IMG/VR virus record: IMGVR_UViG_3300039208_000624 | Reading direction: 5' to 3' (one strand) | Length of the DNA stretch: 64,000 nt | Source: a virus | Program-made: the position numbers and the translations under genes | In this document: piece by piece, positions 1 through 64,000 of the stretch | How positions within the stretch are numbered: the stretch's first letter is position 1 | Layout of the letters: each line of letters starts with the position of its first letter | Notes under the pieces: generated by a model | Databases searched by the model: none | Told to the model about the DNA's origin: nothing | Seen by the model: only the letters and a program-made list of their open reading frames with translations

Positions 1-163
1 GATCATTCCAGTCTATATCAGGATCATTCCAATTGTAGACTTCTTCGAATTCGCCAGTCTCAAAATCGCAGATATAGATTCCGCCGTGCGATTCGTCACG
101 ATTCAGTGATCGAATCACCGACGACGCCAGAACCTTTGGCTTTCTCGGAGCCCTGATATTCAT
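1..163 (-). CDS. Hypothetical protein, 5' part only (runs off the left edge)
   Basis: Not in the ORF track. Read manually from ATG at 163: MNIRAPRKPKVLASSVIRSLNRDESHGGIYICDFETGEFEEVYNWNDPDIDWND, open to the window edge and starting 4 nt after the stop of the 55-aa ORF. Confidence 0.7.
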   Translation of the reverse strand, partial: MNIRAPRKPKVLASSVIRSLNRDESHGGIYICDFETGEFEEVYNWNDPDIDWND

Positions 164-167
164 TTTC

Positions 168-335
168 TCAATCAGTAGTTCCCCGGACCTTAATCTTATC
201 GCCCTTTCTTCGTCGCTCATGCACATTTTCAGACTCCTCATCGCGGAGCCAGCATGGTCGATAGTTGACGTTTTTCAGACCTTGTCGTGCGGTAGCCGCA
301 CGACGTTTTTGCTCTTCCGCGAACTTTCGTTTCAT
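168..335 (-). CDS. Small basic hypothetical protein (55 aa)
   Basis: Not in the ORF track. MKRKFAEEQKRRAATARQGLKNVNYRPCWLRDEESENVHERRRKGDKIKVRGTTD; its ATG overlaps the upstream TGA (ATGA) and it fills the gap exactly. Confidence 0.55.
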   Translation of the reverse strand: MKRKFAEEQKRRAATARQGLKNVNYRPCWLRDEESENVHERRRKGDKIKVRGTTD

Positions 336-1060
336 GATAACTGCCTACCGCGTTGCATAATAAAAGTTTCCAGATCTTCTGGGGTGCCCATACCGAACAT
401 TTCGTCTACAAAGAAAGGTATCAGAGTACCTCCCGAGCGAATTAACTCGTTGTAGACAGGAGCAATATAGAACTCGCCGTTAGTACGAATATTCTTTTCG
501 ATCATACGATGAGCTGACCGCAAAAAATCTTCTGTCTTTCGGTAATAGTAGATGCCGCATGTAGCAATGTTGCTAATAGGCTTCTTTTCGGCCACCTCAA
601 CTACCGACTGTCCGTCCAATCTAACGAAGCTCCACTTAGGGTGTATAGCATTGAAAGCGAAAACAACGCCTTCTACAGAAGAGAAATTTCTTAGTAGATC
701 AAAGTTGAAGGTGCTGAACCTCACGTACTGATCTGAGTTAGCAATCAATAGCTCATCAAACGGATCGAGCACGTCTTCAGCAAGAAGTGCTGTACAAGCT
801 GCACCCTCAGTGACATCGCTCACCGGCGTTACGGTGATTCGACGATCGCCGACCACCTGCTGCAAAGTGCTATCCAAATCGTAACGATCGATGTGCTCCT
901 CCAGAGCCAAGAAATGGAAGCTGGCATCTTGAAATGGAAAATTCTCCACTACCCTTTGTATCATGGGCTTTCCCATAACATCAATCAATGGCTTAGGAAA
1001 AGTATATCCTTTTTCTTCGAAGCGGGAGCCTCGTCCTGCCATAGGAATGAGAATCTGCAT
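332..1060 (-). CDS. Sugar-phosphate nucleotidyltransferase (NTP_transferase family)
   Basis: N-terminal ILIPMAGRGSRF..GY..PKPLI signature; later EKKPIS..ATCGIYYY and NGEFYIAPVYN. Confidence 0.85.
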   Translation of the reverse strand: MQILIPMAGRGSRFEEKGYTFPKPLIDVMGKPMIQRVVENFPFQDASFHFLALEEHIDRYDLDSTLQQVVGDRRITVTPVSDVTEGAACTALLAEDVLDPFDELLIANSDQYVRFSTFNFDLLRNFSSVEGVVFAFNAIHPKWSFVRLDGQSVVEVAEKKPISNIATCGIYYYRKTEDFLRSAHRMIEKNIRTNGEFYIAPVYNELIRSGGTLIPFFVDEMFGMGTPEDLETFIMQRGRQLS

Positions 1061-1770
1061 TAGTAGCTCTCCATCGGGAATTTGTCCCAGATGTCGTTGT
1101 CCGCACGAACGATCTCTCCAAGACCATTCTTATTGGTATTATGCTCGCGAAACTTGAAATCGTCCGGGTTCTCATCAAGAAATTTTTGAATTGCTCCCTC
1201 GGTGTTAACTCCATATCCACGCGGAACATAGAAGTTCTTAGTGTCGTGAATAAAAAGACGCCCGCCTTCGCTCAATACATTGGCGTATTTACAGATCTCT
1301 CGATACGTGGTACCCGCACCACCCGCCTCTTTTCCCGCCACACCAATCCGCTCGGGATAGTTGTCATCATGATTGGTGTCGAGAAAAATGAAATCAAACT
1401 CTCCATCTACTTCATATTCCAAACTGTTCGCTTCTACAAAGTAGTGCTTTTCAAAATTATGCCCATGACCACAATCCTTTAAAAACTGTCTACATCTTTC
1501 GACTGTGGCAGCGGCAAGTGGGTCGATGTCTATGGAAATTAGCAAATCGCATCCATAGTAAGCACACAAAGCAATTAGGGTCTTAGTTGATTGACCAAAG
1601 AAGTCTGGCGGAACATGAGTATTGATTCGGCAAACCCCCAGCTCAAGCACCTTCTTGATGGGATATCCGCACACTTCATTCTGTCCAAAAGCGTCCCGAA
1701 AGACAAGCTCGTTCTTTGCAAAGTCCGTAAATGTCGGACGCATCTTTTTCAATACTTCAGAGAGTTCCAT
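1060..1770 (-). CDS. Class I SAM-dependent methyltransferase (Methyltransf_24-like)
   Basis: KVLELGV (motif I), LISIDID, EANSLE, FDFIFLDTNH, GGRLFIHD; GGAGGT RBS upstream. Confidence 0.75.
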   Translation of the reverse strand: MELSEVLKKMRPTFTDFAKNELVFRDAFGQNEVCGYPIKKVLELGVCRINTHVPPDFFGQSTKTLIALCAYYGCDLLISIDIDPLAAATVERCRQFLKDCGHGHNFEKHYFVEANSLEYEVDGEFDFIFLDTNHDDNYPERIGVAGKEAGGAGTTYREICKYANVLSEGGRLFIHDTKNFYVPRGYGVNTEGAIQKFLDENPDDFKFREHNTNKNGLGEIVRADNDIWDKFPMESY

Positions 1771-2675
1771 CCTGAAAGCACCTCCACTCCAAAAGGATAC
1801 TGAGTGACAACACCGGCCTCATTGGCAATATGACTACTCCTGTCATAAATAAGGCCATCAAATGGCTCAAAATGACTGTTGAAAAATCTCTTGCCAATAT
1901 GATCAAACGGAGATTCAATAATTGGACCTTCTATACCTTGATCAAGGTCATCTTGACGAGTTTCATTATAACACTCAATCTCATCGTTTGTGTACACATA
2001 ATGCTCATCTACATAGAATAGATGCATACGTTCAGCAAGTTGAGAGATATGATTCGACTGCAAGGCGTCGTAAGCGAAGTTAAATTTGTTACCAATCTGA
2101 CAACCAAAATATCCCGCAGCAACGAACTGATCTGCTATTCTCATTTCTCCATCATGATCAGAACTGAACTGCCAACTAATCTTGGCGAGTGCTTCGGTTT
2201 TGGTAAACCAGATAGGTGCTCTCATATGAGAGGGATGAGGATACTTAGCTCCTCCGTTAAAAATCTGGGTACCAACAAAACCAAGTAATTCGTGCTGCCG
2301 CAACATCGCTCTCGCTTGTCGTAACCAACTATTTCGCTTGAATATCACATCATCTGATACGAATGCGAGGTATTTGTAATCGCCCATGTACTTCTGGCCA
2401 TAATGGCGATAAGCACCGAACGCTCGGTTGGGTAAATTACCCTTGTTCTCTGTGATTGCGGTGGGCGGAATCCATTCTTTGCGAAGGTGTGCTTCGTTCA
2501 TATGGACCACTATAAGATCATGATCCATACCAGCCTCAGCTCTAATATAAGAAGGCCAGAAACAGGTGTTCTGTGCTGGCCCGGCTGCGACTACAATGAT
2601 TGCGGTATCATTCACCGAATATCTCTTTATGAAGCTTGCCGATAAACTCGGCTTCGTGGCCGCGACTTTTGCCAT
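1749..2675 (-). CDS. Putative GT-A fold glycosyltransferase
   Basis: DHDLIVVH, NRAFGAYR, YLAFVSDDVIF (DXD-like). The true start is probably GTG at 2615 (VNDTAIIVV), coupled to the upstream stop. Confidence 0.55.
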   Translation of the reverse strand: MAKVAATKPSLSASFIKRYSVNDTAIIVVAAGPAQNTCFWPSYIRAEAGMDHDLIVVHMNEAHLRKEWIPPTAITENKGNLPNRAFGAYRHYGQKYMGDYKYLAFVSDDVIFKRNSWLRQARAMLRQHELLGFVGTQIFNGGAKYPHPSHMRAPIWFTKTEALAKISWQFSSDHDGEMRIADQFVAAGYFGCQIGNKFNFAYDALQSNHISQLAERMHLFYVDEHYVYTNDEIECYNETRQDDLDQGIEGPIIESPFDHIGKRFFNSHFEPFDGLIYDRSSHIANEAGVVTQYPFGVEVLSGWNSLKY

Positions 2676-3588
2676 CTAACTGATAAAGAGTGTTGTACAT
2701 CGTATGAACGGCAAACCCATTACGAATAAACACTGCGTTCATATCGTGCTCCCGCATATAGTGATTCATCGGAACTTCGTCAAATGTATACGCCCATCCG
2801 CCAAGCTTATCCTTACCTACCCATCTGCGATCTTCGTCCTCGAAAATGGATTTCCACACCTCTGTGCGGATCAAAAAGAAGCTGTTGCAGAAATACGCAA
2901 TACTCATTGGGTCAAGCCTCATCCCTCCGCAACCACGAAACTGATCAACATGCTTTAAAACCATCTCATTAATGTAATACTGAGACGGCCCATGCATTCG
3001 AACGGGATGAATTCCTTTGACCGGAGTATTAAAGGCTCGCACCTTTTCCATGTAAGCTCGCCAATCCCATTCAGACGAATTGAGATCTTCGTAGTTAAAG
3101 TTCCATCTATTGGGATGTTTGAACTGTACAAAGCGGGAGTACAGTTCTTTAAGCTCGTCCTTATCAAGAAAATCCTCGGCGAACAAATCCACCGAGGGTA
3201 TTCCATTTGACAATAGAGGTAGGACCACAAAGTTGCTCGGATTTTGTAGGCAGTCGACGTTTTCGATCATATAATCCCAAACATGACCGTTTACAAAAAC
3301 GTCTTCATCAAGCTTTACCGAGTATTCTTCTGGCTGCTTGGTTGCCCAAGCTATCTTGTCGGTGTAATTCTTGGCACTCTTCTCTGCAAAATGCACTACC
3401 TCAACTTCCGCTCCCGCGTTCCGGAGCATCTTGCCCCAATTAGATTTCCATGGAGCAACATCATTGTTGACGAGAATATTGACCTTAACTTCCGAAAGAC
3501 GCTTGGCTTGTGCCAAGCTTTCGAAGGTCAGCCTATGACATTTTCCGTCACGACGATAGTGAAGATAATTAATTGCAATTTTTCGCAT
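2608..3588 (-). CDS. Putative GT-A fold glycosyltransferase
   Basis: KIAINYL N-terminal strand, YSVKLDEDVFV DXD motif, FCNSFFLIRTEVW, TFDEVPMN. Start moved to ATG 3588 on the basis of a GAGG RBS (ORF track 3600). Confidence 0.6.
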   Translation of the reverse strand: MRKIAINYLHYRRDGKCHRLTFESLAQAKRLSEVKVNILVNNDVAPWKSNWGKMLRNAGAEVEVVHFAEKSAKNYTDKIAWATKQPEEYSVKLDEDVFVNGHVWDYMIENVDCLQNPSNFVVLPLLSNGIPSVDLFAEDFLDKDELKELYSRFVQFKHPNRWNFNYEDLNSSEWDWRAYMEKVRAFNTPVKGIHPVRMHGPSQYYINEMVLKHVDQFRGCGGMRLDPMSIAYFCNSFFLIRTEVWKSIFEDEDRRWVGKDKLGGWAYTFDEVPMNHYMREHDMNAVFIRNGFAVHTMYNTLYQLDGKSRGHEAEFIGKLHKEIFGE

Positions 3589-3603
3589 AAGGAGCCTCAA
3601 CCA

Positions 3604-4230
3604 TTACAAGTGCTCCTTTATATTACACCAATTAACCTCTTCAGCGTTCTTCACACGCCATATTTTCGCACCTGTCTTGTTGGCCGCCTCGTATCCCTTG
3701 TCTGAATCTTCTACAATGAGACACTCTTGTGGAGTTCGACCTATTTCAACCATAGCAGTAACGTATGGTTCGGCGTGTGGTTTTGGATGCCTAACATCTT
3801 CATTAGTTACAACTGCATCGAAAAGCCCCCTTACTCCAGATTTATTCAGCATGATCTCAGTAGTCTCACGAATAGAGTTTGTTACACATGCAGTCAATAT
3901 ACCAGACTTCATAAGGCGAGTAAGCATTTCAATCTTAGACTCATCATTCTCAACTTTGTCGAGAAGTATCTCGATGGTCTTTTTCTGCTTAAGCGGTGGA
4001 ATGGCTTTAGATTGCTCGACCGTAATCCTTCCCTGACCTACCAAGATTTCCATTTTCTTGGATGTGGGAAGTCCATTGAACATACTGACGTGCTCTTCTT
4101 CATTAATACGAAATCCCGCTATCTCCTCGATAGCGTCATTCAAGGCATCCTTGTGCCAATCGCAAGCATCTACCAAAACGCCATCGAGATCAAAAAGAAC
4201 GGCTTTCACATTAAAGACAGGTTCTCCCAC
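3604..4230 (-). CDS. HAD-superfamily phosphatase (beta-PGM/CbbY-like)
   Basis: VLFDLDGVLVD motif I, CVTNS motif II, KPHAEPY motif III, LIVEDSDKG motif IV. Confidence 0.9.
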   Translation of the reverse strand: MGEPVFNVKAVLFDLDGVLVDACDWHKDALNDAIEEIAGFRINEEEHVSMFNGLPTSKKMEILVGQGRITVEQSKAIPPLKQKKTIEILLDKVENDESKIEMLTRLMKSGILTACVTNSIRETTEIMLNKSGVRGLFDAVVTNEDVRHPKPHAEPYVTAMVEIGRTPQECLIVEDSDKGYEAANKTGAKIWRVKNAEEVNWCNIKEHL

Positions 4231-4907
4231 GGTGCGTGCTCCTTTTTCTTCAACAAGAATGCGGAAGCATGAACATTACAAGCAAACGCATTCTCCCCGT
4301 ACTCCAAATACATACGGCGAGACCACTCAATATCCTCTGACTCGCCCCAAACCAAATCTTCATTGAGGGGCACCTTCTCAAGAACCTCCTTCTTAGCACA
4401 GAAAAAAGCTCCGGAGTAGTACTGCCATCTTTCAAATCCCCGAAGACCTGCTCTCATGCATCGAAATCCAAATCGTCCTTCAAGGTCGTCCTGCATATCA
4501 ACGCCAGCATCATGGCCAGCGGTGCACCAGAAACGAAACAGCCGGCCATTCGTGTTGTATATAGGAGTGACGCAGGACTTCCAATCATATCCAAAGTTTT
4601 TGAAGTCATTGCACCAATTACTACCTATAGTTACGTAATCGTGCATAAGACAAACATTTGGATGGGCGGCCATTTCGGCGACAATATTCTTCTTCTTGGT
4701 GATCCAGGCCGGCTTTACGGTTTCATCAAATTCAACTTCCAAAACTCTTCGCCTACCAAGATAACGTCCATCACGCTTGAATCCAACTATGATGATTTCA
4801 AACTCATCATCTGTTGTAAACTGGCTGTGAATATTTTGAACGATATCTTCAACTCGCTCCGGATTATTGCCATCCGTTATAATTCCAAAAGTCCAGCTAT
4901 TCTTCAT
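4206..4907 (-). CDS. GT2-like glycosyltransferase
   Basis: WTFGIIT, FEIIIVG, WITKKKN, VCLMHDYV, YYSGAFFCAK, WGESEDIEWS. Confidence 0.7.
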   Translation of the reverse strand: MKNSWTFGIITDGNNPERVEDIVQNIHSQFTTDDEFEIIIVGFKRDGRYLGRRRVLEVEFDETVKPAWITKKKNIVAEMAAHPNVCLMHDYVTIGSNWCNDFKNFGYDWKSCVTPIYNTNGRLFRFWCTAGHDAGVDMQDDLEGRFGFRCMRAGLRGFERWQYYSGAFFCAKKEVLEKVPLNEDLVWGESEDIEWSRRMYLEYGENAFACNVHASAFLLKKKEHAPWENLSLM

Positions 4908-5580
4908 CCGGCACCGCCTTACTCAATCGATAAATGATGTCGTCGTGAGCAGCACTCGGCGTCGAAATGCGTTGTACATTCAGATTGTCTGGCTGAAGAG
5001 ACAAAACGAATTTCATAAAATCAGATTTGTTGTAGGTGTTCCAGTAATAGCAAGCACCATGTTCATCTGGACCATGCCGAACAATGTTATCGGGCTTGTC
5101 AGTCAGAGGCTCAAAGAGGACGACATAAAGATCGCGTGCAGCCACCCGCCAAGCTTCACGGATAGCTACTTCGTACCCTTCAGGAAGATGCTCCAGTACA
5201 TGACGAAGAATAACAACATCGTGAGAGTTATCTGCCATGGGTAACTCTTCAACAAATGATTCTTGAACGCCAAAATTAACATAACCTTCATACCGCTCTT
5301 CAGCATTCTTAAGGAATCGAGACCCGCGATCAACTCCAAGGTAACTGAAGTTCATCGGATACAGCTCTTCGAATACCTCGAAATTGACACAGTTGCCACA
5401 AGCAAGATCGAGAATCGAAACCTCATGATCGTCCGGCCATTCGGTCGCCGCGACAAGTTGCACAAGACGTCGGCGACCAAAATTGTCCGTACCAACTCCC
5501 ACGTTTCTCATCAAATTTGCAACCTGCTCTTCGGTAAACGTGTCATGATTGTCTACCAACTCTTCCCAAGGCTTACTCAT
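4897..5580 (-). CDS. Class I SAM-dependent methyltransferase (Methyltransf_11-like)
   Basis: SILDLACGN, YLGVD, ELPMADNSHDVVILRHVLEHL, AIREAWRV. Confidence 0.9.
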   Translation of the reverse strand: MSKPWEELVDNHDTFTEEQVANLMRNVGVGTDNFGRRRLVQLVAATEWPDDHEVSILDLACGNCVNFEVFEELYPMNFSYLGVDRGSRFLKNAEERYEGYVNFGVQESFVEELPMADNSHDVVILRHVLEHLPEGYEVAIREAWRVAARDLYVVLFEPLTDKPDNIVRHGPDEHGACYYWNTYNKSDFMKFVLSLQPDNLNVQRISTPSAAHDDIIYRLSKAVPDEE

Positions 5581-5630
5581 CGCAAAAACTCCAACTTTTG
5601 TTCGGTAATCATCCAGAAAATTTTACTCAT

Positions 5631-6332
5631 TCATCGCTCGACGCTCGTTCCTAAGCTATAGAGATAAAGTCTCTCAGGAATGTTATAAAACACCGCTCCG
5701 ACCGCCATCATACGCTTCCACAAATCGTAATCTTCTGCACCTCGAATATCTCGATATGGACCTTCGCCGGCAACAATCAGACATTCAAGGGATTCTTTTC
5801 TGATCATAACCGAACCATGACACATAACATTTTCGTGTGGCAACTGATCTCTAATTTGCTCATGTGTTTCGAACTGTCCCGGCTTAAAACAATTCGGACG
5901 TAAGATTCCGTCTTCCCAACGGTCCCAAGCCTGGGTACCAATAACAGAAACGTCAGGAAACTCTGTGGCATACTGCGATTGAAGCTCCAGCTTACATTCT
6001 GCCCACTCGTCATCCACGTCGCAATATGTTATGTAGTCGCCCGTGCAAAATTGCAATCCAAAGTTTTTGGCTGCCGCCAAGCCTTCCTTGCGTCCTCTCG
6101 TGCGTAGTACCCAATTAATTGGCGTCAAGCCTTTTTTGTCATCCCAAGTCTCGGCTTCCTTAATGTACCGTCGAGTATCTTTGACGTAAACAAATGACTC
6201 GTCCAGAACTATCACGACTTCATCTGGCCTGCGAGACTGTCTTCGTAGACTACCCAATGCCCGATGAAACATCGCACGAAGCCTAATGTCGCCTTCTGGG
6301 ATATACGCACAGACGAGAGTAGATATTTTCAT
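5631..6332 (-). CDS. GT2 family glycosyltransferase
   Basis: PDEVVIVLD, GLAAAKNFGL..CTGDYITYCDVDD, HGSVMIRK, AEDYDLW. Start at 6332 (ATGA coupling; ORF track 6341). Confidence 0.9.
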   Translation of the reverse strand: MKISTLVCAYIPEGDIRLRAMFHRALGSLRRQSRRPDEVVIVLDESFVYVKDTRRYIKEAETWDDKKGLTPINWVLRTRGRKEGLAAAKNFGLQFCTGDYITYCDVDDEWAECKLELQSQYATEFPDVSVIGTQAWDRWEDGILRPNCFKPGQFETHEQIRDQLPHENVMCHGSVMIRKESLECLIVAGEGPYRDIRGAEDYDLWKRMMAVGAVFYNIPERLYLYSLGTSVER

Positions 6333-7183
6333 AGTCCGCAAGCCTCAATTATGTACTCGCACCGCTGTTTGTAGGTATGATTGAGAAGCACATGATTGTG
6401 GCCATCCACAGTCAGCCTTTCTCGCTCCGCTATATCACTTTTTAGAAAGTCAATGATTCCGGGCAAATCTTTATCATCAGTATAGCCGAGATAAAACTGC
6501 CCTTCACGCATCACATCATCACGATTCTGATTGTTGACTTGACACACAAGCAGAGATCCTGCTGCCGGAGCCTCAAAGAATCGCATCGGCATAAGGCCGG
6601 CACCACCGCCAGCTACATCGCAGATAGATATGAGGCTGGACCCCAACGCATCGATATACTTTTCACGATATACTCCGGCGATAAACTCGGCGTCATCTAC
6701 CGAAGCGATCAACTGCCTTCTTGATTGTCTGTCTGAACCTACTAAGGAAGCCACCCTTTTCTTGGGGAAATCAAGAGGTCTGTAATGAATATCCGTGTCT
6801 GCGGCATATGGTAGAAAATCAGCATTCAGAAATTCAAGGAAATCCGTGTTGGCACAAAAGATTCTGTCAAACTCCATGTGGTCGCACAAAGCTTTCCAAA
6901 ACTGAGGCTGCATCTCTACATCAAACAACCAAGCAACCTTGCGGCGAGCAGGAATATTCTTGAGGATTCCGTACTGCTGATCTCCGTCATTCATCTCCAT
7001 ATAAACAACAAGATCATAGTCGGTCCATTCTCCATGGTTTTCCAGTTTTTGCTCTGGATGTCCATAATAATGGCCCCAAGTGTAAACGTCATGATCTAAC
7101 GCACGAAATGCTCGGACTACACTGTCACCAGTTGCCCAACCCTTCGATTGAGGAATTCCTCTGTAGCTAACAAGAATCTTCAT
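6329..7183 (-). CDS. GT-B glycosyltransferase (CgeB/Glyco_trans_1_2-like)
   Basis: FLPYAAD, MPMRFFEAPAAGSLLV, ERERLTVDGHNHVLLNHTY..R C-terminal signature. Confidence 0.8.
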   Translation of the reverse strand: MKILVSYRGIPQSKGWATGDSVVRAFRALDHDVYTWGHYYGHPEQKLENHGEWTDYDLVVYMEMNDGDQQYGILKNIPARRKVAWLFDVEMQPQFWKALCDHMEFDRIFCANTDFLEFLNADFLPYAADTDIHYRPLDFPKKRVASLVGSDRQSRRQLIASVDDAEFIAGVYREKYIDALGSSLISICDVAGGGAGLMPMRFFEAPAAGSLLVCQVNNQNRDDVMREGQFYLGYTDDKDLPGIIDFLKSDIAERERLTVDGHNHVLLNHTYKQRCEYIIEACGL

Positions 7184-7497
7184 AATTGTTCCAGTACGGC
7201 CATTGTACTTAGTCTACAAGCACTTATCCAAATCACCTCGCATCGATCTTTTCCTGCTGGATTGTCTGGATGCGGAACATATATGACCGCACCAAAATCT
7301 GGATCGGGAATTTGGCCAGGTAAATAAATGACGTATCCGATGTCCACGATTCCGTCGTATTCGCCCAACCATCTTATTCTTACTTTAGAGCCTGGATCTA
7401 AGTTACATTGCATGTTGTCAAAATTAGGCTCAAAATCTCCTTCTTTGCCTCCTCCAGCAATCTCAATGTCTTCGCGTATCTTTTCTATATCAAACAT
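7180..7497 (-). CDS. Hypothetical protein (105 aa)
   Basis: Coupled at both ends to its neighbours; no family recognised. Confidence 0.7.
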   Translation of the reverse strand: MFDIEKIREDIEIAGGGKEGDFEPNFDNMQCNLDPGSKVRIRWLGEYDGIVDIGYVIYLPGQIPDPDFGAVIYVPHPDNPAGKDRCEVIWISACRLSTMAVLEQL

Positions 7498-8569
7498 TGA
7501 TATGAGCCTCTCCCTCTCCCCTACCGGCCGGCGTCACTCTAATAAACTGAGCTTTGCGATGGAACTCTTCAAGATTACGAGCACCAACATAAGTAAAAGC
7601 CGAACGAATACCGCCCGCAAAATGACGAATGACTTCTCCGACCGGACCTTTGCAAGGGACTGAGGTGGACACACCTTCATGTGTTTTCCACTCGGACATT
7701 GATCCCATGAATTCTTCTTGAGCCTCGCGGGATGCCATCCCACGAAAGACCTTATGCTTTGTACCCTGATCAAGCATCCAGGCCGTATGGTCAGGATCAA
7801 TACCTCCATTATAGTCTGGATTACGAATAAGCCCTGCTCCGGGTTTAGTAACTACTGAACCCGGCGTTTCGTCGCATCCAGCAAGCTGACCGCCCAGCAT
7901 AATCGCATCAGCACCAGCAGCGAGAGCCTTCGCGGCGTCACCTGGATTTCGAATACCGCCATCAGCAATCAGGAACCTGTCGACTCGTCGACAGTTCATG
8001 ATAGCAGTTATCTGTGGAACGCCAACACCCGTATTAATTCGTGTGGTGCAGGCTGAGCCTGGACCGATACCGACCTTAATACCGTCAGCACCACACGAAG
8101 CAAGATAATCTGCCCCCGCTTCTGTAGCAACATTTCCCGCTATTACAACAATACCTTTTCTCAACTCTCTCTTAATCCACTTGATCATCTGCCCCACAGC
8201 CTTAGAATGGCCGTGTGCTACATCGACACAAATAATTCGTGCTCCAGCATCACTCAAAGCACCGGCTCTCTCTTTAGCACTCTCGCCAACACCAACAGAT
8301 ACACCGCACAAACCTGGATGCACTTCTTTGAAGTCCGCAACATTCTGCTCGATTGTATTGAATCGATGAAGAATACCGAGTGCCTTCTCATCATCCATAG
8401 CACGAGCCATACTGGGTCCAGTTATTGTATCCATATTGGAACTAATGATGGGAATATCAATAGCATAGTTACGCAAAGAAGTTTTAAGACTGACGTCTTG
8501 TCGGGATTCAATATCATTGTACCCCGGCATAAGATAGACATCGTCAAAAGTGATTGCTTGCTCAAACAT
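7490..8569 (-). CDS. IMP dehydrogenase / GMP reductase family enzyme (guaB/guaC family, no CBS domains; flap loop favours GMP reductase)
   Basis: [31 protein letters not shown], catalytic [49 protein letters not shown]. Confidence 0.92.
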
Positions 8570-9575
8570 TTGAGAACCTCGGTTTCAAGAGATTTTCTCT
8601 ACTCTGTCCAACTTCTATTGCCTCAGTAAAGCTATTGGTAATATGCTTCCAGGTTTTATTCTTAGCACCGGACATAGCAGCGAAACTTCTTATGTAAAGT
8701 TTAGAATCACGAGTATTCCAAAGCCTACAGAATGCTTCGGCTATGTCATCCGGAGAGTCTGTTCCAACTATCTCTCCGCTATACCCAGAAGAAACAAAGT
8801 CGGTAGTACCATACTTTGTACAAATTGGTATCGTGCCACACGCCATAGCCTCAATTACTGGCGTTGGGCAGCCTGCAAGCCGAGAAGCATCCAGATAAAC
8901 ATGTGCGTTTCGATAGCTCGCAGCAACACTGTTGCGGTTTTTCGTGCCATCATTCATGGGCATGAGATTAATTGGCACACCCTTCTTTTGAGCAGCACGA
9001 ATTCCAGCGAGAGCTACATCCACCCCACGCACCCAACCGCCCCGATTCCAAAAACAAACATTTAAGGAAGAGGGGTCATCCCAAATCCTAACATCGTCAT
9101 TATTATGGAATATTGTTGGGTCATATCCCGGTGAAACAAGAGTCTGAATGACATTTCGATTATACATCTGCTCCATGATAATTTGCACATATGATGAAGT
9201 GCAAAAAATCTTCAGTGGCAACGAATACGAATCAATTGCTCTCTGTCTCCACGCAGCATCGTTATCATTGAACACGCCTTCATTAGTGTGAACCCAATAA
9301 AAACGATCTGAAGCGTTTTCGTGATCTGCCACGGCTTTTGCCGTAGGCGAAAAAGGGCTTACCAGAACACCATCATAATTCCGAAACTCCTCGCTGTTTG
9401 CTGGGTAGATTGGAAAGAAGTTAGGAATCCATGTGCAATCCTTGTCGCCATTGATATCAACAAATGCACGCACCTCATGTCCGCGGGTATGCAGTTCATT
9501 GAGAACTTCGATAATACAGGCGATGCCGCCACTGATCCAGCCTTCAAGAGCAGATGTATAGATGGCCAGCTTCAT
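8562..9575 (-). CDS. GT4-like (GT-B) glycosyltransferase
   Basis: SGG..CI.EVLNEL..RGHEV, PGYD..IF, GCPTPVIEAMACGTIPICT. Confidence 0.85.
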   Translation of the reverse strand: MKLAIYTSALEGWISGGIACIIEVLNELHTRGHEVRAFVDINGDKDCTWIPNFFPIYPANSEEFRNYDGVLVSPFSPTAKAVADHENASDRFYWVHTNEGVFNDNDAAWRQRAIDSYSLPLKIFCTSSYVQIIMEQMYNRNVIQTLVSPGYDPTIFHNNDDVRIWDDPSSLNVCFWNRGGWVRGVDVALAGIRAAQKKGVPINLMPMNDGTKNRNSVAASYRNAHVYLDASRLAGCPTPVIEAMACGTIPICTKYGTTDFVSSGYSGEIVGTDSPDDIAEAFCRLWNTRDSKLYIRSFAAMSGAKNKTWKHITNSFTEAIEVGQSRENLLKPRFSNV

Positions 9576-9988
9576 TCGTCGGACTCTCCCTGTAAATACT
9601 TTTTGGCGTCAGTCCACTTTCCGTCAATATCAAATCCCCATCGACGATAGCGACGCCCACGAAAAACAAGCGTGGTGGTGCCCCGATCAACCTTCACAAT
9701 AGAGTGAAAATGTTTGGCAAAACGCTTTTTCAAGTTAAGCCATCCGACTTTTTCATAACCCTTTTTGTTAAGTTCTGTGTATCCTCCCCACAAAACAAAA
9801 GTCCAGAAATTGAACGGGTGATCGTGAAGATAAACGTTTGGGTCCGGATTATGCATGCGATGCAAAAGCAGTGCAAACCACGGAGTCTCAATGATGGTAT
9901 ATCTTGTAAAATACTTCCGTTCGCCTCTACGAGCCAACTCTTTCTTGTGAAGAAGTCGCCATCGGTGTGTATTTGGATAAAGATTCAT
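9572..9988 (-). CDS. Cupin-like conserved phage protein (HDHP motif)
   Basis: LHDHPFNFWTFVLWGGYTE...FHSI...TLVFRGR...WGF pattern seen in many phage hypothetical proteins. Confidence 0.65.
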   Translation of the reverse strand: MNLYPNTHRWRLLHKKELARRGERKYFTRYTIIETPWFALLLHRMHNPDPNVYLHDHPFNFWTFVLWGGYTELNKKGYEKVGWLNLKKRFAKHFHSIVKVDRGTTTLVFRGRRYRRWGFDIDGKWTDAKKYLQGESDE

Positions 9989-10269
9989 GTAATTAATACC
10001 GCAGTTGAAGCAGAGCCAGCACCATCACTAACATCAACTTCTAAAATACCAGTGCACCCATTAGGGATTTTGATGGTTAGCGTAGCTTGATTGCCAGTTT
10101 GAACAGTTGTAATCGGCAAATCTTTATTGCCAATATAAGCACGAGAACAAAGAATTCCCGTGACGCAAGTGACGTCAAGACACACAGTAGTGCCTGCCGG
10201 AGCCGACACGGGGCCAGTAACACTTAGGGTGGTAAGGAAAATGACGGCAGCGATAATAGAACTAAGCAT
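9985..10269 (-). CDS. Small secreted beta-rich hypothetical protein (94 aa)
   Basis: Hydrophobic N-terminus MLSSIIAAVIFLTTLSV followed by alternating beta-strand segments. Confidence 0.6.
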   Translation of the reverse strand: MLSSIIAAVIFLTTLSVTGPVSAPAGTTVCLDVTCVTGILCSRAYIGNKDLPITTVQTGNQATLTIKIPNGCTGILEVDVSDGAGSASTAVLIT

Positions 10270-10271
10270 AT

Positions 10272-11402
10272 TTATTTCTCCAAAACAGCTTTATAACAAT
10301 TAACAAGTCCAGTAGTCACGCAGGAAGCTTCAAAATGTCTCATTGCTCGACGACGAGCAAGAATCGAAAACTCATCACGAAGTTCGGCGTTTGCCAACAG
10401 ATTCCAAAGAATCTCTGCATAATTATCATGGTGTGAAAAAGGAGCTACAAACCCCGCATCGCCAATGATTTCAGATTGCCCATTGTAAATCTGAGAAACA
10501 TGGCTGATTACAGGAACTCCATGCATCATCGCTTCTTGAATATTGCAAGGACAACATTCGCCGTCATGACGAGCATGAGCGTAAACATCAAGAGCAGTAT
10601 AGAACCGAGACAACTCAAAGTCGTCAATAATCGGGTCCATAAAGATGACTCTTTCACATCCAAGCTCTGAAGCAGTTTCACGCCACCTTTTACATCCATT
10701 GACCACCAGATAATACGCATTCGGAAAATGGTCCTGTGTGTTTGCCCAAGCTTTTAATGCAATAGGATCAAAGTTGTCAGGACGCCCAACACGTCCCACA
10801 AAGATCGACTCCTTCTTAGTAAGCTTGAAGGCATACCTTTCCTGTAAATCGCCAATTAATTCACGTTTTGCGTAAAAGTGTGCTTCTGGCCCAGGAATAT
10901 CAGGACGATAAGATGGCCTATCTGTAGGATTGAAAATCATAGGGCCATGTGGGTTGCCTAATCCTGTTGCACGATTTCTGATGTGTTCAGAGATGTAGAT
11001 GTTTATATCCACAATCCCTGTTATGTCTGCATTACCGAAGATATTCGTTTCCACCACTTTACATCCATCAGGAATCATTCCAGGCACAAGCGGCCACTCC
11101 GGATACCCAGATCGATGAACATGAAGGATGTCCGGCTTAATACCAGCAAGTACTTCAGCAAAATTGCTGGACAGAGGATAGTAGGGCGGACGAGCTGACG
11201 GAGCATGTTCGTGTTGATAAGGGACGACTCTGTCGTTCCCAAGGATGTCACGCACAATTTCAAGACGATCATCCGTATCGCCTTCTCGGTACATAAGAAA
11301 AGGCTCAACATCATTTTTTTCTAAAAGGTATTTGCAGAAAAGTTGTGCAACTCTATCAGTACCAGCATATCCAATTGTTTTCGAATGATGAACCACCCTC
11401 AT
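10272..11402 (-). CDS. GT4-like (GT-B) glycosyltransferase
   Basis: GYAGTDRVA, VGRVGRPD, DVYAHAR.DGE...NIQEAMMHGVPVISH. Confidence 0.88.
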   Translation of the reverse strand: MRVVHHSKTIGYAGTDRVAQLFCKYLLEKNDVEPFLMYREGDTDDRLEIVRDILGNDRVVPYQHEHAPSARPPYYPLSSNFAEVLAGIKPDILHVHRSGYPEWPLVPGMIPDGCKVVETNIFGNADITGIVDINIYISEHIRNRATGLGNPHGPMIFNPTDRPSYRPDIPGPEAHFYAKRELIGDLQERYAFKLTKKESIFVGRVGRPDNFDPIALKAWANTQDHFPNAYYLVVNGCKRWRETASELGCERVIFMDPIIDDFELSRFYTALDVYAHARHDGECCPCNIQEAMMHGVPVISHVSQIYNGQSEIIGDAGFVAPFSHHDNYAEILWNLLANAELRDEFSILARRRAMRHFEASCVTTGLVNCYKAVLEK

Positions 11403-11809
11403 CTAATGTACCCCTTTTGTCCCTTAATTACAGACACCTCAATACGAACGCCATTTCTTATTGCCACGTCCACAAAATCTTCAAGAGTGTATTTGTGAAC
11501 ATAATCTGCTGCTCCGCCGCACAAAATGTGGGCGGCGTCCAGAACCCTCATTGCATCATTGAATCCCTCGGGCCGCTCACGATTGGGTGCTTCAAGGCCA
11601 TTCACAAAGTTTATGAGATCCTCCTCAGTAAACAGAATGGTAATATCATCCATCCACTCAATGATATATTGATCGTCACCAGGAGTCTTCTTAATATACT
11701 TTACTGAGAATCCTCGATACTCTCCCCAGTACTCTTCCTCAACTGAAGAGCCGACAGTATTCCTGCTATGAAATCTCCAATCAATCTTTGTCTGGGTCAT
11801 AGTATTCAA
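11399..11809 (-). CDS. Hypothetical protein (136 aa)
   Basis: Continuous minus-strand ORF coupled to its neighbours. Confidence 0.65.
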   Translation of the reverse strand: MNTMTQTKIDWRFHSRNTVGSSVEEEYWGEYRGFSVKYIKKTPGDDQYIIEWMDDITILFTEEDLINFVNGLEAPNRERPEGFNDAMRVLDAAHILCGGAADYVHKYTLEDFVDVAIRNGVRIEVSVIKGQKGYIR

Positions 11810-12134
11810 TCTTCAGATTTTTCTCACGCATTGCTTCGTCAACACGCTTTTGAATTAATTCCTTTTCGCGAGCCAATTCGCCAGACCGACGAGCACACTC
11901 TCGCTTGTGCCAAACCTTGAATTTATCAGACTCACGCATTCTCTTGAAGGCTTGAATTTTATTTCTTGCCTGAGACCGCTCTTCTGTAGCCTCGCCGACT
12001 GCACCCGAATCCCGATGAGTGATGCGAATACCCGTGAATTTCTTATTCTTGTGTTGTCCGCCTGGACCAGAACCGCGTATAGGCTTTATATCAAGATCGG
12101 CCTTGGTAACAGAGAAAAGTAATTCCTTAGCCAC
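11781..12134 (-). CDS. Stand-alone peptide chain release factor-like protein (RF-1 catalytic domain with GGQ)
   Basis: RGSGPGGQHKNK...IRITH.DSGA.GEATEERSQARNK..AF. Start reassigned to GTG 12134 behind a GAGGAG RBS (ORF track 12170). Confidence 0.88.
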   Translation of the reverse strand: MAKELLFSVTKADLDIKPIRGSGPGGQHKNKKFTGIRITHRDSGAVGEATEERSQARNKIQAFKRMRESDKFKVWHKRECARRSGELAREKELIQKRVDEAMREKNLKIEYYDPDKD

Positions 12135-13179
12135 GAACCAACTCCTCGTAGATGCCTGCCAACTTGGCAATTACAGGATCGATATGATACTCCTTCTCGG
12201 CTTTCAATCTACCCTCAAAGCCTAATCCGCCACGCCTTCTTGACCCAATCTCCCACATCTCAATGATGGCCTGATGATAGGATTGTACAGATCCATCCGT
12301 CAATAGACCAGTCTTATCGTGCTCAACCAGTGTTGTCTGGCTTTGGAAAACCCCCATGCCTGGATGAGATGGGGTGGCTTTATGAGTGATGACCGGCAAC
12401 TCATGCATCATGGCTTCGGCAATATTGACTCCAAATGTCTCGCCATCAGCTCTATGATGGGCATACACATCCATTGAATTGTATGCCTTACTAAGAATGA
12501 TAGGATCTACCGTTGGCTCTACAACAGTGTACGATAAACCAAACTTGTCTAAATCCTCAATCATTCGTGGCGGCGGAGCCACGACAACCCAGTGGATTGG
12601 TATACCCTGATTTTTTGCAAGCATCGACGCTTGCACAGCAATCGGCGTATAGATTCCATCATCAGGCCGCCCAACTCTACCCAAGACCATTGTGTTGTGC
12701 GGCAGATTTAGATCAAGATTTCTATGAGTTCTTGGCTTAAGAACGGGATTATTCACAAAATCAAAACGTCTGTTTGGCTGCCGTCCCGCGGCCTGCATAA
12801 GCCACTCGCTCATGAATAGCGTCTTGCTCACGTAAGGACTGGGATCATGGAAACCGAAAACATTGGTTTCAACAAAAATATGATTGATTCCAATATCCTT
12901 GCCGGGCTGAGGAAACTCTGGGTAACCCGATCGGAATGCATGGAAAATGTCTGCCTGAAAATCTTCAGCGGCATCGGGCAGAGTTACTCCCTGCCTAATG
13001 CGATACAGATTAATATGTTCTGCATCGTAAAGATCTTGAAATCTATCTTGTTGACCTTTGCTTTCGTATGCGAAAGCAACATCAAATCTATCACGGGGCA
13101 AATGCCTGGCAAACAGAATAGCAGTTTTTTCGGTGCCACCAAGACCAAGATTTCGTAAATAGTAGAGCACTTTGATCAT
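12127..13179 (-). CDS. GT4-like (GT-B) glycosyltransferase
   Basis: LGLGGTEK, LGRVGRPD, DVYAHHRADGETFGVNIAEAMMHELPVI; clearly related to 10272..11402. Confidence 0.9.
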   Translation of the reverse strand: MIKVLYYLRNLGLGGTEKTAILFARHLPRDRFDVAFAYESKGQQDRFQDLYDAEHINLYRIRQGVTLPDAAEDFQADIFHAFRSGYPEFPQPGKDIGINHIFVETNVFGFHDPSPYVSKTLFMSEWLMQAAGRQPNRRFDFVNNPVLKPRTHRNLDLNLPHNTMVLGRVGRPDDGIYTPIAVQASMLAKNQGIPIHWVVVAPPPRMIEDLDKFGLSYTVVEPTVDPIILSKAYNSMDVYAHHRADGETFGVNIAEAMMHELPVITHKATPSHPGMGVFQSQTTLVEHDKTGLLTDGSVQSYHQAIIEMWEIGSRRRGGLGFEGRLKAEKEYHIDPVIAKLAGIYEELVRG

Positions 13180-13183
13180 AATG

Positions 13184-13672
13184 CTACATCACCATCACGT
13201 TGGTTGCTGCTGTAAACTGACATCCGCCAGAGAGAGTAGCGTCGATTACAACGGCTTGAAACCCCAACTCCACACCCGCCGACAACGGAGGAAGATTGAG
13301 GAATACAGGGGCCGTAGGATTTACTGGCCCAAACTGGTTGTAAGAATAAATAGAAATGGTGCCGGGAAATGTAAGGTTGATGTTGAGAAGTCCGCAGGGA
13401 GTTCCAGAAAAATCAGGCACGACCGGACCAAGTGACACGAAAGTCGTCAAAGACGAATTCGGAGTTCCTTGGGCAAAAAAGAGTGTTGAACTGACTTGAT
13501 TGGCTGGAATTGTAACCGAGTGTGGATAAACAATAGGGCCTGCGGGGAGCGGAAACGGAAACATACGAGCAGTGCCGATCACATCTGGCTGAAAACCGGG
13601 CATGGCTTGAGCTGAAGACGTTCCGCTGAAACAGAGAGTAGCAATGATGGCGAGAAATGCAAAAATACGCAT
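13184..13672 (-). CDS. Secreted beta-sandwich protein (signal peptide)
   Basis: MRIFAFLAIIATLCFSGTSSAQA signal peptide from ATG 13672 (ORF track 13753); C-terminal LGFQAVVID...T motif shared with 15212..15706. Confidence 0.65.
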   Translation of the reverse strand: MRIFAFLAIIATLCFSGTSSAQAMPGFQPDVIGTARMFPFPLPAGPIVYPHSVTIPANQVSSTLFFAQGTPNSSLTTFVSLGPVVPDFSGTPCGLLNINLTFPGTISIYSYNQFGPVNPTAPVFLNLPPLSAGVELGFQAVVIDATLSGGCQFTAATNVMVM

Positions 13673-13749
13673 AGTTATTTGTAATCCTTGTTGATTGTTT
13701 CTGCCTCTCCCGTTTCCCGTCTGCATAGTACCGCAGGCGTAGCAAAAAG

Positions 13750-14082
13750 TCAACCTTTAGGAATGTATTTTTGCTGCTCTGACTCCGGTAGGTCTTCAAA
13801 AGGGGTCATGTCCTCTGGCAAAAATTGCTCCCAATAAGCCGTCAAGCCGAGAAGCTTTTGAAGATTTTCTCGCAAAGTTTGATTGCCCTTAGTAAGCCCA
13901 AAGATAGAATCTATGCCTTGGGCGTGAATTCTTTTGCTTGCCTGAGCACTATAAGCATTAAGAGCATCAGAAAGACGAGTGCTTTCTACAGAAATCTGTG
14001 CCGCAGCTTGATCAAACGCCTCTTCCTTTAGTCTCTCAATCTCAGCAATTAAATCGTCGCGAGACATATCTTGGTATGACAT
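13750..14082 (-). CDS. Hypothetical protein (110 aa, helical)
   Basis: ORF fills the gap in the operon; N-terminal coiled-coil-like segment. Confidence 0.65.
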   Translation of the reverse strand: MSYQDMSRDDLIAEIERLKEEAFDQAAAQISVESTRLSDALNAYSAQASKRIHAQGIDSIFGLTKGNQTLRENLQKLLGLTAYWEQFLPEDMTPFEDLPESEQQKYIPKG

Positions 14083-14083
14083 A

Positions 14084-15202
14084 CTAACAAGATCCTACTA
14101 TATTACAACTTCCAAAATTTGCGAGACCTGCTTCATCCAGATCTACGTCAATGACTTCAGTAGGAGGACCTCCGTGAGAAACAGTCATACCATTATGATA
14201 CATTGCCATCCGAGGCTGGGCCTGACCAGTTTGACACAACCATATGTTGCCGTATGGTTCGCCAGCAAGAGCTTCACGATACGGGGCAACATCACGCCAA
14301 GTAGCTTGTCCTGGCATTTTGACAAGTCTCTCATCGCGATAATCAAACATAGGATGAGACTTAATAGCTTCTGGATGCTCCCCGTCAAAAAGTACATAAG
14401 GTTCTGTGCCATCAAACCAATCTTTTATCTTTTGATCGAAGGCTTTGTTAGCACCGCCGTGCTTGGCAAGCTCTTTATCATAATACTCTTGCTTGCCACG
14501 CATTACTTCATCCATATTCGCACGAGCATAACCGTAATGGAAGATGAAGAAGTTATCAAGCATAACTCTTCGAGGTTGATATTCTGGCGAGAAGTAGGTA
14601 CAGCGGCCAGCAGGATCAGTCACCACAGGATGAGTATGATACTGCATGCCCGCTGTAAATTTGAAAATTCGTTGATGCTGCGGCTGCCACTCAGGACCAG
14701 GAAACGCAATATGCTGAAAATCACGGTAGAAGTGAAGAAACAGCGGCACGAACTCAGTAGCATGAGGGTTCAGATCGATTGCTACCCGCAACCTTCTAAT
14801 GTCTTCGGGTTTATAAAGCTCGTCAGCATCATTGATGATCACCCAGTCACCCGGCATACACATCTGCAAAAACGTGTTCTTCATTTCCTCAAGATCTTTC
14901 CATGGCTTATTGATCTTGATGAACATGATCTTTTTGTCAGGATCTTTCTCTTTACGGAACCTCTCTACTATTTCAATTGTATCATCCGTAGAGTGCCCAT
15001 CATCTGTCGAATTGGGGCGATTTTCGACGGCCCCTTCAATCACAATGATCTGATCTACTTCGTCGTAAATCGACCCAAGAACGATTTCCGCAAACTCCGA
15101 CTCATTATGCATTTGTATACACTGAATAAGACGAGGCGGCTTGTTAACGCGTTCGGCAATCGAGGCCATTTGGGGAACATAAACTGGTTGTGGTTGATTC
15201 AT
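14084..15202 (-). CDS. GT2-like glycosyltransferase
   Basis: MHNESEF, DQIIVIEG, STDDT.EI, DWVIINDADELY, FFIFHYGY. Confidence 0.85.
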   Translation of the reverse strand: MNQPQPVYVPQMASIAERVNKPPRLIQCIQMHNESEFAEIVLGSIYDEVDQIIVIEGAVENRPNSTDDGHSTDDTIEIVERFRKEKDPDKKIMFIKINKPWKDLEEMKNTFLQMCMPGDWVIINDADELYKPEDIRRLRVAIDLNPHATEFVPLFLHFYRDFQHIAFPGPEWQPQHQRIFKFTAGMQYHTHPVVTDPAGRCTYFSPEYQPRRVMLDNFFIFHYGYARANMDEVMRGKQEYYDKELAKHGGANKAFDQKIKDWFDGTEPYVLFDGEHPEAIKSHPMFDYRDERLVKMPGQATWRDVAPYREALAGEPYGNIWLCQTGQAQPRMAMYHNGMTVSHGGPPTEVIDVDLDEAGLANFGSCNIVGSC

Positions 15203-15211
15203 TTTTGACTC

Positions 15212-15706
15212 TTAGGCATTTGGACTTACGGGCGTCATGATCTGAACCGGATTAGTCAGCTTGTATCCAAACGGAAGCTGTGACGAGATCAAAACTGCCT
15301 GAATTGTTAAGTCGAAATTGAACGGAAGAAACGAAACGTCAAACACGGTCACGTCAACTCCGCATAACGGACAGATCGGACCGACTAAATTATCGTATCC
15401 AATCATAATGCTGATGCAAGGAAACATACTAAGTACGCCTCCATTGAACTGCATACCGTTGAAATTGGCCGGTGCCGGCATAACTCCAAGATAGTAGCCG
15501 GCAAAAGAAGGTCCTTGCACAATCACTGACAAAGGCTGGTCAGGGTGATGAATGTAAAAAGTAGGGCTCGACGAACTCCCCGGATTAATCAAAACTGAAG
15601 TGCTATGATCAAGACTAAGATTAGCCTCCGGCGAAGGCGGCTCAAATTGACCAAAAGAGATGTTTGTCAAAATGAATAGAAGCGTTGCGAAGATTGTAGA
15701 CTTCAT
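15212..15706 (-). CDS. Secreted beta-sandwich protein (signal peptide)
   Basis: MKSTIFATLLFILTNISFGQ signal peptide; C-terminal LTIQAVLIS...LTNP motif. Confidence 0.65.
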   Translation of the reverse strand: MKSTIFATLLFILTNISFGQFEPPSPEANLSLDHSTSVLINPGSSSSPTFYIHHPDQPLSVIVQGPSFAGYYLGVMPAPANFNGMQFNGGVLSMFPCISIMIGYDNLVGPICPLCGVDVTVFDVSFLPFNFDLTIQAVLISSQLPFGYKLTNPVQIMTPVSPNA

Positions 15707-16950
15707 TGAGTTGCCTCCTTATTGATAATGATATCGCCAGTCAACTTCCATGATTCAAAAGCTTCAGCAATGATTGCGGCAATCTGTCCAGAAATCGCAC
15801 GGTAATCAAAAGCTTCAGAAACCTTGGCCGCCTTCTTTTGACGATTCAAAACAGACTCCCACTGCTCCCTGTTGCCTTCGGCAAACTCTTTCTTTTCCGC
15901 CTGCTGCTTTAACAAATGATAGTTTCGCATCATCATTGACATCTCGGCAGTAGACGGCTCAAACCATTGACATGTTCCATTAAAAAGTACGGGATCAGGG
16001 TGAGGCATGTCGTAACAAAGTGCCATTGATCCACCATAGACAATGGCTGATTCGTTGGTAACGAAATGCTCCATGCCGCCCCAAGGATGAGAAATTGTCA
16101 CATTGCCATGAGCCATGGCATCAAACACTGGAATTCCCCATCCCTCTCCACGAGAAGAACAGACATATACATCGCCCCTCTTATGAAGCCCATGAATCAT
16201 ATCGTCCGACACCGTACCAAGGATTGGAAGAACCGGAGGACGCTTTTCTACTGGAATACGAGCACCCTGCCAAACTCTATCAATGAATTGACGTACCGTA
16301 GTCTTCTCTTGTTCTAAATTCCTATTTGCCATACCAATGTATGTTTTTAAAACAAGCAAGACTTCATCGGGCCTATCAGCAAAAGCCGCATAGTAGCTTC
16401 GCAAAAGAGAATCGATGCCCTTCTTGGCGGAAAGCTGACAAATATTGTAGAACACTGTGCGTCCCTCGGCTTTCTTCCCGAGGTCGTACGGATCATATTC
16501 CTTGTCAAAAACATCCTTGTCGCAAGGGACAGGCATGTTGATGATCGGTTTTGTCACTCCACTACGTAACAGAGATTCGACATTCATGCGGCATGGAACG
16601 GCAATGGCATCGAAATTGTTGGCGTGTTGTGCCCAAGCACCGGGGATTCTGTCTGTTTCGAAAAACGAATACAGTATATTCATGCACCCTGGAACGGGCT
16701 GGGCTTCGGCGTTGGCTGTGGTCATTTGAATGACCGCGTCAACTCCTTTGGTGATGCTCTTTTCCATCAGCTTCTTGTGCCACTCGTCCGGCACAAACTC
16801 TTGCCCTTCATCAAGCTGATCGTAAATCAGCGGCCTGGCAACAAGATCGATATCCGAACAGTCCAAAGCACGCAAGAAATGTCGTGATGCATGCCCAAAG
16901 CCGCTAAAGTCATTGATAGGTCCACAAAATAGTAACTTCATTCCACCCAA
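15703..16950 (-). CDS. GT4-like (GT-B) glycosyltransferase
   Basis: SGFGHASR, FETDRIP..W...AN.FDAI.VP, KKGIDSLL, DVYVCSSRGEGWGIPVFDAMAHG. Confidence 0.9.
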   Translation of the reverse strand: MGGMKLLFCGPINDFSGFGHASRHFLRALDCSDIDLVARPLIYDQLDEGQEFVPDEWHKKLMEKSITKGVDAVIQMTTANAEAQPVPGCMNILYSFFETDRIPGAWAQHANNFDAIAVPCRMNVESLLRSGVTKPIINMPVPCDKDVFDKEYDPYDLGKKAEGRTVFYNICQLSAKKGIDSLLRSYYAAFADRPDEVLLVLKTYIGMANRNLEQEKTTVRQFIDRVWQGARIPVEKRPPVLPILGTVSDDMIHGLHKRGDVYVCSSRGEGWGIPVFDAMAHGNVTISHPWGGMEHFVTNESAIVYGGSMALCYDMPHPDPVLFNGTCQWFEPSTAEMSMMMRNYHLLKQQAEKKEFAEGNREQWESVLNRQKKAAKVSEAFDYRAISGQIAAIIAEAFESWKLTGDIIINKEATQ

Positions 16951-18755
16951 TCCTCAATAACGCCGACTTTCTTAGAAGACCCAGTGCCTTCAACTTCTGC
17001 CCTAATACGTTGACGCTGATTACCGGCGTCAGACTGCTGGTTGCCAAGAGCGACAAAGTGATTGAGTAATTGTTCTCTGGAAACTCCTTGACTTAGGTGC
17101 GACTTCCACATCTCGGCACCCTGCGGATCAATACGAGGATACTTGAGTACTTCAACGTAAAGCCACTCAAGATATTGATCATCGTTCAAGCCTTCCGGAA
17201 CATCTTTAGTTTCGATGGGCTCTGTTACCTCAATAGGGGAATCCCAAGTTACTTCTCTGGATTTCGGTGTAACATGATCAAAAACAAACTCCCACTGTCG
17301 CCAGATACGATCCCAATCATAGTTCGCTTCAACACATTCGCGTGCCTCTTTAGACATTCTCTTACGCTTTATCTCGTTCGAGAGCATCTCAAACATTTGA
17401 TCCGCAAGAATCTCCACATCTGGCAAAGCACGCTTACATGAAGTTTCTGGTTCGTAGTAGTAACGGCCAACAGGTGTTACGTCTCCACCCTTATGACAAG
17501 AATAGTTCTCTTCAGTAACTCCAGCTTTATCAAAATGAAGATAGTCCTTCGGGAACCTGCCCTTCTCACGCATCGCGGTATAATCAGGGACAAGCGTTGG
17601 AATACCGCAAGCCTTAGCTTCTTGGATGGGCATTCCGTCCCCCTCACAAATCGAACACTGCACATACACATCAAACAAATTGTACAGCTTGGCAAGCTCT
17701 TCACGAGAATATCCACCGCCAGTTGTTGGAGCGGTAGCAGCACGTTCTCCGCAGTGCGGACACGGCATTAAAATTGCCGGCGAATCTCCCACTCGTTCAA
17801 TAGGACGATTAAAGAGGCTCATAGCCCAAGCAATATGTTTTTCTCCACACTTGTGACACATCATGCTTTGGAGAATACTATCCTTGATACCCTTATAATG
17901 ATAAGGCATCCAATTGTAAGAATTCAGCCTCATGATATGGCGTGGATAATCATACGAGTGCTGATTATCAGGCCAGGTAGTGTGCAAAATCAACACTGCT
18001 TTATTCGCAATCGTCTCTCCTTCGTATTTTTTCTTCATACGAGAGAATGCGTCAATCAAATCAGGATACAGCTTACGACTTTGATTACGCATAACTGTCC
18101 CAATTACCGGGATATCATGATTCAGTCCAAAGTATTCGTGCACCTCTTTCTCATCCATTGGCTTGAATGTTTCAAGATCTACACCCGGTCGCATGGGAGT
18201 CGGAAATACTTTAGCTTTCACGCTTTGACGCTTCAGTGTAGAAATGCCGTAGTCTGAATATGACAAAACAAGATCGGCGTTTTCATAAGTGGCCATCCAC
18301 TCTTCCTTCTGCGGCTCGGCGTCCACAGTGGGCATAACAATCCACTTAAACCAAGGACGAAAGCATGAAACCTCCTGAAATTCCAACATCCACCAGTCAC
18401 GAATATCAACGACGATGTCGGGCTTGAAGTCTGCGACTACTCGATCAAAAAGCCATTCGCCAAACTGGTTGGTGTTCTGACCCATTGCCCTGGGACGAGG
18501 AGATGGCTGACTAAACACGGCCCATTCATGAGGGTTACTGTTGGCATCGCCAACAGGTTTGGCTGCATAGAATTTCCATCTGCCTTGAATGAAAGATTCT
18601 ACACGAGGATCATCTTGCGAAGCATAAGAACCAAGCTCCGCAATCTCGTATTTGCCTGTCTCAACAAGTCGAGGTAAAAGTTCTCGGTAGATAGTTGAAA
18701 AGCCCGTGCTCAAAAAACTGGCTTCGCCAACAAACAGGATTCTTTTCTTGATCAC
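16938..18755 (-). CDS. GT4-like glycosyltransferase with Zn-ribbon insert and C-terminal DUF4214-like domain
   Basis: STGFS, VMRNQSRKLYPDLI, DVYVQCSICEGDGMPIQEAKACGIP; insert CHKC...CPHC; tail WLYVEVLKYPRIDPQGAEMWKSHLSQGVSREQLLNHF. Confidence 0.88.
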   Translation of the reverse strand: MIKKRILFVGEASFLSTGFSTIYRELLPRLVETGKYEIAELGSYASQDDPRVESFIQGRWKFYAAKPVGDANSNPHEWAVFSQPSPRPRAMGQNTNQFGEWLFDRVVADFKPDIVVDIRDWWMLEFQEVSCFRPWFKWIVMPTVDAEPQKEEWMATYENADLVLSYSDYGISTLKRQSVKAKVFPTPMRPGVDLETFKPMDEKEVHEYFGLNHDIPVIGTVMRNQSRKLYPDLIDAFSRMKKKYEGETIANKAVLILHTTWPDNQHSYDYPRHIMRLNSYNWMPYHYKGIKDSILQSMMCHKCGEKHIAWAMSLFNRPIERVGDSPAILMPCPHCGERAATAPTTGGGYSREELAKLYNLFDVYVQCSICEGDGMPIQEAKACGIPTLVPDYTAMREKGRFPKDYLHFDKAGVTEENYSCHKGGDVTPVGRYYYEPETSCKRALPDVEILADQMFEMLSNEIKRKRMSKEARECVEANYDWDRIWRQWEFVFDHVTPKSREVTWDSPIEVTEPIETKDVPEGLNDDQYLEWLYVEVLKYPRIDPQGAEMWKSHLSQGVSREQLLNHFVALGNQQSDAGNQRQRIRAEVEGTGSSKKVGVIEDWVE

Positions 18756-19102
18756 TAATCCCTCTTCCTGTCCATGACTGTTATAATCTCTGCACGTGTA
18801 ACCTCGACACGCTCATTGCTTACAAACTCGTCGTCATCACGCCCAACAACGTTCACAAGCCTTCCTTGTAGCTTATCCGCTTTATGGCAACGATAAACAT
18901 ACTCCGCGTTTCCTCCCCAGCAGACCACTTTTCTAAAGATAGTGCGATACTTCCTCTTGCCTTGCTCATCTCTCTTACCAGTATCGTAATTGATTGCAAG
19001 AACTATAACCGCTTTAGAGGTGCGATCTTTAGACTCAAGGTTAAAGAAAAGCGGATTGTCTGCCACACGCCCCTGTTTACAGCTTTGAGCGTAATCAGCC
19101 AT
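18755..19102 (-). CDS. ssb: Single-stranded DNA-binding protein (OB fold)
   Basis: QGRVADNP...LAIN...TIFRKVVCWG.NAE.V....GRLVNVVGR; no acidic C-terminal tail. Confidence 0.7.
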   Translation of the reverse strand: MADYAQSCKQGRVADNPLFFNLESKDRTSKAVIVLAINYDTGKRDEQGKRKYRTIFRKVVCWGGNAEYVYRCHKADKLQGRLVNVVGRDDDEFVSNERVEVTRAEIITVMDRKRD

Positions 19103-19325
19103 TCGCCTTTTTCCTTGTTACCTGCTCTTTTTCAAACCACAATGTGGGTAGATTTATTGGGGAAAGAACTTTCCAGCCATCTTCGCCACGCTTAGCAAGC
19201 ACAGACTGTATGACCATATTAATAGCATTAATGCTATCTGGTGTCAAAAGCTGCATCTGAAGGGCTTGTATTTGATCTGGCGTAAGCGGAACGGTTTCGT
19301 GCTCGTAAATATACTTCTTTGCCAT
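19095..19325 (-). CDS. Hypothetical protein (76 aa)
   Basis: Fills the gap between dnaE and ssb; GEDGWKVLS segment. Confidence 0.65.
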   Translation of the reverse strand: MAKKYIYEHETVPLTPDQIQALQMQLLTPDSINAINMVIQSVLAKRGEDGWKVLSPINLPTLWFEKEQVTRKKANG

Positions 19326-22300
19326 TTATCGTAGTCTCTCGACCCTGTTAGCGATAATGCCGCCTCTATCGTTAATCTCTCCAATGATCTTAACGACCAC
19401 CCCCTCTTCTATATTATGGCAGCATTGGCTCCACTGTCGCGGAAAAACTACAATATTATCCAAGAAATATGTGTGGTCTCCTCCTTCAATAAATGCCATC
19501 TCTTGGCCCGGATTCTTGCCACGCTTTGTAACAGTCTTTCTAATCTTACCAAGAGTCATGGTAATCTGAACACGATCTCCATCAGACATGGAGGCAACTT
19601 GCTTGCAAGTATTATCGGCAACGTAAGCATCAGCAAGGTTGCCGCTCAGTGGTATACCAAGAATCTCTTTTTCCCAAGAAATCTTCTGAGGAAGACTGTC
19701 GTAAATATCCGTAGAACGATACTTTACAAGAAGTTCCCGAATCTTCTCCCTGCGACGAACGTTAGGAACCTTTACTTCATACTTCTTCTTAATCTTTTCT
19801 ACCTTATCTTCGTCAGATAATCCAGCAAGAACTCTGGTAAAATCAACCTCGTTTTTTTTACCCAAATCCAAACAAAGATTCCATTCTCGTTCAGACAACG
19901 CCTTCATTAATCTGTACTGTGCCAACATCTCAACTCTGGGTAAATCGAAACAATCCAATGCACCAGATTTGATCAAACCCTCTACCGCAGTCTTGTTCTT
20001 TTTCCTGGCCCCGCCGATAAACTCTTCAAAAGAGTTGGCCTCCATAGAAAGAATCGGGCCCAACATCTTGTCGCCAACACCCTTCAAAGAAGAGAGTCCA
20101 AAAGCAATGACGCCATCATCAACAATGTCAAAATCAACATTGCGAGATCGAAAGTTTGGTGGTGTAACAATGACATCGAATAACTTGCCATCATTAATCA
20201 ACTTGTTTACTTCATCCAAAGAATCTGGCGAATGTTTTGAATTTCGAAGTTTGGCACAGAAAAACTCAGTGGTATAATTGGCTTTGAAGTAAGCTGTCTC
20301 ATAAGCGAGAAGTCCGTAACCCACCCCGTGAGCCTTATTAAAACCATAACCAGCAAACTTCTCAATAAAGCCCCAAATCTCACCCGAAACATCTTCGTTA
20401 ATGTTGCTGGCATTATTGCATCCATCAACAAAAGCCTGACGCCATTTAGCCATCTCTTCTGGCTTCTTCTTGCCCATGGCCTTGCGAACCTTGTCCGCAT
20501 CAATTAAACTCATACCGGCAAGTTTTTGGCAGATGAAGATTACCTGTTCTTGGTATAGGCATCCGCTATAAGTATCTTTCAGTATGGGCTCAAGTGCCGG
20601 ATCAAGATATCTTGCTTCTCTGTTACCAAACTTTACAGCGACATAGTCTTGGGCCATGCCGGAATTATGGACAATGAAATCACCAGCAACAAAATTGTGC
20701 CAAGGCCCTTCTACGCAAATATCATATGTTTCAACTTCTTCGAGCGGAATAGCTTCTTCAAATCGAACAAAAATAACATCATCTGTAAAAGGTAATCTAT
20801 AGCGATCTTTTGCTCTGATTAAATCTTCTTTATCAATATTTCCTTCCGTAAACATTCTGTGATGATTGGGACACATAAAGCATAGATTATCTGGAGTATT
20901 ATTAGATAATCTATTACCTTCTATGTGATTAACATCCAGGCTCCCCTCGTCCCAATCGCACATACAGCACTCATAAGGGTAGTTGTTAAAAGCTATATTG
21001 CGGAAATTTTTTCTACCATGAATATATTCGTCATCAGTGGGACGTGAGACGCCGTAACCGCGATTTGTTATAGCGATATAATCTCCAGATTTAAGTTCCG
21101 ACAACCTCTTCCAACCACCAGCGTGCGTTAAAAATCTATGATTTTGTGTTGCCTCAACATGCAGCGTTTTTCTTTGGCCCGGATTTGATTTTGAATATAC
21201 CCCATCAAGACGACAAGTCACCTTCACGTCATATACAAGCTTGACTCCACTCTTGACCACATCAAGAATTCTATTTTTGTGATAAGAAAAATCTTCCTCA
21301 TTAATAGATATGATCTTATCGGAGTATCGCTTATTCCCGGTCTTCAGAGCAGAAAAATCTTCATATAGCTCTTTTATAGTTTTGTATCTATAACACCTTC
21401 TTCCGCCTCTACCCCTATAATCCCAGAAATGAGTTAAGATTCGAGTATTTCCGCTAAGACACTCCAAGGGGCCGGGTCTTATGATGCTCACCAAATCTGA
21501 CAGCTCGTCAATAGTGGACGGTTTAGTCGCCTTCGACCATGTTTTACCAAGCTGTTTTTCAAGCTGAAAAATGCCGCCAGTTCTTCCTTGGTGAAATATA
21601 GCGTAGGTATTCATATCGTCTAAAGGCAACTCTTCTCTGTCGACAGTCTTTCCTGTTCTTTCTCTCACAATATCAATGCATTCAGAAACATCATCTAATG
21701 TGGTAAGACCAAGAATGTCGAGCTTAAGAAGGCTGAGTGCGTCTACCGCACCCATATCATAAGCGAAAATAAGATCTCCGCCTTTTGTACGACAAAGGGG
21801 ATAGCTACTCTCGTGGAACGGAGTGTCAGAAATTACAACCGCGGCGGCATGCATGCCAATTGACTTGTAGCAACCCTCAAGAGCTTTAGCGATGGCAAAC
21901 CACGCTTTATGCTTCTTTTCATATTCTCTAAGCTCTGGAGACATAGACAGAGCCTCTTCAAGGGTGACTGCCTGATGATCGTCATTCTTTAATGGAACAA
22001 AAGATGTAATACGATTCGCTTCCTCAAAAGGCATTTCGTAGGCACGAAAAACTTCCTTAAGAACAGATCTCGCACCTAAAGCATTGAAAGTTACAAGCTG
22101 GGCAACATTACCTTCGCCAAATCTTTCTCGAATATATCCAAGCACTTCTTGTCTACGAGACTTAGGGACATCTGTATCGATATCCGGCAATCCTCCTCGA
22201 CCTTTATTTAAGAATCGCTCCCAAACAAGGCCGTATGGCAGGGGATCAATATCTGTGATACCAAGACAATAGCTTACAAGAGATCCTCCGGCAGAACCGC

Positions 22301-23402
22301 GACCCTTGCCAAGCAGAATATCCTGCTGTCTAACCCAGCTACATACATCATGTACGATCAAAAAATAGTCATCAAATCCCATCTCATGTATATCACCAAG
22401 CTCTCTCTCTAAGCGATCTTGGTAGTCACGGAGATTACTTTTTGATATCAGTCCGCGACGTTTCATCCCCTCTTCGGCCAAATGCCGAAGGTAGCCCTCA
22501 GAAGTTCTATTATCCGGCACGAATTGATATTTAGGCAACCTACGTTTCTTGAGGTCTATTGTAACGTTGCATCGCTCAGCAATTTGCCCAGTCAAGCCAA
22601 TCTCGTCGTCAGTAAAACCATCCATCTCATCCTCAGACTTAATGTAATACCCCTCTTCAGAGAAATCTGTATAAGTCATCTTGTTGAACTGATTGGATGC
22701 CATAATCAAAAGAGTTCTGTGTGCCTCAGCATCGCCACGCCCAACATAGTGAACGTTGTTTGTAGCAATAGTCTGAAGACCCCTCTTCTTAGCAATTGCC
22801 CTAAGATTTTCATTAATCTGCTTCTGATGCTCAAGGCCGTTATTCTGCACCTCAAGGTAAAGATGATCAGAATCAAACGTACGCATAAGCTTTCGTAACA
22901 AAGCTTCAGCACGAAAAGTTGCCACCGGCTGTGAAATACTACCGTCATCACCTTGATGGTCATACAGAAAGTTTCCCATAATTCCATCAGATCCGCCCGT
23001 AAGAACAATCACTCCCTCCGAATGCTGTTCCAGAAGATCAAAATCGATTCGCGGCCGATAGAAGAAGTAATCTTCATCATTGGCGGCAGACAACAGTCTT
23101 GTAATGTTTTGCCACCCTCGGTCGTTTTCAGCCAACAAAGTGATGTGATAGGACGATCTATTCTTATTTCTTCTATACTCAGCGGCATCCTCTACAAAAA
23201 AGAAATCGCATCCCAAAATAGGCTTGATGCCCTGAGAGGTAGCCTCTCTGTAGAAAGGAATAGCATTAAAGACATTGGAGTAGTCGGTAAGAGCGATAGA
23301 CGTTTGTCCAAGCTCTTTGGCTCGTGCAACTACATCCTTCACTTTGCACGAAGCATACAGCATCGACGCATTGGACTTAACATTGAGATGTGCAAAACTC
23401 AT
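19326..23402 (-). CDS. dnaE: DNA polymerase III alpha subunit (family C), intein-containing
   Basis: PHP domain, GRGSAGGSLVSYCLGIT, GLPDIDTD catalytic motif, KLDILGL, GIFQLE, IRPGP, LYQEQV, RKAMGKKK, FAGYGFNKAH, GLSSLKGVG, C-terminal OB fold. Confidence 0.97.
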   Translation of the reverse strand: MSFAHLNVKSNASMLYASCKVKDVVARAKELGQTSIALTDYSNVFNAIPFYREATSQGIKPILGCDFFFVEDAAEYRRNKNRSSYHITLLAENDRGWQNITRLLSAANDEDYFFYRPRIDFDLLEQHSEGVIVLTGGSDGIMGNFLYDHQGDDGSISQPVATFRAEALLRKLMRTFDSDHLYLEVQNNGLEHQKQINENLRAIAKKRGLQTIATNNVHYVGRGDAEAHRTLLIMASNQFNKMTYTDFSEEGYYIKSEDEMDGFTDDEIGLTGQIAERCNVTIDLKKRRLPKYQFVPDNRTSEGYLRHLAEEGMKRRGLISKSNLRDYQDRLERELGDIHEMGFDDYFLIVHDVCSWVRQQDILLGKGRGSAGGSLVSYCLGITDIDPLPYGLVWERFLNKGRGGLPDIDTDVPKSRRQEVLGYIRERFGEGNVAQLVTFNALGARSVLKEVFRAYEMPFEEANRITSFVPLKNDDHQAVTLEEALSMSPELREYEKKHKAWFAIAKALEGCYKSIGMHAAAVVISDTPFHESSYPLCRTKGGDLIFAYDMGAVDALSLLKLDILGLTTLDDVSECIDIVRERTGKTVDREELPLDDMNTYAIFHQGRTGGIFQLEKQLGKTWSKATKPSTIDELSDLVSIIRPGPLECLSGNTRILTHFWDYRGRGGRRCYRYKTIKELYEDFSALKTGNKRYSDKIISINEEDFSYHKNRILDVVKSGVKLVYDVKVTCRLDGVYSKSNPGQRKTLHVEATQNHRFLTHAGGWKRLSELKSGDYIAITNRGYGVSRPTDDEYIHGRKNFRNIAFNNYPYECCMCDWDEGSLDVNHIEGNRLSNNTPDNLCFMCPNHHRMFTEGNIDKEDLIRAKDRYRLPFTDDVIFVRFEEAIPLEEVETYDICVEGPWHNFVAGDFIVHNSGMAQDYVAVKFGNREARYLDPALEPILKDTYSGCLYQEQVIFICQKLAGMSLIDADKVRKAMGKKKPEEMAKWRQAFVDGCNNASNINEDVSGEIWGFIEKFAGYGFNKAHGVGYGLLAYETAYFKANYTTEFFCAKLRNSKHSPDSLDEVNKLINDGKLFDVIVTPPNFRSRNVDFDIVDDGVIAFGLSSLKGVGDKMLGPILSMEANSFEEFIGGARKKNKTAVEGLIKSGALDCFDLPRVEMLAQYRLMKALSEREWNLCLDLGKKNEVDFTRVLAGLSDEDKVEKIKKKYEVKVPNVRRREKIRELLVKYRSTDIYDSLPQKISWEKEILGIPLSGNLADAYVADNTCKQVASMSDGDRVQITMTLGKIRKTVTKRGKNPGQEMAFIEGGDHTYFLDNIVVFPRQWSQCCHNIEEGVVVKIIGEINDRGGIIANRVERLR
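20664..21461 (-). mobile_element. Intein (266 aa) in DnaE carrying an HNH endonuclease domain
   Basis: Inserted between RPGPLE and SGMAQDY. Block A CLSGNTRIL, block B ATQNHRFLT..GWKRLSEL, blocks F/G ETYDICVEGPWHNFVAGDFIVHN|S; internal CCMC...DVNHIEGNRLSNNTPDNLCFMCPNHH. Visibly AT-richer than its flanks. Confidence 0.95.
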
Positions 23403-24175
23403 TAGATCATATCGTCCTTCAGAGACTCCTTTGAAACTCGGCGTCCCTTACGCTTCGTTGGAGCTGTTATTGTTTCGCCAACCTTTTTAGTTTGACGCTG
23501 ACGCTGAACAGAAACCTGCTGACCTGACTGATCGTCGTAAACCTCCATACGGCCCTTACGCATATCTTTGATTCGCCTGCCGGCACGTCTTTCAAACTCT
23601 GTTTCTTTGTATATCATACCGCCTTTGGCCCGTTCATAGTTTCCACGAACAGGTTCAGGACATCTTGCCTTATCCCATACGTCGCCAACCCGAACCTTCG
23701 TCTTAATTCCAATGGTAGATCTTGGTAATTCGAGAGAAAGACCGCTTACCGACTTCATCTTGCATCGACACACCCTCTTTTTTCCGCTCTTTTCCGATAT
23801 AATGTTGTGCCTACAAAACAATTCTTTCTTGTCAAGCATATCCTTAAGCTGATGGGGCGTTGCTTGAATATTCTCGTACACCTCCTCGCCGTTTTCCAAA
23901 GTCCATGAAATGTTTATCATGCCGTTTGTAAAAGGATAAAATTCGGTGATGTGTCCATGCTTACAAGAAAATTCGCAAGTCCTATCGTACCATTGTTCTT
24001 GCTGCTCTTCGTCAAAAGGAACAATCTTAGAATTGACTGGCTCGTCTTGAGTACGACAAATAGGACACACTCGATGTCCGGATTCTGCCAACTTGATAAA
24101 CCTGTTATACTTACTATCGGCAATCTCCAAAGCAATGATGTGGTCTCGCTCACATTTAAAGTGATATGCACTCAT
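23402..24175 (-). CDS. Cys/His-rich (multi Zn-finger-like) hypothetical protein
   Basis: FKCERDH...CPIC, FSCKHGH, FCRH...CRC and a basic C-terminal half. Start ATG 24175 overlaps the clpP stop (ORF track 24220). Confidence 0.65.
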   Translation of the reverse strand: MSAYHFKCERDHIIALEIADSKYNRFIKLAESGHRVCPICRTQDEPVNSKIVPFDEEQQEQWYDRTCEFSCKHGHITEFYPFTNGMINISWTLENGEEVYENIQATPHQLKDMLDKKELFCRHNIISEKSGKKRVCRCKMKSVSGLSLELPRSTIGIKTKVRVGDVWDKARCPEPVRGNYERAKGGMIYKETEFERRAGRRIKDMRKGRMEVYDDQSGQQVSVQRQRQTKKVGETITAPTKRKGRRVSKESLKDDMI

Positions 24176-24759
24176 TCTTCGCCACCTTTTTGATCCCAAA
24201 TTTTGTCCGCCACTCCCCAATCAAGAGCTTCGTCGGCTGTAAAAAATGTGTCCGTCCCCTTCTTTGTCTTAGAAGTCCAGAAACGAAAATCCTTGTTTGT
24301 GTGTTTCGCTAAAGCTCTACACCATTGCTCACGAACATGCTTGGCATGCTTGATCTGCACCTCCGCTTGTTCGGTATTCATTTCCGGCAAAGCACCCCAC
24401 GAATCGTGTATCATAAAAAAGCAATGAGGGGAGCACCATCGATTACCTTTATCGCCCGCGGCAAGCAAGAGAGGTGTAGCACTCTGGCATTTTCCATACG
24501 CAAACGTGTTAATTGGACATTGAATAGTGTTGAGAATATCATAGAGGGCAAACATCTCATAGATATCTCCGCCGCAAGATGACAGAAACAATTCAATAGG
24601 ATCTTTGCCATCCTGATTCTCCATGAGATAAAGACCTTTAACCACGTCGGTCACTGTATCTTCATCAATCTCGTCAACGAGAAATATGCGTCGATTAGCT
24701 ACGTCGACACCATGATCAAAATATGCATCTACCCAATCTTTGTTAAGTCTTTTTGCCAT
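24172..24759 (-). CDS. clpP: ClpP-family protease proteolytic subunit
   Basis: NRRIFL..EID, PIELFLSSCGG.IYEMFALYD, GKCQSA (catalytic Ser), FMIHD (His), DTFFTADEALDWGVAD (Asp). Confidence 0.9.
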   Translation of the reverse strand: MAKRLNKDWVDAYFDHGVDVANRRIFLVDEIDEDTVTDVVKGLYLMENQDGKDPIELFLSSCGGDIYEMFALYDILNTIQCPINTFAYGKCQSATPLLLAAGDKGNRWCSPHCFFMIHDSWGALPEMNTEQAEVQIKHAKHVREQWCRALAKHTNKDFRFWTSKTKKGTDTFFTADEALDWGVADKIWDQKGGEE

Positions 24760-25708
24760 GATCCCTGTCTACCTCAAATGGGCCGCCCCACGTTTTCTTA
24801 CAAACAGCAAGATCGCACAAATACTTACATTTGAACTCTCGATCTGGATTGTTGGTAACCCGTCTAATCTTGGTTGCATTTTGAATCTCAAAGACCTTGT
24901 ACATCAACTCATCCTGAATACGATTTCGCATAGCTTCAGAAAAAACTGTTGTAATAGGTTTGCCCTGAAAGTAATCAAACGTCAAAACAACATACTTGTA
25001 ATTGTATCCGCGGTTGTTCACGTCCTCAACAAATTCTTGATGAGCCGCCCAAGCATACCCTCTTACCTGAACATCATCACGACATTCCGACTCATCTTGA
25101 GTATGTACGCCGCTCTTGTAATCGATGATCTCAATAGTCTCCGAATCTCTCTCTACAACAAGATCTGCAAAACCACGAAATAAAACGTCCGTACCTGGAA
25201 TGGGTACCATGAATTCGTACTCAACCCCAACAGCCTCTCCCGATTCATCTCTCAAGACAAGTGGCCAGATTTCCTTCTCGTACTGCTGTATAACGCCGTC
25301 AAGCATATCGACCGAACCTTCAAACAGGTATCGTGGACAGCCCGATAAATTGTCGAGGCTCTCATTAGAGATACTGCATTTACTTCCTTTTTTGAAAGGA
25401 CACGAATCACAGTATGGCTTCTTGTTTGCAAAATCCTTTGGCTTGGCCCACTTCAGAGGGGATTCAGGTACAGTCGGTTTGCCAAACTTGTCCACCTCAA
25501 GCTCGCCACGATAACCCTTATAAAGACACTTAACATAATCCTTATCTTCGTCAAGCACATACTTCTCAAGTATTGCATGGAGTAAAGAGCCATGCACGGC
25601 TCCCCAGTTGGTCTTAAGCGTTTCCTTACTGTGATAGTTAAGGAAATACTTGTAAAGGCAGTGATCAAACGTCTTGATTCTGCTCGGACTTACAGAGTGG
25701 ATGTACAT
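24743..25708 (-). CDS. PD-(D/E)XK exonuclease, AddB/Cas4-like with Cys clusters
   Basis: SPSRIKTFDHCLYKY, GSLLHAILE, EYEF, RGFADLV, IIDYKSG, QVRGYAWA, C-terminal CKYLCDLAVC. Confidence 0.85.
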   Translation of the reverse strand: MYIHSVSPSRIKTFDHCLYKYFLNYHSKETLKTNWGAVHGSLLHAILEKYVLDEDKDYVKCLYKGYRGELEVDKFGKPTVPESPLKWAKPKDFANKKPYCDSCPFKKGSKCSISNESLDNLSGCPRYLFEGSVDMLDGVIQQYEKEIWPLVLRDESGEAVGVEYEFMVPIPGTDVLFRGFADLVVERDSETIEIIDYKSGVHTQDESECRDDVQVRGYAWAAHQEFVEDVNNRGYNYKYVVLTFDYFQGKPITTVFSEAMRNRIQDELMYKVFEIQNATKIRRVTNNPDREFKCKYLCDLAVCKKTWGGPFEVDRDHGKKT

Positions 25709-26721
25709 GGAAATGTTTCCAATATCTCTTCGTTAGACATAGACCCAGGATCATTAGAGTTTTTGAATTCAATGTCTCGAATCTCAATCATGTTTCCAAC
25801 AATATCCTCCATGCGAACATTGGCTTTTTGACCCGCTTTATCTGGATCATAACCTCGATAGAGAACATTAACGCCAAGCTGGACAAGCAGTGTTCTGTGG
25901 CCTGGGCCAAAGGCTACTCCAAGAGTGGCACCACTATTATGTATGCCTGCCTGTTCAAGCCTCAAAACATCTTTAGGACCTTCTACAAGAATAAAAGCCT
26001 TCTCTGGTCCAAGAAAGTCTTTAGCACTGTAAAGATTGTAGATTAATGATCCTGTTTGCAACTCATCCCTACGAGGAAAGCGATCGAAGCGTCTGGCATG
26101 CAGCCACTTTTCAATTTCTCGCTGTTTATAATCTTCGTGTATCGTGCGTGCCGTGAAGCCGACAAGGTTTTTATCTACATCTCTTACCGGAAACACAACC
26201 CGCTCATGCATAAACGTTCCCGGTCTTTCCCAGTATCCCACTTCATATCTCTTGAGAACTTCAGAGGTATATCCCTGATCAAGCATATACTGTGGCGGAG
26301 TTCCCGCATTAATAAATCTCAGAACATTCTCTGACACATGCCTGTGTCTATGAAGCTCGCCTCTACTTCGCCTCTTTCTGAGATGAGTAACGTCAACTGC
26401 TTGAGCTGCTTCAGGATCACTCAGTATCTTCTCTGTCCATACACAAACTTCATCAAAACTCTTGTCCAGTATGCTCCAAATAATGCCAAGAGAATCATTA
26501 CCAAAAACCTCTTGGCAGTGATGCGTCCAACACGTCCATCTTCCAAGATCTAAACGCCAGCTAAAAGCAGTTGGATTATCTCTATCTCCTTCGTGCTGCT
26601 TGCACGGACATCTTGCCTGAAGCATATCTCCACGACGACTATAGCGGACGCCAAGTTTATCCAATATATATGGCATTCTTTTGGCGGCCTCTTTACGAAG
26701 ATCAGTCTTCGTCATCATCAT
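25690..26721 (-). CDS. dnaG: DNA primase (DnaG-type: Zn-binding + TOPRIM)
   Basis: CPCKQH...WTCWTHHC Zn domain, RVVFPVRD...VGFTAR, ILVEGPKDVLRL, GYDPDKAG, NDPGSM. Start placed at the MMMT run (26721-26715; ORF track 26784). Confidence 0.88.
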   Translation of the reverse strand: MMMTKTDLRKEAAKRMPYILDKLGVRYSRRGDMLQARCPCKQHEGDRDNPTAFSWRLDLGRWTCWTHHCQEVFGNDSLGIIWSILDKSFDEVCVWTEKILSDPEAAQAVDVTHLRKRRSRGELHRHRHVSENVLRFINAGTPPQYMLDQGYTSEVLKRYEVGYWERPGTFMHERVVFPVRDVDKNLVGFTARTIHEDYKQREIEKWLHARRFDRFPRRDELQTGSLIYNLYSAKDFLGPEKAFILVEGPKDVLRLEQAGIHNSGATLGVAFGPGHRTLLVQLGVNVLYRGYDPDKAGQKANVRMEDIVGNMIEIRDIEFKNSNDPGSMSNEEILETFPCTSTL

Positions 26722-28186
26722 TATTGAACCGACGCCTATTCTGTTCCCGTGCTTGCTGCCGCCTTCTTTCTCTCTCTGCGGCAAAATTCACGCTGCTGAG
26801 ACCTATTTCAGTGAAGTCTCCACAAGAAAGATCAGAACTCATATTAATATGAGCACCCGGTGTACCAGGACCAAATCGAGATACAAACACACGCATTAGA
26901 TGTGTGCCATTCGGGTCCATAGAACGCTCTTCTTCCGTCTTCTTTTTGAACAAACTTACCGAGGACACGTTCTCTATGATACGCTTAGCTCCCGCGATAC
27001 AATTGACGTCATCATCAATCTCTCTGTTGGTCTGACCAAAACTCAATACGGGAATGTGGAACTTGTTTGCGAAATCATGAAGCGACGCAACGTTAAGTCC
27101 GTGTACCTGATACTCCTGTAGTTTACCACCACGCAGCTCATCAACTGTAGCAAGCTTAATATAGTCATAAACAACAAGACATTGCGGCAAGGTTGCTTCT
27201 CTGTCTGGCTTTACCTTGGTTAGGAGCCAGCGACGCATGTGGGGGATGACTTCCGAAACACTCATACCCGAGCACTTAAAATACTCTATGGGCAGATTCT
27301 TAACCACATCCCATAGTTTCGGACTTTTCATCTTCTCTCTATACTCGCGAATCTTATCGATGTCATCTTGCTCCATGCCCAGATCTCTAAGATCTTCTTC
27401 CTTCATGTTCCAAAATCCATTCTCCAGAATATCATATGGAACCTGTGCGAGCATCCCCACAAGTCTAATCTGCTGATCCTGTTTTGTCAACTCGGAATCC
27501 GCAATAAATACCGGAAGACCAAGCTTATGTGCCACCAAAATCGCCGCCTTGAGAGCAAACTGAGACTTTCCCGCCTTCGCTGTTGCTGCAACGAACGTTA
27601 CGGAGCCATTCTTTAGTTGGCCAACCCGCGACTCAAAAATTGGCATTCCAATATCAAGTCCGGCGTAACCGGGATTCTCAGACATCTTTTCCAAAAGTTC
27701 CCGAGCACCCTTACCAAGCTGCGTAGGAACACGCTCACCTTGATCAAGCACTTGAACTTGACTAACAACACCATCCTCTACGCGAGAAATTATCTCATGC
27801 AGAGGATCTCCAGTAGATTGCAAGTATTCACTAAGATCCCGAAACTCTTGCTCTATTCTCGCCACATAAGACTGCCGTTTAACTTCAAGAAATTGATTCT
27901 TGATGTCATCCACACCGACGTCTTCGTTTGTCAACTCATTTAGTGCGGTCCGAATCGCCGAAGCGGCATTACCATAACCAAGAGAGCTTGCCTCTGCTAC
28001 TATCTTTGATATACTAAGCTTTATGGCCTCCTTATCCAGGACAAGGGATCGAATGGCTTCGTAAACCATCCTATATCCCTTCTTGGAAAAATCATCTTCA
28101 GATAAATAGGTGGAGTAATCCAGAAAAGTATTCGGATGTCTGATAAAGCCGGACAGAAGAAGTTTTTCGGACTGAATGTTAGCCAT
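26702..28186 (-). CDS. dnaB: Replicative DNA helicase (DnaB/SF4)
   Basis: Walker A AATAKAGKSQF, DSEL, VVYDYIKL, QTNR, RFGP. Start ATG 28186 with GAGGAG RBS (ORF track 28201). Confidence 0.9.
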   Translation of the reverse strand: MANIQSEKLLLSGFIRHPNTFLDYSTYLSEDDFSKKGYRMVYEAIRSLVLDKEAIKLSISKIVAEASSLGYGNAASAIRTALNELTNEDVGVDDIKNQFLEVKRQSYVARIEQEFRDLSEYLQSTGDPLHEIISRVEDGVVSQVQVLDQGERVPTQLGKGARELLEKMSENPGYAGLDIGMPIFESRVGQLKNGSVTFVAATAKAGKSQFALKAAILVAHKLGLPVFIADSELTKQDQQIRLVGMLAQVPYDILENGFWNMKEEDLRDLGMEQDDIDKIREYREKMKSPKLWDVVKNLPIEYFKCSGMSVSEVIPHMRRWLLTKVKPDREATLPQCLVVYDYIKLATVDELRGGKLQEYQVHGLNVASLHDFANKFHIPVLSFGQTNREIDDDVNCIAGAKRIIENVSSVSLFKKKTEEERSMDPNGTHLMRVFVSRFGPGTPGAHINMSSDLSCGDFTEIGLSSVNFAAERERRRQQAREQNRRRFNNDDDED

Positions 28187-28499
28187 CAAACTCCTCATCA
28201 ATTTGACTCTTAAGCTGCATGATTGCTTTTTCTGTGTGATACTTTTCCTTCATCGTATCCCAGACTCCAGGAGGTATAATCTCTCCAAGACCATCAAAAT
28301 TTACCTCGTCCAAGTCTTTGTAATATCGAGTACCAGCTAATCCAACAGCATCATCAAACTCTGCGTAAGCAGTAAAGTTTTCTGTATCTCCTTCCTCGAT
28401 TTGCTTTATTAAAAACCGAAGATAGGATAAGAGCTGTCTCTTGTCTAAAGCAGTAGCTCTAACCACCAAACAAAGACGTTTTTCTATTGGCTCTGACAT
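28179..28499 (-). CDS. Hypothetical protein (106 aa)
   Basis: Operon-coupled ORF; no family recognised. Confidence 0.6.
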   Translation of the reverse strand: MSEPIEKRLCLVVRATALDKRQLLSYLRFLIKQIEEGDTENFTAYAEFDDAVGLAGTRYYKDLDEVNFDGLGEIIPPGVWDTMKEKYHTEKAIMQLKSQIDEEFDG

Positions 28500-28897
28500 A
28501 TCAAATCTCGTAGTCCATCTGCGTCAACTGTTTCAAACACCTCAATCAATCGTATGCCATTCAGAACACACCAAGATTTTTTATCAAGATCTCGCTGCTG
28601 CTGTCTTTCAAATGCAGCTCTGGTACGATGAAAATGGGGGCTAAATTCTGTGTGCTGTTTGCCTTGAAATTCAAAGGCAATCTTGTGATTTGGCAAAAAG
28701 AAGTCCAACGAAAGCCTCGTGCCAATGACGGGAAATTCTTCAAGTATTACAGCTTGTTCGCTGTATACCTGCTGAATTACTCTTCCAAGTAAATACTGAC
28801 TCTTTGACTTACTGGCTTGCTCGCTCCTCAGAGGGTACTTGCTCGGCAGCACTTCTACCGACATCTCCCTCCCCGTCAGCGTCACAAATTTCATCAT
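28484..28897 (-). CDS. PD-(D/E)XK / Vsr-DUF559-like endonuclease
   Basis: ILEEFPV, LSLDFFLP..KIAFEFQGKQH, RD..KKSWC.LNGIRLIEV. Start at MMKFVTL (28897/28894) with a GGAGGA RBS. Confidence 0.75.
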   Translation of the reverse strand: MMKFVTLTGREMSVEVLPSKYPLRSEQASKSKSQYLLGRVIQQVYSEQAVILEEFPVIGTRLSLDFFLPNHKIAFEFQGKQHTEFSPHFHRTRAAFERQQQRDLDKKSWCVLNGIRLIEVFETVDADGLRDLICQSQ

Positions 28898-30047
28898 CTT
28901 CCTCCATGAATTCTTCGGCAGCCTCAAAAGCCATGGGATCTATGATATCAAAAATCTGTCCCTCAATATGGGCCGACAAGGTTTGGTCAAGAAGTAAGCG
29001 ACGAGAGGCATCAATCTTCTTCATCGCAATAAAGGTAAACTTGTTTTCTTTGTCAACAATAGTATATTCAATCTCACCATCTTCTCGCCGAACTCTTTTC
29101 GGCAACAAGATTTGTTTACCGCCCCGACCTCCAAGCTGTAGAACACCAAGAAGGACCGCCCTTTCCATAATCTCCCACTGCCGGAAGACACCATTGCCAA
29201 ACAGAATAGGAAACTCGCCATCAATGTTTATCGGCCCATAGCGATTCTTCAGAATCTTGTAGCGAGCAATAACGCCAATTTGGTTGCCATCAGCATCAGT
29301 CTTAGTCTGTGCTTTTCCCGGCTTCAGCATTCGAATACGTTGTGTAGAATAAAACTTTACTGCACGCCCGCCGCTACTTGTAGAAGGGTCACCATACATG
29401 ACGCCAATCTTTTCTCGAAGCTGGTTAATGAAAACAATAGTAGATCCCGTCTTACGAATGCTTGGTGCGAGTTTTCGACACGCATCACTCATAAGGCGTG
29501 GTAAATCACCGACCGATTTGTCGCCGATATCCTTGGCCAAAGATCCTTCAGGAACCGCTGCGTCAATCGAATCAAATACAACAAGAGACTTGGGAAACTC
29601 TTCCACAAATCTCTTAAGGACATTGAGGGCCGCCTCACCGCCGTCCACGTTAAACATGCGTAACTTGTGCTCATCAAGTGCAATCTGATCTTTGACACTG
29701 CGAATATTATCGAACGTTCGTCGGCTGCCACTATTTTCCAGATTGATATATGCCGCATGCTTGCCCGCCATCAGTGCATAGCCGATCGCCTCAAGGGCAA
29801 TAGCGGTCTTGAAAGACCCTTCGTCACCAATAACTTCGATCATACATCCTTCGGGAAAAGGGACTCCGAGATCTACATCAAGATTTAACGAACCCGTCGA
29901 GTTGCCGTCAGGATTATCCAGTTCGCTGGGATTGACAACTTGAGTGCCAGGAATACTACTCTCAATGTCTTTGGCAAAAAACTTGTAATTGCCTTCTTTG
30001 AAATCTTCAACAACCTTTTCGGCCTTCTTTTTACGAGGCATTCTCAA
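28809..30047 (-). CDS. recA: RecA/UvsX-family recombinase
   Basis: STGSLNLDVDLG, Walker A GDEGSFKT, Walker B VVFDSI, FINQLREKIGVMYGDP...SGGRAVKFYS..RI, KNRYGP. Confidence 0.95.
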   Translation of the reverse strand: MRMPRKKKAEKVVEDFKEGNYKFFAKDIESSIPGTQVVNPSELDNPDGNSTGSLNLDVDLGVPFPEGCMIEVIGDEGSFKTAIALEAIGYALMAGKHAAYINLENSGSRRTFDNIRSVKDQIALDEHKLRMFNVDGGEAALNVLKRFVEEFPKSLVVFDSIDAAVPEGSLAKDIGDKSVGDLPRLMSDACRKLAPSIRKTGSTIVFINQLREKIGVMYGDPSTSSGGRAVKFYSTQRIRMLKPGKAQTKTDADGNQIGVIARYKILKNRYGPINIDGEFPILFGNGVFRQWEIMERAVLLGVLQLGGRGGKQILLPKRVRREDGEIEYTIVDKENKFTFIAMKKIDASRRLLLDQTLSAHIEGQIFDIIDPMAFEAAEEFMEEDDEICDADGEGDVGRSAAEQVPSEERASQ

Positions 30048-30471
30048 GCTCCTTCAAAAATTGCATGAGAGACTTAGATTCTTGTTTTTTGAACTTACCC
30101 AGACCCTCACCCATCATGCATGCCCCGTAGTATTCTTGACGCCTATCTTTATACGTCTGAACAACTTCCCCAAGATCTTGTCTCCGAAACAGCTTTTTTG
30201 CAACTACTGCCGCCTTAGCAAACTCAGATGAATTGATCTCGGTAGGAACACATCGTATCACGTAGAAGGCCAACTGATCTGAAGTAAGCCCGTTAACTTT
30301 CATAAGCCGTCTGACGCAAGCAACTGTCTTGCCCCAAAAAGCCTTATATTTAGGGCTCCTCCATGGATTGGGAGGAACATCAAGACTGCGATTCAGAAGA
30401 ATTAGCTCGGTGATAATGTTGGCTTCATCGTGCTGTATATCTGGGCTGGTAATCGATTCATACTTAGCCAT
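30031..30471 (-). CDS. Hypothetical protein (146 aa)
   Basis: Operon-coupled ORF. Confidence 0.65.
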   Translation of the reverse strand: MAKYESITSPDIQHDEANIITELILLNRSLDVPPNPWRSPKYKAFWGKTVACVRRLMKVNGLTSDQLAFYVIRCVPTEINSSEFAKAAVVAKKLFRRQDLGEVVQTYKDRRQEYYGACMMGEGLGKFKKQESKSLMQFLKELENAS

Positions 30472-30895
30472 TCAAAATGACCCCCTCTTTCTTGGGATCG
30501 TAGTCTCGAACTTCTGGGACAAAACCACCTTCTTCTGTAATCCAAGTAATACAGATCTTGTTTCCAGAAAGATATCCTATCCCTCTCCATGTTTTTTCGA
30601 TAGAAACTCCGCTGGTTATGAACCTCTTTTGTTTCTTAGCCTGCCAATAACCAAGTAACTGCGGATTTCCCGCCTCATCTTTGTAGGGAATCAACCTTGC
30701 CTGCTGGCCAGCGTACTCAAGACGAAGATTAGTTATATGCAAGTCATTGGCTGCTACATATTCCTTGAGCCTCATCCAGGCGGTTTTCATTCCTGGAGTT
30801 ATATCTTCAAAGACGGTGGTGCCATCAGAAAGGGAGGCGATCCATCTGTTGTTAGGATAGACGTGGGGATGGCGAGTATTGAAGGCGAGGGTCAT
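30464..30895 (-). CDS. Hypothetical protein (143 aa), first gene of the replication module
   Basis: Strong GGAGGT RBS 5 nt upstream; RWIASLSDGTTVFED...AWMRLKEY. Confidence 0.75.
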   Translation of the reverse strand: MTLAFNTRHPHVYPNNRWIASLSDGTTVFEDITPGMKTAWMRLKEYVAANDLHITNLRLEYAGQQARLIPYKDEAGNPQLLGYWQAKKQKRFITSGVSIEKTWRGIGYLSGNKICITWITEEGGFVPEVRDYDPKKEGVILNG

Positions 30896-30958
30896 TTGTA
30901 CCTCCAGGAACGAAAGGTGGCCAAAGCCAACAGCCCGAATGGAGCTTCTTCACCCTAT

Positions 30959-30987
30959 ATTATGTCCGGCAATTGAGTTGGTGGCAC
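30959..30987 (-). promoter_or_regulatory. Putative sigma70-like promoter for the replication module
   Basis: GTGCCA (4/6 to TTGACA), 17-bp spacer, CATAAT (5/6 to TATAAT), immediately downstream of the terminator. Confidence 0.4.
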
Positions 30988-30989
30988 AT

Positions 30990-31015
30990 AAAAAAGGCCC
31001 CCTTTCTCGGGGGCC
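30990..31015 (-). terminator. Rho-independent terminator ending the structural module
   Basis: GGCCCCC-GAGAAA-GGGGGCC followed by TTTTTT, 18 nt after the stop of 31034..31714. Confidence 0.9.
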
Positions 31016-31033
31016 TGCGGCATGGTTGGGATC

Positions 31034-31714
31034 TTACAGGAACTCAGTCTCGACATAGAATCCAAAGTCGACCTTTCTACCTGCAACTCCAGGACTTGCG
31101 GACACAATCACGTGCCAATCATGTACCGTCGCCTCCGCGGTCTGATCGTTAAGGGTCAGCGACGAGTTTGACATGGCAGTGATATCGGTCCACGTAGCGT
31201 CACCTGCCGCCCCATCGGTGTCTGCCAATTGAGCCGCCTGGACCGTGATATTCGTCGCCGCTGCGGCCGATCCACCATCGCCGCCCGGAATACCCGAAGC
31301 GGCGTTGAGGCCAACACAACGGAATACGGCGTCCTGAGTCTGTACCAATTGTGCATTTGGCTCAGTAAAGCGAATAAGAAGTGTTCCCGAGTTCTGCGGG
31401 ATATCTGCAAGACCATGTCCTGTCAAAGCGATGTTGACGCCAGAAACGTCCGCATCTGTTGATCCAATAAACTTAACGTTTATCAAAGTGCCAAGGTCTG
31501 TTCCGACATTATCACAACGATGTGTTCTGTCTTGATATTGACCAATTCTTACGGGACTATTGGGTGCCCCGTTTACTCCGAAGAAGCCCACACGGTTCGG
31601 AGATGCCGTGGCCGCCTCTTCGAGATTGAAGATCTCGACCAAAGGCACAGCTCGGGTAGTAGGCGTTCCGCCCATAGCTCCGCTTGCTGCAAAGAATCTG
31701 ATTCCTGATACCAT
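31034..31714 (-). CDS. Putative virion structural protein (226 aa)
   Basis: G/A/T-rich beta composition, last gene of the tail operon, preceded by the TTAGTGTA motif. Confidence 0.65.
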   Translation of the reverse strand: MVSGIRFFAASGAMGGTPTTRAVPLVEIFNLEEAATASPNRVGFFGVNGAPNSPVRIGQYQDRTHRCDNVGTDLGTLINVKFIGSTDADVSGVNIALTGHGLADIPQNSGTLLIRFTEPNAQLVQTQDAVFRCVGLNAASGIPGGDGGSAAAATNITVQAAQLADTDGAAGDATWTDITAMSNSSLTLNDQTAEATVHDWHVIVSASPGVAGRKVDFGFYVETEFL

Positions 31715-31733
31715 GTTAATCCCTCATTATGTG

Positions 31734-31752
31734 CCGCTTAAAAGTACACTAA
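31734..31752 (-). promoter_or_regulatory. TTAGTGTA-N8-CGG motif (candidate late promoter)
   Basis: TTAGTGTA CTTTTAAG CGG; the TAG is the stop codon of 31749..33752. Confidence 0.6.
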
Positions 31753-33752
31753 TTGATATCTCGGTAGATGAAATTGATGTTATCTGTTCCCAGGAAATTG
31801 ACATCAGTTATTTCTATCATCTCTCTAACATGCCATTCTGTAGCAAGTTCCTCCAACCTCAAAAGGAACACGCTGTTAATGGCTGGCGAACTTCCACCCG
31901 TTTGACCGCTCACATTACCAAGGGCCCAGTTTCCATTCGTCACTGTAGTAGATCCAGTAACCGTCGTCATATCATATATATCGCGGATAGCCGGACCAAT
32001 AAAATTGATCACTTCTTTTGGAGTACCCAGAACTGGAATCGAGCCAGTCGCCGGAAATGTTAGCGGCAACAAAGCCACAGGTCTTTCATCATTGAAATTG
32101 AATCGTCTCACTAAAATCTGCCCATTCTCAGCAAAAATTTTAGTCTTAGAAAAGTCTTGTGCCGTAGATTCGAAAGAGTCAACAAAGTTGAAGCTTGAAT
32201 CAAAGCGAAAGATTTCCAAGTTGGATGCCGTAAAATCTATGGCATAATAGTTAGTACCATCGAAACAAAAGTCTCTTAATATCTGTGCAGAAGCCAAGGT
32301 GCTCGAAAATACATCATCCACAAAATCCAAATCGTCAGCGTTCCATCTCATGATTCCCATAGCACTGCCAGGACTGCTGCTGGAATCGTTCACCATCTTT
32401 ACGACTTGATTACCTATCAGTTCAAGACCAACAGTATCGTCTTCCCACGTGTGAGTATTGAATGCGTTGGGAGACGGACGATTATCTGCTGGACGAACCC
32501 ACAAGGCTCGGCCCGTGAATGGAGAAATCAGTGCAAGTCCAGACCCTTCGTTTACCCAGAATCCAGCATTAAGGACCTCATATCCGTCCTGAATCTGCTG
32601 AGTAACAGTATTCTTAAGCTGAAACATGCCAGATGGGGGCGGCCACGTACTGATCAATCCTGATGGCACTGCACCATTAGGAAAGTCGGCTTTTTCATTA
32701 ACAACAGCTACTCGATACACCCCCTCAGCCTTAGCTCCCGGCGTCAAGAACACTCGACTGTCAGGAACTCTGCCCCCACCATTCACAATCACTCTATCGG
32801 AAGACGACACGTAGGTGAAATGATCTACAAAATCTGTATCATAAGTGTCAGTCTCAATATCCTGAACTCCAATACGATACTTAGTATCTGCGAAAAGAAG
32901 ATCGCCATTCAACTTCATTCGTCCGGCAACTGCGTCCGATATAGTAAACTCATCCGCATTTCTACCTGCACCAATGAAGGCACTCGACTCCCTGGAATTT
33001 GTAGTAATTAGTGTGCCATTTGGCTTCTGAAACATAGGAAAGAATGGTCGAGACATGAAGCGTGCTCTTTGAGCCGCATCTATATTAGAATTGTTGTCCC
33101 TAAGATCGCTGGTGTTAGTAGACGAAATCCATGGAAAAGGATTGAACATAACTTCGCCGAAATCGCGATCGAACATCACTCCCGACCCACCAAGCGTATT
33201 AATATCGTTGGACAATACGAAAGCTGATTGAAACTCAAGAGGAAAAAAGCTCTTGATGCCAAGCGGCTGTTCCTGTCTCGCGTACGGAGTCAAGTCTCCA
33301 AACGGATCGTTCAAAGCAGCCTGACCCGAGCTACCAGGATAAAAGTTGTTCAAAACATCAGCTTCTATAGCATCATCTGTGTATTCAGTGTCATACCTCG
33401 ACCATACGTCTGACTTAAGAAATCTTCGTAAATCAACAATATAGTCGAGGACAAGAGCGGACAGCGGGCCAACCTCTGCTTTGTGAAAATCAAAATTGTC
33501 TGCACCTGGAGTTGGCTCGAAATTTGTCGAAGAGAAGTCGAAGGGGTCTGGTCCTGGGCCGGATGGATTTAGAATTTGGAAGTGATCAAGATCCATGTCG
33601 GCCAGCTCTGTTTGTCGCAAACGTCTCCTCTCAGCTACTGCTACCCACATAGCCTGTTCGATTATAAGACCCGCAACACCAGACGGAAGATCGCCCCGGA
33701 AGGGCATGGTAATATCCCACTCGTATGGCACTATTCCGGACTGAAGGACCAT
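31749..33752 (-). CDS. Putative tail/baseplate structural protein (667 aa)
   Basis: Position in the distal tail operon; helical N-terminus and beta-rich, propeller-like C-terminal part. Confidence 0.6.
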   Translation of the reverse strand: MVLQSGIVPYEWDITMPFRGDLPSGVAGLIIEQAMWVAVAERRRLRQTELADMDLDHFQILNPSGPGPDPFDFSSTNFEPTPGADNFDFHKAEVGPLSALVLDYIVDLRRFLKSDVWSRYDTEYTDDAIEADVLNNFYPGSSGQAALNDPFGDLTPYARQEQPLGIKSFFPLEFQSAFVLSNDINTLGGSGVMFDRDFGEVMFNPFPWISSTNTSDLRDNNSNIDAAQRARFMSRPFFPMFQKPNGTLITTNSRESSAFIGAGRNADEFTISDAVAGRMKLNGDLLFADTKYRIGVQDIETDTYDTDFVDHFTYVSSSDRVIVNGGGRVPDSRVFLTPGAKAEGVYRVAVVNEKADFPNGAVPSGLISTWPPPSGMFQLKNTVTQQIQDGYEVLNAGFWVNEGSGLALISPFTGRALWVRPADNRPSPNAFNTHTWEDDTVGLELIGNQVVKMVNDSSSSPGSAMGIMRWNADDLDFVDDVFSSTLASAQILRDFCFDGTNYYAIDFTASNLEIFRFDSSFNFVDSFESTAQDFSKTKIFAENGQILVRRFNFNDERPVALLPLTFPATGSIPVLGTPKEVINFIGPAIRDIYDMTTVTGSTTVTNGNWALGNVSGQTGGSSPAINSVFLLRLEELATEWHVREMIEITDVNFLGTDNINFIYRDIN

Positions 33753-36700
33753 TACTGCTCTCGGTATCTCAGGAATGCGGGACGACTGATCTGGATAAAG
33801 TTTGTAGATGCAGTTACGCCGCCTGCACTCTGGATCTGAGCATCTACAGTAGCCAAGTAACCTTTATCCCCAGAGGCAGCAAACTGCGGAAATGGCAACA
33901 CAATGCAATCGCCAAACGTAGTTCCACTTGTTATCACATTACCCAGATTATCCAACGGCTTAGCAACCGCAATAGCATTAGGAGTACCCTGTCCGCTAAC
34001 AACAATAATTTCTACTGGCGTTACTCCTGCACCGCCCTCTGCCGCTGCGGGATTAAGGAACACTCCTCCGTCACCAACTCCTGGTTTCACTGCCGCATCA
34101 CCCTGAGCGGCAAGAGTCGTCTTATCTCCAATAGACACAGTTCCATTAAGAGGAGCAATATCAAACAAAGCACGAGTAGTCCCATTACCTGCCGCAGTAG
34201 GATCAACAATAGTCACGTCAAAACTGCCCGGAGTTACGCCGGCTCTCGCGACTTCAACAATAGTGCCGTTTCCAAAAGCACGTCCCTGAGTAAAATACCT
34301 AAGAACAGTATTCCCATTCGGCAATTCAAAATTATCCACGTGGTAGAGGGCCTGATCTCCTATATTAAGGAATCCATCAACACAGATAGCACCATCAGTA
34401 AAATCCTGATTTGCTCCACCGGCCGAGTGCGGCTTTGTGTACAACTGCTGATCAATACCCCGATATCTTTCGTCTTCTGCGTCGGCAACATTGGAAGCCA
34501 GAGTAAATACGTTATTCACTTCTGTAATAGTTACTCGGACAGCACGCTGCTCTTCATCGAAGAAGAATGGGGTTGGAATCTCGTCTCCTGGCAACTGAAC
34601 GTCGAGTGGAACCCCTGGACGCTGATTGCGTAGCTCAAGATCTGTGAAATCAATTGGATTGATTATTCCATCAAGCTGTGCCCTAACCCTGTCACCAAGA
34701 GGTGCTTCTCTGCCAAATCTCGGGAAGTATGATTGAACCTTATATCGTGTAGTGAATCCATCAATACCAAACGAAATATTCACTTCATTAACGCCGTGGG
34801 AAATCTCTCCATACTGTCCCGAAGGACCAATCCCTTGGTTAGCAAAGCTGTCGAATGACAATAGCGGTAATCCGACCTGGGTGAAATCCGCGTATCTCGA
34901 CGAACTTCGAGGAACAATACGTCCAACTGCACGACGAAAAGCTCTGTCTGTCATTACCTCGATAGAAGTGTCAGAACCACGCGGAGAGAAGGCCCAAGGA
35001 ACAAACTGGTCATCAAGCTGAACATCTTCATCACGCTGGAAATGATTCACGCCAGCAACCCAATTAGTCGGATAAGTCTGGCCATATCTGGAACGAGCCT
35101 CAACTGGAATAGCAACATCGTCAAGCTGTTGATAAGCGTTCAGTACAACGGCCGGATTTATAATATCCCTGATACCTGACCCCGTCAACTTATTCCGAGT
35201 CGTCAAAAGCGTAGCCAAATTTGCAAGAGTAGAGTTCTCGGCAACGCCAGTAGACGGACCCGCATTTACTGGCAACTGGCACAATAGAGTTCCTTCTGGG
35301 AAGGATTCGAAACTGTAAAGATCGTCACTACGAGGATTGATTACTCTTTGTCCCACAACCCTCAATTCAACTGGAATGTAATGTCGACCGTCGCCAGTAG
35401 GATTAAACGGCGGAGCATCTTCTGTCCAGTTTCCAAAACTGGCTGGCACCTCATCTCCTTGCGAGCCATACGCCGTATCAGCCGGCAACACACAGTGTGC
35501 TCTAACTCGAAAATCATCAGTCACAAACGGACTAATTGGACCAAGAGCACGACTGATCTGATAATCCTCAGTGAAGATTCCGCTACCCTGAGAGCCCGAG
35601 GGAGACAACGTAAATCCCTGAACCTGGTTCTCTACATTAGCCCAAGCCGCATCAACAAGCCTGTAAAAGCCAGACGCCGAGTTAAATAAAACACCCTCAG
35701 CCACATAGCTACGTCCATAATGACGTGACGCGTGATCACGCACACGCTGAAACCAGTTGATAACCCAGTTATGCTCTTCGTCCCTCCGATTACTAATAAC
35801 GCGTAAACCATTTTCGCCATCGCCGGTACCACCTCCGGCAATAGGCTGATTGATGTCGATTCTGCTCTGAAAAGTCTCGCTTTGTGCCGAAATATGTCCG
35901 GCATCAGTTACAGCACCAAATCCTGGAGTTTGTGCATTTGGATCATTTGTCTGATACTTTTTGTAATAAGTCCACTGCTCAATTCCAGCAAGAGCCATTT
36001 GAAGCTCTGTCTCAGATGGTATATATGTTCGATACGTTCCATCCTCGTGGAAAAATCCAATCGTAAGAAGGTCCCACGCTTTAGTAAACGTAACATTACC
36101 ATCCAGTAGAGTGGTATCCAAACCATCGATAGGACTCAGTATATCCGAATTAATGAATCCCTGCTGGTGCCCGCCTAAAACTCTGAAGCGAGTTGGGTCG
36201 GAAACTATATCCTTGCCAAAGCCGATTTGGCTTGTTGTGTCGAGGCCCGAAGCACTACCAAACTCGCTGACAATGTCCAGAATATCATTCTCGGAAGGAT
36301 CAAACGGGATGCGTTTATTGATCAAGCCGATCTTCTGACTGTCCATAATCCAATACCAATCAAATCCATGGTCCTGGAATATTCTTGTTACAGCCTCATC
36401 GAGGGGTGCAAGATTGAACTGCCATCTAATGGCCTCAATAGAGCCTCCAGTGTTTCTTGACAGTTGGTCAACCGATGGCAGCTCGCTTACAGGAAGAGTA
36501 ATCTGGCCTTCGTTAAAAGATAAGTCGACTGCCGCCAAAATCTGATCGTAAGACGCACCGAATCTAAGAATTCGTTCATACTCTCGAATCAACGAATCAG
36601 ACGCGTTCCCCATATTATCTTCGAAACCATTGATCTTGCGAAAAGCTCTTGCTACAGAAACCACTCCGCTTGGAACATCCTCCCCAAGATCTTCTGTATG

Positions 36701-37084
36701 AATCTTAACGCGACGCAAGCTGCGGCGATTATCCTCAAGATTCACCTTAAAAATCGTGCCATTATTACTACTTGTGTAATCCGAGTGGGTTATGATACCC
36801 TTGAATTGGTAGTCACCAATCGCCAGCTCTAATGCTTTCCCTATATCTGGAAGCTGGCCGGAAGCACCATGAAATGCACATGGGTCTCCGCACGGAATCC
36901 ACTCTGTGTTAATCGTATGGGGCTGAAGATTAAAGCCAAAAGAGCTGTTTAAAGAAGATAGAAAAGCACAGAGCTGCGATCCTGGCTGATCATCAGCAAA
37001 CTGTCCAGACGGCCAAGCGAAACCGTTGATTGGTACGCCAACGCCGCTGACAGTAATTACATTCGGATCGAAACTTATAACCAT
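33752..37084 (-). CDS. Putative tail hub / baseplate protein (1110 aa)
   Basis: FQFKGIIT.SD....G.IFKVNLED.RRSL and HGFDWYW patterns resemble hub-like tail proteins; located downstream of the tape measure and adhesin. Confidence 0.6.
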   Translation of the reverse strand: MVISFDPNVITVSGVGVPINGFAWPSGQFADDQPGSQLCAFLSSLNSSFGFNLQPHTINTEWIPCGDPCAFHGASGQLPDIGKALELAIGDYQFKGIITHSDYTSSNNGTIFKVNLEDNRRSLRRVKIHTEDLGEDVPSGVVSVARAFRKINGFEDNMGNASDSLIREYERILRFGASYDQILAAVDLSFNEGQITLPVSELPSVDQLSRNTGGSIEAIRWQFNLAPLDEAVTRIFQDHGFDWYWIMDSQKIGLINKRIPFDPSENDILDIVSEFGSASGLDTTSQIGFGKDIVSDPTRFRVLGGHQQGFINSDILSPIDGLDTTLLDGNVTFTKAWDLLTIGFFHEDGTYRTYIPSETELQMALAGIEQWTYYKKYQTNDPNAQTPGFGAVTDAGHISAQSETFQSRIDINQPIAGGGTGDGENGLRVISNRRDEEHNWVINWFQRVRDHASRHYGRSYVAEGVLFNSASGFYRLVDAAWANVENQVQGFTLSPSGSQGSGIFTEDYQISRALGPISPFVTDDFRVRAHCVLPADTAYGSQGDEVPASFGNWTEDAPPFNPTGDGRHYIPVELRVVGQRVINPRSDDLYSFESFPEGTLLCQLPVNAGPSTGVAENSTLANLATLLTTRNKLTGSGIRDIINPAVVLNAYQQLDDVAIPVEARSRYGQTYPTNWVAGVNHFQRDEDVQLDDQFVPWAFSPRGSDTSIEVMTDRAFRRAVGRIVPRSSSRYADFTQVGLPLLSFDSFANQGIGPSGQYGEISHGVNEVNISFGIDGFTTRYKVQSYFPRFGREAPLGDRVRAQLDGIINPIDFTDLELRNQRPGVPLDVQLPGDEIPTPFFFDEEQRAVRVTITEVNNVFTLASNVADAEDERYRGIDQQLYTKPHSAGGANQDFTDGAICVDGFLNIGDQALYHVDNFELPNGNTVLRYFTQGRAFGNGTIVEVARAGVTPGSFDVTIVDPTAAGNGTTRALFDIAPLNGTVSIGDKTTLAAQGDAAVKPGVGDGGVFLNPAAAEGGAGVTPVEIIVVSGQGTPNAIAVAKPLDNLGNVITSGTTFGDCIVLPFPQFAASGDKGYLATVDAQIQSAGGVTASTNFIQISRPAFLRYREQ

Positions 37085-40000
37085 TATGGGCCTCCGCCAA
37101 GCTCGTAGAGATCAGAACCCTCAGCCAAGCTATCACACCAGATGATCCCGCGAGAATCTCGTACGCACCAGATAGGACAATATGTTCCCGGCTCTGTATA
37201 CGATCGAGTTGTATTCCTCACTATGGTCGTCTGTCCATCACCGTAGTCCAAAAGATCTGCTACGATACTTACACTATTTGGAGTGCTTTCCACATTCTGA
37301 TTGAAGGCTACAAGCAACTCAGCATTACCAGCCTGTGGGACGCCAGAAAGACCTATTACCACTGGGCTTACGCCGGAAGCCGCGTTCACCGCTATCGTAT
37401 CACAAGAATGGATTCCGTCCGAGTCGATGGCTTCAACTCGCACCATATAGAATCCCTGTCCCCCAAAACGATGCTGCACTGGATAACATCCTGCACCGCT
37501 CTGTGCCACTACAACTGGTGCACTGAAGTCTCCAAAACTCCAAGTGACCTTTTCAATTGTCTTGCCTTGCTGTCCAGAAGCCTTAGCTACAAAGTACTGG
37601 TTAAAAGGCGGAGCCAAACCGCTAACTGCTCTAAACGGCACTTCGATCTGAACGGTCGGAGGGCATTCATCTTGGAAAACTTCCGCAGTAGCATCGAAAT
37701 CACTCGAAGCAAATTGAGAAACTTGGATCAAGCTATCAAAATCTTCTGAATCTTGTACTTCGACAGTATACCCAGCGTCAAATTGAAGTCTGCCAGACAA
37801 ACCTCCAACTACATATCCACCCAAAGTTCCAGACGCCAACTCAAAACCAAGCATATGGCCGCCGACCAATCCAGAACCGGTATCAATTCCCTGAATATGT
37901 GCTCCAACAAATGAGAATGGCACAAATATACCAGAAACAAGTGCTCCAATAATTCCACTTGTACCAGTAGATCCAGCAACATAAGAGCCAATGATTCCAG
38001 ATGAAGAATCTCCTCCTCGAATGATTCCTCCTATCAAACCAGATCCAGTATCAAGCCCAAGTATATGACCACCAACTTGACCGCTCGCACCAGGAGAACC
38101 TTTTATGAGACCTCCAATGAGACCCGATCCGGTGTCAGAACTCAGCATCAAGCCTCCTAAAAGTCCGGAGGCAACATTGGCACCAAAAATCTGTCCACCA
38201 ATAATACCGCTCAGAGTTCCGCTTGCGGGTACTGCCGCTATACCATTGATCGCAATGAAAGCGACTTCTTCATCAGACATACTTCTATCAAAGTAGAAGA
38301 AATCTGTCATATAGCCATCGTTTGCTACATGAAGATTAGTCCAATCCCAAAGGCTTGTTTGCGGTGCAAAAACACTGAGAATGCGTGCCTCTGGCTCCTG
38401 CGGAACATGAAATCCACTTGCCGGCATCTTCTGAATATCGAGAGGCACTCCATTCATGTAGCAGCGTACTTGCTCATCCGCCTTGTTGTAACTCCAAGCG
38501 AAGTGATTCCAAACATCCTTATGTCCAGGAAGGAAGAATCCTTCTCGCCAAGGCTCAGCAATATCAGGTGTATCTGATCCATTCCTTATGCTTACGCGAT
38601 ATACTCCACAATCAACCTGTCCTGCTTTTGCGGCATTATGCGTGCTTTGATCCCAGTACATTCCACCTTCTGTAGAAAGCACCAAACGCATATTCTCGCC
38701 CTCATCAAAAATGATGGCCCACGACGAGTCCGTGAATGTTGTGCTAAAAGCCGTCCCGGGAACTATTCCATAAGAAGCAAAAACTCTAACGTCATTAGTG
38801 CTTGTGTTTGATCGAGTGCACGCCCAAAACCCTACTGAGAATCCATCATTAGGAGTATCAAAAGCCGCTCCTGAAACAACAAATGGTGCAACAACATTAG
38901 CATCAGCCATTGCATTTGCGTTATATGTAATGCCACTCGCCTGAGTATTCAAACTTGCATTTGTAAACGGTCCAGGAACAAATCTCAAGTTATGTGCAGC
39001 ATTATCCTGGCTACTAAACAGATTCTTTTCCGATACTTCTTGTGCAAGACCTCGCAAGTCATTCTGCTTAAGACTAAGATCTTTGATACCAGACGAACCT
39101 CCGCCAGAGAATCTCCAATATCCCTGTATATTTGGATCGCCCTGCGTAACCGCTTGAACAAAACTGGTGGATTGTGAATAACCAGCAGGAACAGTCGAAG
39201 TATCCAAACCATTCGTAGCAATGTCAGAAACTTCCGCAGTAGAAAATATACCATTCATTACGAAAACATTTCTCATGAATATATCGCCCAAACCTCCATC
39301 AAGATTGATGTCAGTTGTCGTACTACTGCCAGCAAGAATGCCGCCAATCGTTATAGCCGCATCATCGCCCGTCCCAACATTACCATCACTATTAAACCTC
39401 GAATCTTCTGCACCAATTCTACGAGACTGAACGGGAGTGCCGTTGATATACAGAGTAAAATGTACTGGCTCCAGTCCGCCGTCATTCAAAGATTGCTCAT
39501 CTTCTCCGCGAATATGAAGAGCTACTCTTGAAGGAACTCCAAATGGTAGGTTTCCAGAAACAATCGGCGTAGTTTGCGTACCAAAAGTATTCTCAGTACC
39601 AGCGAAAACAATAGAAACCCCTGATGGTCCTGTGCCCGCATCTTGCCCAAGCGGATCAGGATTATCCGCATTAATTGAAGTTAAGAATGCATAGCCCGCG
39701 TCTGCCGCGACTGTTGCCCACGCATAAAGCATGGAGTTGTGTCTTTGGCCATTCTGACAATGTAGCGTTGGCGGGATATTGCCGCTGGGCGTTACCTCGA
39801 ACGAAATAATACACTGATTGTAATAATGCGGCCCACCATCATCGCGGTCTTCAACCCAAGGCTTCAATCTCTGATGAGGAACACCAATCTGAGATTGTCT
39901 TGATGAAGTTAGGTGTGCTGCATTACCAAGACTGCCAGCAGAAGCACACCACATGCCGGAGGTAAATCCGAGGTTTCCAAAGCTTTGAAGCTCAGGAGGC

Positions 40001-41943
40001 GTATCTGGCGAAGTGCCAAATTCATCGATATGATATTCTGGACCCCTATCGTCAGCATCTTCAATTGCGTTCCACCTAAAGTTCGTCAAACCACGAACCA
40101 TAGGAGACCTGAAGTTTAAAAACGGACCACTTAAATCAGGAATGATAAGAGGGTTGATTATACTCTCAGATCCACCCCAGTACCCTTTAAGTCTGTGATC
40201 ATAAAGAGTCTTATCAGCAGCGGAAATATCAATTCCGCTCTGTGCCAAAAACAACACCTCTCTTGGTTGAATTGGCCTACCCATGATCAACAAATCTGCC
40301 ATCATGTGGTCGCCAGCATTACCAAGAGTGGTATCTATATCATCATCACTAACTCCATTCCCAAACATGAACGGAAATCCGCTTCCTGCGATTCTTTCCA
40401 TCTGGGGAACCATTGAGGCACTAAGATTGCCGCTGGCATTAAGCTCTCCATCAATATACATAGCAAGACCGAAAGTCTGGTCGTCGTATGCTATTGCAAT
40501 ATGGTGAAAAGTCGAATGCCAAAGATCAGTATTTGCACCAAGAAGTGTTACTCTATCGTCTGGGTTTCCTCCTTCGTAAACGACAAACTCATGACGAGGA
40601 GTCTGATCATCACTAAGACGCATGTCAAAGCATGCAGTATCAAGAGTCAGAGTTGGTGCTGGAAAAGAATTGTCGGCCGACCCAAAAGAGAATATTCTAT
40701 TGTTTTCTGCGGCCGATCCTAATCCATCCATCAAAAACCAGCCGGCAATCGTAAAGCTTTTGTTTGAAAGCAGAGCGTTAGTAATTCCGCTTCCACCCAT
40801 CATACGAGTTGCATTTGCTTGATTTCCTGTCCATATGGAACCACGATTAAAAGGTCCGCGACCAGCGTGATATCCAGTAATCCCTCCGTCTCTCCTTTGA
40901 TCGAAAGAGGAAATCATATGATTTCTATTCGGGCTTGCATCAATGAAGCCCGGAGTAACCATGGGGTAATATCCGATCATTTTAGGATCAGAAATAGAAA
41001 TCTCGACAGCTTCTTTACGAGCGGTTGCGGCCCCGGGCTGCAAACCTCCCTGATCGTGCATTTGTGCCATCTCGACTTCGTTGACAACACGCTCAAAAGC
41101 GTATGCACCCGAAACAAGATGGTTGAAACCAGTCACATTAAAATACCTATTAAAAGTATTTCCTGTCTGTGATCCTGCAATAGTCAGAACATGATCATTT
41201 GGTGCGTCTGTAAGAGGATTGTTCAGGTCTTCATTGGTAGTTCCACTTCCGGCAACGCGACCATCCTTATAAAGAACAACTTCATTGCTTGCACCATCAA
41301 CGTATCTAAAACTGAACGCAATATGAGTAAATCTTCCTGACTCAATAGGCGTACTCATATTGATATTTGTCGGCCCAAACACGTGGGCAAATGCCGACAT
41401 ACGAAGCTCGTTAGGATCTCCAGGAACAGAGAATTGTGCGGCCCTGTCCAGCATGCCAGAGATACCAAGATGAACGCCCTCAAGATTATTTGCCTTTGAG
41501 AACAAGGCGTTCTCTTCTGCATTCCTCTCCGTAGAAGCCGAGCTGGAAATCTTTCCATTTCCATTTGGATAGACCCATATACCCAGAGTAAATCCACTAC
41601 CTTCAATAGGAGGAGATGTCAGAGATACTCTGTGAACATGGCCTCCGCCATGAACAAGACACCACTTGTCTCCTCCCGTCTCTACGCTATCTGAAGTGAA
41701 TCCATTTCCGCCAGGACTAAACCCAGTAAAAGTAGTTCCTGAAGCATTATCAAGAATACTTACGGTTCCTGGGTAAGGACGAAACCAGCCTCCAGTATCT
41801 CCGCCGAGTTGAGGATGTAGGTCGAAGGAGATTCCGCTGGGCTTGCCGGCAAACCTCGGAGCATAATTATGAAAAGTGGGTGCTCCGGAAGGCTCGTTAA
41901 GTGCCCAAAGACCGATTAGGCCATGATCATTCTCAAGAGCCAT
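37084..41943 (-). CDS. Large tail adhesin: four LamG/ConA-like domains, 14-aa Gly-rich repeats, two PKD-like domains
   Basis: Domain starts LIGLWAL, MIGYYPM, LKGYWGG, IQGYWRF; LamG motifs FTLGIWV/HIAFSF..VVLYKDG, WNHFAWSY..VRCYMNG; PKD motifs WSFGD..HRFG..G.Y.VRVEAID and LDYGDG..SYTEPGTY. Confidence 0.8.
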   Translation of the reverse strand: MALENDHGLIGLWALNEPSGAPTFHNYAPRFAGKPSGISFDLHPQLGGDTGGWFRPYPGTVSILDNASGTTFTGFSPGGNGFTSDSVETGGDKWCLVHGGGHVHRVSLTSPPIEGSGFTLGIWVYPNGNGKISSSASTERNAEENALFSKANNLEGVHLGISGMLDRAAQFSVPGDPNELRMSAFAHVFGPTNINMSTPIESGRFTHIAFSFRYVDGASNEVVLYKDGRVAGSGTTNEDLNNPLTDAPNDHVLTIAGSQTGNTFNRYFNVTGFNHLVSGAYAFERVVNEVEMAQMHDQGGLQPGAATARKEAVEISISDPKMIGYYPMVTPGFIDASPNRNHMISSFDQRRDGGITGYHAGRGPFNRGSIWTGNQANATRMMGGSGITNALLSNKSFTIAGWFLMDGLGSAAENNRIFSFGSADNSFPAPTLTLDTACFDMRLSDDQTPRHEFVVYEGGNPDDRVTLLGANTDLWHSTFHHIAIAYDDQTFGLAMYIDGELNASGNLSASMVPQMERIAGSGFPFMFGNGVSDDDIDTTLGNAGDHMMADLLIMGRPIQPREVLFLAQSGIDISAADKTLYDHRLKGYWGGSESIINPLIIPDLSGPFLNFRSPMVRGLTNFRWNAIEDADDRGPEYHIDEFGTSPDTPPELQSFGNLGFTSGMWCASAGSLGNAAHLTSSRQSQIGVPHQRLKPWVEDRDDGGPHYYNQCIISFEVTPSGNIPPTLHCQNGQRHNSMLYAWATVAADAGYAFLTSINADNPDPLGQDAGTGPSGVSIVFAGTENTFGTQTTPIVSGNLPFGVPSRVALHIRGEDEQSLNDGGLEPVHFTLYINGTPVQSRRIGAEDSRFNSDGNVGTGDDAAITIGGILAGSSTTTDINLDGGLGDIFMRNVFVMNGIFSTAEVSDIATNGLDTSTVPAGYSQSTSFVQAVTQGDPNIQGYWRFSGGGSSGIKDLSLKQNDLRGLAQEVSEKNLFSSQDNAAHNLRFVPGPFTNASLNTQASGITYNANAMADANVVAPFVVSGAAFDTPNDGFSVGFWACTRSNTSTNDVRVFASYGIVPGTAFSTTFTDSSWAIIFDEGENMRLVLSTEGGMYWDQSTHNAAKAGQVDCGVYRVSIRNGSDTPDIAEPWREGFFLPGHKDVWNHFAWSYNKADEQVRCYMNGVPLDIQKMPASGFHVPQEPEARILSVFAPQTSLWDWTNLHVANDGYMTDFFYFDRSMSDEEVAFIAINGIAAVPASGTLSGIIGGQIFGANVASGLLGGLMLSSDTGSGLIGGLIKGSPGASGQVGGHILGLDTGSGLIGGIIRGGDSSSGIIGSYVAGSTGTSGIIGALVSGIFVPFSFVGAHIQGIDTGSGLVGGHMLGFELASGTLGGYVVGGLSGRLQFDAGYTVEVQDSEDFDSLIQVSQFASSDFDATAEVFQDECPPTVQIEVPFRAVSGLAPPFNQYFVAKASGQQGKTIEKVTWSFGDFSAPVVVAQSGAGCYPVQHRFGGQGFYMVRVEAIDSDGIHSCDTIAVNAASGVSPVVIGLSGVPQAGNAELLVAFNQNVESTPNSVSIVADLLDYGDGQTTIVRNTTRSYTEPGTYCPIWCVRDSRGIIWCDSLAEGSDLYELGGGP
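37792..38211 (-). repeat. Ten tandem 42-nt (14-aa) repeats, consensus SG-h-h-G-G-x-h-x-G-x-x-x-x
   Basis: SGIIGGQIFGANVA / SGLLGGLMLSSDTG / SGLIGGLIKGSPGA / SGQVGGHILGLDTG / SGLIGGIIRGGDSS / SGIIGSYVAGSTGT / SGIIGALVSGIFVP / FSFVGAHIQGIDTG / SGLVGGHMLGFELA / SGTLGGYVVGGLSG; spans exactly 420 nt. Confidence 0.9.
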
Positions 41944-42400
41944 TCATCACTCTCCAGGTACCAAAGAACGGCGAAACTCTATAAGTCTTTACGGTATTGC
42001 CGCCACCGTCCATAACATAAAGGTTGATGAAGATTGGATATTTGCTGTCAATTGGATTCTTACAAAGAATCCAGCCGGGCCTTTTGCCTTCAACATCAAT
42101 TGGGTAATACTCTATCACGAAACATCCATCACCACGATTAAATGTCTCTGTAGATATTTCTCCTTCATCTTCGAAGAAATCTTTCTCGCTTCGAAATGCT
42201 CTAAATTGTGCGGGAGTATTCTCGGCAGGAAGTTGAAGGACTATGCCCTCAAATACTGAAATCTCGTTGATTCCAGTGCCACCCAGCTTGAAGGTTTGGT
42301 GGTCTTCTTTTGAGCACTCGATACAAACATCTTTCCCAAAGTGGGTAGTGACGTGTAGAGTCCCAGTATTGCCTCGATCTTCGAAGCGTGCTTTTAACAT
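41933..42400 (-). CDS. Hypothetical protein (155 aa)
   Basis: AAGGAG RBS; its own upstream TTAGTGTA motif. Confidence 0.75.
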   Translation of the reverse strand: MLKARFEDRGNTGTLHVTTHFGKDVCIECSKEDHQTFKLGGTGINEISVFEGIVLQLPAENTPAQFRAFRSEKDFFEDEGEISTETFNRGDGCFVIEYYPIDVEGKRPGWILCKNPIDSKYPIFINLYVMDGGGNTVKTYRVSPFFGTWRVMNGS

Positions 42401-42440
42401 CTTGTACTCCTTTACCGAGAACTAAGCCGTGGCTACGTCC

Positions 42441-42459
42441 CAATTAAGGAGTACACTAA
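42441..42459 (-). promoter_or_regulatory. TTAGTGTA motif (variant downstream box)
   Basis: TTAGTGTA CTCCTTAA TTG(GG), overlapping the U-tail of the terminator. Confidence 0.5.
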
Positions 42460-42489
42460 AACAGCCCGCAGACTCAAATCCACGGGCTG
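42458..42489 (-). terminator. Rho-independent terminator after the 61-aa gene
   Basis: CAGCCCGTGGA-TTTGAG-TCTGCGGGCTG (11-bp stem with two G-U pairs) followed by TTTT. Confidence 0.75.
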
Positions 42490-42506
42490 CAAGAAAGCTT
42501 GGTCGC

Positions 42507-42692
42507 TTACGAAAGGTTCGTGAACGGATTAGTCTCGGTAATACCGACACCAAGGTTCTCGATGCTGCTCACAGCAGCGTGCAACGCAGAGCTACCAACT
42601 GGACGATCTGTCCTCAGCTCGATCTTTGTAGACCAGCCCCAAAGAACAAAGTTGGCGTTGTTGGTTGCGGAATTGCTATTGATGGTTGCCAT
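42507..42692 (-). CDS. Small protein (61 aa) in its own transcription unit
   Basis: MATINSNSATNNANFVLWGWSTKIEL...; CAGGGGGAA RBS, upstream TTAGTGTA motif and downstream terminator. Confidence 0.75.
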   Translation of the reverse strand: MATINSNSATNNANFVLWGWSTKIELRTDRPVGSSALHAAVSSIENLGVGITETNPFTNLS

Positions 42693-42748
42693 CTGAATTC
42701 CCCCTGTTATTCTTTCCGAGTTGATATCAACGAGACCTACTTCGGTCG

Positions 42749-42767
42749 TCGAAGTATACTACACTAA
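42749..42767 (-). promoter_or_regulatory. TTAGTGTA-N8-CGA motif (candidate late promoter)
   Basis: TTAGTGTA GTATACTT CGA; the TAG is the stop of 42764..43408. Confidence 0.6.
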
Positions 42768-43408
42768 AACACCTCTCCGAAGTCAATTATATAGTCGTTG
42801 GAGTGGTAGTCGAAAGTAAATGCAACTTTAATAACCCCTGATCCACAAGCTCCATAAGTCCCAAGGGGATGACCCCAAGGTATCACTACGTTCATGTAAA
42901 TGAACTCTGAGGCGTTTCTATCATTCTCGCCTCTGATGAGTCCGTAGCCATCTTGACGCCTCACAGAAGCGAATTCTGGGACTGTGGTGGACAATCTGGT
43001 ACCTACTCCAGATGGCAGCACTCCGTTAGGCTGCCAAATGCCGCTCGTAGTAAATTGAATGAATGCAGGATCTTGACCAACACTCTCTGTGGCCCTGAGT
43101 CCCGAGTCATTAACCAAAAACATCCTGATGTTACCAACAGCTATCCCACTGGTCATTAAGTGCAAGGTTAATGCCGAAACCTTTGATTCGAGGTGCGACG
43201 GAACAGCATCACTTAAATCAAACTTGGTATTCTGAAAATTAAGAATGCCCGATGAATTGGCTGCATTATTAGGACTGTACTCAGAACATCCTTCAGAAAT
43301 CACGCTGCGGAACGCAAACGTGCCGCCAACCAAATGTCTAAAGCCCGAAGGGTTTGACAGCTCGGCAGTGTCCCACTCAAAGATCTTGAAGAAAGGGTGC
43401 GTAACCAT
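42764..43408 (-). CDS. Putative virion protein (214 aa), paralogue of 44666..45220
   Basis: Start reassigned to ATG 43408 (MVTHPFFKIFEWD, TAATG coupling; ORF track 43468). Shares the P.GTYG..G.G...YD[FY] C-terminus with the 184-aa protein. Confidence 0.7.
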   Translation of the reverse strand: MVTHPFFKIFEWDTAELSNPSGFRHLVGGTFAFRSVISEGCSEYSPNNAANSSGILNFQNTKFDLSDAVPSHLESKVSALTLHLMTSGIAVGNIRMFLVNDSGLRATESVGQDPAFIQFTTSGIWQPNGVLPSGVGTRLSTTVPEFASVRRQDGYGLIRGENDRNASEFIYMNVVIPWGHPLGTYGACGSGVIKVAFTFDYHSNDYIIDFGEVF

Positions 43409-43578
43409 TAGACCATCTTCATTTTCCTGGCCAATTCCAAAGCTTCGTCGTCCGGCAGTGGAACCCAAGTACCCGCATAATATTGGGCGAATATTAATCG
43501 TCTATTCAGCTCAATAAGCCTGACTCCTCTTGGCAACTGCGGCTCATCTTTCTTTTCAATTCTTAGATTGATTTCCAT
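43408..43578 (-). CDS. Small hypothetical protein (56 aa)
   Basis: Not in the ORF track. MEINLRIEKKDEPQLPRGVRLIELNRRLIFAQYYAGTWVPLPDDEALELARKMKMV; TAATG overlaps at both ends. Confidence 0.65.
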   Translation of the reverse strand: MEINLRIEKKDEPQLPRGVRLIELNRRLIFAQYYAGTWVPLPDDEALELARKMKMV

Positions 43579-44603
43579 TAGCTGAAGTCTATCGTAGTGA
43601 AACTTTCAAAATTACACCTATCGTGTAATCCAAGCTCTTTAGCTTTATTGTCATAAGCCATGGCGGCATCTAACTCATCATCAAAGCTTCCAAGATACAG
43701 GGTTCGTGCTTTATGTTCAATACGTGCTTGATATTTATTTCGCTTCTTATGCACTCCTCTATATTTCGAACTTTGAAAAGTACGTAAATCATCTATTCTT
43801 TTCGCACGATCCAAAACCTTTAAGTATCGGTCATACTTTCTATCAAGACGAACATCTTCGTTACATCCATGATATATCCAATTCAGAAAATTCAATGTAT
43901 CTCTAAAACCAGCAAAAACAAGTTGAAAGTGACTCTTGTCAATATATATTTTACCGCCGCCAAACTTTTCTTGAATCCACTCAAGTATTGATTTACCGCC
44001 AGTTATACAAGCTCTCCATGTATTTCCTTGGCTAACTTTATATATAGATCCATCTCCATCAAAATAACCGCGTACAAAATGACGAATCATTTTCTCATCG
44101 TAAATATTGGGAGGTTCAATAATCAAAGACTTTCGTTCTATAACAGAAAAATTCTCTTCCAAATCACTTAGAACGGTCGGTATACCGTATATGTTTATAA
44201 CACAATAAGGACTTCCTTTTTCCCTATCATAGGTATACACATTCCCATCAAAATTTATCATTGTCTTGAACTTTTCCAAATGACTCCTATCGTCATCTTT
44301 CAAAAGTATCCTGAGTTTCTGTTGTGACAATGACACGCATCCATCCGCTGCAATAAATCCAGCCCAATACGAAGATTCTTTCGTTATTTTACTAAAGAAA
44401 TTTTCATCACAACAATAACGCTTCTTGGCAATTGAAGTCATCTTAAGCCTATCAGACTTTAACCCTACTTTTTTAGCTTTTTTATGAAGAGCTATATCTG
44501 TTCTATTCGGAAAATATCTTTTTACAAGCTGCTTTGCCGGCAAAGTGCCATACACCTCTTTGAATAAACGTAATTCGCTCTCAGTCCAAGCATTACCCTT
44601 CAT
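43578..44603 (-). mobile_element. Free-standing LAGLIDADG homing endonuclease with N-terminal Myb-like HTH and C-terminal AP2 domain
   Basis: WTESELRLFKEVY..RT..ALHKKAKKVGL; SYWAGFIAADGCV and RHFVRGYFDGDGSI; SKYRGV..K..YQARI...YLGSFDDELDAAMAYD.KA.EL. AT-rich. Confidence 0.9.
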
Positions 44604-44633
44604 ACTTTAATCCTACTCATAAAATCTTATTTA

Positions 44634-44652
44634 CCGAAAGGTCATACACTAA
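44634..44652 (-). promoter_or_regulatory. TTAGTGTA-N8-CGG motif (candidate late promoter)
   Basis: TTAGTGTA TGACCTTT CGG, upstream of the LAGLIDADG gene. Confidence 0.6.
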
Positions 44653-44665
44653 GCACAAGAGGTAA

Positions 44666-45220
44666 CTAACTAAAATCGTAAATTAAGCGATAGCGAAAAG
44701 TTCCTGCCCCCGCTCCTCCATATGTTCCGACCGGCACATCTGAACCCACAAGTATGGCCAGATAAACATATTGGCCCGCATCATTGTCCAGTATTCCAGA
44801 CATCCACGGCTTGCCAAGCGGAAATTCTGGCTCCGTAATTGTACCACTGTAATTAGACGAAATGGGAACGTTAGTTGGAGTATCCTCATTATTTTCCGTA
44901 AGAGATATTGCACCCAAAAAATGCAATGCTTTTCTCTCAAGAAATCTCGTTGTTCCAACTCCAAAGTCAGAAACGGAATTCAAAAAGAATCTCATATTGA
45001 ACACACCGCTTGCGTCCCCAAGATCAGATATTCTCGCGTAAGCAAGTCTCGTGTCGCTAACAACTCCAGACAAAGTGTTGTTGATTGTTCCAAAATCAAG
45101 CACCTGTCCCGCTCCAGTTCCAAGCTGTTTAATAAATCCAGTTGTATTGAGGTTTCTCACTCCAGACGGATCAGTTCCGGGATCTTGCTGAACCCATTGT
45201 ACTGTAGGCACTAAAACCAT
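44666..45220 (-). CDS. Putative virion protein (184 aa)
   Basis: Beta-rich, within the tail operon; paralogue of 42764..43408. Confidence 0.7.
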   Translation of the reverse strand: MVLVPTVQWVQQDPGTDPSGVRNLNTTGFIKQLGTGAGQVLDFGTINNTLSGVVSDTRLAYARISDLGDASGVFNMRFFLNSVSDFGVGTTRFLERKALHFLGAISLTENNEDTPTNVPISSNYSGTITEPEFPLGKPWMSGILDNDAGQYVYLAILVGSDVPVGTYGGAGAGTFRYRLIYDFS

Positions 45221-45230
45221 CTCTTATCTC

Positions 45231-46730
45231 CTACAGAATAATGTCCGAAGATGCTGACTGAACGCTGGCCAAATCCACTGTAAAGCCATAGGTAATAGAA
45301 GCCTGAACAGTTAGTGATCTATCGTCTATAGTCTTGTCTGGCCCAGACTGAACAAACAGTTCCACAAAATTGCCCGCATTCGCATGTATCTTACGAAGCC
45401 TATTCATTTCATCCTGAACGAAAGTCAAAACTCTGGCATTGTCTGCATCGGGGTTTCCTGTATTCTTTGCTTGTGCCTGACAGTTAATCGTAACTGAGCC
45501 TGCCGTCGTAGTTTTAATATCCTGCACAATAGGACCAAGACGTCTAAAAGGAATAGGATGGATCGCCATCTGCCTGATTCCCTCAGTTCTTTGTACAGTA
45601 CAATTTCTGTTGACAATTCCGCTTGGTAGATCAAGAGAAGGATCATCCGTGTAAGTGACAGAGAAATCAATCGTTCCTCGACATTCGTTCTGAGTGATCT
45701 GGAACGCAGTCGGATTATTAATATTTAGTCCACTTCCAATGGCCCCCTTATACTTTACGTATACTCCCGAGGCATCTGCGGGAAGCTGTGGACGAATATG
45801 GTTTACAAAGCCTGAGCAAGCCCGCTCAAATCCTCGCCCTCCTGCCGGACCAAAACTCGGAGACAGTGTTCTGCCAAGTCCCTGTACTGTACCCTGCAAA
45901 GTAACTGTGGCAATGCCCGCTGTGTCTTCTTGGAACTGACTATTCCGACTTTGGAAGAAGAATGGGACTCCGCTTACAATCGTAAAGACTTCTGTCGCCG
46001 AGTATGATCCGTTAGCAATGTCAGCCGTTTCTTCTCTTTGTACGGAAACTTCAAATACCGGTCCACCGCCCGCAACACTTGGATGCGTGATATTGAATAG
46101 GCCAGATGCGTTCGGCTCTACAAAGCATGGAAGAGTAAGAGGAAGTTTATCGATACCCAAGCGTGTCTTGACCGCACGTAACGCTTGTTCAAACTTATCC
46201 GTTGCCTCATCTGGGCCAGTAGCATCAACAGTATGCGTTACCTCAACAACACATGCGTCTCCATTCTCTCGAAATGTCCATTGATCACTAAGGCTTGATG
46301 TTACCCCACTAACTCCCGAAACAGCGGTAAAATCCTCAAGCTCTACCGTGTAATCAAATCGAGTAACATGAATATCGGGCTCAATATTAAGCGAGACCAC
46401 TCGCGGAGTGATACCGGAGCAAATAACAGAGCCGGACGGAAGAGTTTTGTTGCCAGCACCCGCACGAATAGTAAAGTCAAGATTATCAGTTGCGAACGCC
46501 GTCCTCAACTGCTCTTGTTTCGTGTACATTTGCTCATAGCTGCCCGAAGGCGTAATAAGCACTGTGCCATCAAGCGAGATTCGAGTCCTGTTTCGGATTC
46601 TCACTCCAGCATCATTAAACTCCGGCTCGACAGTAAAATCCACAAGCGGACCGGGAACCAGCTTACAATCACCGTAGAATACCTCTACGGCCGAAAGCGG
46701 TGGATTAGGTACTTGTGATAATACGCTCAT
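45231..46730 (-). CDS. Putative distal tail protein (499 aa)
   Basis: Immediately downstream of the tape measure (canonical Dit position); beta-rich. Confidence 0.6.
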   Translation of the reverse strand: MSVLSQVPNPPLSAVEVFYGDCKLVPGPLVDFTVEPEFNDAGVRIRNRTRISLDGTVLITPSGSYEQMYTKQEQLRTAFATDNLDFTIRAGAGNKTLPSGSVICSGITPRVVSLNIEPDIHVTRFDYTVELEDFTAVSGVSGVTSSLSDQWTFRENGDACVVEVTHTVDATGPDEATDKFEQALRAVKTRLGIDKLPLTLPCFVEPNASGLFNITHPSVAGGGPVFEVSVQREETADIANGSYSATEVFTIVSGVPFFFQSRNSQFQEDTAGIATVTLQGTVQGLGRTLSPSFGPAGGRGFERACSGFVNHIRPQLPADASGVYVKYKGAIGSGLNINNPTAFQITQNECRGTIDFSVTYTDDPSLDLPSGIVNRNCTVQRTEGIRQMAIHPIPFRRLGPIVQDIKTTTAGSVTINCQAQAKNTGNPDADNARVLTFVQDEMNRLRKIHANAGNFVELFVQSGPDKTIDDRSLTVQASITYGFTVDLASVQSASSDIIL

Positions 46731-49700
46731 TAGATTGATTGTCCAAGACTACTAAGCTGACTGTTCTCTCGAAGAACCCCCAATGCCACCTCGATTTGCT
46801 CCAAAACAGGATCAAGCTGTGCTGCAATCTGCTCAGAAGCGGCAGACTGAATTGCTGCCTCGATCTCGGTCCTAAGATTCTCCAGTCCAGTAACAGTTAC
46901 ACTACTTTGCTGGTTAGTTGTGACATCAATAGCCACGTTGCCGCCTGCTCCTGCGGCTCCCGGAGTGTTTCCGGTATCGGCAGCAGCCGCCGTAGTGGCA
47001 GAGGTAGTCTCAATGTTCGACAAGCTTGTAATGGCTGTATCCAAGAGATTGGCCACATCATCAAGCTTGTCATTAGTCATACGGGACTGCTCAAGCTGAT
47101 CCTGTCCATCACCATTATCGACGTCGGTAAGTGCCTGAGTAACCGATCGGGCAATCGCTGCCACAACCGTTTCATTGATTCCCTTGATGCTCTCAATGCC
47201 AGCCGCAATATCACTGCCGCCCTGGAAGTTCGGCACGTGACCCTTGTTTCGAGTCGGAATGATGATCTCGGAATCATTGGCAACAGCCAATCCGGCACCG
47301 CCCGGCATCGCACGCTTCTCTCGTGCCGCCGCCTGAATCAATCCTGATATTTCGTCCAGCGACAAGTTTCCGCCAGCAAAGTTCGGAATAAATCCCTTCG
47401 CACCATTTCCTACTGCGGCACCAAGCACTCCGGCTCTGGCACCAGCAAGACCCCTGATAGCCTGAACGATGTTGTCGCCGATAGCGGCAAAAGCAGAGTT
47501 TTGCTCCCTGAACAGCTCGGCTTCACGAGTAATCAAGTTCAAAGTATCCTGACTGCCCGCCTGAATGATCTGATCAGTAAGCTGATTCTGCAATGCTTGT
47601 GCAGACTGCAAAACGCTTGTCTGCTCAAGAACGGCAAGCTGCACGCCCATGAGATTTTCGCGAGCACGCTCTTCTGCAATCTCGGCTGCGTCCAACTGTT
47701 CCTTGGCTGCATCCAACTGCTCGCGAGCCGCGAACAACTGACCAAACTGAAGCTCTGCATCTCTTTCGGCAAGACCCTGCAATCTTTCAAGCTGGGCAAC
47801 TTGCTGCTGAGTAAGATCCTCAATAGAGGGAAGACCAATACCTGCTCCGGCCCCAGCACCAAGCTGGCCGATAGCCGTCTCAAGCTGCTCAACGCTAAAG
47901 CCCCCGATGTCCACACTGCTCGGCAGCAAATTGAGAGCATCAAGAATCTGTCGGCGGAATTCGACTGGCAGATTGAGAAGCTCATTCCCAAGCTGATTTA
48001 TATTGCTGTCCGACAGGCCCAAGAATGACTCGAAAGATCCGCCCAATCTCTGGGCGATCATCTCAAGTCCCTGGATTCCCGTCTGCAATGCGGCGTTCTC
48101 TTCGCCCGTCTGGCCGAATACAGTCAGTCCAGCATTAACAATCTCGCCTTTCGCCTGCTCCAGAAAAGCGATTGTCTCTTCGGCCAACTGACGCTCAAGC
48201 TCTATACGCTTTTGCAGTGTAAGATTTGAATCCTCAAGAACAGAATTGAAAGACCTATTCAGTCCGGTCAGTCGACCTTGGAATGTCGAAACTTCTCCGG
48301 TCAGATTTGCAATCTCTGTACCGATCAGATTGGATTCGATTCGTCCTTCGGCTACCACGTCATTGAATTCAAGGACGGCACGGTTGAAGTCAAAGAATGC
48401 GTCAGAAAGATTCTGCGTGCTGGATAGCACATCCTGCTGTGCCGACTTCAGATCGCTCTGAGCACTTGCCACCTGATCAAGGCCGGACTGCTGCTGATCC
48501 TGAATAAATCTATCAAGCTCAACTCTGGACTCTCCAAGAGTCTGATTAAACTTACGCTGTGCCTTCTCCAGCTCCTCAAGAGCCTGGATTCTTTTCTTTT
48601 CTTCTTCTGCAAGCTTCTTTTGCTGATCAAACTGTGCCTGAACACGCTTGATAGTAAGCTGCAAACGCTCCTCGTCTCGTGAGCGAATCAAGTCCGCAAT
48701 CTTCTGCTCTAACTTTTCCCTATTCTTAAGAGCCTCATCCAAGGCAACTCCACCAGCCTGACGACGACCTCCGGCCTGTGCATCTTGGATGCTGCTATTA
48801 AGTGCGTCGAGCTGTGCTTTGTACGCATCAATCGTAGTGGCCGAAGCCATAAGTGATGCCTTCAGCTTCTCGTTGGCTTGGGTGATAGGATCACCAGCAA
48901 TAATCTTGACAAACCTTTCAATCTCTGCCGTAGCACTTATAGTTCCATCCAGAATTCCTTGGATCTGTGAGCCATCAAATCCCTGCAAATCATTTATAAG
49001 ATTGCCTCCAAGGGCTCCTCCAATACGGATGAGCTGATCGTTGAATTTGATTACCCCTTCCGCAGCCTTCTCTGCTGCCTCTCGTTCCTGATTTGCAAGC
49101 TTAATTCTTTCTTCTGCACGAATGCGGGCCTCTTGGAGATCAAGCTCCTTTGCATCCTTCTCAAGCTCAACAGACTGCACAACAGCCTTAATGATATTAT
49201 TTACTTGCTGTGAAGTAAACTGGCTTAGACTAAGAACCTCGGGCCTAAGTAGATTTTTGATATCGTCAATACCCTGAACAACCTCTGGTCCCGCCGTATC
49301 AACGATGTTGCGTACGGCATCAGCAAGCGATTGTCCTGCCGCCTGATTCCCAGTATCAGAAATGGCATCGGACAGAGTCTTAAATGAATTAGCAGTCTTA
49401 ATAGCGACAATCTGACTCTCAGTTTGAATTGCTTGTAAGCGTTCCTGAGTAGTAGGATCAAAACCAAGATCCTGATTGGCCAACTCCGCATTCAGTGAAT
49501 CAAGCTCCGCACGCAGCTCTGTAGCAACGTTACGAAGGTTGGCAAGCGGCCTAACCACATTTTGATCAAACTCAAGACTATCAAGACGACGCTGGACAGC
49601 TCCTGTTGCCGTCTCAACCGTATTGAGTGGACGAATGACATCATCACCAATCTGAGCAAACAAGTTCCGGATCAAGAAGACTGCACGGTTAACGCCGCTA

Positions 49701-51826
49701 AGATCTACGTCTGCATCACGTAGAGCATTATCAAAGCCGTCAATGAATTCTTGTGCGGCATCAGCTCCACCCAATCTTTGCTCTGCAAGCTTGTCGGCAA
49801 TCTGAGGTAGAATCTGGGCACCCAAGGAGCTTCGAGCAATTTGCTCAAGAACCTGTGGGGACAACCCCGCCTTGTCTGGATCAAGCTCAATGTTCTCTGT
49901 TAATAGTTTGACGAATTCATCGGGATCAAAGTTGCCAAAAGCGTCAACAGTTCGGGATAGTGCATTTTCAATGTCGGCAAATGCCTCTCCACCTTGCAAT
50001 GCACTTCGTCTGAATTCATTTAGTGCTTGTGCAGTTCTTTCATTTTCCTCAATATCAGCAAGCTGCTGACTACGCTCCTCAAAGAACTTGGCAAGATCAG
50101 TACCACTTTGAATAATGGCAGTGAAGGAACCCGCAACGAGACCGGCCTTCGCACTGATCAGTCCGAACGATAAGCCTGTGTTTAGGGCGTTTGAGCCGAT
50201 GTCATCAAAGCTCTTCAGAGTGTCACCAAATACGCTGTCACTCTCTCCAAACCTGTCGGTCAGAACCTTGGTAACTGTATTTAGTGTTACCATAGCGGCA
50301 GCTATCAAGCCAACCTTGCCAGCCGTAGTATTGAATGCATCGGAAGCCTGGATCGCAGCTCCAATCAATCTACGCTTCGCGGTTACTTGAGTAGCAGAAG
50401 TAGTATTAAGCAAGTTGATCTGAGTTACTGCACGACCGAGCTGCTGGTTAAAGCCCTTGAAGTTACTGCCACCCCCGCCACCAGATCCACCAGATCCGCG
50501 GGCACCGAATATAGAACGACCTGCGGCTACTGCACCTACGAGACCAAGCGGACCAAGAGACGCACCGAGTCCGTCAGCAAGACCAACAATGGCCTGCAAT
50601 CCTTTGGCAAGCTGATTAGCTGCTTCTACCGCACTACGGAAGAAATCAAGAATTCCTGACTGACCAAGAACACCCGCCAGCTTTTGAAACTCGCCAATTG
50701 TCTGCTGAATTTGGAAGCCAAGTCCCTTCTGTACTACTGCAAGTTTCTCATCGGAAGTGCCCTGAGCTTCTGACGCTATGGCTGTCAGCTCGTTTGCACG
50801 CTCAAGAGAATTGAGGGTAGCAGTCAGAGACTCAAACTGACGAACACCGGCAATAGACTTAGCGGCCGAGGCTGCTTGGGCCTCAGTAAGACCGTCAAAG
50901 GCCGTCTTCAAATCATTAAGAACGTCAAGGGTGGGTCTCAGTGAACCATCAAGATTTTCAACAGAAACTCCCAGTCCCTCTACCGCATCTCGGGCTTCGC
51001 CAGCAGCGAACAGTCGAGTCTGCAAAGTCTTAAAGAATGTACCGACTTCACGTCCAGACTTACGTGTCTGCTCAGTAAGAGCGGCAACCAACGAAACAGA
51101 GTCTTCGAAGCTCTTGGCGAACTCGGCCAGAGCATTACCGCCAGTACGGAAGGCTTCTGCCACATCCTGGGCGTTAACAGCAGCAGAGTCCTCGACCTTG
51201 GCCAAGACGTCAACTGCTACAGATGTGTTTTCTACTTCGTCGCGGAACTGCTTGGATACCTGAATCAAAAGTTCTTGTGCCTGAGCCAGCCCCAAAGTAG
51301 TAACCTGAGAAGCCAACGTGGCTTTCTCAGCATTTTCAAACGCTTCTTCAATACTGAAGCCAGCCTGCTTGAATACCCTGACAGTATCCGCAACCTCTTC
51401 TACGCTGGCACCAAGATTAATACCGATACGGAAGATGTTCTCGGCCAAGAATCCAAACTGATCGCTAAGACCCTGAATATCAATTCGGATAATTTTCAGA
51501 AGCTGTTGCTCGAAATCCACAAGAAACTTGGCACCGCCTTGAATAGAACGATTAAGAGTTGCAAAAGCTGGCAATAGCACGGCGAACTGAGCCATACGCT
51601 GCAAAAACGTTCTTGCCGCATTGGACATTGATCCAACATTGCGGGCGGTTACAGCAGTAGTCTTATTAGCCTTCTGCATCTGACGATTTACATCATCAGT
51701 GTGACGTACGGTTTGCTTGAGGTTAACATTGATACCGGCAGTAAGCTGACTAAGCTGTCTGAAAACAGCCTGATTAACCTGAACGCCAGTCAGTCTTAGT
51801 ATGGCATCAAGTTGTACAGCGGCCAT
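46730..51826 (-). CDS. Tail tape measure protein (1698 aa)
   Basis: TP901-type core (DFEQQL..I.R..., EEVADTVRVFKQAGFS, AEAFRTGG, KSGREVGTFFKTLQTRL, IAGVRQF), long A/L/Q/E-rich helical body. Confidence 0.93.
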   Translation of the reverse strand: MAAVQLDAILRLTGVQVNQAVFRQLSQLTAGINVNLKQTVRHTDDVNRQMQKANKTTAVTARNVGSMSNAARTFLQRMAQFAVLLPAFATLNRSIQGGAKFLVDFEQQLLKIIRIDIQGLSDQFGFLAENIFRIGINLGASVEEVADTVRVFKQAGFSIEEAFENAEKATLASQVTTLGLAQAQELLIQVSKQFRDEVENTSVAVDVLAKVEDSAAVNAQDVAEAFRTGGNALAEFAKSFEDSVSLVAALTEQTRKSGREVGTFFKTLQTRLFAAGEARDAVEGLGVSVENLDGSLRPTLDVLNDLKTAFDGLTEAQAASAAKSIAGVRQFESLTATLNSLERANELTAIASEAQGTSDEKLAVVQKGLGFQIQQTIGEFQKLAGVLGQSGILDFFRSAVEAANQLAKGLQAIVGLADGLGASLGPLGLVGAVAAGRSIFGARGSGGSGGGGGSNFKGFNQQLGRAVTQINLLNTTSATQVTAKRRLIGAAIQASDAFNTTAGKVGLIAAAMVTLNTVTKVLTDRFGESDSVFGDTLKSFDDIGSNALNTGLSFGLISAKAGLVAGSFTAIIQSGTDLAKFFEERSQQLADIEENERTAQALNEFRRSALQGGEAFADIENALSRTVDAFGNFDPDEFVKLLTENIELDPDKAGLSPQVLEQIARSSLGAQILPQIADKLAEQRLGGADAAQEFIDGFDNALRDADVDLSGVNRAVFLIRNLFAQIGDDVIRPLNTVETATGAVQRRLDSLEFDQNVVRPLANLRNVATELRAELDSLNAELANQDLGFDPTTQERLQAIQTESQIVAIKTANSFKTLSDAISDTGNQAAGQSLADAVRNIVDTAGPEVVQGIDDIKNLLRPEVLSLSQFTSQQVNNIIKAVVQSVELEKDAKELDLQEARIRAEERIKLANQEREAAEKAAEGVIKFNDQLIRIGGALGGNLINDLQGFDGSQIQGILDGTISATAEIERFVKIIAGDPITQANEKLKASLMASATTIDAYKAQLDALNSSIQDAQAGGRRQAGGVALDEALKNREKLEQKIADLIRSRDEERLQLTIKRVQAQFDQQKKLAEEEKKRIQALEELEKAQRKFNQTLGESRVELDRFIQDQQQSGLDQVASAQSDLKSAQQDVLSSTQNLSDAFFDFNRAVLEFNDVVAEGRIESNLIGTEIANLTGEVSTFQGRLTGLNRSFNSVLEDSNLTLQKRIELERQLAEETIAFLEQAKGEIVNAGLTVFGQTGEENAALQTGIQGLEMIAQRLGGSFESFLGLSDSNINQLGNELLNLPVEFRRQILDALNLLPSSVDIGGFSVEQLETAIGQLGAGAGAGIGLPSIEDLTQQQVAQLERLQGLAERDAELQFGQLFAAREQLDAAKEQLDAAEIAEERARENLMGVQLAVLEQTSVLQSAQALQNQLTDQIIQAGSQDTLNLITREAELFREQNSAFAAIGDNIVQAIRGLAGARAGVLGAAVGNGAKGFIPNFAGGNLSLDEISGLIQAAAREKRAMPGGAGLAVANDSEIIIPTRNKGHVPNFQGGSDIAAGIESIKGINETVVAAIARSVTQALTDVDNGDGQDQLEQSRMTNDKLDDVANLLDTAITSLSNIETTSATTAAAADTGNTPGAAGAGGNVAIDVTTNQQSSVTVTGLENLRTEIEAAIQSAASEQIAAQLDPVLEQIEVALGVLRENSQLSSLGQSI

Positions 51827-52482
51827 TACCTAAGCTCCCTCTGCAAAAGGTTGAATGCTTTGTTGATGATCGCACCTTTTATGGCGAACTCGTTCTTGGC
51901 CACCCACTTCTTCTCGAAGTCTACAAACTCGATAGGAAATGACCAGAATCCAGAACTGCCAAGTGTAGGAGACTGAAGCATCAAACCACCAAGCGGTGCT
52001 CGAAGTCTAATCGACTTCTGTCCTCCACGAGAAATCTTTTCTCTTGGCACAAAACCAAAACTGCTCACTACACGATCAAAAAGCACCCACTCCATCCATG
52101 ACTTTGTAGTCAGTTTTCCTCTTCCACTAAATGGATGTGGCGTCATGCTCTTCAGCACTTCCACATCACCAAATCTCAATCTAACCGTTCTCGCCGTCAC
52201 CTTTGTCTTGAAGGCTCTCTTGTATGCTTCCAGTAACTTAGGCGGCTCTGAAGCTGGGATACCAAGCTCACTTAGTCCCTGCGGACTGGTAATGAATCTA
52301 TAAAGTTCAGTCTGGGCTATTCCCTCTATTCCCATACCGCCATTAATCAGTGCATCAACTAACTGGTTGCTCATCCATCTTTCGAGTCTTGGCAGCATCC
52401 TCTTCCACCCTCTCAGAAGGGCTTCCCTTATCGCTCTCTGCGGTGCCCCCACCAGTTTCAGTTGAAACGTCGCCTGGTTCAT
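51826..52482 (-). CDS. Hypothetical protein upstream of the tape measure (tail-associated)
   Basis: Basic 218-aa ORF from MNQATF (52482; ORF track 52500), ending in a stop adjacent to the TMP start. Confidence 0.65.
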   Translation of the reverse strand: MNQATFQLKLVGAPQRAIREALLRGWKRMLPRLERWMSNQLVDALINGGMGIEGIAQTELYRFITSPQGLSELGIPASEPPKLLEAYKRAFKTKVTARTVRLRFGDVEVLKSMTPHPFSGRGKLTTKSWMEWVLFDRVVSSFGFVPREKISRGGQKSIRLRAPLGGLMLQSPTLGSSGFWSFPIEFVDFEKKWVAKNEFAIKGAIINKAFNLLQRELR

Positions 52483-53173
52483 CCGAAACCACCTCCTCAA
52501 CCCTACTCTTCACAATCGCGTCGGCCTCTTTTCCTTGTTCTACCGCACGATCAAGTATCCTTTCGGCAACCGTCTTCAGGTATTTGCTTTCAGGACAATC
52601 CTCAACCAACTTCTTGCTTTTGTCTGACATTACAATATCGTAAGCTTTCTGAAGCTCTTCGACGACTGTTGATCTTGTCTCGCCATCTCTCTCTTTAACG
52701 TACTCTTTATAGTTCTTCCAATATCTTTGATTAGTACCACCAATACGAGTGCAGGCTGCCATTACCGCTTCTTGCTTAATAAGCTCCGCGTATCCCTCTG
52801 CGGAGTTCATAAAAGCATTGTTAACAACCATGAACAGCTCAAACATTCTATTGCGTGCCTCAAACAGTTTCGTCGCAATAGCGGCACAGTTACTTTCTTC
52901 TGATTCAAGCTGTGCCTTACCGAGCTGAACCTCAAGATTTCCAACCTCTCTCAGTGCAGTCTGAAACTTATTGTCATCTTCAGCAGTCAGAATTCCCTTA
53001 TCCTTTAGAATCTCTCGCATTTTATCGCGAGTAAGAATACCCATCTGAATAGCATGAGAGAATGCCACCCTGTACTGAATCTCACCTTCAGAATCAATTA
53101 GCATCGTGGGCTCAATGATCTGAAAATTTATCTCTGCACCAAATCGGTCAATTGCCTTAAATTGATTCGTCAT
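52355..53173 (-). CDS. Putative tail assembly chaperone, paralogue of 53712..54917
   Basis: Helical, between tail tube and TMP; AIQMGILT...GILTAEDD...MNSAEGYAE...RYW matches the 401-aa protein. Confidence 0.55.
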   Translation of the reverse strand: MTNQFKAIDRFGAEINFQIIEPTMLIDSEGEIQYRVAFSHAIQMGILTRDKMREILKDKGILTAEDDNKFQTALREVGNLEVQLGKAQLESEESNCAAIATKLFEARNRMFELFMVVNNAFMNSAEGYAELIKQEAVMAACTRIGGTNQRYWKNYKEYVKERDGETRSTVVEELQKAYDIVMSDKSKKLVEDCPESKYLKTVAERILDRAVEQGKEADAIVKSRVEEVVSDEPGDVSTETGGGTAESDKGSPSERVEEDAAKTRKMDEQPVS

Positions 53174-53715
53174 TTCCTATTCCTGTAAAGCTTAACTACG
53201 TTTTCACGCCAGTCCCTATACCGCTCCCGAACATCCGGAAGCATCCGATACTTATCAAAAGCCGGTATGACTTCAACGCAGTCGTCCACACCAGCAATAC
53301 TCAAGACAAGATCTTCATCATTTTTATACACTATCCCGCCTTCAAGCTCCGCCCTTATGGCGTTCAATACGGATACTTTGTTCAACCCAGCGTGAATCTC
53401 AATACATGGCACGTCATTAAGTAGAGTAAAATCAACTTTTTGAACAGTTTCCATGAAAGTGCGAGTGAGAGTTATCGCACTATCGGTCACTCTTAACGGA
53501 CGAAAATCAATCTCGTAATCCGTTAGCTCATCGGAAGTTGCACGGATAGCCTCATTGAATACAGTCCTAACGGTGCCTTTAAAACGACGGGCATCATCTT
53601 GTCTCTGAAGATCGGGATATGCATCCTCAAACTTAGACAGAGTAGTAACCATTAAGTGATTGAGTCGTCGCTTTAAACTTGCACTTAATTGTTCTTGTGA
53701 TTTGTTCTTTTTCAT
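53170..53715 (-). CDS. Hypothetical protein (181 aa)
   Basis: Coupled by 4-nt overlaps on both sides. Confidence 0.7.
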   Translation of the reverse strand: MKKNKSQEQLSASLKRRLNHLMVTTLSKFEDAYPDLQRQDDARRFKGTVRTVFNEAIRATSDELTDYEIDFRPLRVTDSAITLTRTFMETVQKVDFTLLNDVPCIEIHAGLNKVSVLNAIRAELEGGIVYKNDEDLVLSIAGVDDCVEVIPAFDKYRMLPDVRERYRDWRENVVKLYRNRK

Positions 53716-54917
53716 CTCTTGTACACTGGAATCACGTTGGTTTTAGCACCTATCATCTCCCGAGATTTTCTATCTCTTAAATGATGCTCTTCAACTGTTC
53801 CCCTTTTTTCAACAGCAGCTTGCTGCGAATTCATTATGCCGCGAATTTTAGCAGGATTTCTTCCATAAATCCGTTCAGCAATTTCATCCTTTTCTTCTCT
53901 CGTGTAATCTCGCCAAGTACCATATTGACAAACATCATCATGCTTTCGAATTTCACCAAGACCTTTGCCTCTTTCTGAAAGAGCACCGCAGGTACAATCT
54001 TCGACATAGTACCCATCAAGAATCATCATTCGTTCATGATGATCATTACCAGTCTTAAACTTCTTGTCTTTTGTAGAAGATGACTTGTCTTCCTTACGCT
54101 TGATATCCCTATTAGCCAACCAATCATCAAGCTTCTCATCATCATCAATGATGTCAGCTTCAGGACATTCAGGATCTTCATAAACTGAATCGTACACACG
54201 GCTCCAGTACAGAAGCATTTTCTGGTTAAGATTGAAATCACACAAGGGGCGACGAAATAGGCCGGCGATATTCTCGCGACCAGCATTCCATATGAGCCGC
54301 CATTCTGCATTTTTGGCAACCCGTCGAATTTTCTCGGCCTGCCAAAGGTCTTGGATCACCAACCTATGTCCCAAGTAGGCACAAAAATTGGGATACTGAC
54401 TCTTGCATGCAAGGTATGCCTCATCACTATCCCATAGCGGTGTACCGTCTTCTTTTAGTGCTACTCGCGGTAGTACGGCGTAAATGCTTTGTTCGTGTGC
54501 GTAGTAGTCGGCAGAGTTCATAACGAGCCGATCTCTTTGATCGCGTACCAAGCGAATCTTCGCCTTAGTGTCTTTTACGGCCTTCTTTAGTTTCTTTACC
54601 TTGGCTCGTAATCTCTTATGTCTCTCAATCTCTCCCTCAAGAAACTTAATATGCTCTTCGCCTTTGGAAAACACGTCCTCGTCGTCTTCCGTCCATATAC
54701 CCCCCATACGTGCGTCGCTGATGATTTCGTCTTCAGTTCGAACGCCTTGATCAATAGCTAATTTACGAAACTTCTTCTTTTGGAAGATACGAAAATTCTG
54801 ATCTTCGATATTCAAGTCTCGCAGCAAAACCGTGGGAAAAGGAGATTCTATGTGGTCCGGAATGACCTCATACCTCTTGTCCCATAAAAGCTCTTGGATG
54901 GCTTCAGTGACGTCCAT
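53712..54917 (-). CDS. Putative tail assembly chaperone-like protein (401 aa)
   Basis: Directly downstream of the tail tube gene; AIDQGVRT...GIWTEDD...MNSADYYAH...PLW; C-terminal WRLIW...YWSRVYDSVYE..ECP..IIDDD..LDDW. Confidence 0.55.
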   Translation of the reverse strand: MDVTEAIQELLWDKRYEVIPDHIESPFPTVLLRDLNIEDQNFRIFQKKKFRKLAIDQGVRTEDEIISDARMGGIWTEDDEDVFSKGEEHIKFLEGEIERHKRLRAKVKKLKKAVKDTKAKIRLVRDQRDRLVMNSADYYAHEQSIYAVLPRVALKEDGTPLWDSDEAYLACKSQYPNFCAYLGHRLVIQDLWQAEKIRRVAKNAEWRLIWNAGRENIAGLFRRPLCDFNLNQKMLLYWSRVYDSVYEDPECPEADIIDDDEKLDDWLANRDIKRKEDKSSSTKDKKFKTGNDHHERMMILDGYYVEDCTCGALSERGKGLGEIRKHDDVCQYGTWRDYTREEKDEIAERIYGRNPAKIRGIMNSQQAAVEKRGTVEEHHLRDRKSREMIGAKTNVIPVYKR

Positions 54918-54918
54918 T

Positions 54919-54942
54919 AAAAAAGCACCCTACACGGGTGCT
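54919..54942 (-). terminator. Rho-independent terminator after the tail tube gene
   Basis: AGCACCC-GTGTA-GGGTGCT followed by TTTTT, directly before the next ATG. Confidence 0.8.
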
Positions 54943-54987
54943 GGAATCTGTTTACTAAAACTTCCTACACCCAATTTACCTATACCT

Positions 54988-55017
54988 GCCTACTCAACCC
55001 TAATGGGTTGAGTAGGC
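54988..55017. repeat. Perfect 13-bp inverted repeat (hairpin, 4-nt loop, no U-tail)
   Basis: GCCTACTCAACCC-TAAT-GGGTTGAGTAGGC in the 3' UTR of the tail tube gene. Confidence 0.9.
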
Positions 55018-55040
55018 TATTTTCAAACCTTAAAGGTTGA

Positions 55041-56459
55041 TTAGAACAATCCGAAGTCGCTTCGCTTAAACGAGTCGCCACCCACGTTGAATCGACTGTT
55101 TCCAGTTTCGAACAACACGATGCGATGGTTCGGCTGATAAAAGTCGTGAGACACGTTAAACACGTTGAAGGTCGTATAGTTGTAAGTGACGGTCATATTG
55201 TCGCCACCGGCATCTCCGCCGGCCATATCAACGCTTGTCAAGCGGCTCGTGTCACCCAGGTCAACCTGAAGACCGTCACAAGTTCTGATAATGACGGACT
55301 GACTGGACTGAGTGTTGTCGGGTCCACAGTCGATCGCCGAAGTAGCATCAATCAAATCGCCTTGAGCAGTGATAACTTCGATAGTTGTCGTCACTTCAAT
55401 GGGGAAGGAAACAACCTTGGCAAACGGACGTTTCGATCCAAGCTCGAAGATATCGTCACGACCGATAGTGGCAGAAACAGTGATCGTCTGAACATGTTCA
55501 GCGATATTATCCGTATTGGCATCACCAATCAACTGACTGACACCGCCAGCCGTTCCCGGTCCCTGAGTACCAAATCCACCATTCACAAATGCGTTGTCGA
55601 CGCCAGAAGCGACAAAAGTTGTAACGCCTGGAATATCGTCCGGGAGAACCGAACGACGAATATCGACTTCTTCGCGACGCTGGATACCAGAACCGACCAC
55701 TATGACGCCGAATCGATCGTTTCCACCTGCAATTTCGGCAGCACCACCTTCAACCAAAGTTGAAGTCAAGCCGTCGTTACCGAAGTGACCAGAAGGAAGA
55801 CCTTCAGGAGCATTTGGATTATTGCCAAGAGCATCATCTGGCCAAATTACCAAAGGCTCTCCACCACCCTGGCCACCATTATGGCCAGCAGTAATACCAG
55901 AGATCGCCTGGAATGTGCCCCAGATCTTGTCGTTGCCAACCAGAGTAATATCTTCCGTTACGAATCCATCAATCGGGAACGTATATGAAATATTCGACAC
56001 ATACATTCCAGAAGCCGTAACAATAGAGATAGGACGTCCGGTTGCACGGAACTGACTGTCAGGATAGATCTGCATCGCGACATCAACCCGGTACACATTA
56101 GTACGAGCAATAATGTCGTTCTGCTGAGTAGGATCAGTTACCATGAAGAAGAGAGGCTTTGCACCGTCAATGGCTTTCGAAAGCGTCATCTCAATATCAG
56201 GCTGTCTTTCCGAGTATTCGTAAAGCTCAACCTGACCAATCTGGAACACCTGCTCCAGATTAAAGTTTGTTGTCATGCCGGCAGACTGAAGCCCTCGGGG
56301 GACCTCCCATACGCCGCCGACCTCATCAATTCCAGAGGCGAGAGGGCCGTTCGCGTATTCACGGGAGTTGCGTGGGGCAACCGTCGAAGTTGCCGCTGCC
56401 GCATTATCCTTGATAGCGACTTGCTCAATCGCCCAAAAGACACGATTGTTGGTTACCAT
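55041..56459 (-). CDS. Putative major tail (tube) protein (472 aa)
   Basis: GLQSAGMTTNFNLEQVFQIGQVELYE, IFELGSKRPFAKVVSFPIEVTTTIEV; own TTAGTGTA motif, strong RBS and terminator (signs of an abundant protein); upstream of the chaperones and TMP. Confidence 0.7.
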   Translation of the reverse strand: MVTNNRVFWAIEQVAIKDNAAAATSTVAPRNSREYANGPLASGIDEVGGVWEVPRGLQSAGMTTNFNLEQVFQIGQVELYEYSERQPDIEMTLSKAIDGAKPLFFMVTDPTQQNDIIARTNVYRVDVAMQIYPDSQFRATGRPISIVTASGMYVSNISYTFPIDGFVTEDITLVGNDKIWGTFQAISGITAGHNGGQGGGEPLVIWPDDALGNNPNAPEGLPSGHFGNDGLTSTLVEGGAAEIAGGNDRFGVIVVGSGIQRREEVDIRRSVLPDDIPGVTTFVASGVDNAFVNGGFGTQGPGTAGGVSQLIGDANTDNIAEHVQTITVSATIGRDDIFELGSKRPFAKVVSFPIEVTTTIEVITAQGDLIDATSAIDCGPDNTQSSQSVIIRTCDGLQVDLGDTSRLTSVDMAGGDAGGDNMTVTYNYTTFNVFNVSHDFYQPNHRIVLFETGNSRFNVGGDSFKRSDFGLF

Positions 56460-56502
56460 TTCTTATTTCCCCCTGCAAGCACGCTTGCAAAAACAGTGTA
56501 CA

Positions 56503-56521
56503 CCGCCTATTACTACACTAA
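56503..56521 (-). promoter_or_regulatory. TTAGTGTA-N8-CGG motif (candidate late promoter)
   Basis: TTAGTGTA GTAATAGG CGG; the TAG is the stop of 56518..57543. Confidence 0.65.
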
Positions 56522-57543
56522 ATGGCAGTATCCCCAAGCGGTGGCAATTCCCTGATAGGACTAAATACGTGCCCGAGTGGCGTAGTAGGTGCATTAAGAT
56601 AAGTTACGACCTGATATTGCACCATAGCCTTTTCGTATTCCTCGTCAGCGGGCATATTTCTGGCGACAGACTCATCAATGTAAGATATCAGTCTGATCGG
56701 AACACCTGATCCTACGGTAGTTACCGTAACGTTATTTCTAACAAGCTCTTGGTAAGGATGATACTCTGGAGAAATCGCATTAAGTATTCCGGAAAGAGGA
56801 AGTGGCATCTTATTAAAGTCAATTAATGGCACTGACTTTCTATCCTGTCCCGTAAGCACATCAACGATATTATCTCTCGTCATATCGTCGAGAGCCCAGA
56901 TATGAAGATTAACTGTGTCTGTTGTAACCAAGCTTCTATTACCAAGCTCATAAGGCTCAGCAGTACGACGATCAACCTCAATGAAAATTGCAGGGAATGG
57001 ATAAGCATTTCCAGATGGATAGACAATCTGCATAGAAGTCAAGGGGTTTGTCATATACTGACTTTCCAATAAACCATCTCTGGCTTGCTGGTTAAATCTA
57101 TGCTCAAAATCTATACGAACCTCTCGATATGCAAATTCTGCCTGAACCTTTAGACCAAGTGATTGAGGATTGTTAAAAATGATTCTTCCATTGAGATAAT
57201 CAATAGTATGACCAAACGTGGGATCATTCGCCGCACGAAAAGCACCTTCAACAAAAATTCCTGACGCAAGAGTCGGCGGAACCACTACATTCGTTCCATC
57301 AATAGGAACTCCAGATTCATAGATCCACTCCCTAAACGGAGACTGCCAAACTTGACCTACGCCAACTCCTACAAGCTGTTTATGAGCCTCAGTATCAGGC
57401 AACAGTAAGCTCATGTCATTTCCATCGTAGAACATTTGCCCGCTGCCAACGTTTGAGAAGCAACCCTCTCGTAAAAAGTGGTGATCAAGAAAAAATTTGT
57501 AATTTAGCTTGAGCTGTGCTCTACGTTTAAAACTAAGAGACAT
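56518..57543 (-). CDS. Putative tail completion/terminator protein (341 aa)
   Basis: C-terminal FPAIFIEV....PYELG......V.LHIWALDD.TRDNIVDVL resembles tail terminators; position just before the tube gene. Confidence 0.55.
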   Translation of the reverse strand: MSLSFKRRAQLKLNYKFFLDHHFLREGCFSNVGSGQMFYDGNDMSLLLPDTEAHKQLVGVGVGQVWQSPFREWIYESGVPIDGTNVVVPPTLASGIFVEGAFRAANDPTFGHTIDYLNGRIIFNNPQSLGLKVQAEFAYREVRIDFEHRFNQQARDGLLESQYMTNPLTSMQIVYPSGNAYPFPAIFIEVDRRTAEPYELGNRSLVTTDTVNLHIWALDDMTRDNIVDVLTGQDRKSVPLIDFNKMPLPLSGILNAISPEYHPYQELVRNNVTVTTVGSGVPIRLISYIDESVARNMPADEEYEKAMVQYQVVTYLNAPTTPLGHVFSPIRELPPLGDTAI

Positions 57544-57819
57544 TGCAAGATACCTCTATATATTGTACTAATCCTTTAAGCCAATCGGCTCTATCTTGGG
57601 TTGGCAGGGATCTATTGCATTTCAAGCAAAGTATGCCGAAATCAAAACTTCTCCACAACTCTTGATTTCGATCTGTACATTTGTGACACGCAAGCCAATT
57701 CTTTGGATTGGTTTTTACTGAATCAGACCTATTGTTCCTACGCCATACCTTCCACTGGAATCTTGCTTAAAATCTTTCAAGTCTTTGGTAATGTCACAAA
57801 CCCCGCACTCTTTATTCAT
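57533..57819 (-). pseudogene. Frameshifted remnant of an endonuclease VII-type homing endonuclease
   Basis: Frame A: MNKECGVCDITKDLKDFKQDSSGRYGV...* (34 aa, N-terminal Zn-finger pattern). Frame -1: ...LACHKC...FGILCLKCNRSLPTQDRADWLKGLVQYIE* matching the EndoVII GLLC..CN..L...D...L..YL tail. Confidence 0.5.
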
Positions 57820-58355
57820 TATCCGTCGTTCTCGCCCAGGGCGATATCCTGTTCGTTGATTTCGTCAAGCTTTACAATAATATATCGTCTCTCAGAAAAT
57901 CCAATTGGACGCGTCTCATGAAGACTATATCTTCGCCCCTCTACCGTAAAAGAAAGGGCTTCCTTGACGTGATTCAGTGCCTCGATAGGCAGCGTAATTG
58001 CCGCCTGATTGGCTTTAAGATCTCCAATACCCTTCATATCATCACCCTCTTTGGTGGGCCCTATACGAATCTGTGCTGTATAAATGACATCTCGGGGCGT
58101 AACTCTTGTGCCTGTTCCTCGCGTATTTGTTTGGGGTGCTACCACGCGACCAAAGAAGGGGTTGTATTGAGCGGACTGTGGTTGACCCTGAGTAGTAACA
58201 TCTTGCTCTACCGCGGGCGGTAGATGAATAACAATATTTCTTCCAAGCTCAACAAAAGCATCATCCATGAACGAATGGTAAATGCTTTCCAAAAAGCCTC
58301 CAGGAATTACGCCACTTCCAGCCGAGAAGTCTTGCAGTGAAGCTTCTAAAATCAT
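57819..58355 (-). CDS. Putative head-closure / neck protein (178 aa)
   Basis: YNPFFG, IYTAQI, SFTVEGRRYSL...PIGFS..YIIVKLDE; position in the neck cluster. Confidence 0.55.
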   Translation of the reverse strand: MILEASLQDFSAGSGVIPGGFLESIYHSFMDDAFVELGRNIVIHLPPAVEQDVTTQGQPQSAQYNPFFGRVVAPQTNTRGTGTRVTPRDVIYTAQIRIGPTKEGDDMKGIGDLKANQAAITLPIEALNHVKEALSFTVEGRRYSLHETRPIGFSERRYIIVKLDEINEQDIALGENDG

Positions 58356-58357
58356 TA

Positions 58358-58933
58358 CTATCCTCTGCCGAAATGAGACTGATTGATTCGTACCTTGGCG
58401 TGCCCCGGAGAAAGTACAAAAACTCTATCTGCCGGATTATTAACAAATACACGTTGTTTGGAAATTGGATCTATTTTTTCTCTTGAAGATCCCAATCCTT
58501 GGTATGTTAAAAGTCTCGGATTCGAAGTGACAGGAGTCAAGAAAGTACCAATTCTTAATCTGCCAAAAGCCGTAGAGTTTGTAATAGTCCCGCTCGGCCC
58601 TACATAAGCTTTGTCGCCTTGCTTAATAGTGCCCACTTCATGAATCCAGTCAGTAACAACTTCTCCGTCAGTTATGACACCAACAATCGCAAGAGGTTCG
58701 TCGGTTCTTCTGTACCTCTTGGGATAAGGCTCACGATCATGTTCGATAAACTCAATATCATTGTATTGAATACCAATAGGAAAAGACCCACTGGGATTTG
58801 CCAGATACCTAAGTGCTTGAATTCCAGATACAGTGGTATAAGACAGAACGCCCCCTCGTTCGGAGGTGTCAATCCCAATAGAGTCAACATTGACCCCAAA
58901 AACCTGTCCTGCTGTACCGAGCCTTAAAGACAT
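58358..58933 (-). CDS. Capsid decoration/cement-like protein, paralogue of 62883..63347
   Basis: ERGGVLS...P.GI..NDIE...VGVITDGEVVTDW...GDKAYVGPSG.IT...RIG.FL aligns with the 154-aa protein. Confidence 0.65.
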   Translation of the reverse strand: MSLRLGTAGQVFGVNVDSIGIDTSERGGVLSYTTVSGIQALRYLANPSGSFPIGIQYNDIEFIEHDREPYPKRYRRTDEPLAIVGVITDGEVVTDWIHEVGTIKQGDKAYVGPSGTITNSTAFGRLRIGTFLTPVTSNPRLLTYQGLGSSREKIDPISKQRVFVNNPADRVFVLSPGHAKVRINQSHFGRG

Positions 58934-59289
58934 TAGAGATGCATCCTTTTGCTCGCTTCAACAATCGCTTTCTTGATAGCAAGCACCTTAGCCCTTCGAT
59001 TCTTAAAAGGACCCTCAATATCTATCTCTTTGATAAGCCTGTCGAGAACAACTTCGGGAGTGATCTTTCCAAGCTCTTTATAAGTAAAAGCAATCATACT
59101 AAAGGGCTTTTCAAACAAAAGCTTGAGATATGCCTCCCTATACGTAGCCTCTTTTAAACAAGTTCTACGATTCATCTTGTAAGTGTGCATATCAACATCT
59201 GTGGGCGGCATACCTGTATGACTACCGTGAATCTTGTAGGAACCTATATACAAAATCCCGTTTGGTTCTTTATAGTGAACTAATACCAC
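58933..59289 (-). CDS. Hypothetical protein (118 aa)
   Basis: Operon-coupled basic ORF. Confidence 0.55.
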   Translation of the reverse strand: MVLVHYKEPNGILYIGSYKIHGSHTGMPPTDVDMHTYKMNRRTCLKEATYREAYLKLLFEKPFSMIAFTYKELGKITPEVVLDRLIKEIDIEGPFKNRRAKVLAIKKAIVEASKRMHL

Positions 59290-59429
59290 TTACGTAATTC
59301 TTTCTTTGTCCTCTGACGTTCCCGAGACTTGTACGTCTTTCGATTTTTCTTCCTGGCTCCCCAATCAGGGGAGTTGCAGCAATAACAGTATGGTCCACGA
59401 TTATCCAACTTGAGTCCATATGGCCTCAT
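59280..59429 (-). CDS. Small basic protein (49 aa) with CxCC motif
   Basis: Not in the ORF track. MRPYGLKLDNRGPYCYCCNSPDWGARKKNRKTYKSRERQRTKKELRKWY; TAATG-coupled to the upstream gene and fills the gap. Confidence 0.6.
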   Translation of the reverse strand: MRPYGLKLDNRGPYCYCCNSPDWGARKKNRKTYKSRERQRTKKELRKWY

Positions 59430-60307
59430 TACCACACCATCTTTCCGAAGTTACCACTGTTCCGGCTCAGGAATGCCTTAATGGCTTCATCTAACTCTTG
59501 CTTACGCATCTCAGCATCAAACTTAGCGAGATTAACACGAGCATTCAGACGACCGCCCTGAATGGTAACATTCACATTATCTGCATTTGTTACGCTGATT
59601 CCATCTCGCGAAGCTGCTTGTGCAAGAGAAGCAAATGGTCCGCTACCAACAGACGCACCGAGTCTCTTAAGTGCTGAAATCTCACTTGATACGATGATAT
59701 ATTCCATCTGCAAGATCACAAGGTCGCAAACCTCGTCATTGTTTGGCGTCAACGTACCAGCCTCGATATCAACAACAATAGGAGTGACGCGGATTCTTCT
59801 GCCACCGAACTGACCTTCAATCCCCGTTGGTCCTCGGAATGCTACCGCCGTGCCGAGCTTTTGATTGAGTCTCCGAGTTGCCTTTGTCAGTGCTCTCGAC
59901 AAAAATCCATCATCGAACACGATGCCGTCTGGATCTCCCAGATCGATCCGGACTGCCTCATAAATTGACCCTGTTTTATCAGAGCCAGGCACAAATCCTA
60001 TCTTTACATTTACATCTTGTACACAGAATTGTTCAGTAGCCTGCAAATGAGTCATCGCCGCCGTGATGATGTCCCATTCTACTCGCCAGTTGCCAATCTC
60101 GAACCCTGCCGGAATAACTCCTGTTCCTGTATACTTACCAAGAGAAGGATTTGCCGCCACGCCGCTGGCCGCCTGCATGCCTGCGGCATCAACCAGCTTA
60201 AATCCAACGAAGTGTCCGCTAACGGAGGCAGAATTCGCATCTGTCAAAAAGATGTCCAATTGAGCTGCGTTCGAGCCCACAAGAAGTGTTTTAGTTTCGC
60301 CGGACAT
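59429..60307 (-). CDS. Putative head-tail adaptor (neck) protein with N-terminal beta domain (292 aa)
   Basis: AVRIDLGDPDG..FDDGFLSRAL (adaptor-like helical start) preceded by an Ig-like N-terminal part; downstream of the capsid gene. Confidence 0.55.
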   Translation of the reverse strand: MSGETKTLLVGSNAAQLDIFLTDANSASVSGHFVGFKLVDAAGMQAASGVAANPSLGKYTGTGVIPAGFEIGNWRVEWDIITAAMTHLQATEQFCVQDVNVKIGFVPGSDKTGSIYEAVRIDLGDPDGIVFDDGFLSRALTKATRRLNQKLGTAVAFRGPTGIEGQFGGRRIRVTPIVVDIEAGTLTPNNDEVCDLVILQMEYIIVSSEISALKRLGASVGSGPFASLAQAASRDGISVTNADNVNVTIQGGRLNARVNLAKFDAEMRKQELDEAIKAFLSRNSGNFGKMVW

Positions 60308-60816
60308 TATTCATCCCTATCCTTAATAAGGAAATCTACCTTAGTAGATAATTCTGCCACTTCCCTTAAAAGGTCATCTAAATGAGGTTTTACGTAGGTT
60401 ACATGATCAGCTCTTGTCCATTTATCTTTCTGAAGAATAATCACTTTGTTGGAAATATCGTTTAATTGCTTCTCAATTGCTTCAACGTTTTCTACTACTC
60501 CAGCGTGCCCCTTTTCCGCACGATGATCATTGAAATTGCCTTCTATTCTATCAATTCTCTCGCTATGATTATCCTGAGTCTGTAATGGCCCCCACGCCGC
60601 CGCTCCGATCAAAAGTGCGGCAACTGTAACCATAGTAGCAGCTAACATATATTGAGGTTTTTGACTCGCATCAATTTTACGTCCAAAAACTTCAATAGTC
60701 TGTTCCAGTCGGTCCATCACTCCTTCAAGACGACCAAGTCTCTCAAATAGTTCCGGACGATTATCTCTATCCGTCATAAACCGACCTTTCGCATCTCTTC
60801 GCTGCAACTCGCCCAC
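60307..60816 (-). CDS. Single-TM coiled-coil membrane protein (169 aa)
   Basis: Coiled coil, TM segment YMLAATMVTVAALLIGAAAW, then a second coiled coil; GTG start. Confidence 0.6.
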   Translation of the reverse strand: MGELQRRDAKGRFMTDRDNRPELFERLGRLEGVMDRLEQTIEVFGRKIDASQKPQYMLAATMVTVAALLIGAAAWGPLQTQDNHSERIDRIEGNFNDHRAEKGHAGVVENVEAIEKQLNDISNKVIILQKDKWTRADHVTYVKPHLDDLLREVAELSTKVDFLIKDRDE

Positions 60817-60824
60817 TTAATTAC

Positions 60825-60843
60825 CCGTATGAAAGTACACTAA
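60825..60843 (-). promoter_or_regulatory. TTAGTGTA-N8-CGG motif (candidate late promoter)
   Basis: TTAGTGTA CTTTCATA CGG; the TAG is the stop of the HNH gene. Confidence 0.65.
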
Positions 60844-61733
60844 TCATCGTCCTTACCAAGACATTGGTGAATGGCCTTATGAAGGTCCTCTCGAATCACT
60901 ATAACATTTGACTCGTCCCAAAAAGGTGCAAAGACCTCGATTTGATTATATAAATACTGACGCTTGCTTTCGTCTTCCCAATCCAAGTCTGGATTAGCAT
61001 CCAAAAAATCGCCAATCAATTTAGAAAAGAATATCTTATGATGAACGTTCAACCTACCTCCCCTGTCACCACTAACTTCACATGTGTAATCTCGGCTTTT
61101 CAAAATATCATCACGAAACTGAACATAGATAGAAGAATTACGAATTAGCTTGTTAAGATTTACTCGACCGCCTTTCCACTGATGGTTATTAGATCCATGC
61201 ATATCACGAATAGGAACATTAAAATCATGCAAAATCTTCGTAATAGTGGTTTTATGAACTTCGTAATCTTTAGCTATATCAGAAGATGATTCGCCCTCTT
61301 TGTATCTTTTGACTATATCGAGATAATCGCGACCGACAATCTTAGAATTAAACTTTCTACAAGAATCCGCTTGTGACAACATAATCCCATTACCATGTTT
61401 CTTCAAACGTTCCCACACTGAAACATGATTCATATTTAATTCTTTTGCTATCTGCGATGTAGACATTCCGTCTTTATACATGTCTACCATCTTCTTAACA
61501 GAATGCTTTTCTTTTCCACCAACTTTTTTTGGCTCTATACCATTAGCCCGCAAGCACTTGTACACCATATAATTAGTGATACCAAGTTTCTCGGCTATCC
61601 ACCCACCATTACCCTTCTGTCTATAGAGTCCAATAACTTGCTCCGCCAGCTCTTCTGGAGTGCTCCAAACTACTTTAATAGAATTTTCAGGATCTTCGAG
61701 ACGCTTCGCTAATGATTCAAAATCTGTAGACAT
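60840..61733 (-). mobile_element. Free-standing HNH homing endonuclease with three tandem HTH repeats
   Basis: Three Y..G.S...IA....V...L...G HTH units, GSNNHQWKGG, C-terminal YTCEVSG...LNVHHK...SNVIVIREDLHKAIH; AT-rich; inserted right after the capsid gene. Confidence 0.85.
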
Positions 61734-61770
61734 AAAAAACTCCTTGATGAAAATTTATCCATCAAGGAGT
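61734..61770 (-). terminator. Terminator hairpin after the capsid gene that contains the RBS of the HNH gene
   Basis: ACTCCTTGATG-(10 nt)-CATCAAGGAGT followed by TTTTT and then ATG; AAGGAG lies in the 3' arm. Confidence 0.85.
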
Positions 61771-61797
61771 AAACTAACTGTTAGAATTCACTAACAA

Positions 61798-61822
61798 GAG
61801 TTTTAGAATTATCCTAAAACTC
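61798..61822. repeat. 9-bp inverted repeat spanning the capsid stop codon
   Basis: GAGTTTTAG-GATAATT-CTAAAACTC on the minus strand; the first arm is the last 9 nt of the capsid CDS. Confidence 0.7.
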
Positions 61823-62872
61823 CCCGAGCAAAACTCTCCGCGGGTCGAGAACGGCAAAACCATGCTCCATCCATCCGTAGATGCCAGCTCTCTGCTGACG
61901 ATACAGAGCCGGATCTTCGTACGTCTCCAGTTCCTTACGAATCGGCATCACGAACGAGTCCATAGTGGACAAGTCAAGACCGATGCAGAACTCCTGAAGA
62001 GCAACCGAAGAAACGGTCTGGTGAGCACGACCAAGAGTATTGACAACGTAGTTCTCGTACTCCTGACCCTGGCCAAACTCGGTCATCTCGTGAAGGACCA
62101 CTCCGTAAATCGAAGCAAGTCCGTACTCGCGAGATACGAAGATCTCACGACGAGTGAACTCGTCAATCTCGTCAGTGTCCCATGCACGAATGTGCTCCAT
62201 GGCTTCGAGCGACAGATAAACGTCAGTCAAACGTCCACTGTTGCCGTTGCCGCCAGCACCACGAACCATTGCCGTACGCATACGACTAATGAGTTCCTTC
62301 GTGAACTGTCCGCCGCCAGGAACCGGAGTCAACGGGGCAGTACCAGTGACAGTGTTGCCCGTAAACGGAGCACCACCACCAGTGGTTACGACCAGTCCGC
62401 GACCGTCAGCGGCAGCGAGAAGAGTACGCCATCCGTCCTGGTTGATCTTACGAACAAAGCCTGCCTCATAGACGCGAATAGCACGCATGATGACGTCGAA
62501 ACGAGCCTCTTCGGCATACCGAATGTCCCAGTCGATGCTATTAGCAACACGGAACGTAGGCACCCAAAGCTCGTCGCCTTCCACGTGACGCTCAGGGACG
62601 CGACCCTGCTTCGGCATCGTGAAGGCGTTGAAGTTGTCCTCTTCACCTGGCTTCACAAAGTCCAACGGATAGTTGGCCTGAGCACCGGGAGCAAGAACCT
62701 GCTTCTCGTAGATGTCACCAAGGTTGTCGCGATCGAATACGCCCTGACGCAGAGGCGACTGAAGTTCAGCCGCGAATGCTCTTTGAGCAGCATCACGAAC
62801 ACCGGAATCTGGATTCGCAGTAGCACGAAGAGCTGCTTGCGACTTGTTGCTGTAACGCTTAAGCATTTTCAA
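61814..62872 (-). CDS. Major capsid protein (HK97-like fold)
   Basis: 352 aa with capsid-like codon bias and strong RBS; E-loop/P-domain-like PERHVEGDELWVPTFRVANSIDW, C-terminal QRAGIYGWMEHGFAVLDPRRV; follows the scaffold and decoration genes. Confidence 0.85.
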   Translation of the reverse strand: MKMLKRYSNKSQAALRATANPDSGVRDAAQRAFAAELQSPLRQGVFDRDNLGDIYEKQVLAPGAQANYPLDFVKPGEEDNFNAFTMPKQGRVPERHVEGDELWVPTFRVANSIDWDIRYAEEARFDVIMRAIRVYEAGFVRKINQDGWRTLLAAADGRGLVVTTGGGAPFTGNTVTGTAPLTPVPGGGQFTKELISRMRTAMVRGAGGNGNSGRLTDVYLSLEAMEHIRAWDTDEIDEFTRREIFVSREYGLASIYGVVLHEMTEFGQGQEYENYVVNTLGRAHQTVSSVALQEFCIGLDLSTMDSFVMPIRKELETYEDPALYRQQRAGIYGWMEHGFAVLDPRRVLLGEF

Positions 62873-62882
62873 CTCTCCTTAG

Positions 62883-63347
62883 TTAGATTTCAACGCGAAT
62901 CTTCAAGAAACCGTTACTGTCCACAGCGGACAGTGCCCTTCCAATCTGAACTCGGTTACCACCAACATTCAGGTTACTCACCTTACCATCGTCGGCGAGA
63001 TACAGAAGCTCACCAGGACTGTAAGTAAGAGAACCAAAGTTAGTGATCGAGGTCTCGACGAAGTCAGTGAAGAACTCACCTTCCGTCACGACACCTACGA
63101 CCGAACCCAGCGGAACCACATTACGCTGACGAAATTCCGGGTTACGGAAGTAGTTGATGTTCTCAACATCGTCAAGCAGAAGTCCGGCAGGATTTGCTAC
63201 CTGACCCGATACCGCTGTCGAATCGGCGTATGCACACAGGCCATTAACGCCCGGAACGAAGCTGAGAATTCCGCCACGCTCTGCAACACCCGAAACAGTG
63301 CAGTTGATATCGGTCTGGAAAACCTGCCTGCTTTGACTAAGAGCCAT
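62883..63347 (-). CDS. Capsid decoration/cement protein (154 aa)
   Basis: Between scaffold and MCP; AERGGILS...GVVTEGEFFTD...PGELLYL.DDGKV...IGRALS.VD.NGF.KI.V pattern of cement/decoration proteins. Confidence 0.75.
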   Translation of the reverse strand: MALSQSRQVFQTDINCTVSGVAERGGILSFVPGVNGLCAYADSTAVSGQVANPAGLLLDDVENINYFRNPEFRQRNVVPLGSVVGVVTEGEFFTDFVETSITNFGSLTYSPGELLYLADDGKVSNLNVGGNRVQIGRALSAVDSNGFLKIRVEI

Positions 63348-63358
63348 GATATGTCTCC

Positions 63359-64000
63359 TTAATTCTTAGCCACAGGATCAAAGTTCAGGCCAGACTCATC
63401 GGCTTCGCTCTGATCTTCGTCCTCTTCGCCATATCCCGTAAGATCGGCCGCGAGAGAACGGAAGCCAAAGACGTCATCGTCAGACTGACCATCCACACCA
63501 TTATCGCTCATATTTGCACCAGCGGGATTGATGCCACCCTGTGCAATTGCCTGAGCAAGCACACCGTTGGGATCAGCCTCGGCGGAACCAGCGATCTTGT
63601 GGCGAGGAGTGCTGAGGCCGGGAGCACCAGGAGTGACTCCAGACTTCATATTCTCGCCACCAGGATGGTTGACGAGATGAGTCGAGCTACGAGAGCCGTA
63701 CTCGTCTCCGCCACCACCTTCCATTCGGGCACGGATTGCCTTCTGAACCAAGGAAAGTCCTTCGTCCTCAGACGCCTTGCCCTTCTTCCCGAAAGGATTC
63801 TTCTTACCCTTCATCTTCTCATCCTCTTCACCCTTCATGTCATCACCCTTAGCAGCCTGCGTAAGAGCCAACGAGAAAAGAGCCTTCTCTTGAGACCAAG
63901 ACACGTACTCGTCTTCGCCTAATTCAGAAGCCGTAGCGATAAGAGCTTCGACTTCAGTCTCAGTCATGAGACCTTCGAAAAGTCCACGCACTTCGGAAGC
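63359..64000 (-). CDS. C-terminal part of a prohead protease/scaffold protein (runs off the right edge)
   Basis: Frame is open to 64000 (ASEVRGLF...); acidic, low-complexity scaffold-like sequence immediately upstream of the decoration and MCP genes. Confidence 0.65.
   Translation of the reverse strand, partial: ASEVRGLFEGLMTETEVEALIATASELGEDEYVSWSQEKALFSLALTQAAKGDDMKGEEDEKMKGKKNPFGKKGKASEDEGLSLVQKAIRARMEGGGGDEYGSRSSTHLVNHPGGENMKSGVTPGAPGLSTPRHKIAGSAEADPNGVLAQAIAQGGINPAGANMSDNGVDGQSDDDVFGFRSLAADLTGYGEEDEDQSEADESGLNFDPVAKN

Follow-up and report, generated by a model that had tools for sequence, protein, structure and literature searches.

Chloroviruses and mimiviruses glycosylate autonomously with virus-encoded GMD/GMER, soluble glycosyltransferases (GTs) and methyltransferases, and O-glycosylation of the mycobacteriophage capsid and tail tube was reportedly described by Freeman in 2023, as cited in PMC12619734. 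GT2 and GT4 enzymes of the Pfam families considered here usually work at the inner membrane, where their acceptors are lipid-linked. Cyanomyoviruses have long GT lists of their own, and a role at the host envelope has been proposed for the 24 ‘LPS’ genes in P-SSM2, one such virus (PMC1079782), and for the 13 GTs of S-SCSM2R (PMC12801897). In the large, uncultured aquatic phage studied here, represented by a 64,000-nt stretch of DNA (the window), a glycosylation block of at least 22 kb starts right behind the DNA polymerase gene and comprises 12 GTs, methyltransferases and sugar-activating enzymes without membrane export parts. Its probable product is a methylated glycan made inside the cell. 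We favor, at a probability of about 0.45, a phage assembly line for glycans that does without machinery for carrier-lipid export and most likely targets tail and fibre proteins of the phage itself.

All island genes lie on the minus strand (Table 1), and 19 of the 26 junctions from DnaE, the upstream boundary, to the gene at 332 overlap or abut, the widest gap being 50 nt. This packing suggests co-expression and bears out the tight coupling downstream of the replisome described in the earlier note. Two small ORFs between DnaE and the first GT belong to no family that we could find, but have homologues with 26–40% identity at 18 of 19 related loci (76-aa ORF) and 9 of 19 (115-aa ORF). The island had been delimited as 332–18755; the genes reported there stand, but it continues about 4 kb beyond the left edge of the window, into a segment designated L001, with a further GT2, a GDP-fucose-synthase-like enzyme and a further methyltransferase. 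Past the 358-aa gene, the order in L001 is Methyltransf_24, a 155-aa ORF, the Fcl-like gene, GT2, a LAGLIDADG endonuclease and NUDIX.

Table 1. Features of the island and its edges, in window coordinates unless prefixed L001
Coordinates	Strand	Feature	Evidence
L001:3426-4298		GT2	49 bits
L001:2480-3433		Fcl-like GDP-fucose synthase	E 1e-72
2..241	-	Start of 358-aa protein running beyond window	Continues into L001
332..1060	-	Sugar-1-phosphate nucleotidylyltransferase, 242 aa	Pfam NTP_transferase 24.7 bits (cut-off 21.2)
1060..1770	-	Probable methyltransferase, 236 aa	Methyltransf_24 22 bits (cut-off 26.3)
1749 to about 2615	-	GT-A-fold GT, 288 aa	AF2 pLDDT 95.6 + Foldseek
2608 to about 3588	-	GT-A-fold GT, 326 aa	AF2 pLDDT 92.3 + Foldseek
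3604..4230	-	HAD-IA, beta-phosphoglucomutase-family hydrolase/mutase, 208 aa	HAD_2 101 bits
4206..4907	-	GT-A-like, 233 aa, WGxGED-type motif	ESM Atlas TM 0.74-0.75
4897..5580	-	Class I SAM methyltransferase, 227 aa	Methyltransf_11 49.5 bits; relatives 36-44% identity
5631..6341	-	GT-A (GT2), 236 aa	PF00535 64 bits; relatives 41-47% identity
6329..7183	-	GT-B-type, 284 aa	Pfam Glyco_trans_1_2 44.5 bits; relatives 36-44% identity
7180..7497	-	ORF without family, 105 aa	
7490..8569	-	IMPDH/GMP-reductase-family enzyme without CBS domain	Pfam IMPDH 320 bits
8562..9575	-	Accessory GT-B, 337 aa	Pfam Glycos_transf_1 41.1 bits
9572..9988	-	Cupin-like protein, 138 aa	PHROG 4786 (‘cysteine dioxygenase’) E 6e-27
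9985..10269	-	Small charge-poor protein, 94 aa, hydrophobic N-terminus	Composition, TM prediction
10272..11402	-	Core GT-B, 376 aa	Pfam Glycos_transf_1 47.8 bits; relatives 49-53% identity
11399..11809	-	ORF without significant family, 136 aa	
11781..12170	-	RF-1-domain (ArfB/PrfH-like) peptidyl-tRNA hydrolase	Pfam RF-1 62 bits
12127..13179	-	Core GT-B, 350 aa	Pfam Glyco_trans_1_4 31.9 bits; relatives 44-48% identity
13184..13753	-	Small charge-poor protein, signal-peptide-like N-terminus	Translation
13750..14082	-	ORF without significant family, 110 aa	
14084..15202	-	Core GT-A (GT2), 372 aa	PF00535 29.4 bits; relatives 60-67% identity
15212..15706	-	Small charge-poor protein, 164 aa, signal-peptide-like N-terminal segment	Translation
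15703..16950	-	Core GT-B, 415 aa	Pfam Glycos_transf_1 33.4 bits; relatives 51-56% identity
16938..18755	-	Core GT-B (GT4-type), 605 aa	Pfam Glycos_transf_1 40.2 bits
18755..19325	-	Two small conserved ORFs, 115 + 76 aa, between DnaE and first GT	
19326..23402	-	DnaE-type DNA polymerase III alpha with intein	Pfam DNA_pol3_alpha, PHP, finger, Intein_splicing

The five GT-A and six GT-B genes previously claimed for the window were confirmed, eight by Pfam, two by AlphaFold2 with Foldseek and one by ESM Atlas structure, and no TM segment was predicted in any of the 12 GTs of the island. All six GT-B genes in the window score above Pfam gathering thresholds. The most conserved gene of the island, 16938 (60–67% identity across 19 IMG/VR relatives, with more than 2900 metagenomic homologues), encodes a Cys4 zinc-ribbon insert and a C-terminal DUF4214, although both the DUF4214 match (22.4 bits versus a Pfam cut-off of 23.2) and the Lar-type zinc-ribbon match (23.5 versus 28.6) are sub-threshold; across 28 homologues, E371/E379 (EX7E) and C300, C303, C332 and C335 are invariant, and some relatives' versions carry inteins. 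The 10272 protein is distantly PimA-like (PDB PimA match, E 2e-5), no counterpart of 8562 was found in the relatives examined, and a search among cultured phages found no homologue of 14084. For the 2608 model, Foldseek against PDB and BFVD returned GT-A enzymes exclusively, with the LH3 GT domain, hyaluronan synthases and GalNAc-T2 as best matches and Mimiviridae GT domains, one fused to DUF4214, as the closest viral structures; its family is rich in viruses, lacks a Pfam model and keeps D94 and D96 of a DED motif invariant. The 1749 protein likewise has no Pfam match and belongs to a family without a Pfam model, the best PDB matches of its structure model are all GT-A glycosyltransferases, and it has a conserved SDD motif in which D88 never varies and S87 and D89 are kept in at least 90%. 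The weakest case is 4206, whose matched ESM Atlas clusters are 100% PF00535 and which has a profile match to the glycosyltransferase of PDB 6p61 (E 9e-4) and 916 representative homologues, one with 41% identity in relative G001; only 2 of 46 homologues match PF00535.

The nucleotidyltransferase and HAD phosphatase named in the earlier note were upheld, the former with NCBIfam matches to GlmU, RmlA and GalU N-terminal domains and a 60% homologue adjoining the HAD gene in G001, the latter as a beta-PGM-type enzyme (PGMB-YQAB-SF, E 5e-28). Of its two SAM methyltransferases, 4897–5580 is firm, and 1060 remains a probable but weak call with its sub-threshold Pfam score and no similarity to the second Methyltransf_24 gene, in L001. 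With three to four methyltransferases and 12 GTs, a large, O-methylated glycan was a reasonable reading. The gene content had been presented as a glycan set, yet passengers and small ORFs lie within it. The RF-1 gene (NCBIfam matches to prfH and ArfB) is a passenger unrelated to the glycan, NCBIfam is ambiguous between IMPDH and GuaC for the 7490 protein, and the cupin-like protein has no match in Pfam or NCBIfam. Three small charge-poor proteins have signal-peptide-like N-termini; that at 15212 (6% charged residues) matches nothing in Pfam or PHROG and has no relatives in IMG/VR, and that at 13184 (4% charged) has one hydrophobic segment.

In 19 IMG/VR relatives, about seven GTs together with GMD and Fcl form a syntenic core next to DnaE, with 16938, 15703, 14084, 12127, 10272, the L001 GT2 and the IMPDH-like gene all kept; the last shares ~50% identity with most relatives, ~31% with three and 52% with G003. 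Judged by this synteny, the island is a lineage trait. A complete genome among these relatives (G003, 147.9 kb) is collinear, with 10 GTs, three methyltransferases, Fcl and GMD within 75.4–94.2 kb, and has more GTs outside the island, including a second pair directly upstream of the large terminase, heading the structural module. Conservation of the core equals that of the replisome, inteins have invaded the core, and a sharp divide separates core genes (44–67% identity in all relatives) from patchy accessory ones. G001 keeps the order 6329, 5631, methyltransferase, 4206, HAD, NTP-transferase and lacks the 2608/1749/1060 cassette; such a mosaic distal cassette would fit diversifying selection on an exposed glycan.

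Across 68.8 kb of this phage no gene has more than one predicted TM segment, G003 has no ORF with three or more, and no PF02397 match (the Bac_transf initiating transferase) occurs in this contig or in four relatives. An initiating transferase, flippase, polymerase, ABC permease or integrase was found neither in this contig nor in the complete relative, so the reported absence of exporter and initiating genes holds beyond the window. CheckV completeness of this genome is only ~37%, and the missing part could hold membrane components, although the complete relative has none. ThyA homologues or ThyA-type hydroxymethylases and DNA C5-methyltransferases were also absent from both, and TET/JBP gave no credible match (one relative has a 12-bit, sub-threshold match). 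Lacking membrane, initiating, integrase and DNA-hydroxylating genes, the locus is therefore poorly explained by serotype conversion of the conventional kind, which found no support, or by known DNA-glycosylation routes.

Lipid-linked glycans on host carriers are also products of soluble GT2 and GT4 enzymes, so a host-envelope product keeps some weight despite the missing export genes, which count against it. Working on the cytoplasmic side of the inner membrane, the soluble phage GTs would lengthen or replace a host glycan on its lipid carrier, be it O-antigen, capsule, LPS core or general O-glycan. The host would supply the initiating transferase, the undecaprenyl carrier and the means of export (a flippase or an ABC exporter), and superinfection would be blocked or progeny kept from adsorbing to debris. 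O-antigen and capsule loci carry GT2/GT4 families, GMD/Fcl and methyltransferases as standard equipment, the island is predicted to be expressed alongside early/middle replication genes, and the signal-peptide-like proteins between core GTs may hint at an envelope connection. We nevertheless consider such remodelling rather unlikely: host flippases would have to take a foreign glycan, replisome-like conservation and intein invasion of the core are odd for an accessory host-range trait, the lack of an integrase means no lysogen to protect, and we know of no experimental demonstration in virulent phages. In its favor stand the like proposals for P-SSM2 (PMC1079782) and S-SCSM2R (PMC12801897). 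That there is no single pathway, the conserved core having one target and separately acquired mosaic modules others, seems improbable. The core–accessory divide, the unrelated passengers (RF-1, IMPDH-like, cupin and homing endonucleases) and the extra GTs of G003 would suit it, but junctions overlap nearly throughout, accessory genes move as ordered cassettes beside the core, and 4206-like and 2608-like domains occur naturally fused in one protein (P0293), which suggests that these enzymes act together.

A still less probable outcome is a free product, such as a methylated oligo- or polysaccharide that stays in the cytoplasm or is released, or a glycosylated metabolite, with no protein, lipid or DNA acceptor. 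Mycobacterial methylmannose polysaccharides are an analogue, the enzymes are all soluble with methyltransferases interspersed among GTs, and the 4897–5580 methyltransferase weakly matches a mycofactocin oligosaccharide methyltransferase (NCBIfam); against this, a benefit to the phage is not known, diversifying cassette variation is commoner for exposed surface glycans, and no primer-forming or polymerising synthase was recognised. DNA as the acceptor, which the earlier note had also allowed for, would mean GTs decorating bases to evade restriction, as in the glucosyl-hmC of T4 and the arabinosyl-5hoC of RB69/DLP3. The island lies directly downstream of DnaE, primase, helicase and exonuclease genes, with which it is predicted to be co-transcribed, and a core GT contains a zinc ribbon; its versions in some relatives also contain inteins, elements that mostly reside in DNA-metabolism genes. 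This proposal fared worst and is very unlikely, since the ThyA-family hydroxy(methyl)ase that was not found is, in the current view, the entry point for hmC, hmU and 5hoC glycosylation (PMC13326640), the ThyX of G003 is ordinary and all 12 GTs are acidic (pI 5.0–6.5). Moreover, 12 GTs, O-methyltransferases and a GDP-fucose pathway go far beyond the poly-arabinosyl DNA glycans described, which reach tri-arabinosyl (PMC13326640).

For the favored glycosylation of virion proteins, the acceptor above all is our inference, as are the donors and the sequence of steps. The phage would make or top up GDP-6-deoxyhexose through GMD and the Fcl-like synthase, and a further NDP-sugar through the HAD-type mutase/phosphatase and nucleotidyltransferase. 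The 12 soluble GT-A and GT-B enzymes would then add sugars stepwise in the cytoplasm and the three to four SAM methyltransferases would O-methylate them. The likeliest targets would be outer tail and fibre proteins, ahead of assembly or in its course, so that virions gain a glycan coat whose outer sugars the strain-variable distal cassette would alter. This reading is favored by the viral precedents, by the second GT pair next to the G003 terminase, by the Mimiviridae GT domains nearest to the 2608 model and by motif content: structural proteins (31–47 and 55–57.5 kb) show several-fold enrichment of SG[VILFM] and [PA]SG-hydrophobic motifs, whereas among 40 non-structural proteins the latter is absent and the former near expectation; the Ser-Gly motif may, however, be mere fibre or beta-helix architecture. 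Counting against this reading, six candidate late-promoter motifs (TTAGTGTA) flank structural genes only, with none in the island. Mycobacteriophage GTs lie in or beside the structural operon, whereas this island is co-oriented and contiguous with the replication genes.

The earlier note described an island of about 11 glycosyltransferases (GTs), and this was borne out, with eight genes scoring above the Pfam gathering threshold (six GT-B, two GT2) and three more recognised by structure. Its nucleotidyltransferase and HAD phosphatase were likewise recovered; of its two SAM methyltransferases, gene 4897 (genes are named by start coordinate) stands and gene 1060 reaches only a sub-threshold match. 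Every sizeable ORF in the region lies on the minus strand, and the block continues beyond the window. The IMG/VR assembly of the source phage (67.8 kb, about 37% complete by CheckV) reaches 4.8 kb past the window's left edge, and this extension (L001) adds genes including another GT2 and a GDP-L-fucose synthase, so that the island's 31 genes, spread over at least 22 kb, comprise 12 GTs, three to four methyltransferases and three sugar-nucleotide enzymes. The two Methyltransf_24-like proteins show no detectable relationship to each other. Several small ORFs with no obvious glycan link also lie inside the block; most small ORFs, like genes 1749, 2608 and 4206, matched nothing in Pfam (E up to 10) or PHROGs. 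From DnaE down to gene 332, 19 of 26 junctions overlap or abut, the widest gap being 50 nt, and a scan of the island for sigma-70 promoters and terminators gave results at chance level. A hairpin at the low-coordinate end of the scored array is the one strong terminator-like structure that the island holds. Three positions distinguish the window from the assembly, beyond which it extends by 983 bp (63018-64000); a 92,854-bp contig with an identical 2608 protein also exists.

Features of the island and of related loci (window coordinates unless another record is named; G003, complete relative; L029 and L034, loci of relatives)
Location	Strand	Feature	Remark
283-305		10-bp GC-rich hairpin and T-run	in 90-nt gap between 332-1060 and next downstream gene (2-241)
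332-1060	minus	sugar-1-phosphate nucleotidylyltransferase	
1060-1770	minus	methyltransferase candidate	sub-threshold match
3604-4230	minus	beta-phosphoglucomutase-family HAD	
4897-5580	minus	class I methyltransferase	firm assignment
5631-6341	minus	GT2	Pfam
6329-7183	minus	GT-B	Pfam
7490-8569	minus	IMPDH/GMP-reductase-family gene	no obvious glycan link
8562-9575	minus	GT-B	Pfam
9572-9988	minus	cupin-like gene	no obvious glycan link
9985-10269	minus	small protein	signal-peptide-like N-terminus
10272-11402	minus	GT-B	Pfam
11781-12170	minus	RF-1-domain ArfB/PrfH-like gene	no obvious glycan link
12127-13179	minus	GT-B	Pfam
13184-13753	minus	small protein	signal-peptide-like N-terminus
14084-15202	minus	GT2	Pfam
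15212-15706	minus	small protein	signal-peptide-like N-terminus
15703-16950	minus	GT-B	Pfam
16938-18755	minus	GT-B	Pfam
L001, first		358-aa unknown protein	
L001, second		Methyltransf_24	clear
L001, third		155-aa ORF	
L001, fourth		Fcl-like GDP-L-fucose synthase	NCBIfam E 1e-72
L001, fifth		GT2	
L001:4270-5055, sixth		LAGLIDADG endonuclease	free-standing
L001, seventh		NUDIX gene	truncated
L029:13061-13696		LAGLIDADG gene	free-standing
G003 86547-87185		LAGLIDADG gene	free-standing
G003 84454-85521		IMPDH/GMP-reductase-family gene	inside island
L034:1614-2558, L034:3386-4204		second GT-B/GT2 pair	G003 19.6-22.2 kb, just upstream of large terminase
G003 102938-103699, 104938-105708		two Gly/Ser-rich proteins, ~255 aa	charge-poor, full of SG repeats

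For genes 1749 and 2608 sequence searches gave no answer, and it is structure prediction that places them. Their AlphaFold2 models (pLDDT 95.6 and 92.3) have the GT-A fold, and the top 50 Foldseek PDB matches of both (probability 0.99-1.00) are all GT-A-fold proteins, nearly all of them glycosyltransferases: chondroitin synthase, the fucosyltransferase WrtF, GnT-I, BoGT6a and SpsA lead for 1749, and the GT domains of LH3 and COLGALT1, hyaluronan synthases, GalNAc-T2 and UGGT appear for 2608. Both also carry a conserved DxD-type acidic motif after beta-4: S87-D88-D89 in the 1749 family (56 homologues collected, 36 aligned; D88 invariant, S87 and D89 at least 90% conserved) and DED in the 2608 family (187 homologues collected; D94 and D96 invariant). 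TM-scores to solved structures are just 0.35-0.5, indicating that neither has a close solved relative, and the Pfam GT2-clan models gave nothing at E < 0.01 (the best being a 13.8-bit match of 1749 to Glyco_tranf_2_5). Going by predicted fold, then, the two are GT-A enzymes outside any described sequence family. Among viral structures, those closest to the 2608 model are GT domains of Mimiviridae, one of them fused to DUF4214. Gene 4206 also comes out GT-A-like: in ESM Atlas its structure matches clusters made up wholly (100%) of PF00535 (TM 0.74-0.75), and it has a weak profile match to the Leptospira glycosyltransferase 6p61 and a WGxGED-type consensus. Of the eleven assignments it is the weakest, given that only 2 of 46 homologues match PF00535 in a Pfam scan. 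When compared by hhalign, the family profiles of 2608 and 4206 showed no significant similarity to the island's GT2, the 4206 sequence or the 1749 family. A 561-aa metagenomic protein (P0293), whose N-terminal half matches the 4206 family and which also matches the 2608 family, has the look of a natural fusion and suggests that 4206-like and 2608-like enzymes act together.

The first GT gene of the block after DnaE, 16938, encodes a 605-aa protein matching Glycos_transf_1 at 40.2 bits (cut-off 26.4) and bearing an EX7E motif with E371 and E379 unchanged across 28 homologues, features that place it by sequence with the GT4/Glycos_transf_1 retaining GT-B enzymes. Four invariant cysteines form a CxxC...CxxC insert, DUF4214 lies at the C-terminus, and a weak profile match links the protein to chlorovirus B736L. 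In several relatives this gene is invaded by inteins at two different invariant sites, one following RNQS226 and the other falling exactly at C370|E371 within EX7E, which fits strong purifying selection on the gene; to our knowledge, inteins within a glycosyltransferase are unusual. Among the homologues (P0051, P0054, P0074, P0084, P0101 and P0105), some reach 946-981 aa owing to inteins, part of which include LAGLIDADG domains. Free-standing LAGLIDADG genes occupy differing positions in the islands of relatives and, together with the inteins of DnaE and the GT, suggest intense selfish-element traffic in the region.

The island is the syntenic core of a distinct uncultured lineage and abuts DnaE. 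Searched by megablast against 50,697 phage records, the island returned no match, and neither did the two best-conserved core GTs by tblastn against 50,697 deposited phage genomes; no cultured phage is closely related. The window also encodes a primase, DnaB, a UvsX/RecA-like recombinase and an exonuclease, and its major capsid protein is distantly similar (24% identity) to that of Bacillus phage G. Homologues of the 605-aa GT (60-67% identity) were found on 19 IMG/VR contigs of up to 170 kb, all 19 with DnaE, exonuclease, primase and helicase upstream; downstream follow homologues of 15703, 14084, 12127, 10272, the L001 GT2 and the IMPDH-like gene, and often of 6329. The relatives include a complete genome, G003 (147,927 bp, ending in terminal repeats), which is collinear with the window. 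Its island (75.4-94.2 kb) holds 10 GTs, three methyltransferases, Fcl and GMD and is followed by an FAD oxidoreductase, a class II RNR and ThyX. It also has a second GT pair before the large terminase; three other relatives (G001, G002 and G004) have Pfam GT matches at the equivalent place, and the source phage's counterpart falls outside the window. In its distal part the island varies as a mosaic: G001 runs 6329, 5631, methyltransferase, 4206, HAD, nucleotidyltransferase ... Fcl and lacks the 2608/1749/1060 cassette, which in the source phage sits between the HAD and nucleotidyltransferase genes. Homologues of 1749 and 2608 also occur on other long contigs bearing the core GT.

Two further genes deserve mention. 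The IMPDH/GMP-reductase-family gene, without a CBS domain and ambiguous between IMPDH and GuaC in NCBIfam, is kept inside the island across the lineage, and may, speculatively, tune the guanine-nucleotide pool for GDP-sugars. The RF-1-domain gene, encoding a 129-aa ArfB/PrfH-like peptidyl-tRNA hydrolase, is absent from the relatives examined; it may be a passenger that serves ribosome rescue or anti-defence. Next to DnaE, relatives of the core GT also occur on contigs (L031-L033) binned with Hydrogenophaga (158 kb, 64% identity), Balneolaceae (39%) and Omnitrophota (33%), so the linkage is older than this lineage; as a guide to the host, these bins fall in three unrelated phyla and name no consistent one.

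The statement that the island encodes neither exporter nor initiating transferase proved solid, both in 68.8 kb of the source phage and in complete G003. In a Kyte-Doolittle scan of the 68.8 kb each gene had at most one hydrophobic segment, and G003 has no ORF with three or more; the lack of polytopic proteins excludes Wzx, Wzy, WecA-type, ABC-permease, Gtr-type and synthase-type proteins. The initiating transferase Bac_transf (PF02397) is absent from the source assembly and four relatives (G000-G004), with control genomes scoring, and the tyrosine integrase PF00589 is absent from five records. A lipid-linked (Wzx/Wzy or ABC) surface polysaccharide locus was rejected for want of an initiating transferase, flippase/polymerase or ABC permease, and a temperate-phage serotype-conversion module for want of an integrase and membrane Gtr/Wzy-type proteins. 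The search for hydroxymethyl-pyrimidine genes was equally negative: we found no ThyA-family dNMP hydroxy(methyl)ase (PF00303), no DNA C5-methyltransferase (PF00145) and no TET/JBP (PF12851) above threshold, with a 12-bit sub-threshold match in one relative. The known DNA-glycosylation routes, through ThyA-family enzymes or through C5-methyltransferase plus TET/JBP, thus lack their prerequisites and, like classical serotype conversion, fail on defining features. In complete G003 the whole glycosylation system is soluble, and its lack of export, initiation, lysogeny and DNA-hydroxylation genes leaves cytoplasmic acceptors or hijacked host carriers as the options.

Among these, glycosylation of virion proteins is our best guess, at a probability of about 0.45. 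Of the earlier proposal of a glycan built on a cytoplasmic acceptor (virion proteins or DNA), the lack of an exporter has held, DNA has become improbable and virion proteins stay as an unproven first choice. The GTs are soluble and unaccompanied by carrier-lipid machinery, as expected of virus-encoded virion glycosylation; a second GT pair stands at the head of the structural module; the cassette-type diversification is typical of exposed glycans; and mycobacteriophages and giant viruses offer experimental precedents. Ser-Gly-hydrophobic motifs are moreover skewed toward outer structural proteins, with [PA]SG-hydrophobic occurring 25 times in structural proteins versus none in 40 non-structural proteins, and SG[VILFM] lying 3- to 9-fold above shuffles in several proteins encoded at 31-47 and 55-57.5 kb but near expectation in non-structural ones, although such repeats may reflect nothing more than architecture. 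Speaking against virion proteins, the island is part of the replication transcription block and carries none of the six TTAGTGTA motifs, which mark structural-gene junctions. DNA would suit that position among replication genes, yet with its hydroxylating enzymes missing we consider it the least probable acceptor; all 12 GTs are acidic.

Remodelling of the host envelope is unlikely but deserves more weight: the same GT families normally use lipid-linked intermediates, and three small, nearly uncharged, signal-peptide-like proteins between the core GTs hint at an envelope link, whereas carrier-lipid genes are those that the phage does not encode. A mixed set of targets appears rather improbable, and a free glycan product, compatible with soluble enzymes, slightly more so. 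The three small proteins have 4-9% charged residues, and neither a family nor relatives were found for them; those of 13184 and 15212 have no IMG/VR relatives and no significant similarity to each other. In two of the three, the presumed cleavage site is followed by Gln (SSA|Q, FG|Q), a feature reminiscent of the Bacteroidota 'Q-rule' and a possible pointer to the phylum of the host. In G003, the two SG-repeat proteins after ThyX, far from the structural module, may be fibre-like or further candidate acceptors.

Taking virion proteins as the acceptor, we can sketch a fuller, tentative and on balance doubtful reading, in which aquatic phages of roughly 150-180 kb would possess a giant-virus-style glycosylation factory as a core trait, conserved like the replisome. 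About seven GTs, a fixed set that includes the GT4 enzyme with Cys4 ribbon, DUF4214 and intein-invaded active site, would attach a core glycan derived from GDP-sugars to Ser-Gly sites in the tail and fibre proteins, and swappable GT-A, methyltransferase and sugar-activating cassettes would then yield strain-specific 'virion serotypes'. Large GT sets of virulent aquatic phages have been known since 2005, none with an assigned target, and this lineage is a cleaner case than most, its island being a syntenic core and no strain oddity, with candidate acceptor sites flagged on tail proteins. Were the glycan on virions, glycan coats would extend from mycobacteriophages to abundant environmental phages and point to glycan-based diversification of phage surfaces, and the enzymes, several without a Pfam family, would be new glycoengineering tools.

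Temperate-phage serotype conversion (Gtr, O-acetyltransferase, Wzy-type) shares with the island phage-encoded sugar-modifying genes but involves the integrase, GtrA/B/C-like, Wzy-like or other polytopic membrane proteins that are missing here. DNA-glycosylation systems (T4 alpha/beta-GT, RB69/DLP3 arabinosyl-5hoC, MT-TET-GT clusters) also place GTs of GT-B fold alongside replication and nucleotide-metabolism genes, and a ThyA homologue is the starting point of the newly found arabosyl-5-hydroxycytosine pathway (2026, PMC13326640). The island, in contrast, has far more GTs plus O-methyltransferases and no base-hydroxylating enzymes. Glycosylating mycobacteriophages, likewise tailed phages encoding their own GTs, have one to a few beside structural genes, unlike the 12 found here beside the replisome, together with sugar-nucleotide genes. 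In those phages the GTs act in the cytoplasm on proteins of the capsid and tail (Freeman et al. 2023, cited in PMC12619734). In number of GTs and NDP-sugar enzymes the island is comparable to those of virulent aquatic phages, the cyanomyovirus P-SSM2 with 24 putative LPS genes (PMC1079782) and S-SCSM2R with 13 GTs among 22 genes, described as perhaps the marine-phage maximum (PMC12801897), but the clusters of these T4-like phages are accessory and strain-specific (present in P-SSM2, absent from P-SSM4), whereas here the core is common to the lineage. Moraphages, with genomes above 200 kb, have four core GT orthogroups (PMC12619734). No demonstrated target is on record for the GT sets of P-SSM2, S-SCSM2R or Moraphages.

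Chloroviruses and mimivirus assemble their glycans on capsid or fibril proteins while these are in the cytoplasm. Like them (PBCV-1 among the chloroviruses), the phage combines soluble GT-A and GT-B enzymes, SAM methyltransferases and a GDP-6-deoxyhexose pathway (GMD plus epimerase/reductase) and encodes neither lipid carrier nor flippase; unlike those eukaryotic giant viruses with multidomain GTs, it is a tailed phage with single-domain enzymes in an operon behind DnaE. The likeness is one of analogy, and on that footing these machineries are its nearest worked-out functional analogues. What sets the island apart is a syntenic lineage core that adjoins DnaE and whose best-conserved GT, of undescribed architecture, is invaded by inteins.

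Follow-up and report, generated by a model that had tools for sequence, protein, structure and literature searches.

In this phage, proteins of the outer tail and of the fibres contain Ser-Gly followed by a hydrophobic residue (SG-h) about five times more often than chance predicts and than the tails of other phages do, and the motif is confined to outer adsorption and host-recognition proteins. On the evidence of the sequences, the serine may be a site of O-modification, with a glycan as the most likely modification, a reading to which we give a probability of roughly 40%.

Ser-Gly content of the distal tail

The window, i.e., the whole stretch of 64,000 nucleotides that was analyzed, belongs to an uncultured phage from an aquatic metagenome. 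The genes and features considered here are as follows, with Ser-Gly (SG) counts given as observed against expected.

45231..46730, minus strand: distal-tail/hub protein, 499 aa; 12 SG against 3.3; four tube-fold modules (beta-sheet plus helix)
44666..45220, minus strand: tail protein, 184 aa; 5 SG against 1.8; 22 orthologs compared for site conservation
42764..43468, minus strand: beta-sandwich tail protein, 234 aa (TTG start); 7 SG, the next residue being hydrophobic in 7/7
37084..41943, minus strand: adhesin, 1619 aa, with LamG_3 and PKD domains; 39 SG against 19.1
37768..38223, minus strand: tandem repeat of 14 residues (SG-h-h-G-G...) at about residues 1241-1392 of the adhesin; about 12 of its 39 SG
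33752..37084, minus strand: distal tail/fibre protein, 1110 aa; 13 SG against 7.9; no Pfam match
31749..33752, minus strand: distal tail/fibre protein, 667 aa; 9 SG against 4.1; no Pfam match
31034..31714, minus strand: 226-aa protein, final gene of the tail module; 5 SG against 1.6
56518..57543, minus strand: neck/tail protein, 341 aa; 6 SG against 1.3 (p=0.002); weak DUF2460 match
55041..56459, minus strand: tail-tube-like protein, 472 aa; 6 SG against 3.7 (observed/expected ratio, O/E, 1.63; p=0.16)
46730..51826, minus strand: tape measure, 1698 aa, negative control; 8 SG against 9.3; sites unconserved in relatives

When the seven distal-tail proteins (31034-46730) were pooled, 90 SG dipeptides were found against 40.5 expected (O/E 2.22; shuffle z 8.5; Poisson p 1.5e-11), and SG ranked first among all 400 dipeptides, the runner-up reaching a z of only 3.2. 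For S-G-[IVLF], the same proteins held 54 occurrences against 10.4 expected (z=13.6). The distal-tail signal is directional and serine-specific, given that the O/E is 1.13 for GS, 0.78 for TG, 1.04 for NG, and 0.89 for DG. The original prediction of an SG glycosylation motif had been built on hand counts, which our recount per protein reproduced almost exactly: GS is indeed rarer than SG in the five small proteins (SG/GS 5/1 at 44666, 7/2 at 42764, 12/5 at 45231, 5/2 at 31034, and 6/2 at 56518), where V, I, L, or F follows 27 of the 35 SG, the very figure given before. Among the larger proteins the ratio is 6/2 in the tube (55041) and 39/20 in the adhesin (37084); of the control proteins, the tape measure has 8/11, DnaE 8/5, and the capsid 2/0. 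Compared with GS and with shuffled sequences, SG thus lies far above the expectation from composition, a stronger result than had been claimed, even if the excess is not significant for the tube (p=0.16) and a 292-aa protein (p=0.07) taken singly.

Could this excess simply follow from a high Ser and Gly content, the tandem repeat, or domains that are paralogous, or from a hexamer or codon-pair bias at the DNA level? The proteins are indeed rich in both residues, about 12 of the adhesin's SG come from one repeat, and the 184-aa and 234-aa proteins are distant paralogs (23% identity). We nevertheless rejected this explanation, which we find hardly credible: the maximum of 5000 shuffles was 61 against the 90 observed, GS is not enriched, and masking the 14-aa repeat left 78 SG against 35.8 expected in the distal tail (z 7.1-7.7). 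BLAST among the SG-rich tail proteins detected no paralogy besides the 184-aa/234-aa pair. Moreover, all six Ser codons and all four Gly codons are in use, in background proportions, so that the signal resides at the protein level.

Outside the distal tail, the SG O/E is 1.11 for nonstructural proteins and enzymes, 0.86 for the tape measure, and 1.56 for head, neck, and tube, and it is 1.05-1.22 for the remainder of six related whole genomes. Model phages gave 1.47 (lambda distal tail), 1.26 (T5 distal tail), 1.11 (T4 baseplate), and 0.96 (T4 long fibres). Lambda shows a mild enrichment of about 1.5-1.9 across its distal tail, tape measure, and head/neck/tube sets; we know of no report that its virion is glycosylated. 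As for the tape measure, its low SG count had been mentioned together with its hidden position in the tail lumen. The contrast is weak as an argument from exposure, since proteins of this kind consist mostly of alpha-helix and turns are scarce in them.

Shape, conservation, and structural context of the motif

Across the tail proteins of six genomes, the residue after SG is I, V, L, F, or M in 52% of cases, compared with 27% in the background and 21-32% after TG, NG, DG, AG, and GG, and the residue before it is A or P in 32%, compared with 12%. The favored flanks are A, P, V, or G at position -1 and I, V, or L after the glycine, with no enrichment of D or E from -4 to +5. Per 1,000 residues, SG-h occurs 11.7 times in a set of 147 SG-rich tail proteins, as against 2.5 times in SG-poor relatives and 1.9 times in T4, T5, and lambda, whereas the density of D/N/T-G-h stays constant at 1.0-1.8 across the three sets. 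This indicates that [A/P]-S-G-[I/V/L] was added to the tail proteins, at about one extra copy per 100 residues. Since DG and NG are neither enriched nor lower in absolute density, Ser does not merely replace Asp or Asn in Asp/Asn-Gly turns. In three sister lineages SG and TG are both enriched (1.5-2.0), with DG and NG at 0.7-1.15; DG and NG were enriched in no lineage examined, which marks the motif, as far as sequence comparison goes, as hydroxyl-specific.

The enrichment is common to about 30 related uncultured phage contigs, the complete ones of which measure 150-186 kb. In relatives, 105 of 139 SG serines are conserved, compared with 248 of 689 other serines (about twofold; p 1e-17), and purifying selection on these sites is strong. 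The adhesin, for instance, keeps 31 of its 39 SG serines at an overall identity of 39%, and among 19 orthologs of the 234-aa protein S142 is invariant and S153-G154 nearly so. The hub belongs to a family with 220 unnamed metagenomic members, in which the SG O/E stays at 2.4-2.7 down to about 27% identity. Thr takes the place of the SG serine in 4.7% of ortholog residues.

Periodicity and paralogy are almost absent among the SG-rich proteins, and the motif is present in at least four unrelated folds: the tube-fold hub, the pilin-like sandwich, LamG, and PKD. The AF2 model of the hub (pLDDT 75) gave only weak Foldseek matches (tail tube, Dit, and Hcp folds), as did that of the 234-aa protein (pLDDT 75, pTM 0.76; pilin-like matches); language-model neighbors of the 472-aa tube-like protein carry the Phage_tube_2 and Phi812 tube families. 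Endosialidase tail-spike and discoidin domains are found in the SG-rich open reading frames beyond the tail module.

A serious, if somewhat improbable, alternative is that the motif is purely structural, P/A-S-G-hydrophobic being the lineage's preferred tight turn into a beta-strand (a type I turn with G1 bulge or a Ser-capped loop) that is never modified; its abundance would then follow from the many short beta-hairpins and solenoid coils that make up these proteins. In a type I turn with a G1 bulge (3:5 hairpin loop), P, A, E, or K at i+1 and D, N, S, or T at i+2 are followed by Gly at i+3 and a strand, an order that the phage motif matches. The placement of the sites points in the same direction: by our own reading, the majority of the 19 SG sites in two AF2 models lie in loops or at strand ends. 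A few are predicted to fall inside helices or strands, a point against the modification reading. In addition, the adhesin's 14-aa solenoid has one SG per coil, distant homologs often retain the Gly while the residue before it may be S, T, N, P, or Q, the motif shows no dependence on the glycosyltransferase (GT) repertoire, and the very high positional conservation, together with the poor tolerance of Thr, also fits a steric role. However, at i+2 ordinary proteins and model-phage tails favor Ser no more than Asp or Asn, whereas here Ser is almost exclusive, at 5-6 times the usual density, and Asp and Asn are not interchangeable with it: the generic turn formers DG and NG are neither enriched nor depleted. 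SG-poor relatives, T4, T5, and lambda make similar folds with 5-6 times fewer SG-h, and the motif is absent from the phage's own nontail proteins. A structural origin would also have to account for unrelated folds and varied contexts (in the hub model alone, helix N-cap, hairpin, loop, and within a helix), and would still require a lineage-specific reason.

The sugar island and a possible O-glycosylation

The putative modifying enzymes lie in a sugar island on the same strand.

16938..18755, minus strand: 605-aa GT4-like GT-B protein; DUF4214 at its C terminus; CxxC...CxxC zinc ribbon as an insertion ahead of the EX7E region
14084..16950, minus strand: 372-aa GT2 (14084-15202), 164-aa open reading frame, and 415-aa GT4-like GT (15703-16950)
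332..13179, minus strand: variable part of the island, with five GT-domain genes, a sugar-1-P nucleotidyltransferase, an HAD phosphatase, and two methyltransferases

The variable part also holds an IMPDH/GMP-reductase-like gene and an RF-1-domain gene, and most of its genes are confined to the closest relatives. The 605-, 415-, and 372-aa proteins form the only conserved GT trio, and the 605-aa GT, which counts among the phage group's nine core genes, is a candidate for the modifying enzyme. The large GT island proposed earlier is real, but a Pfam GT domain is found in only 8 of the approximately 11 GTs counted there; the genes at 1749, 2608, and 4206 have no Pfam or NCBIfam match. The island GTs are generic GT4 or GT2 proteins without a protein-GT signature, and they could instead serve in the modification of DNA or of the host surface.

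Recognition by a trans-acting enzyme appears most likely, because the motif is aperiodic, hydroxyl-specific, and restricted to one compartment. The lineage has spread [A/P]-S-G-[I/V/L], as a loop-to-strand motif, over hub, baseplate-like proteins, adhesin, fibres, and spikes, and the enzyme would recognize it and act on the serine oxygen in the cytoplasm, either while the tail is being assembled or earlier. The leading candidate for this modification is O-glycosylation by phage GTs, the trio perhaps starting a glycan that the variable island genes would extend. It is tempting to generalize this into an undescribed Ser-specific turn sequon of a large group of aquatic uncultured siphophages, at which phage enzymes would O-glycosylate the entire adsorption apparatus in the cytoplasm, with the trio as primer and the peripheral GTs and methyltransferases as diversifiers, although we think it unlikely that a scheme this specific holds. 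If it did, there would be about 90 sites per distal-tail protein set and many more per virion, amounting to a phage analogue of an O-antigen coat, placed on the tail and varied through the fast evolution of these peripheral genes.

The glycosylation reading drew support from the serine specificity of the motif, its restriction to the outer apparatus, and the reality of the island, but the proposed pairing of sequon and GTs failed in the comparison among relatives: the number of GT1 plus GT2 hits did not correlate with SG enrichment (Spearman 0.0, n=11). GTs were found in all near-complete relatives, leaving no GT-less control for this comparison. The trio is equally present in relatives with SG-poor tail modules, as in a complete genome whose tail-module SG O/E is 1.40 (G024), the peripheral GTs form no constant set and differ among equally SG-rich genomes, and the SG-rich clade has no specific gene apart from its tail proteins and no enzyme that tracks it. 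The missing link to GT content would suit another trans-acting factor, such as an enzyme for some other serine modification (phosphorylation, acylation, ADP-ribosylation) or an assembly chaperone, or else direct binding of a polymer on the host surface, with the GT island devoted to DNA or the host envelope; an added, aperiodic, hydroxyl-specific motif limited to the outer apparatus would be expected here as well. We regard this as distinctly improbable, given that among genes for kinases, acyltransferases, or ART-like proteins none follows the SG-rich clade and none appeared in Pfam scans of the window, and that we know of no precedent for such a motif in phage tails. Glycosylation stays the leading, if unproven, reading, and the motif would fit attachment sites for a phage-made sugar coat.

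Comparison with known glycosylation systems

Giant viruses and chloroviruses glycosylate their own capsid or fibril proteins in the cytoplasm, without lipid-carrier machinery, by means of clustered GT, sugar-nucleotide, and methyltransferase genes. The phage island resembles these virus-encoded clusters; however, those viruses infect eukaryotes, chlorovirus glycans are N-linked at atypical Asn sequons, and to our knowledge no Ser-Gly sequon has been described for either. The original prediction had also invoked glycosaminoglycan attachment in eukaryotes, for which xylosyltransferase likewise uses the serine of a Ser-Gly dipeptide as O-glycan acceptor. This analogy breaks down, since such sites need nearby acidic residues and are often SGxG, whereas the phage flanks are A/P and I/V/L, and no related enzyme was detected. 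The general O-glycosylation sequon of Bacteroidota, D-(S/T)-(A/I/L/V/M/T), was rejected too: it accepts Thr, which is disfavored here, and position -1 is P or A rather than D.

Closer to the phage world, Freeman et al. reportedly found in 2023 that GTs of mycobacteriophages glycosylate virion proteins in the host cytoplasm, and the eight GT-domain proteins encoded here are a likeness to that system. The mycobacteriophage glycans are attached at the C termini of capsid and tail-tube subunits (PMC12619734). The candidate sites here are instead turns within the chains of distal-tail and fibre proteins; only 2 SG occur in the capsid, and the tube has no significant excess.

A precedent is offered by the autotransporter heptosyltransferases of bacteria, TibC/AAH acting on TibA/AIDA-I: a GT-B enzyme of the cytoplasm loads numerous serines of a beta-rich adhesin with sugar (PMC4358343). 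The phage acceptors differ in that they belong to many unrelated folds, whereas the adhesin is a single periodic beta-helix, and the sequence of the 605-aa GT does not resemble TibC. Glyco_transf_9 (PF01075), the domain of the GT9-fold heptosyltransferases with their iron-finger insertion, is lacking in this genome as well as in G001, G009, and G013; only G041 has it. On the other hand, TibC/AAH heptosylate Ser and not Thr, and Ser-313 in the beta-helix of AIDA-I lies in ...QNSGGAVI..., an S-G turn with hydrophobic residues of a strand after it, as in the phage motif (PMC4358343). Thr is similarly poorly tolerated at the phage SG sites (4.7%), these candidate sites mostly fall at predicted loop/strand boundaries, and the core 605-aa GT has a four-Cys insertion in its C-lobe.

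Ser-Gly counts in the distal-tail module

The phage is uncultured and comes from an aquatic metagenome of a single study; its record is a 67.8-kb fragment with a completeness of ~37% (CheckV). Related IMG/VR contigs reach 150 to 186 kb, some of them with direct terminal repeats, and the complete relatives (150 to 186 kb) carry tape measures of 1700 to 3300 aa and a long tube protein like that of T5. The lineage is a large uncultured aquatic siphophage group without a cultured relative. A search of cultured phages gave no match for the tube protein and only a weak match of the capsid to the major head protein of Bacillus phage G; nine structural proteins had no match in PHROGs, and the only structural proteins with Pfam matches were the adhesin (LamG_3 and PKD) and the 341-aa neck/tail protein (a weak DUF2460 match). 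All genes of the window lie on the minus strand, in the order capsid, neck, tube-like protein (472 aa), chaperone-like genes, and tape measure (1698 aa), followed by the distal-tail module, replication genes (DnaE), and a sugar island:

31034-46730, minus strand: distal-tail module with seven proteins of interest (499-aa hub, 184 aa, 234 aa, 1619-aa adhesin, 1110 aa, 667 aa, and 226 aa)
56518-57543, minus strand: 341-aa neck/tail protein
45231-46730, minus strand: 499-aa hub
44666-45220, minus strand: 184-aa tail protein
43578-44603, minus strand: free-standing LAGLIDADG homing-endonuclease gene, which separates the two paralogous tail genes (184 aa and 234 aa), has zero Ser-Gly, and has no counterpart at the same position in the related locus L001
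42764-43468, minus strand: 234-aa tail protein
37084-41943, minus strand: adhesin with a 14-aa tandem repeat
332-18755, minus strand: sugar island

The original prediction held that Ser-Gly (SG) is concentrated in tail and neck proteins as a candidate glycosylation sequon. Our recount reproduced its hand counts nearly identically and returned the same figure for the five small proteins, in which 27 of 35 SG sites are followed by V, I, L, or F. The suggested comparison with Gly-Ser and with shuffled sequences also bore out the concentration, with SG far above the composition-shuffled expectation and an observed/expected ratio (O/E) of only 1.13 for Gly-Ser. Pooled over the seven distal-tail proteins, 90 SG dipeptides stand against 40.5 expected from the composition of each protein (shuffle z, 8.5; shuffle maximum, 61; Poisson p, 1.5e-11), or 78 against 35.8 once the adhesin's 14-residue repeat is left out, and S-G-[IVLF] occurs 54 times against 10.4 expected (z, 13.6). 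Ranked by over-representation, SG heads all 400 dipeptides, with the runner-up at a z of 3.2, and Thr-Gly (0.78), Asn-Gly (1.04), and Asp-Gly (0.89) are as unremarkable as Gly-Ser.

Elsewhere in the phage the SG ratio is 1.11 in enzymes and 0.86 in the tape measure; in the remainder of six related whole genomes it is 1.05 to 1.22, and the significant open reading frames (ORFs) cluster in the tail module. A generic property of tail proteins is ruled out by SG-poor relatives and by the model phages, with ratios of 1.47 in the lambda distal tail, 1.11 in the T4 baseplate, 0.96 in the T4 long fibres, and 1.26 in the T5 distal tail; the T4, T5, and lambda tails favour Asp-Gly and Asn-Gly, as ordinary beta-turns would. 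The SG sites use all six serine codons (TCN and AGY) and all four glycine codons in background proportions, which excludes a hexamer or codon-pair cause at the DNA level and argues that selection acts on the protein. Nor do paralogy or hidden repeats supply the sites: only the 184-aa and 234-aa proteins are related to each other by BLAST, and the sites show no periodicity apart from the adhesin's repeat. The excess is confirmed and robust, and an artefact is very improbable.

An added motif and its conservation

To define the motif further, we analyzed its flanks in six genomes of the lineage, where SG occurs 20 times per 1000 aa in the tail and 5.1 times elsewhere. In these genomes the residue after tail SG is I, V, L, F, or M in 52% of cases, compared with 27% in the background and 21 to 32% after Thr-Gly, Asn-Gly, Asp-Gly, Ala-Gly, and Gly-Gly, and alanine or proline precedes tail SG in 32% versus 12% of cases. 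These preferences define the unit as [A/P]-S-G-[I/V/L], often with a second hydrophobic residue directly after it.

In 147 SG-rich tail proteins, SG followed by a hydrophobic residue reaches a density of 11.7 per 1000 aa, compared with 2.5 in their SG-poor relatives and 1.9 in T4, T5, and lambda, whereas the corresponding units with Asp-Gly, Asn-Gly, or Thr-Gly are equally dense in all three sets (1.0 to 1.8 per 1000 aa). Serine has thus not simply been placed where other phages use aspartate or asparagine; the lineage carries roughly one additional SG motif in every 100 residues, which explains most of the surplus serine and glycine in the SG-rich tail proteins. The idea that Ser-Gly replaces labile Asn-Gly and Asp-Gly for particle longevity is unsupported for the same reason, the densities of the latter being constant and SG being extra.

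The sites are also retained during divergence. Relative to the two closest relatives, 105 of 139 SG serines are kept, compared with 248 of 689 other serines (p, 1e-17), and in the adhesin, at only 39% overall identity, the corresponding numbers are 31 of 39 and 32 of 110; the few SG dipeptides of the tape measure are not conserved in relatives. Over 4 to 29 orthologs per protein, serine is retained in 64% of residues at SG sites versus 32% at other serines, and substitution by threonine is rarer (4.7% versus 12.4%). In the 234-aa protein, for example, S142 never varies among 19 orthologs and S153-G154 hardly does.

Beyond close relatives, the family of the 499-aa hub, unnamed and with 220 metagenomic representatives, keeps an SG ratio of 2.4 to 2.7 down to ~27% identity and of ~1.6 in its most distant members. 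Of 46 related loci, the distal module is SG-rich in about 30 (O/E, 2.0 to 3.0; z, 6 to 11), with SG always the first-ranked dipeptide, and SG-poor in about 12 more distant ones (0.7 to 1.5). Three intermediate lineages are enriched in both SG and Thr-Gly (1.5 to 2.0), with Asp-Gly and Asn-Gly at 0.7 to 1.15. Where SG-rich ORFs occur beyond the tail module, they too encode host-recognition proteins, one with an endosialidase-type tail-spike domain and one with a discoidin domain.

A shifted sequon in the SG-poor relatives found no support, as no other dipeptide is enriched there, save for a run of Thr-Thr in the distal tail module of locus L025 from genome G023 (80 versus 32.9 expected; z, 8.2). 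A linker rich in Thr, or a mucin-like stretch, in a tail protein probably accounts for this excess.

Structural setting and known glycosylation systems

We read the placement of 19 SG sites off the secondary-structure strings of AlphaFold models for the hub (pLDDT 75; four tube-fold modules, with weak Foldseek matches to tube, Dit, and Hcp folds) and the 234-aa protein (pLDDT 75, pTM 0.76; a pilin-like beta-sandwich, likewise with weak Foldseek matches). Most sites are predicted to occupy loops or the ends of strands, three are predicted inside helices or strands, and the modeled contexts vary, including helix N-caps, hairpin turns, pre-strand loops, and low-confidence loops. Counting LamG_3 and PKD of the adhesin, the motif covers at least four unrelated folds.

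These features could reflect a purely structural motif. The residue pattern agrees with a canonical turn, the type I turn with a G1 bulge, and the very strong conservation of position fits such a role. However, this turn in its ordinary use is neither exclusive to serine nor present at such a density, which is in five-fold excess here. An aperiodic, hydroxyl-specific, added motif that is restricted to the outer adsorption apparatus and spans unrelated folds is the signature expected of recognition in trans.

The closest working analogue of such a system is the autotransporter heptosyltransferase family, whose members TibC and AAH act on serine, not threonine; in AIDA-I, one such target serine belongs to an S-G turn (PMC4358343). 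Since GT9 is absent here and the 605-aa glycosyltransferase (GT) of the sugar island shows no sequence kinship to TibC, the phage does not belong to the heptosyltransferase (BAHT) systems. The pattern also differs from virion glycosylation in mycobacteriophages, which the passage of PMC12619734 citing that work places at the C termini of capsid and tube. The analogy originally drawn with eukaryotic glycosaminoglycan attachment does not carry over, because that site requires acidic flanks and the SG sites here lack them. Our literature search turned up no account of Ser-Gly serving as an acceptor in phage proteins.

Glycosyltransferases and readings of the motif

The sugar island had been credited with ~11 GTs. 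Eight proteins do have GT1/GT4 or GT2 domains, but three "GT-A-like" genes (1749, 2608, and 4206) have no match in either Pfam or NCBIfam; the latter yielded only generic GT4 matches below threshold. The island also encodes one sugar-1-phosphate nucleotidyltransferase, one HAD phosphatase, and two methyltransferases. Only three of its GTs are conserved, and these are present in SG-rich and SG-poor genomes alike:

16938-18755, minus strand: 605-aa GT
15703-16950, minus strand: 415-aa GT
14084-15202, minus strand: 372-aa GT

The 605-aa GT is among only nine genes common to all six full genomes. It is GT4-like, with a CxxC...CxxC zinc ribbon inserted just ahead of the EX7E region and with DUF4214 at its C terminus, and is a conserved, predicted essential enzyme with a metal-finger insertion. 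The remaining island genes vary even between close relatives, a layout of conserved GT core and changing periphery that recalls O-antigen or capsule loci.

The expectation that SG enrichment would co-occur with GTs across relatives was not borne out, as the number of GT1 and GT2 matches did not correlate with SG enrichment (Spearman, 0.0; n = 11). Among complete relatives, G041 has the highest enrichment (3.0) yet few GT matches, and G024 combines four matches each to GT1 and GT2 with a tail-module ratio of 1.40, although it is not SG-free (30 SG versus 13.5 expected in a hub-adjacent 1262-aa discoidin protein). Because every near-complete relative has GTs, the series holds no GT-less control. 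Phyletic profiling by blastp of the six genomes, at limited sensitivity, returned only tail proteins, and no enzyme, as specific to the SG-rich clade.

This lack of a link between GT repertoire and motif adds to the case for a structural role, which we consider nearly as likely as the reading we tentatively prefer: that SG may be a site of serine O-modification (probability of about 40%), for which a glycan made by the phage is the leading candidate. Another kind of modification, or a binding role, seems unlikely. Should these serines prove to be glycosylated, phages would have their first virion glycosylation system defined by a sequon. Virion glycosylation would then extend from a few mycobacteriophages into a broad lineage of aquatic phages, and the large, variable, and so far unexplained GT islands of many big environmental phages would gain a function. 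Glycosylated virion proteins would then be predictable from sequence by motif, and a coat of glycans on the adsorption apparatus would matter for host recognition, for particle stability, and for evading recognition by host or grazer. If, alternatively, the motif is purely structural, it would represent a striking lineage-specific building rule across unrelated folds and a useful marker of outer tail proteins in unannotated phage genomes.

Three further observations concern GTs and sugar-island genes. In G041, the most SG-rich complete relative, giant multidomain GTs of 590 aa (GT2 and GT9) and 1228 aa (GT2, GT9, and GT1) lie ~5 kb downstream of the tail module (G041:C1:75094-81291; loci L080-L081); GT9 is the heptosyltransferase family. 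The other two observations concern genes within the sugar island of the window:

7490-8569, minus strand: IMPDH/GMP-reductase-like gene (E, 2e-95) amid GT genes, kept in the related genomes G001, G009, G013, G041, and G024
11781-12170, minus strand: 129-aa RF-1-domain protein, an ArfB-like peptidyl-tRNA hydrolase, also found in G001, G013, and G024

Follow-up and report, generated by a model that had tools for sequence, protein, structure and literature searches.

A conserved 8-nt word as predicted core of late promoters in uncultured large tailed phages, probably read by a phage-encoded sigma factor

Introduction

The Bacillus phage SPO1 uses host-sigma early promoters followed by a cascade of its own sigma factors, gp28 and then gp33/gp34, and its promoters are bipartite with a -35 and a -10 element. 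The late promoters of T4 consist of an 8-bp element at -10 (TATAAATA) with no -35 box, which is read by gp55 together with gp33 and the gp45 clamp and is located before virion and homing endonuclease genes. Such a late promoter can lie within a hairpin that sequesters a ribosome-binding site (PMC2988022). In phiEco32 the sigma factor gp36 serves middle and late promoters with AATGTA at -14 to -9, centred at -11.5, and requires additional contacts at -37/-34 (PMC12276001). It is a small two-domain protein (sigma2-like and sigma4-like) that acts on the host core polymerase and has the small phage protein gp79 as a partner, while early genes are left to host sigma-70.

Here we analyse a stretch of viral DNA of 64,000 nt (the window), whose contig represents ~37% of a genome. 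Based on sequence comparison, the 8-mer TTAGTGTA is almost certainly the core of late-gene promoters in a group of uncultured tailed phages of ~150-180 kb, and these promoters are probably read by a phage-encoded sigma factor. The closest analogue is gp36 of phiEco32. AATGTA and the AGTGTA found here are one base apart, both would be short -10 elements specific to the phage, early genes are assigned to host sigma-70 in both cases and the candidate sigma factor is likewise small and two-domained. In contrast, nothing is conserved upstream of the word where gp36 needs its upstream contacts, the genome is larger (~170 kb versus ~77 kb), and host and virion type differ as well. T4 shares with the predicted promoters of our locus the 8-bp, -10-only architecture without a -35 box and its position before virion and homing endonuclease genes, whereas its sequence is unlike the present motif and the candidate sigma factors described below retain a sigma4-like domain. 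With SPO1 the lineage has in common two phage-encoded proteins of the sigma-70 family, temporal promoter classes and host-sigma early promoters. However, SPO1 promoters are bipartite, and only a single phage-specific motif was found here for two sigma factors.

Results and discussion

Occurrence of the motif in the window

An exact scan found TTAGTGTA six times, all on the minus strand, which also carries all genes of the window, with starts at 31752, 42459, 42767, 44652, 56521 and 60843. Shuffled windows contained 1.1 copies on average and 4 at most, and none of 100 shuffles reached six. Each copy lies in or at an intergenic gap with the next start codon 27-75 nt downstream. In four of them (31752, 42767, 56521, 60843) the TAG of the motif is at the same time the stop codon of the upstream ORF. 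Eight bases after the word follows CGG at 31752, 44652, 56521 and 60843, CGA at 42767, and TTG followed by GGG at 42459. No copy exists in the half of the window with the replication and glycosyltransferase genes, in the 4.8 kb of the contig outside the window or on the opposite strand. All of this agrees with a first-pass annotation of the same DNA, which had reported six minus-strand copies at gene junctions in excess over chance, the CGG, CGA and TTG after N8, the double use of TAG in four cases and, by eye, no copy in the replication half.

One-mismatch variants are not enriched overall in the window (14 on the gene strand versus 18 on the other). A seventh copy with one mismatch, TTAGTTTA, is located in the gap between capsid and HNH gene with T at +9 and GG at +17/18. 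Of all one-mismatch variants, it is also the most enriched between the genes of the lineage (6 observed versus 0.87 expected). The resulting features are as follows.

61757..61777, minus strand: variant site P0, function less certain; TTAGTTTA at 61777-61770, 44 nt upstream of an HNH/DNA-binding gene (60840-61733)
61739..61770, minus strand: 13-bp hairpin with U-tract after the 352-aa capsid-region gene; -25 kcal/mol, z = -5.2
60823..60843, minus strand: late promoter candidate P1; TTAGTGTA at 60843-60836, T at +9, CGGG at +16 to +19; overlaps the TAG stop of the HNH gene, 169-aa and 292-aa genes downstream
56501..56521, minus strand: late promoter candidate P2; TTAGTGTA at 56521-56514, overlaps the TAG stop of a 341-aa gene; target is a 472-aa gene (probable tail tube protein) starting 62 nt downstream
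55041..56459, minus strand: the 472-aa gene, proposed to be driven by P2; terminator-like hairpins downstream at 54924-54942 and ~54988-55017
44632..44652, minus strand: late promoter candidate P3; TTAGTGTA 49 nt upstream of a free-standing HNH endonuclease gene (43578-44603)
42747..42767, minus strand: late promoter candidate P4; TTAGTGTA over the TAG stop of a 234-aa gene; a 61-aa gene (42507-42692) starts 75 nt on
42461..42490, minus strand: intrinsic-terminator-like hairpin of 13 pairs, T-tract entering the P5 motif; folding energy -21.8 kcal/mol
42439..42459, minus strand: late promoter candidate P5; TTAGTGTA immediately 3' of the 13-bp hairpin; target is a 155-aa gene 59 nt downstream, first of the 1619/1110/667-aa fibre/adhesin block
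31732..31752, minus strand: late promoter candidate P6; TTAGTGTA over the TAG stop of the 667-aa gene; target is a 226-aa gene (31034-31714), final gene of the late block, 38 nt downstream
30995..31016, minus strand: strong terminator-like hairpin with T-tract after the 226-aa gene, ending the late block

The product of the 472-aa gene is probably the tail tube protein, with its tube-like classification by a protein atlas serving as a lead. A tblastn search returned no relative of it among 50,697 deposited phage genomes, the late region had no megablast match in deposited phages, and a literature search for the 8-mer retrieved unrelated primers only. At P0 the HNH gene has its ribosome-binding site (AAGGAG) in the 3' arm of the hairpin, and the predicted start site falls within the 5' arm; the arrangement at 61777-61739 is possibly parallel to the promoter in a hairpin known from T4.

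Conservation in related genomes

Site statistics were derived from five genomes, i.e. four whole relatives and the contig of the window. They hold 51 copies of the motif where 14-19 are expected. Gene junctions, delimited by crude ORF calls in the relatives, account for 8% of positions and yet contain 42 of the 51 (binomial 5e-37). Inside genes the numbers (9 observed versus ~13-17 expected) differ too mildly to be taken as a depletion. Across 19 related structural regions the motif was counted 48 times on the coding strand and never on the other. An equal frequency within coding sequences or on the opposite strand, named beforehand as an outcome that would speak against a promoter, is not what we see. 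Among intergenic 7-mers, TAGTGTA shows the strongest enrichment (49 regions versus 4.6 expected).

For five of the six window sites, relatives carry the motif at the equivalent junction despite diverged flanks. The counterpart of P1 was found in all four whole relatives, 26-54 nt upstream of the ortholog of the 292-aa gene, and that of P4 likewise in four of four, 63-79 nt upstream of the ortholog. At P2 the motif is kept upstream of the 472-aa ortholog in 11 of 13 first-round relatives and in 15/15 further main-clade loci listed. The P6 junction carries it in three relatives (G004, G003 and G001), 93-100 nt before the ortholog. The P5 junction shows TTAGTGTA in G001 and the TTAGTTTA variant in G002, and in G001 and G003 the word likewise lies downstream of a hairpin comparable to that of P5. 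The HNH gene behind P3 has no counterpart at the equivalent place in relatives. Judged by this conservation, TTAGTGTA is a functional element.

Two other origins were discarded. A recognition site or insertion scar of homing endonucleases is rejected in view of the relatives, in which the junctions of five of the six sites keep the motif and are free of an endonuclease gene. Nor is the word a by-product of a conserved protein C-terminus, as different codons stand ahead of TAG and two copies lie wholly between genes.

Read from the other strand, the word becomes TACACTAA, and TACACT matches TATAAT at four of six positions. The first-pass annotation offered a sigmaS-like -10 box of an antisense promoter as an alternative. 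This found no support: the word is always oriented like the gene downstream of it, in both arms of the relatives' genomes, nothing is conserved at +25 to +31 of the logo, where the antisense -35 element would be expected, and no opposite-strand gene exists in the window. We regard an antisense promoter as practically excluded.

A strong terminator-like hairpin is located directly upstream of 11 of the 51 copies, compared to 3% of random windows. This bears on a possible function of the word at the RNA level (UUAGUGUA), where it could be a processing/cleavage or protein-binding site in polycistronic late transcripts. Strand specificity and intergenic position are compatible with such a role too, but many copies follow immediately 3' of strong terminators and no conserved RNA structure accompanies the word. 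In addition, isolated endonuclease genes that oppose the surrounding transcription carry the motif 28-32 nt before their start codon, and the operon of a phage sigma factor (see below) is preceded by the same word. A function in RNA is accordingly very improbable.

Architecture of the putative promoter

The logo of the 51 sites reads TTAGTGTAnT, followed by a G-poor stretch and G-rich positions 17-20. G is depleted at +8 to +16 and enriched at +17 to +20, sites with long leaders included. The T at +9, which is outside the search word, is present in 47 of 51 sites and is the real extension of the core. The first-pass annotation had instead taken CGG for a fixed second box. This reading was dropped, as relatives show mere G-richness at +17 to +20.

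The closest start codon lies 26 nt from the motif, and in the shortest cases a Shine-Dalgarno sequence occupies +17 to +22, so the predicted start site would have to be within ~10 nt of the word. The G-rich zone at positions 17-20, into which the CGG of the window falls, is on our best reading the likely start site. No -35 element is conserved, with information at -50 to -1 not exceeding 0.17 bit in the 51-site logo, and hence the motif sites lack the TTGACA-like -35 that a sigma-70 promoter would place 16-18 bp from a TATAAT-like -10. Sigma-70-like sites in the late region do not exceed shuffles. T7-like promoters are conserved over ~18-23 bp through +1, whereas only ~10 bp are conserved here. 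A search of the five genomes with PF00940 for a T7-like RNA polymerase gene gave no match, which weighs little because control genomes gave none either.

A short, invariant, strand-specific word at junctions could also be the DNA site of a phage activator or repressor beside promoters instead of being recognised by the polymerase itself. T4 MotA boxes and phage operators are sites of this kind. However, the word is non-palindromic, and neither side of it carries a further -10 or -35 element at a set distance; in particular the logo has no conserved hexamer 12-20 bp downstream, where a MotA-type activator box, located ~30 bp upstream of the start, would be expected to have one. A minimum of 26-33 nt to the start codon, Shine-Dalgarno sequence included, is too short an interval to hold a promoter after the word. 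We therefore consider a regulator site improbable.

More weight, while still unlikely, has the possibility of -35-independent, extended -10-type promoters for the host primary sigma, perhaps helped by a phage co-activator or sigma-appropriation factor, with the phage sigma factors serving other promoters. Positions 6-11 read TAnTnT and resemble a -10 hexamer (A7 invariant, T9 in 47 and T11 in 33 of 51 sites), and the geometry fits a start ~7 nt past this hexamer. Moreover, AGTGTATAAT forms the -10 region of several consensus early sigma-70 promoters of the relatives, GGTGTATAAT-like versions occur in a distant clade, and one clade of relatives uses GGTGTAT(A/T)AT. Against this, the invariant part is TTAGTG plus TA rather than the hexamer, the hexamers in the window are poor (TACTCC, TATGAC, TAGTAA) and the canonical TGn extension is one base out of register. 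Near-perfect TTGACA/TATAAT promoters serve early genes in the same genomes. The host-sigma explanation would further leave two conserved phage sigma genes without an enriched motif, because k-mer enrichment yielded no third, middle-class motif for a second sigma factor.

Candidate sigma factors and early promoters

The main-clade relatives searched encode two proteins of the sigma-70 family, sigma-1 in 11 of 11 and full-length sigma-2 in 10 of 11. Sigma-1 (~178 aa) is two-domained and SigH/ECF-like, and its model matches sigma factors only; sigma-2 (~220-240 aa) is FliA-like. No sequence similarity to gp36 is detectable in either; among solved proteins, SigH and FliA are closest to them. A 125-156-aa gene of no known family always precedes sigma-1, reminiscent of gp79 as partner of gp36. 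Neither sigma gene was found in the 37% of the genome covered by the contig of the window, where sigma-2 is missing from its usual slot between an SSB-like gene and a 605-aa glycosyltransferase-like gene. This gap, the conservation seen in alignments and a comparison with the single sigma factor of the distant clade favour neither sigma-1 nor sigma-2 as reader of the motif. The phage sigma gene that the first-pass annotation advised to look for is thus present in relatives, but not in this contig.

Early arms of the relatives contain near-consensus TTGACW-N17-TATAAT promoters, which are often leaderless; such promoters are absent from the contig of the window. CTTGAAA, the commonest 7/8-mer in the relatives, was rejected as a motif, being mostly a coding-sequence word, and pointed to these consensus early promoters. 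The other enriched words are tRNA T-loops, sigma-70 boxes and Shine-Dalgarno sequences.

Genes preceded by the motif

The motif is located upstream of the portal gene, the probable tail-tube gene and genes for virion-protein-like products. Homing endonuclease genes of relatives carry it as well; some of them are inserted in the early arm counter to its transcription and consequently require their own promoter. In 8 of 11 relatives the motif is found at most 70 nt upstream of the operon formed by the small gene and sigma-1. The regulon, initially described as one of structural genes, does comprise virion genes but extends to free-standing homing endonuclease genes and the sigma operon.

Model of late transcription

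It is quite likely that TTAGTGTAnT is a -35-less recognition core of late promoters, read by a phage protein of the sigma-70 family on host core RNA polymerase. The lineage-specific late promoter with a phage sigma factor, as put forward in the first-pass annotation, gains support from conservation at junctions, co-orientation, upstream terminators, virion genes downstream and sigma genes in relatives. The motif would act as DNA on the coding strand with no need for a -35 box. Host core polymerase carrying the phage protein, either sigma-1 or sigma-2 of the relatives, would bind TTAGTGTAnT, pass ~7 G-poor bases and start RNA in the G-rich zone ~8-11 nt downstream of the word, where the CGG is located. 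Conservation, strand and junction bias, architecture of the motif, the gene classes behind it, sigma genes in relatives and a separate early promoter class are observed directly; from these we infer that transcription starts at the motif, at which position, and that one of the two sigma factors reads it. Six, perhaps seven, transcription units of the window would be headed by the motif, namely the genes after the capsid gene, the tail-tube gene, the HNH homing endonuclease, the 61-aa gene, the fibre/adhesin block and the last late gene.

A more specific version is tentative. Sigma-1 may read TTAGTGTAnT without -35 contact and be co-transcribed with its 125-156-aa partner behind its own promoter. 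Its way of recognising the upstream half of the -10 region as duplex would then be gp36-like but independently evolved, and the promoter within the terminator/RBS hairpin might restrict the HNH homing endonuclease to late expression, as known from T4.

The proposed late promoter is a good further case of a familiar type of phage gene switch and leaves the understanding of phage transcription unchanged. It does offer a transcription map of a large phage group without any cultured member, with host-type early promoters and one phage-specific late promoter, indicates two sigma candidates, and provides a motif with which late genes and operons can be annotated in ~30 metagenomic genomes of relatives. 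It also adds a case of a -10-only phage promoter that resembles that of phiEco32 in sequence, with sigma proteins of no detectable similarity. As a side observation, the distant clade with GGTGTATAAT-like versions of the motif has a single sigma factor.

Copies of the motif in the late region

The first-pass annotation had proposed a late promoter consisting of a repeated word, N8 and CGG at six structural-gene junctions. An exact scan of the 64-kb window recovers the word, TTAGTGTA, at precisely these six positions (60843, 56521, 44652, 42767, 42459 and 31752), all on the minus strand, as are all window genes. Dinucleotide shuffles of the window give a mean of 1.1 and a maximum of 4 copies. 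Each copy is located in or at an intergenic gap with the next start codon 27-75 nt downstream. The earlier observations that the TAG of the word serves as stop codon of the upstream ORF in four cases, and that the replication/glycosyltransferase half is devoid of it, are borne out by the scan. The CGG holds in part: it follows N8 at four copies, while a fifth shows N8-CGA. One-mismatch variants are not enriched overall in the window (14 vs 18). One of them, TTAGTTTA, is found at 61777-61770 in the gap preceding the HNH gene 60840-61733 and has the same downstream features as the TTAGTGTA sites.

Read in reverse complement, the window corresponds to an IMG/VR contig of 67.8 kb with a completeness rating of 37%, and the remainder of this contig outside the window contains no TTAGTGTA. 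Window and contig differ in three single bases; positions 63018-64000 (~980 bases) extend beyond the contig, with ORFs on the same strand.

Annotated genes of the late region are the following.

46730-51826, minus strand, tape measure protein (PHROGs)
60840-61733, minus strand, HNH-type endonuclease (PHROGs)
43578-44603, minus strand, HNH-type endonuclease (PHROGs)
1619-aa protein with LamG and PKD domains

For most of the remaining late proteins no family could be assigned. Language-model features suggest, as a lead only, that the 472-aa product of the gene after the 56521 site is a tail tube protein. Deposited phages show neither DNA resemblance to the late region nor a tblastn match to the tube protein.

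Conservation of the motif among relatives

A search with the tube protein yielded 34 IMG/VR loci; their genomes measure about 150-183 kb, and several have terminal repeats. Among 13 first-round relatives, 11 have TTAGTGTA at 60-100 nt before the tube gene, as does every further locus of the main clade, and the intergenic sequence around it has diverged. At the two exceptions an HNH gene is inserted; in G004, the one examined, this gene has a motif of its own.

Four whole relatives and the window contig, with crude, simple ORF calls in the relatives, contain 51 copies vs 14-19 expected from Markov models. The junction preference claimed for the window extends to this set, as 42 of the 51 copies fall at gene junctions, which make up 8% of positions (binomial 5e-37). 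There is a strand bias as well: across 19 non-identical loci of the structural region (394 kb) all 48 copies are on the coding strand, and in both genome arms of the relatives the orientation matches the downstream gene. TAGTGTA is by far the top intergenic 7-mer (49 regions vs 4.6 expected), followed by tRNA T-loops, sigma-70 boxes and Shine-Dalgarno sequences. According to the ortholog table, the motif occurs at the matching junction in 2-4 of the four whole relatives for 60843, 56521, 42767, 42459 (counting one TTAGTTTA variant) and 31752. The 44652 site goes with a mobile HNH gene which, compared with the four whole relatives, is seen in the window genome only.

Anatomy of the element

In a logo of the 51 sites the core is invariant, and the region upstream carries zero information, with no -35 element. 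T is found at +9 in 47 of 51 sites, a position outside the search pattern, and at +11 in 33. G is depleted at +8 to +16 and enriched at +17 to +20, and the proposed CGG (positions 16-18) falls within this G-rich zone. As the zone is kept in 33 sites with a start codon at least 45 nt away, it is more than a Shine-Dalgarno sequence.

The start codon nearest to the word is 26 nt away, and the shortest leaders have their Shine-Dalgarno at +17 to +22; this leaves room for a start site only within about 10 nt of the word. This excludes an upstream activator box. Two promoter registers fit: a sigma-70-like one with TAnTnT (positions 6-11) as -10 hexamer and a predicted start near position 18, and a phiEco32-like one with AGTGTA at -14 to -9 and a predicted start near position 16.

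A strong GC-rich hairpin (dG <= -15 kcal/mol) directly precedes 11 of the 51 copies vs 3% of random windows. In the window, the T-tract of the hairpin at 42490-42461 continues into the 42459 motif, and another strong terminator (31016-30995) closes the late block. The leader after the 42459 site (42400-42445) contains a stretch, GGCTTAGT(C/T)TCGG, conserved in three genomes including G001 and G003, which may represent a structured 5' UTR.

Early promoters and the host sigma factor

The opposite-strand arms of the relatives, G003 and G004 included, contain near-consensus TTGACW-N17-TATAAT promoters (e.g. at the related loci L052, L053 and L061-L063). Of the 18 in G004, 16 are minus-strand promoters between 1.9 and 61 kb. 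In about half of the early promoters an ATG follows the -10 box by ~7 nt, so that leaderless early mRNAs are predicted. Late genes, unlike early ones, have strong GGAGG ribosome-binding sites.

No near-consensus promoter of this type is present in the window contig, and poorer sigma-70-like matches in its late region do not exceed shuffle level. The ordinary promoters are hence read by the host primary sigma, and TTAGTGTA marks a class apart. There is some probability that the host sigma reads the TTAGTGTA sites as well: the -10 region of a few early promoters is AGTGTATAAT, so that the motif overlaps host -10 sequence space.

Candidate phage sigma factors

The first-pass annotation had suggested looking for a phage sigma factor or RNA polymerase gene. 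Two sigma-70-family genes (TIGR02937, Pfam Sigma70_r2) are present in all four whole relatives, and seven more main-clade relatives have both, sigma-2 being short (138 aa) in G006. A T7-like RNA polymerase was not found, in a search whose control was uninformative.

Sigma-1 (about 173-208 aa) has SigH as best sequence relative. Its structure model shows two helical domains with a disordered linker, and all its PDB matches are sigma factors. Sigma-2 (about 209-240 aa) aligns over its full length to FliA and is encoded between DnaE/SSB-like genes and the gene of a ~600-aa protein. In every case a 125-156-aa gene without known family precedes sigma-1. In 8 of 11 relatives TTAGTGTA stands just before this gene pair, overlapping the stop of an upstream SbcC/RecF-like ATPase gene, which places the sigma-1 operon in the regulon, putatively by autoregulation or as a cascade target. 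Neither sequence conservation nor comparison with the distant clade discriminates between sigma-1 and sigma-2. Neither gene is found in the window contig, from which 63% of the genome is missing. At the site where the main-clade relatives examined have sigma-2 (16938-19325 in the window) the SSB-like 115-aa and the 605-aa glycosyltransferase-like genes abut, without sigma-2.

Distant clade and known systems

TTAGTGTA is missing from loci with a more distant tube protein (only 42-44% identity). At the tube-gene junction it is replaced by GGTGTATAAT, GGTGTATTAT or GTGTATAAG, and other junctions show GTGTATwA. In L124, L125 and L127-L129 the words at the tube-gene junction (near position 9900-9960) are GGTGTAT(A/T)AT-like. 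By sequence comparison, both clades have the core GTGTAT, which the main clade alone extends with TTA. The distant clade's two near-complete genomes gave only one sigma gene above the family cut-off; together with the altered motif this offers a possible handle on sigma/promoter co-evolution.

The closest known system is phiEco32, where the phage sigma gp36 and its helper gp79 read AATGTA at -14 to -9 (PMC12276001), one base off the AGTGTA of the window motif. However, gp36 has no detectable kinship to sigma-1 or sigma-2 and also contacts -37/-34, for which TTAGTGTA sites have no counterpart. T4 gp55 with TATAAATA is the classical -10-only analogue. These parallels suggest that the proposed TTAGTGTA promoters belong to a known kind of system.

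Genes behind the motif and homing endonucleases

In the relatives the motif precedes portal, decoration/virion-protein-like and tube genes and the fibre block. Five or more homing endonuclease genes of HNH/EndoVII type follow it too. Among them are genes that run against the early arm, with an ATG 28-32 nt after the motif.

The 60843 site lies within the 3' end of the HNH gene 60840-61733. This HNH/DNA-binding gene (297 aa) and a 169-aa gene (together 59429-61733) are without counterpart in the four whole relatives; there, terminator, TTAGTGTA and a 292-aa gene come directly after the capsid-region gene. The pair thus looks like a two-gene insertion retaining a promoter in its 3' end.

In the stretch 61739-61777 (minus strand) the terminator hairpin of the capsid gene has 13 bp; its 5' arm includes the predicted start of the TTAGTTTA variant (GG, 61760/61759), and its 3' arm contains the AAGGAG ribosome-binding site of the HNH gene. 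Read-through transcripts would terminate with this site hidden in the hairpin; in transcripts begun at TTAGTTTA the hairpin could not form. In T4 the same logic serves I-TevI, segB and gene e (PMC2988022).

The leader of the tube gene contains AACTTTGCAAAG in L010, L014, L016, L120 and L122, ~40-60 nt before the gene. In L012 and L020 this string encodes CNFAKY near the end of an inserted HNH gene (3' side), and the leader copies may be remnants of lost endonuclease genes.
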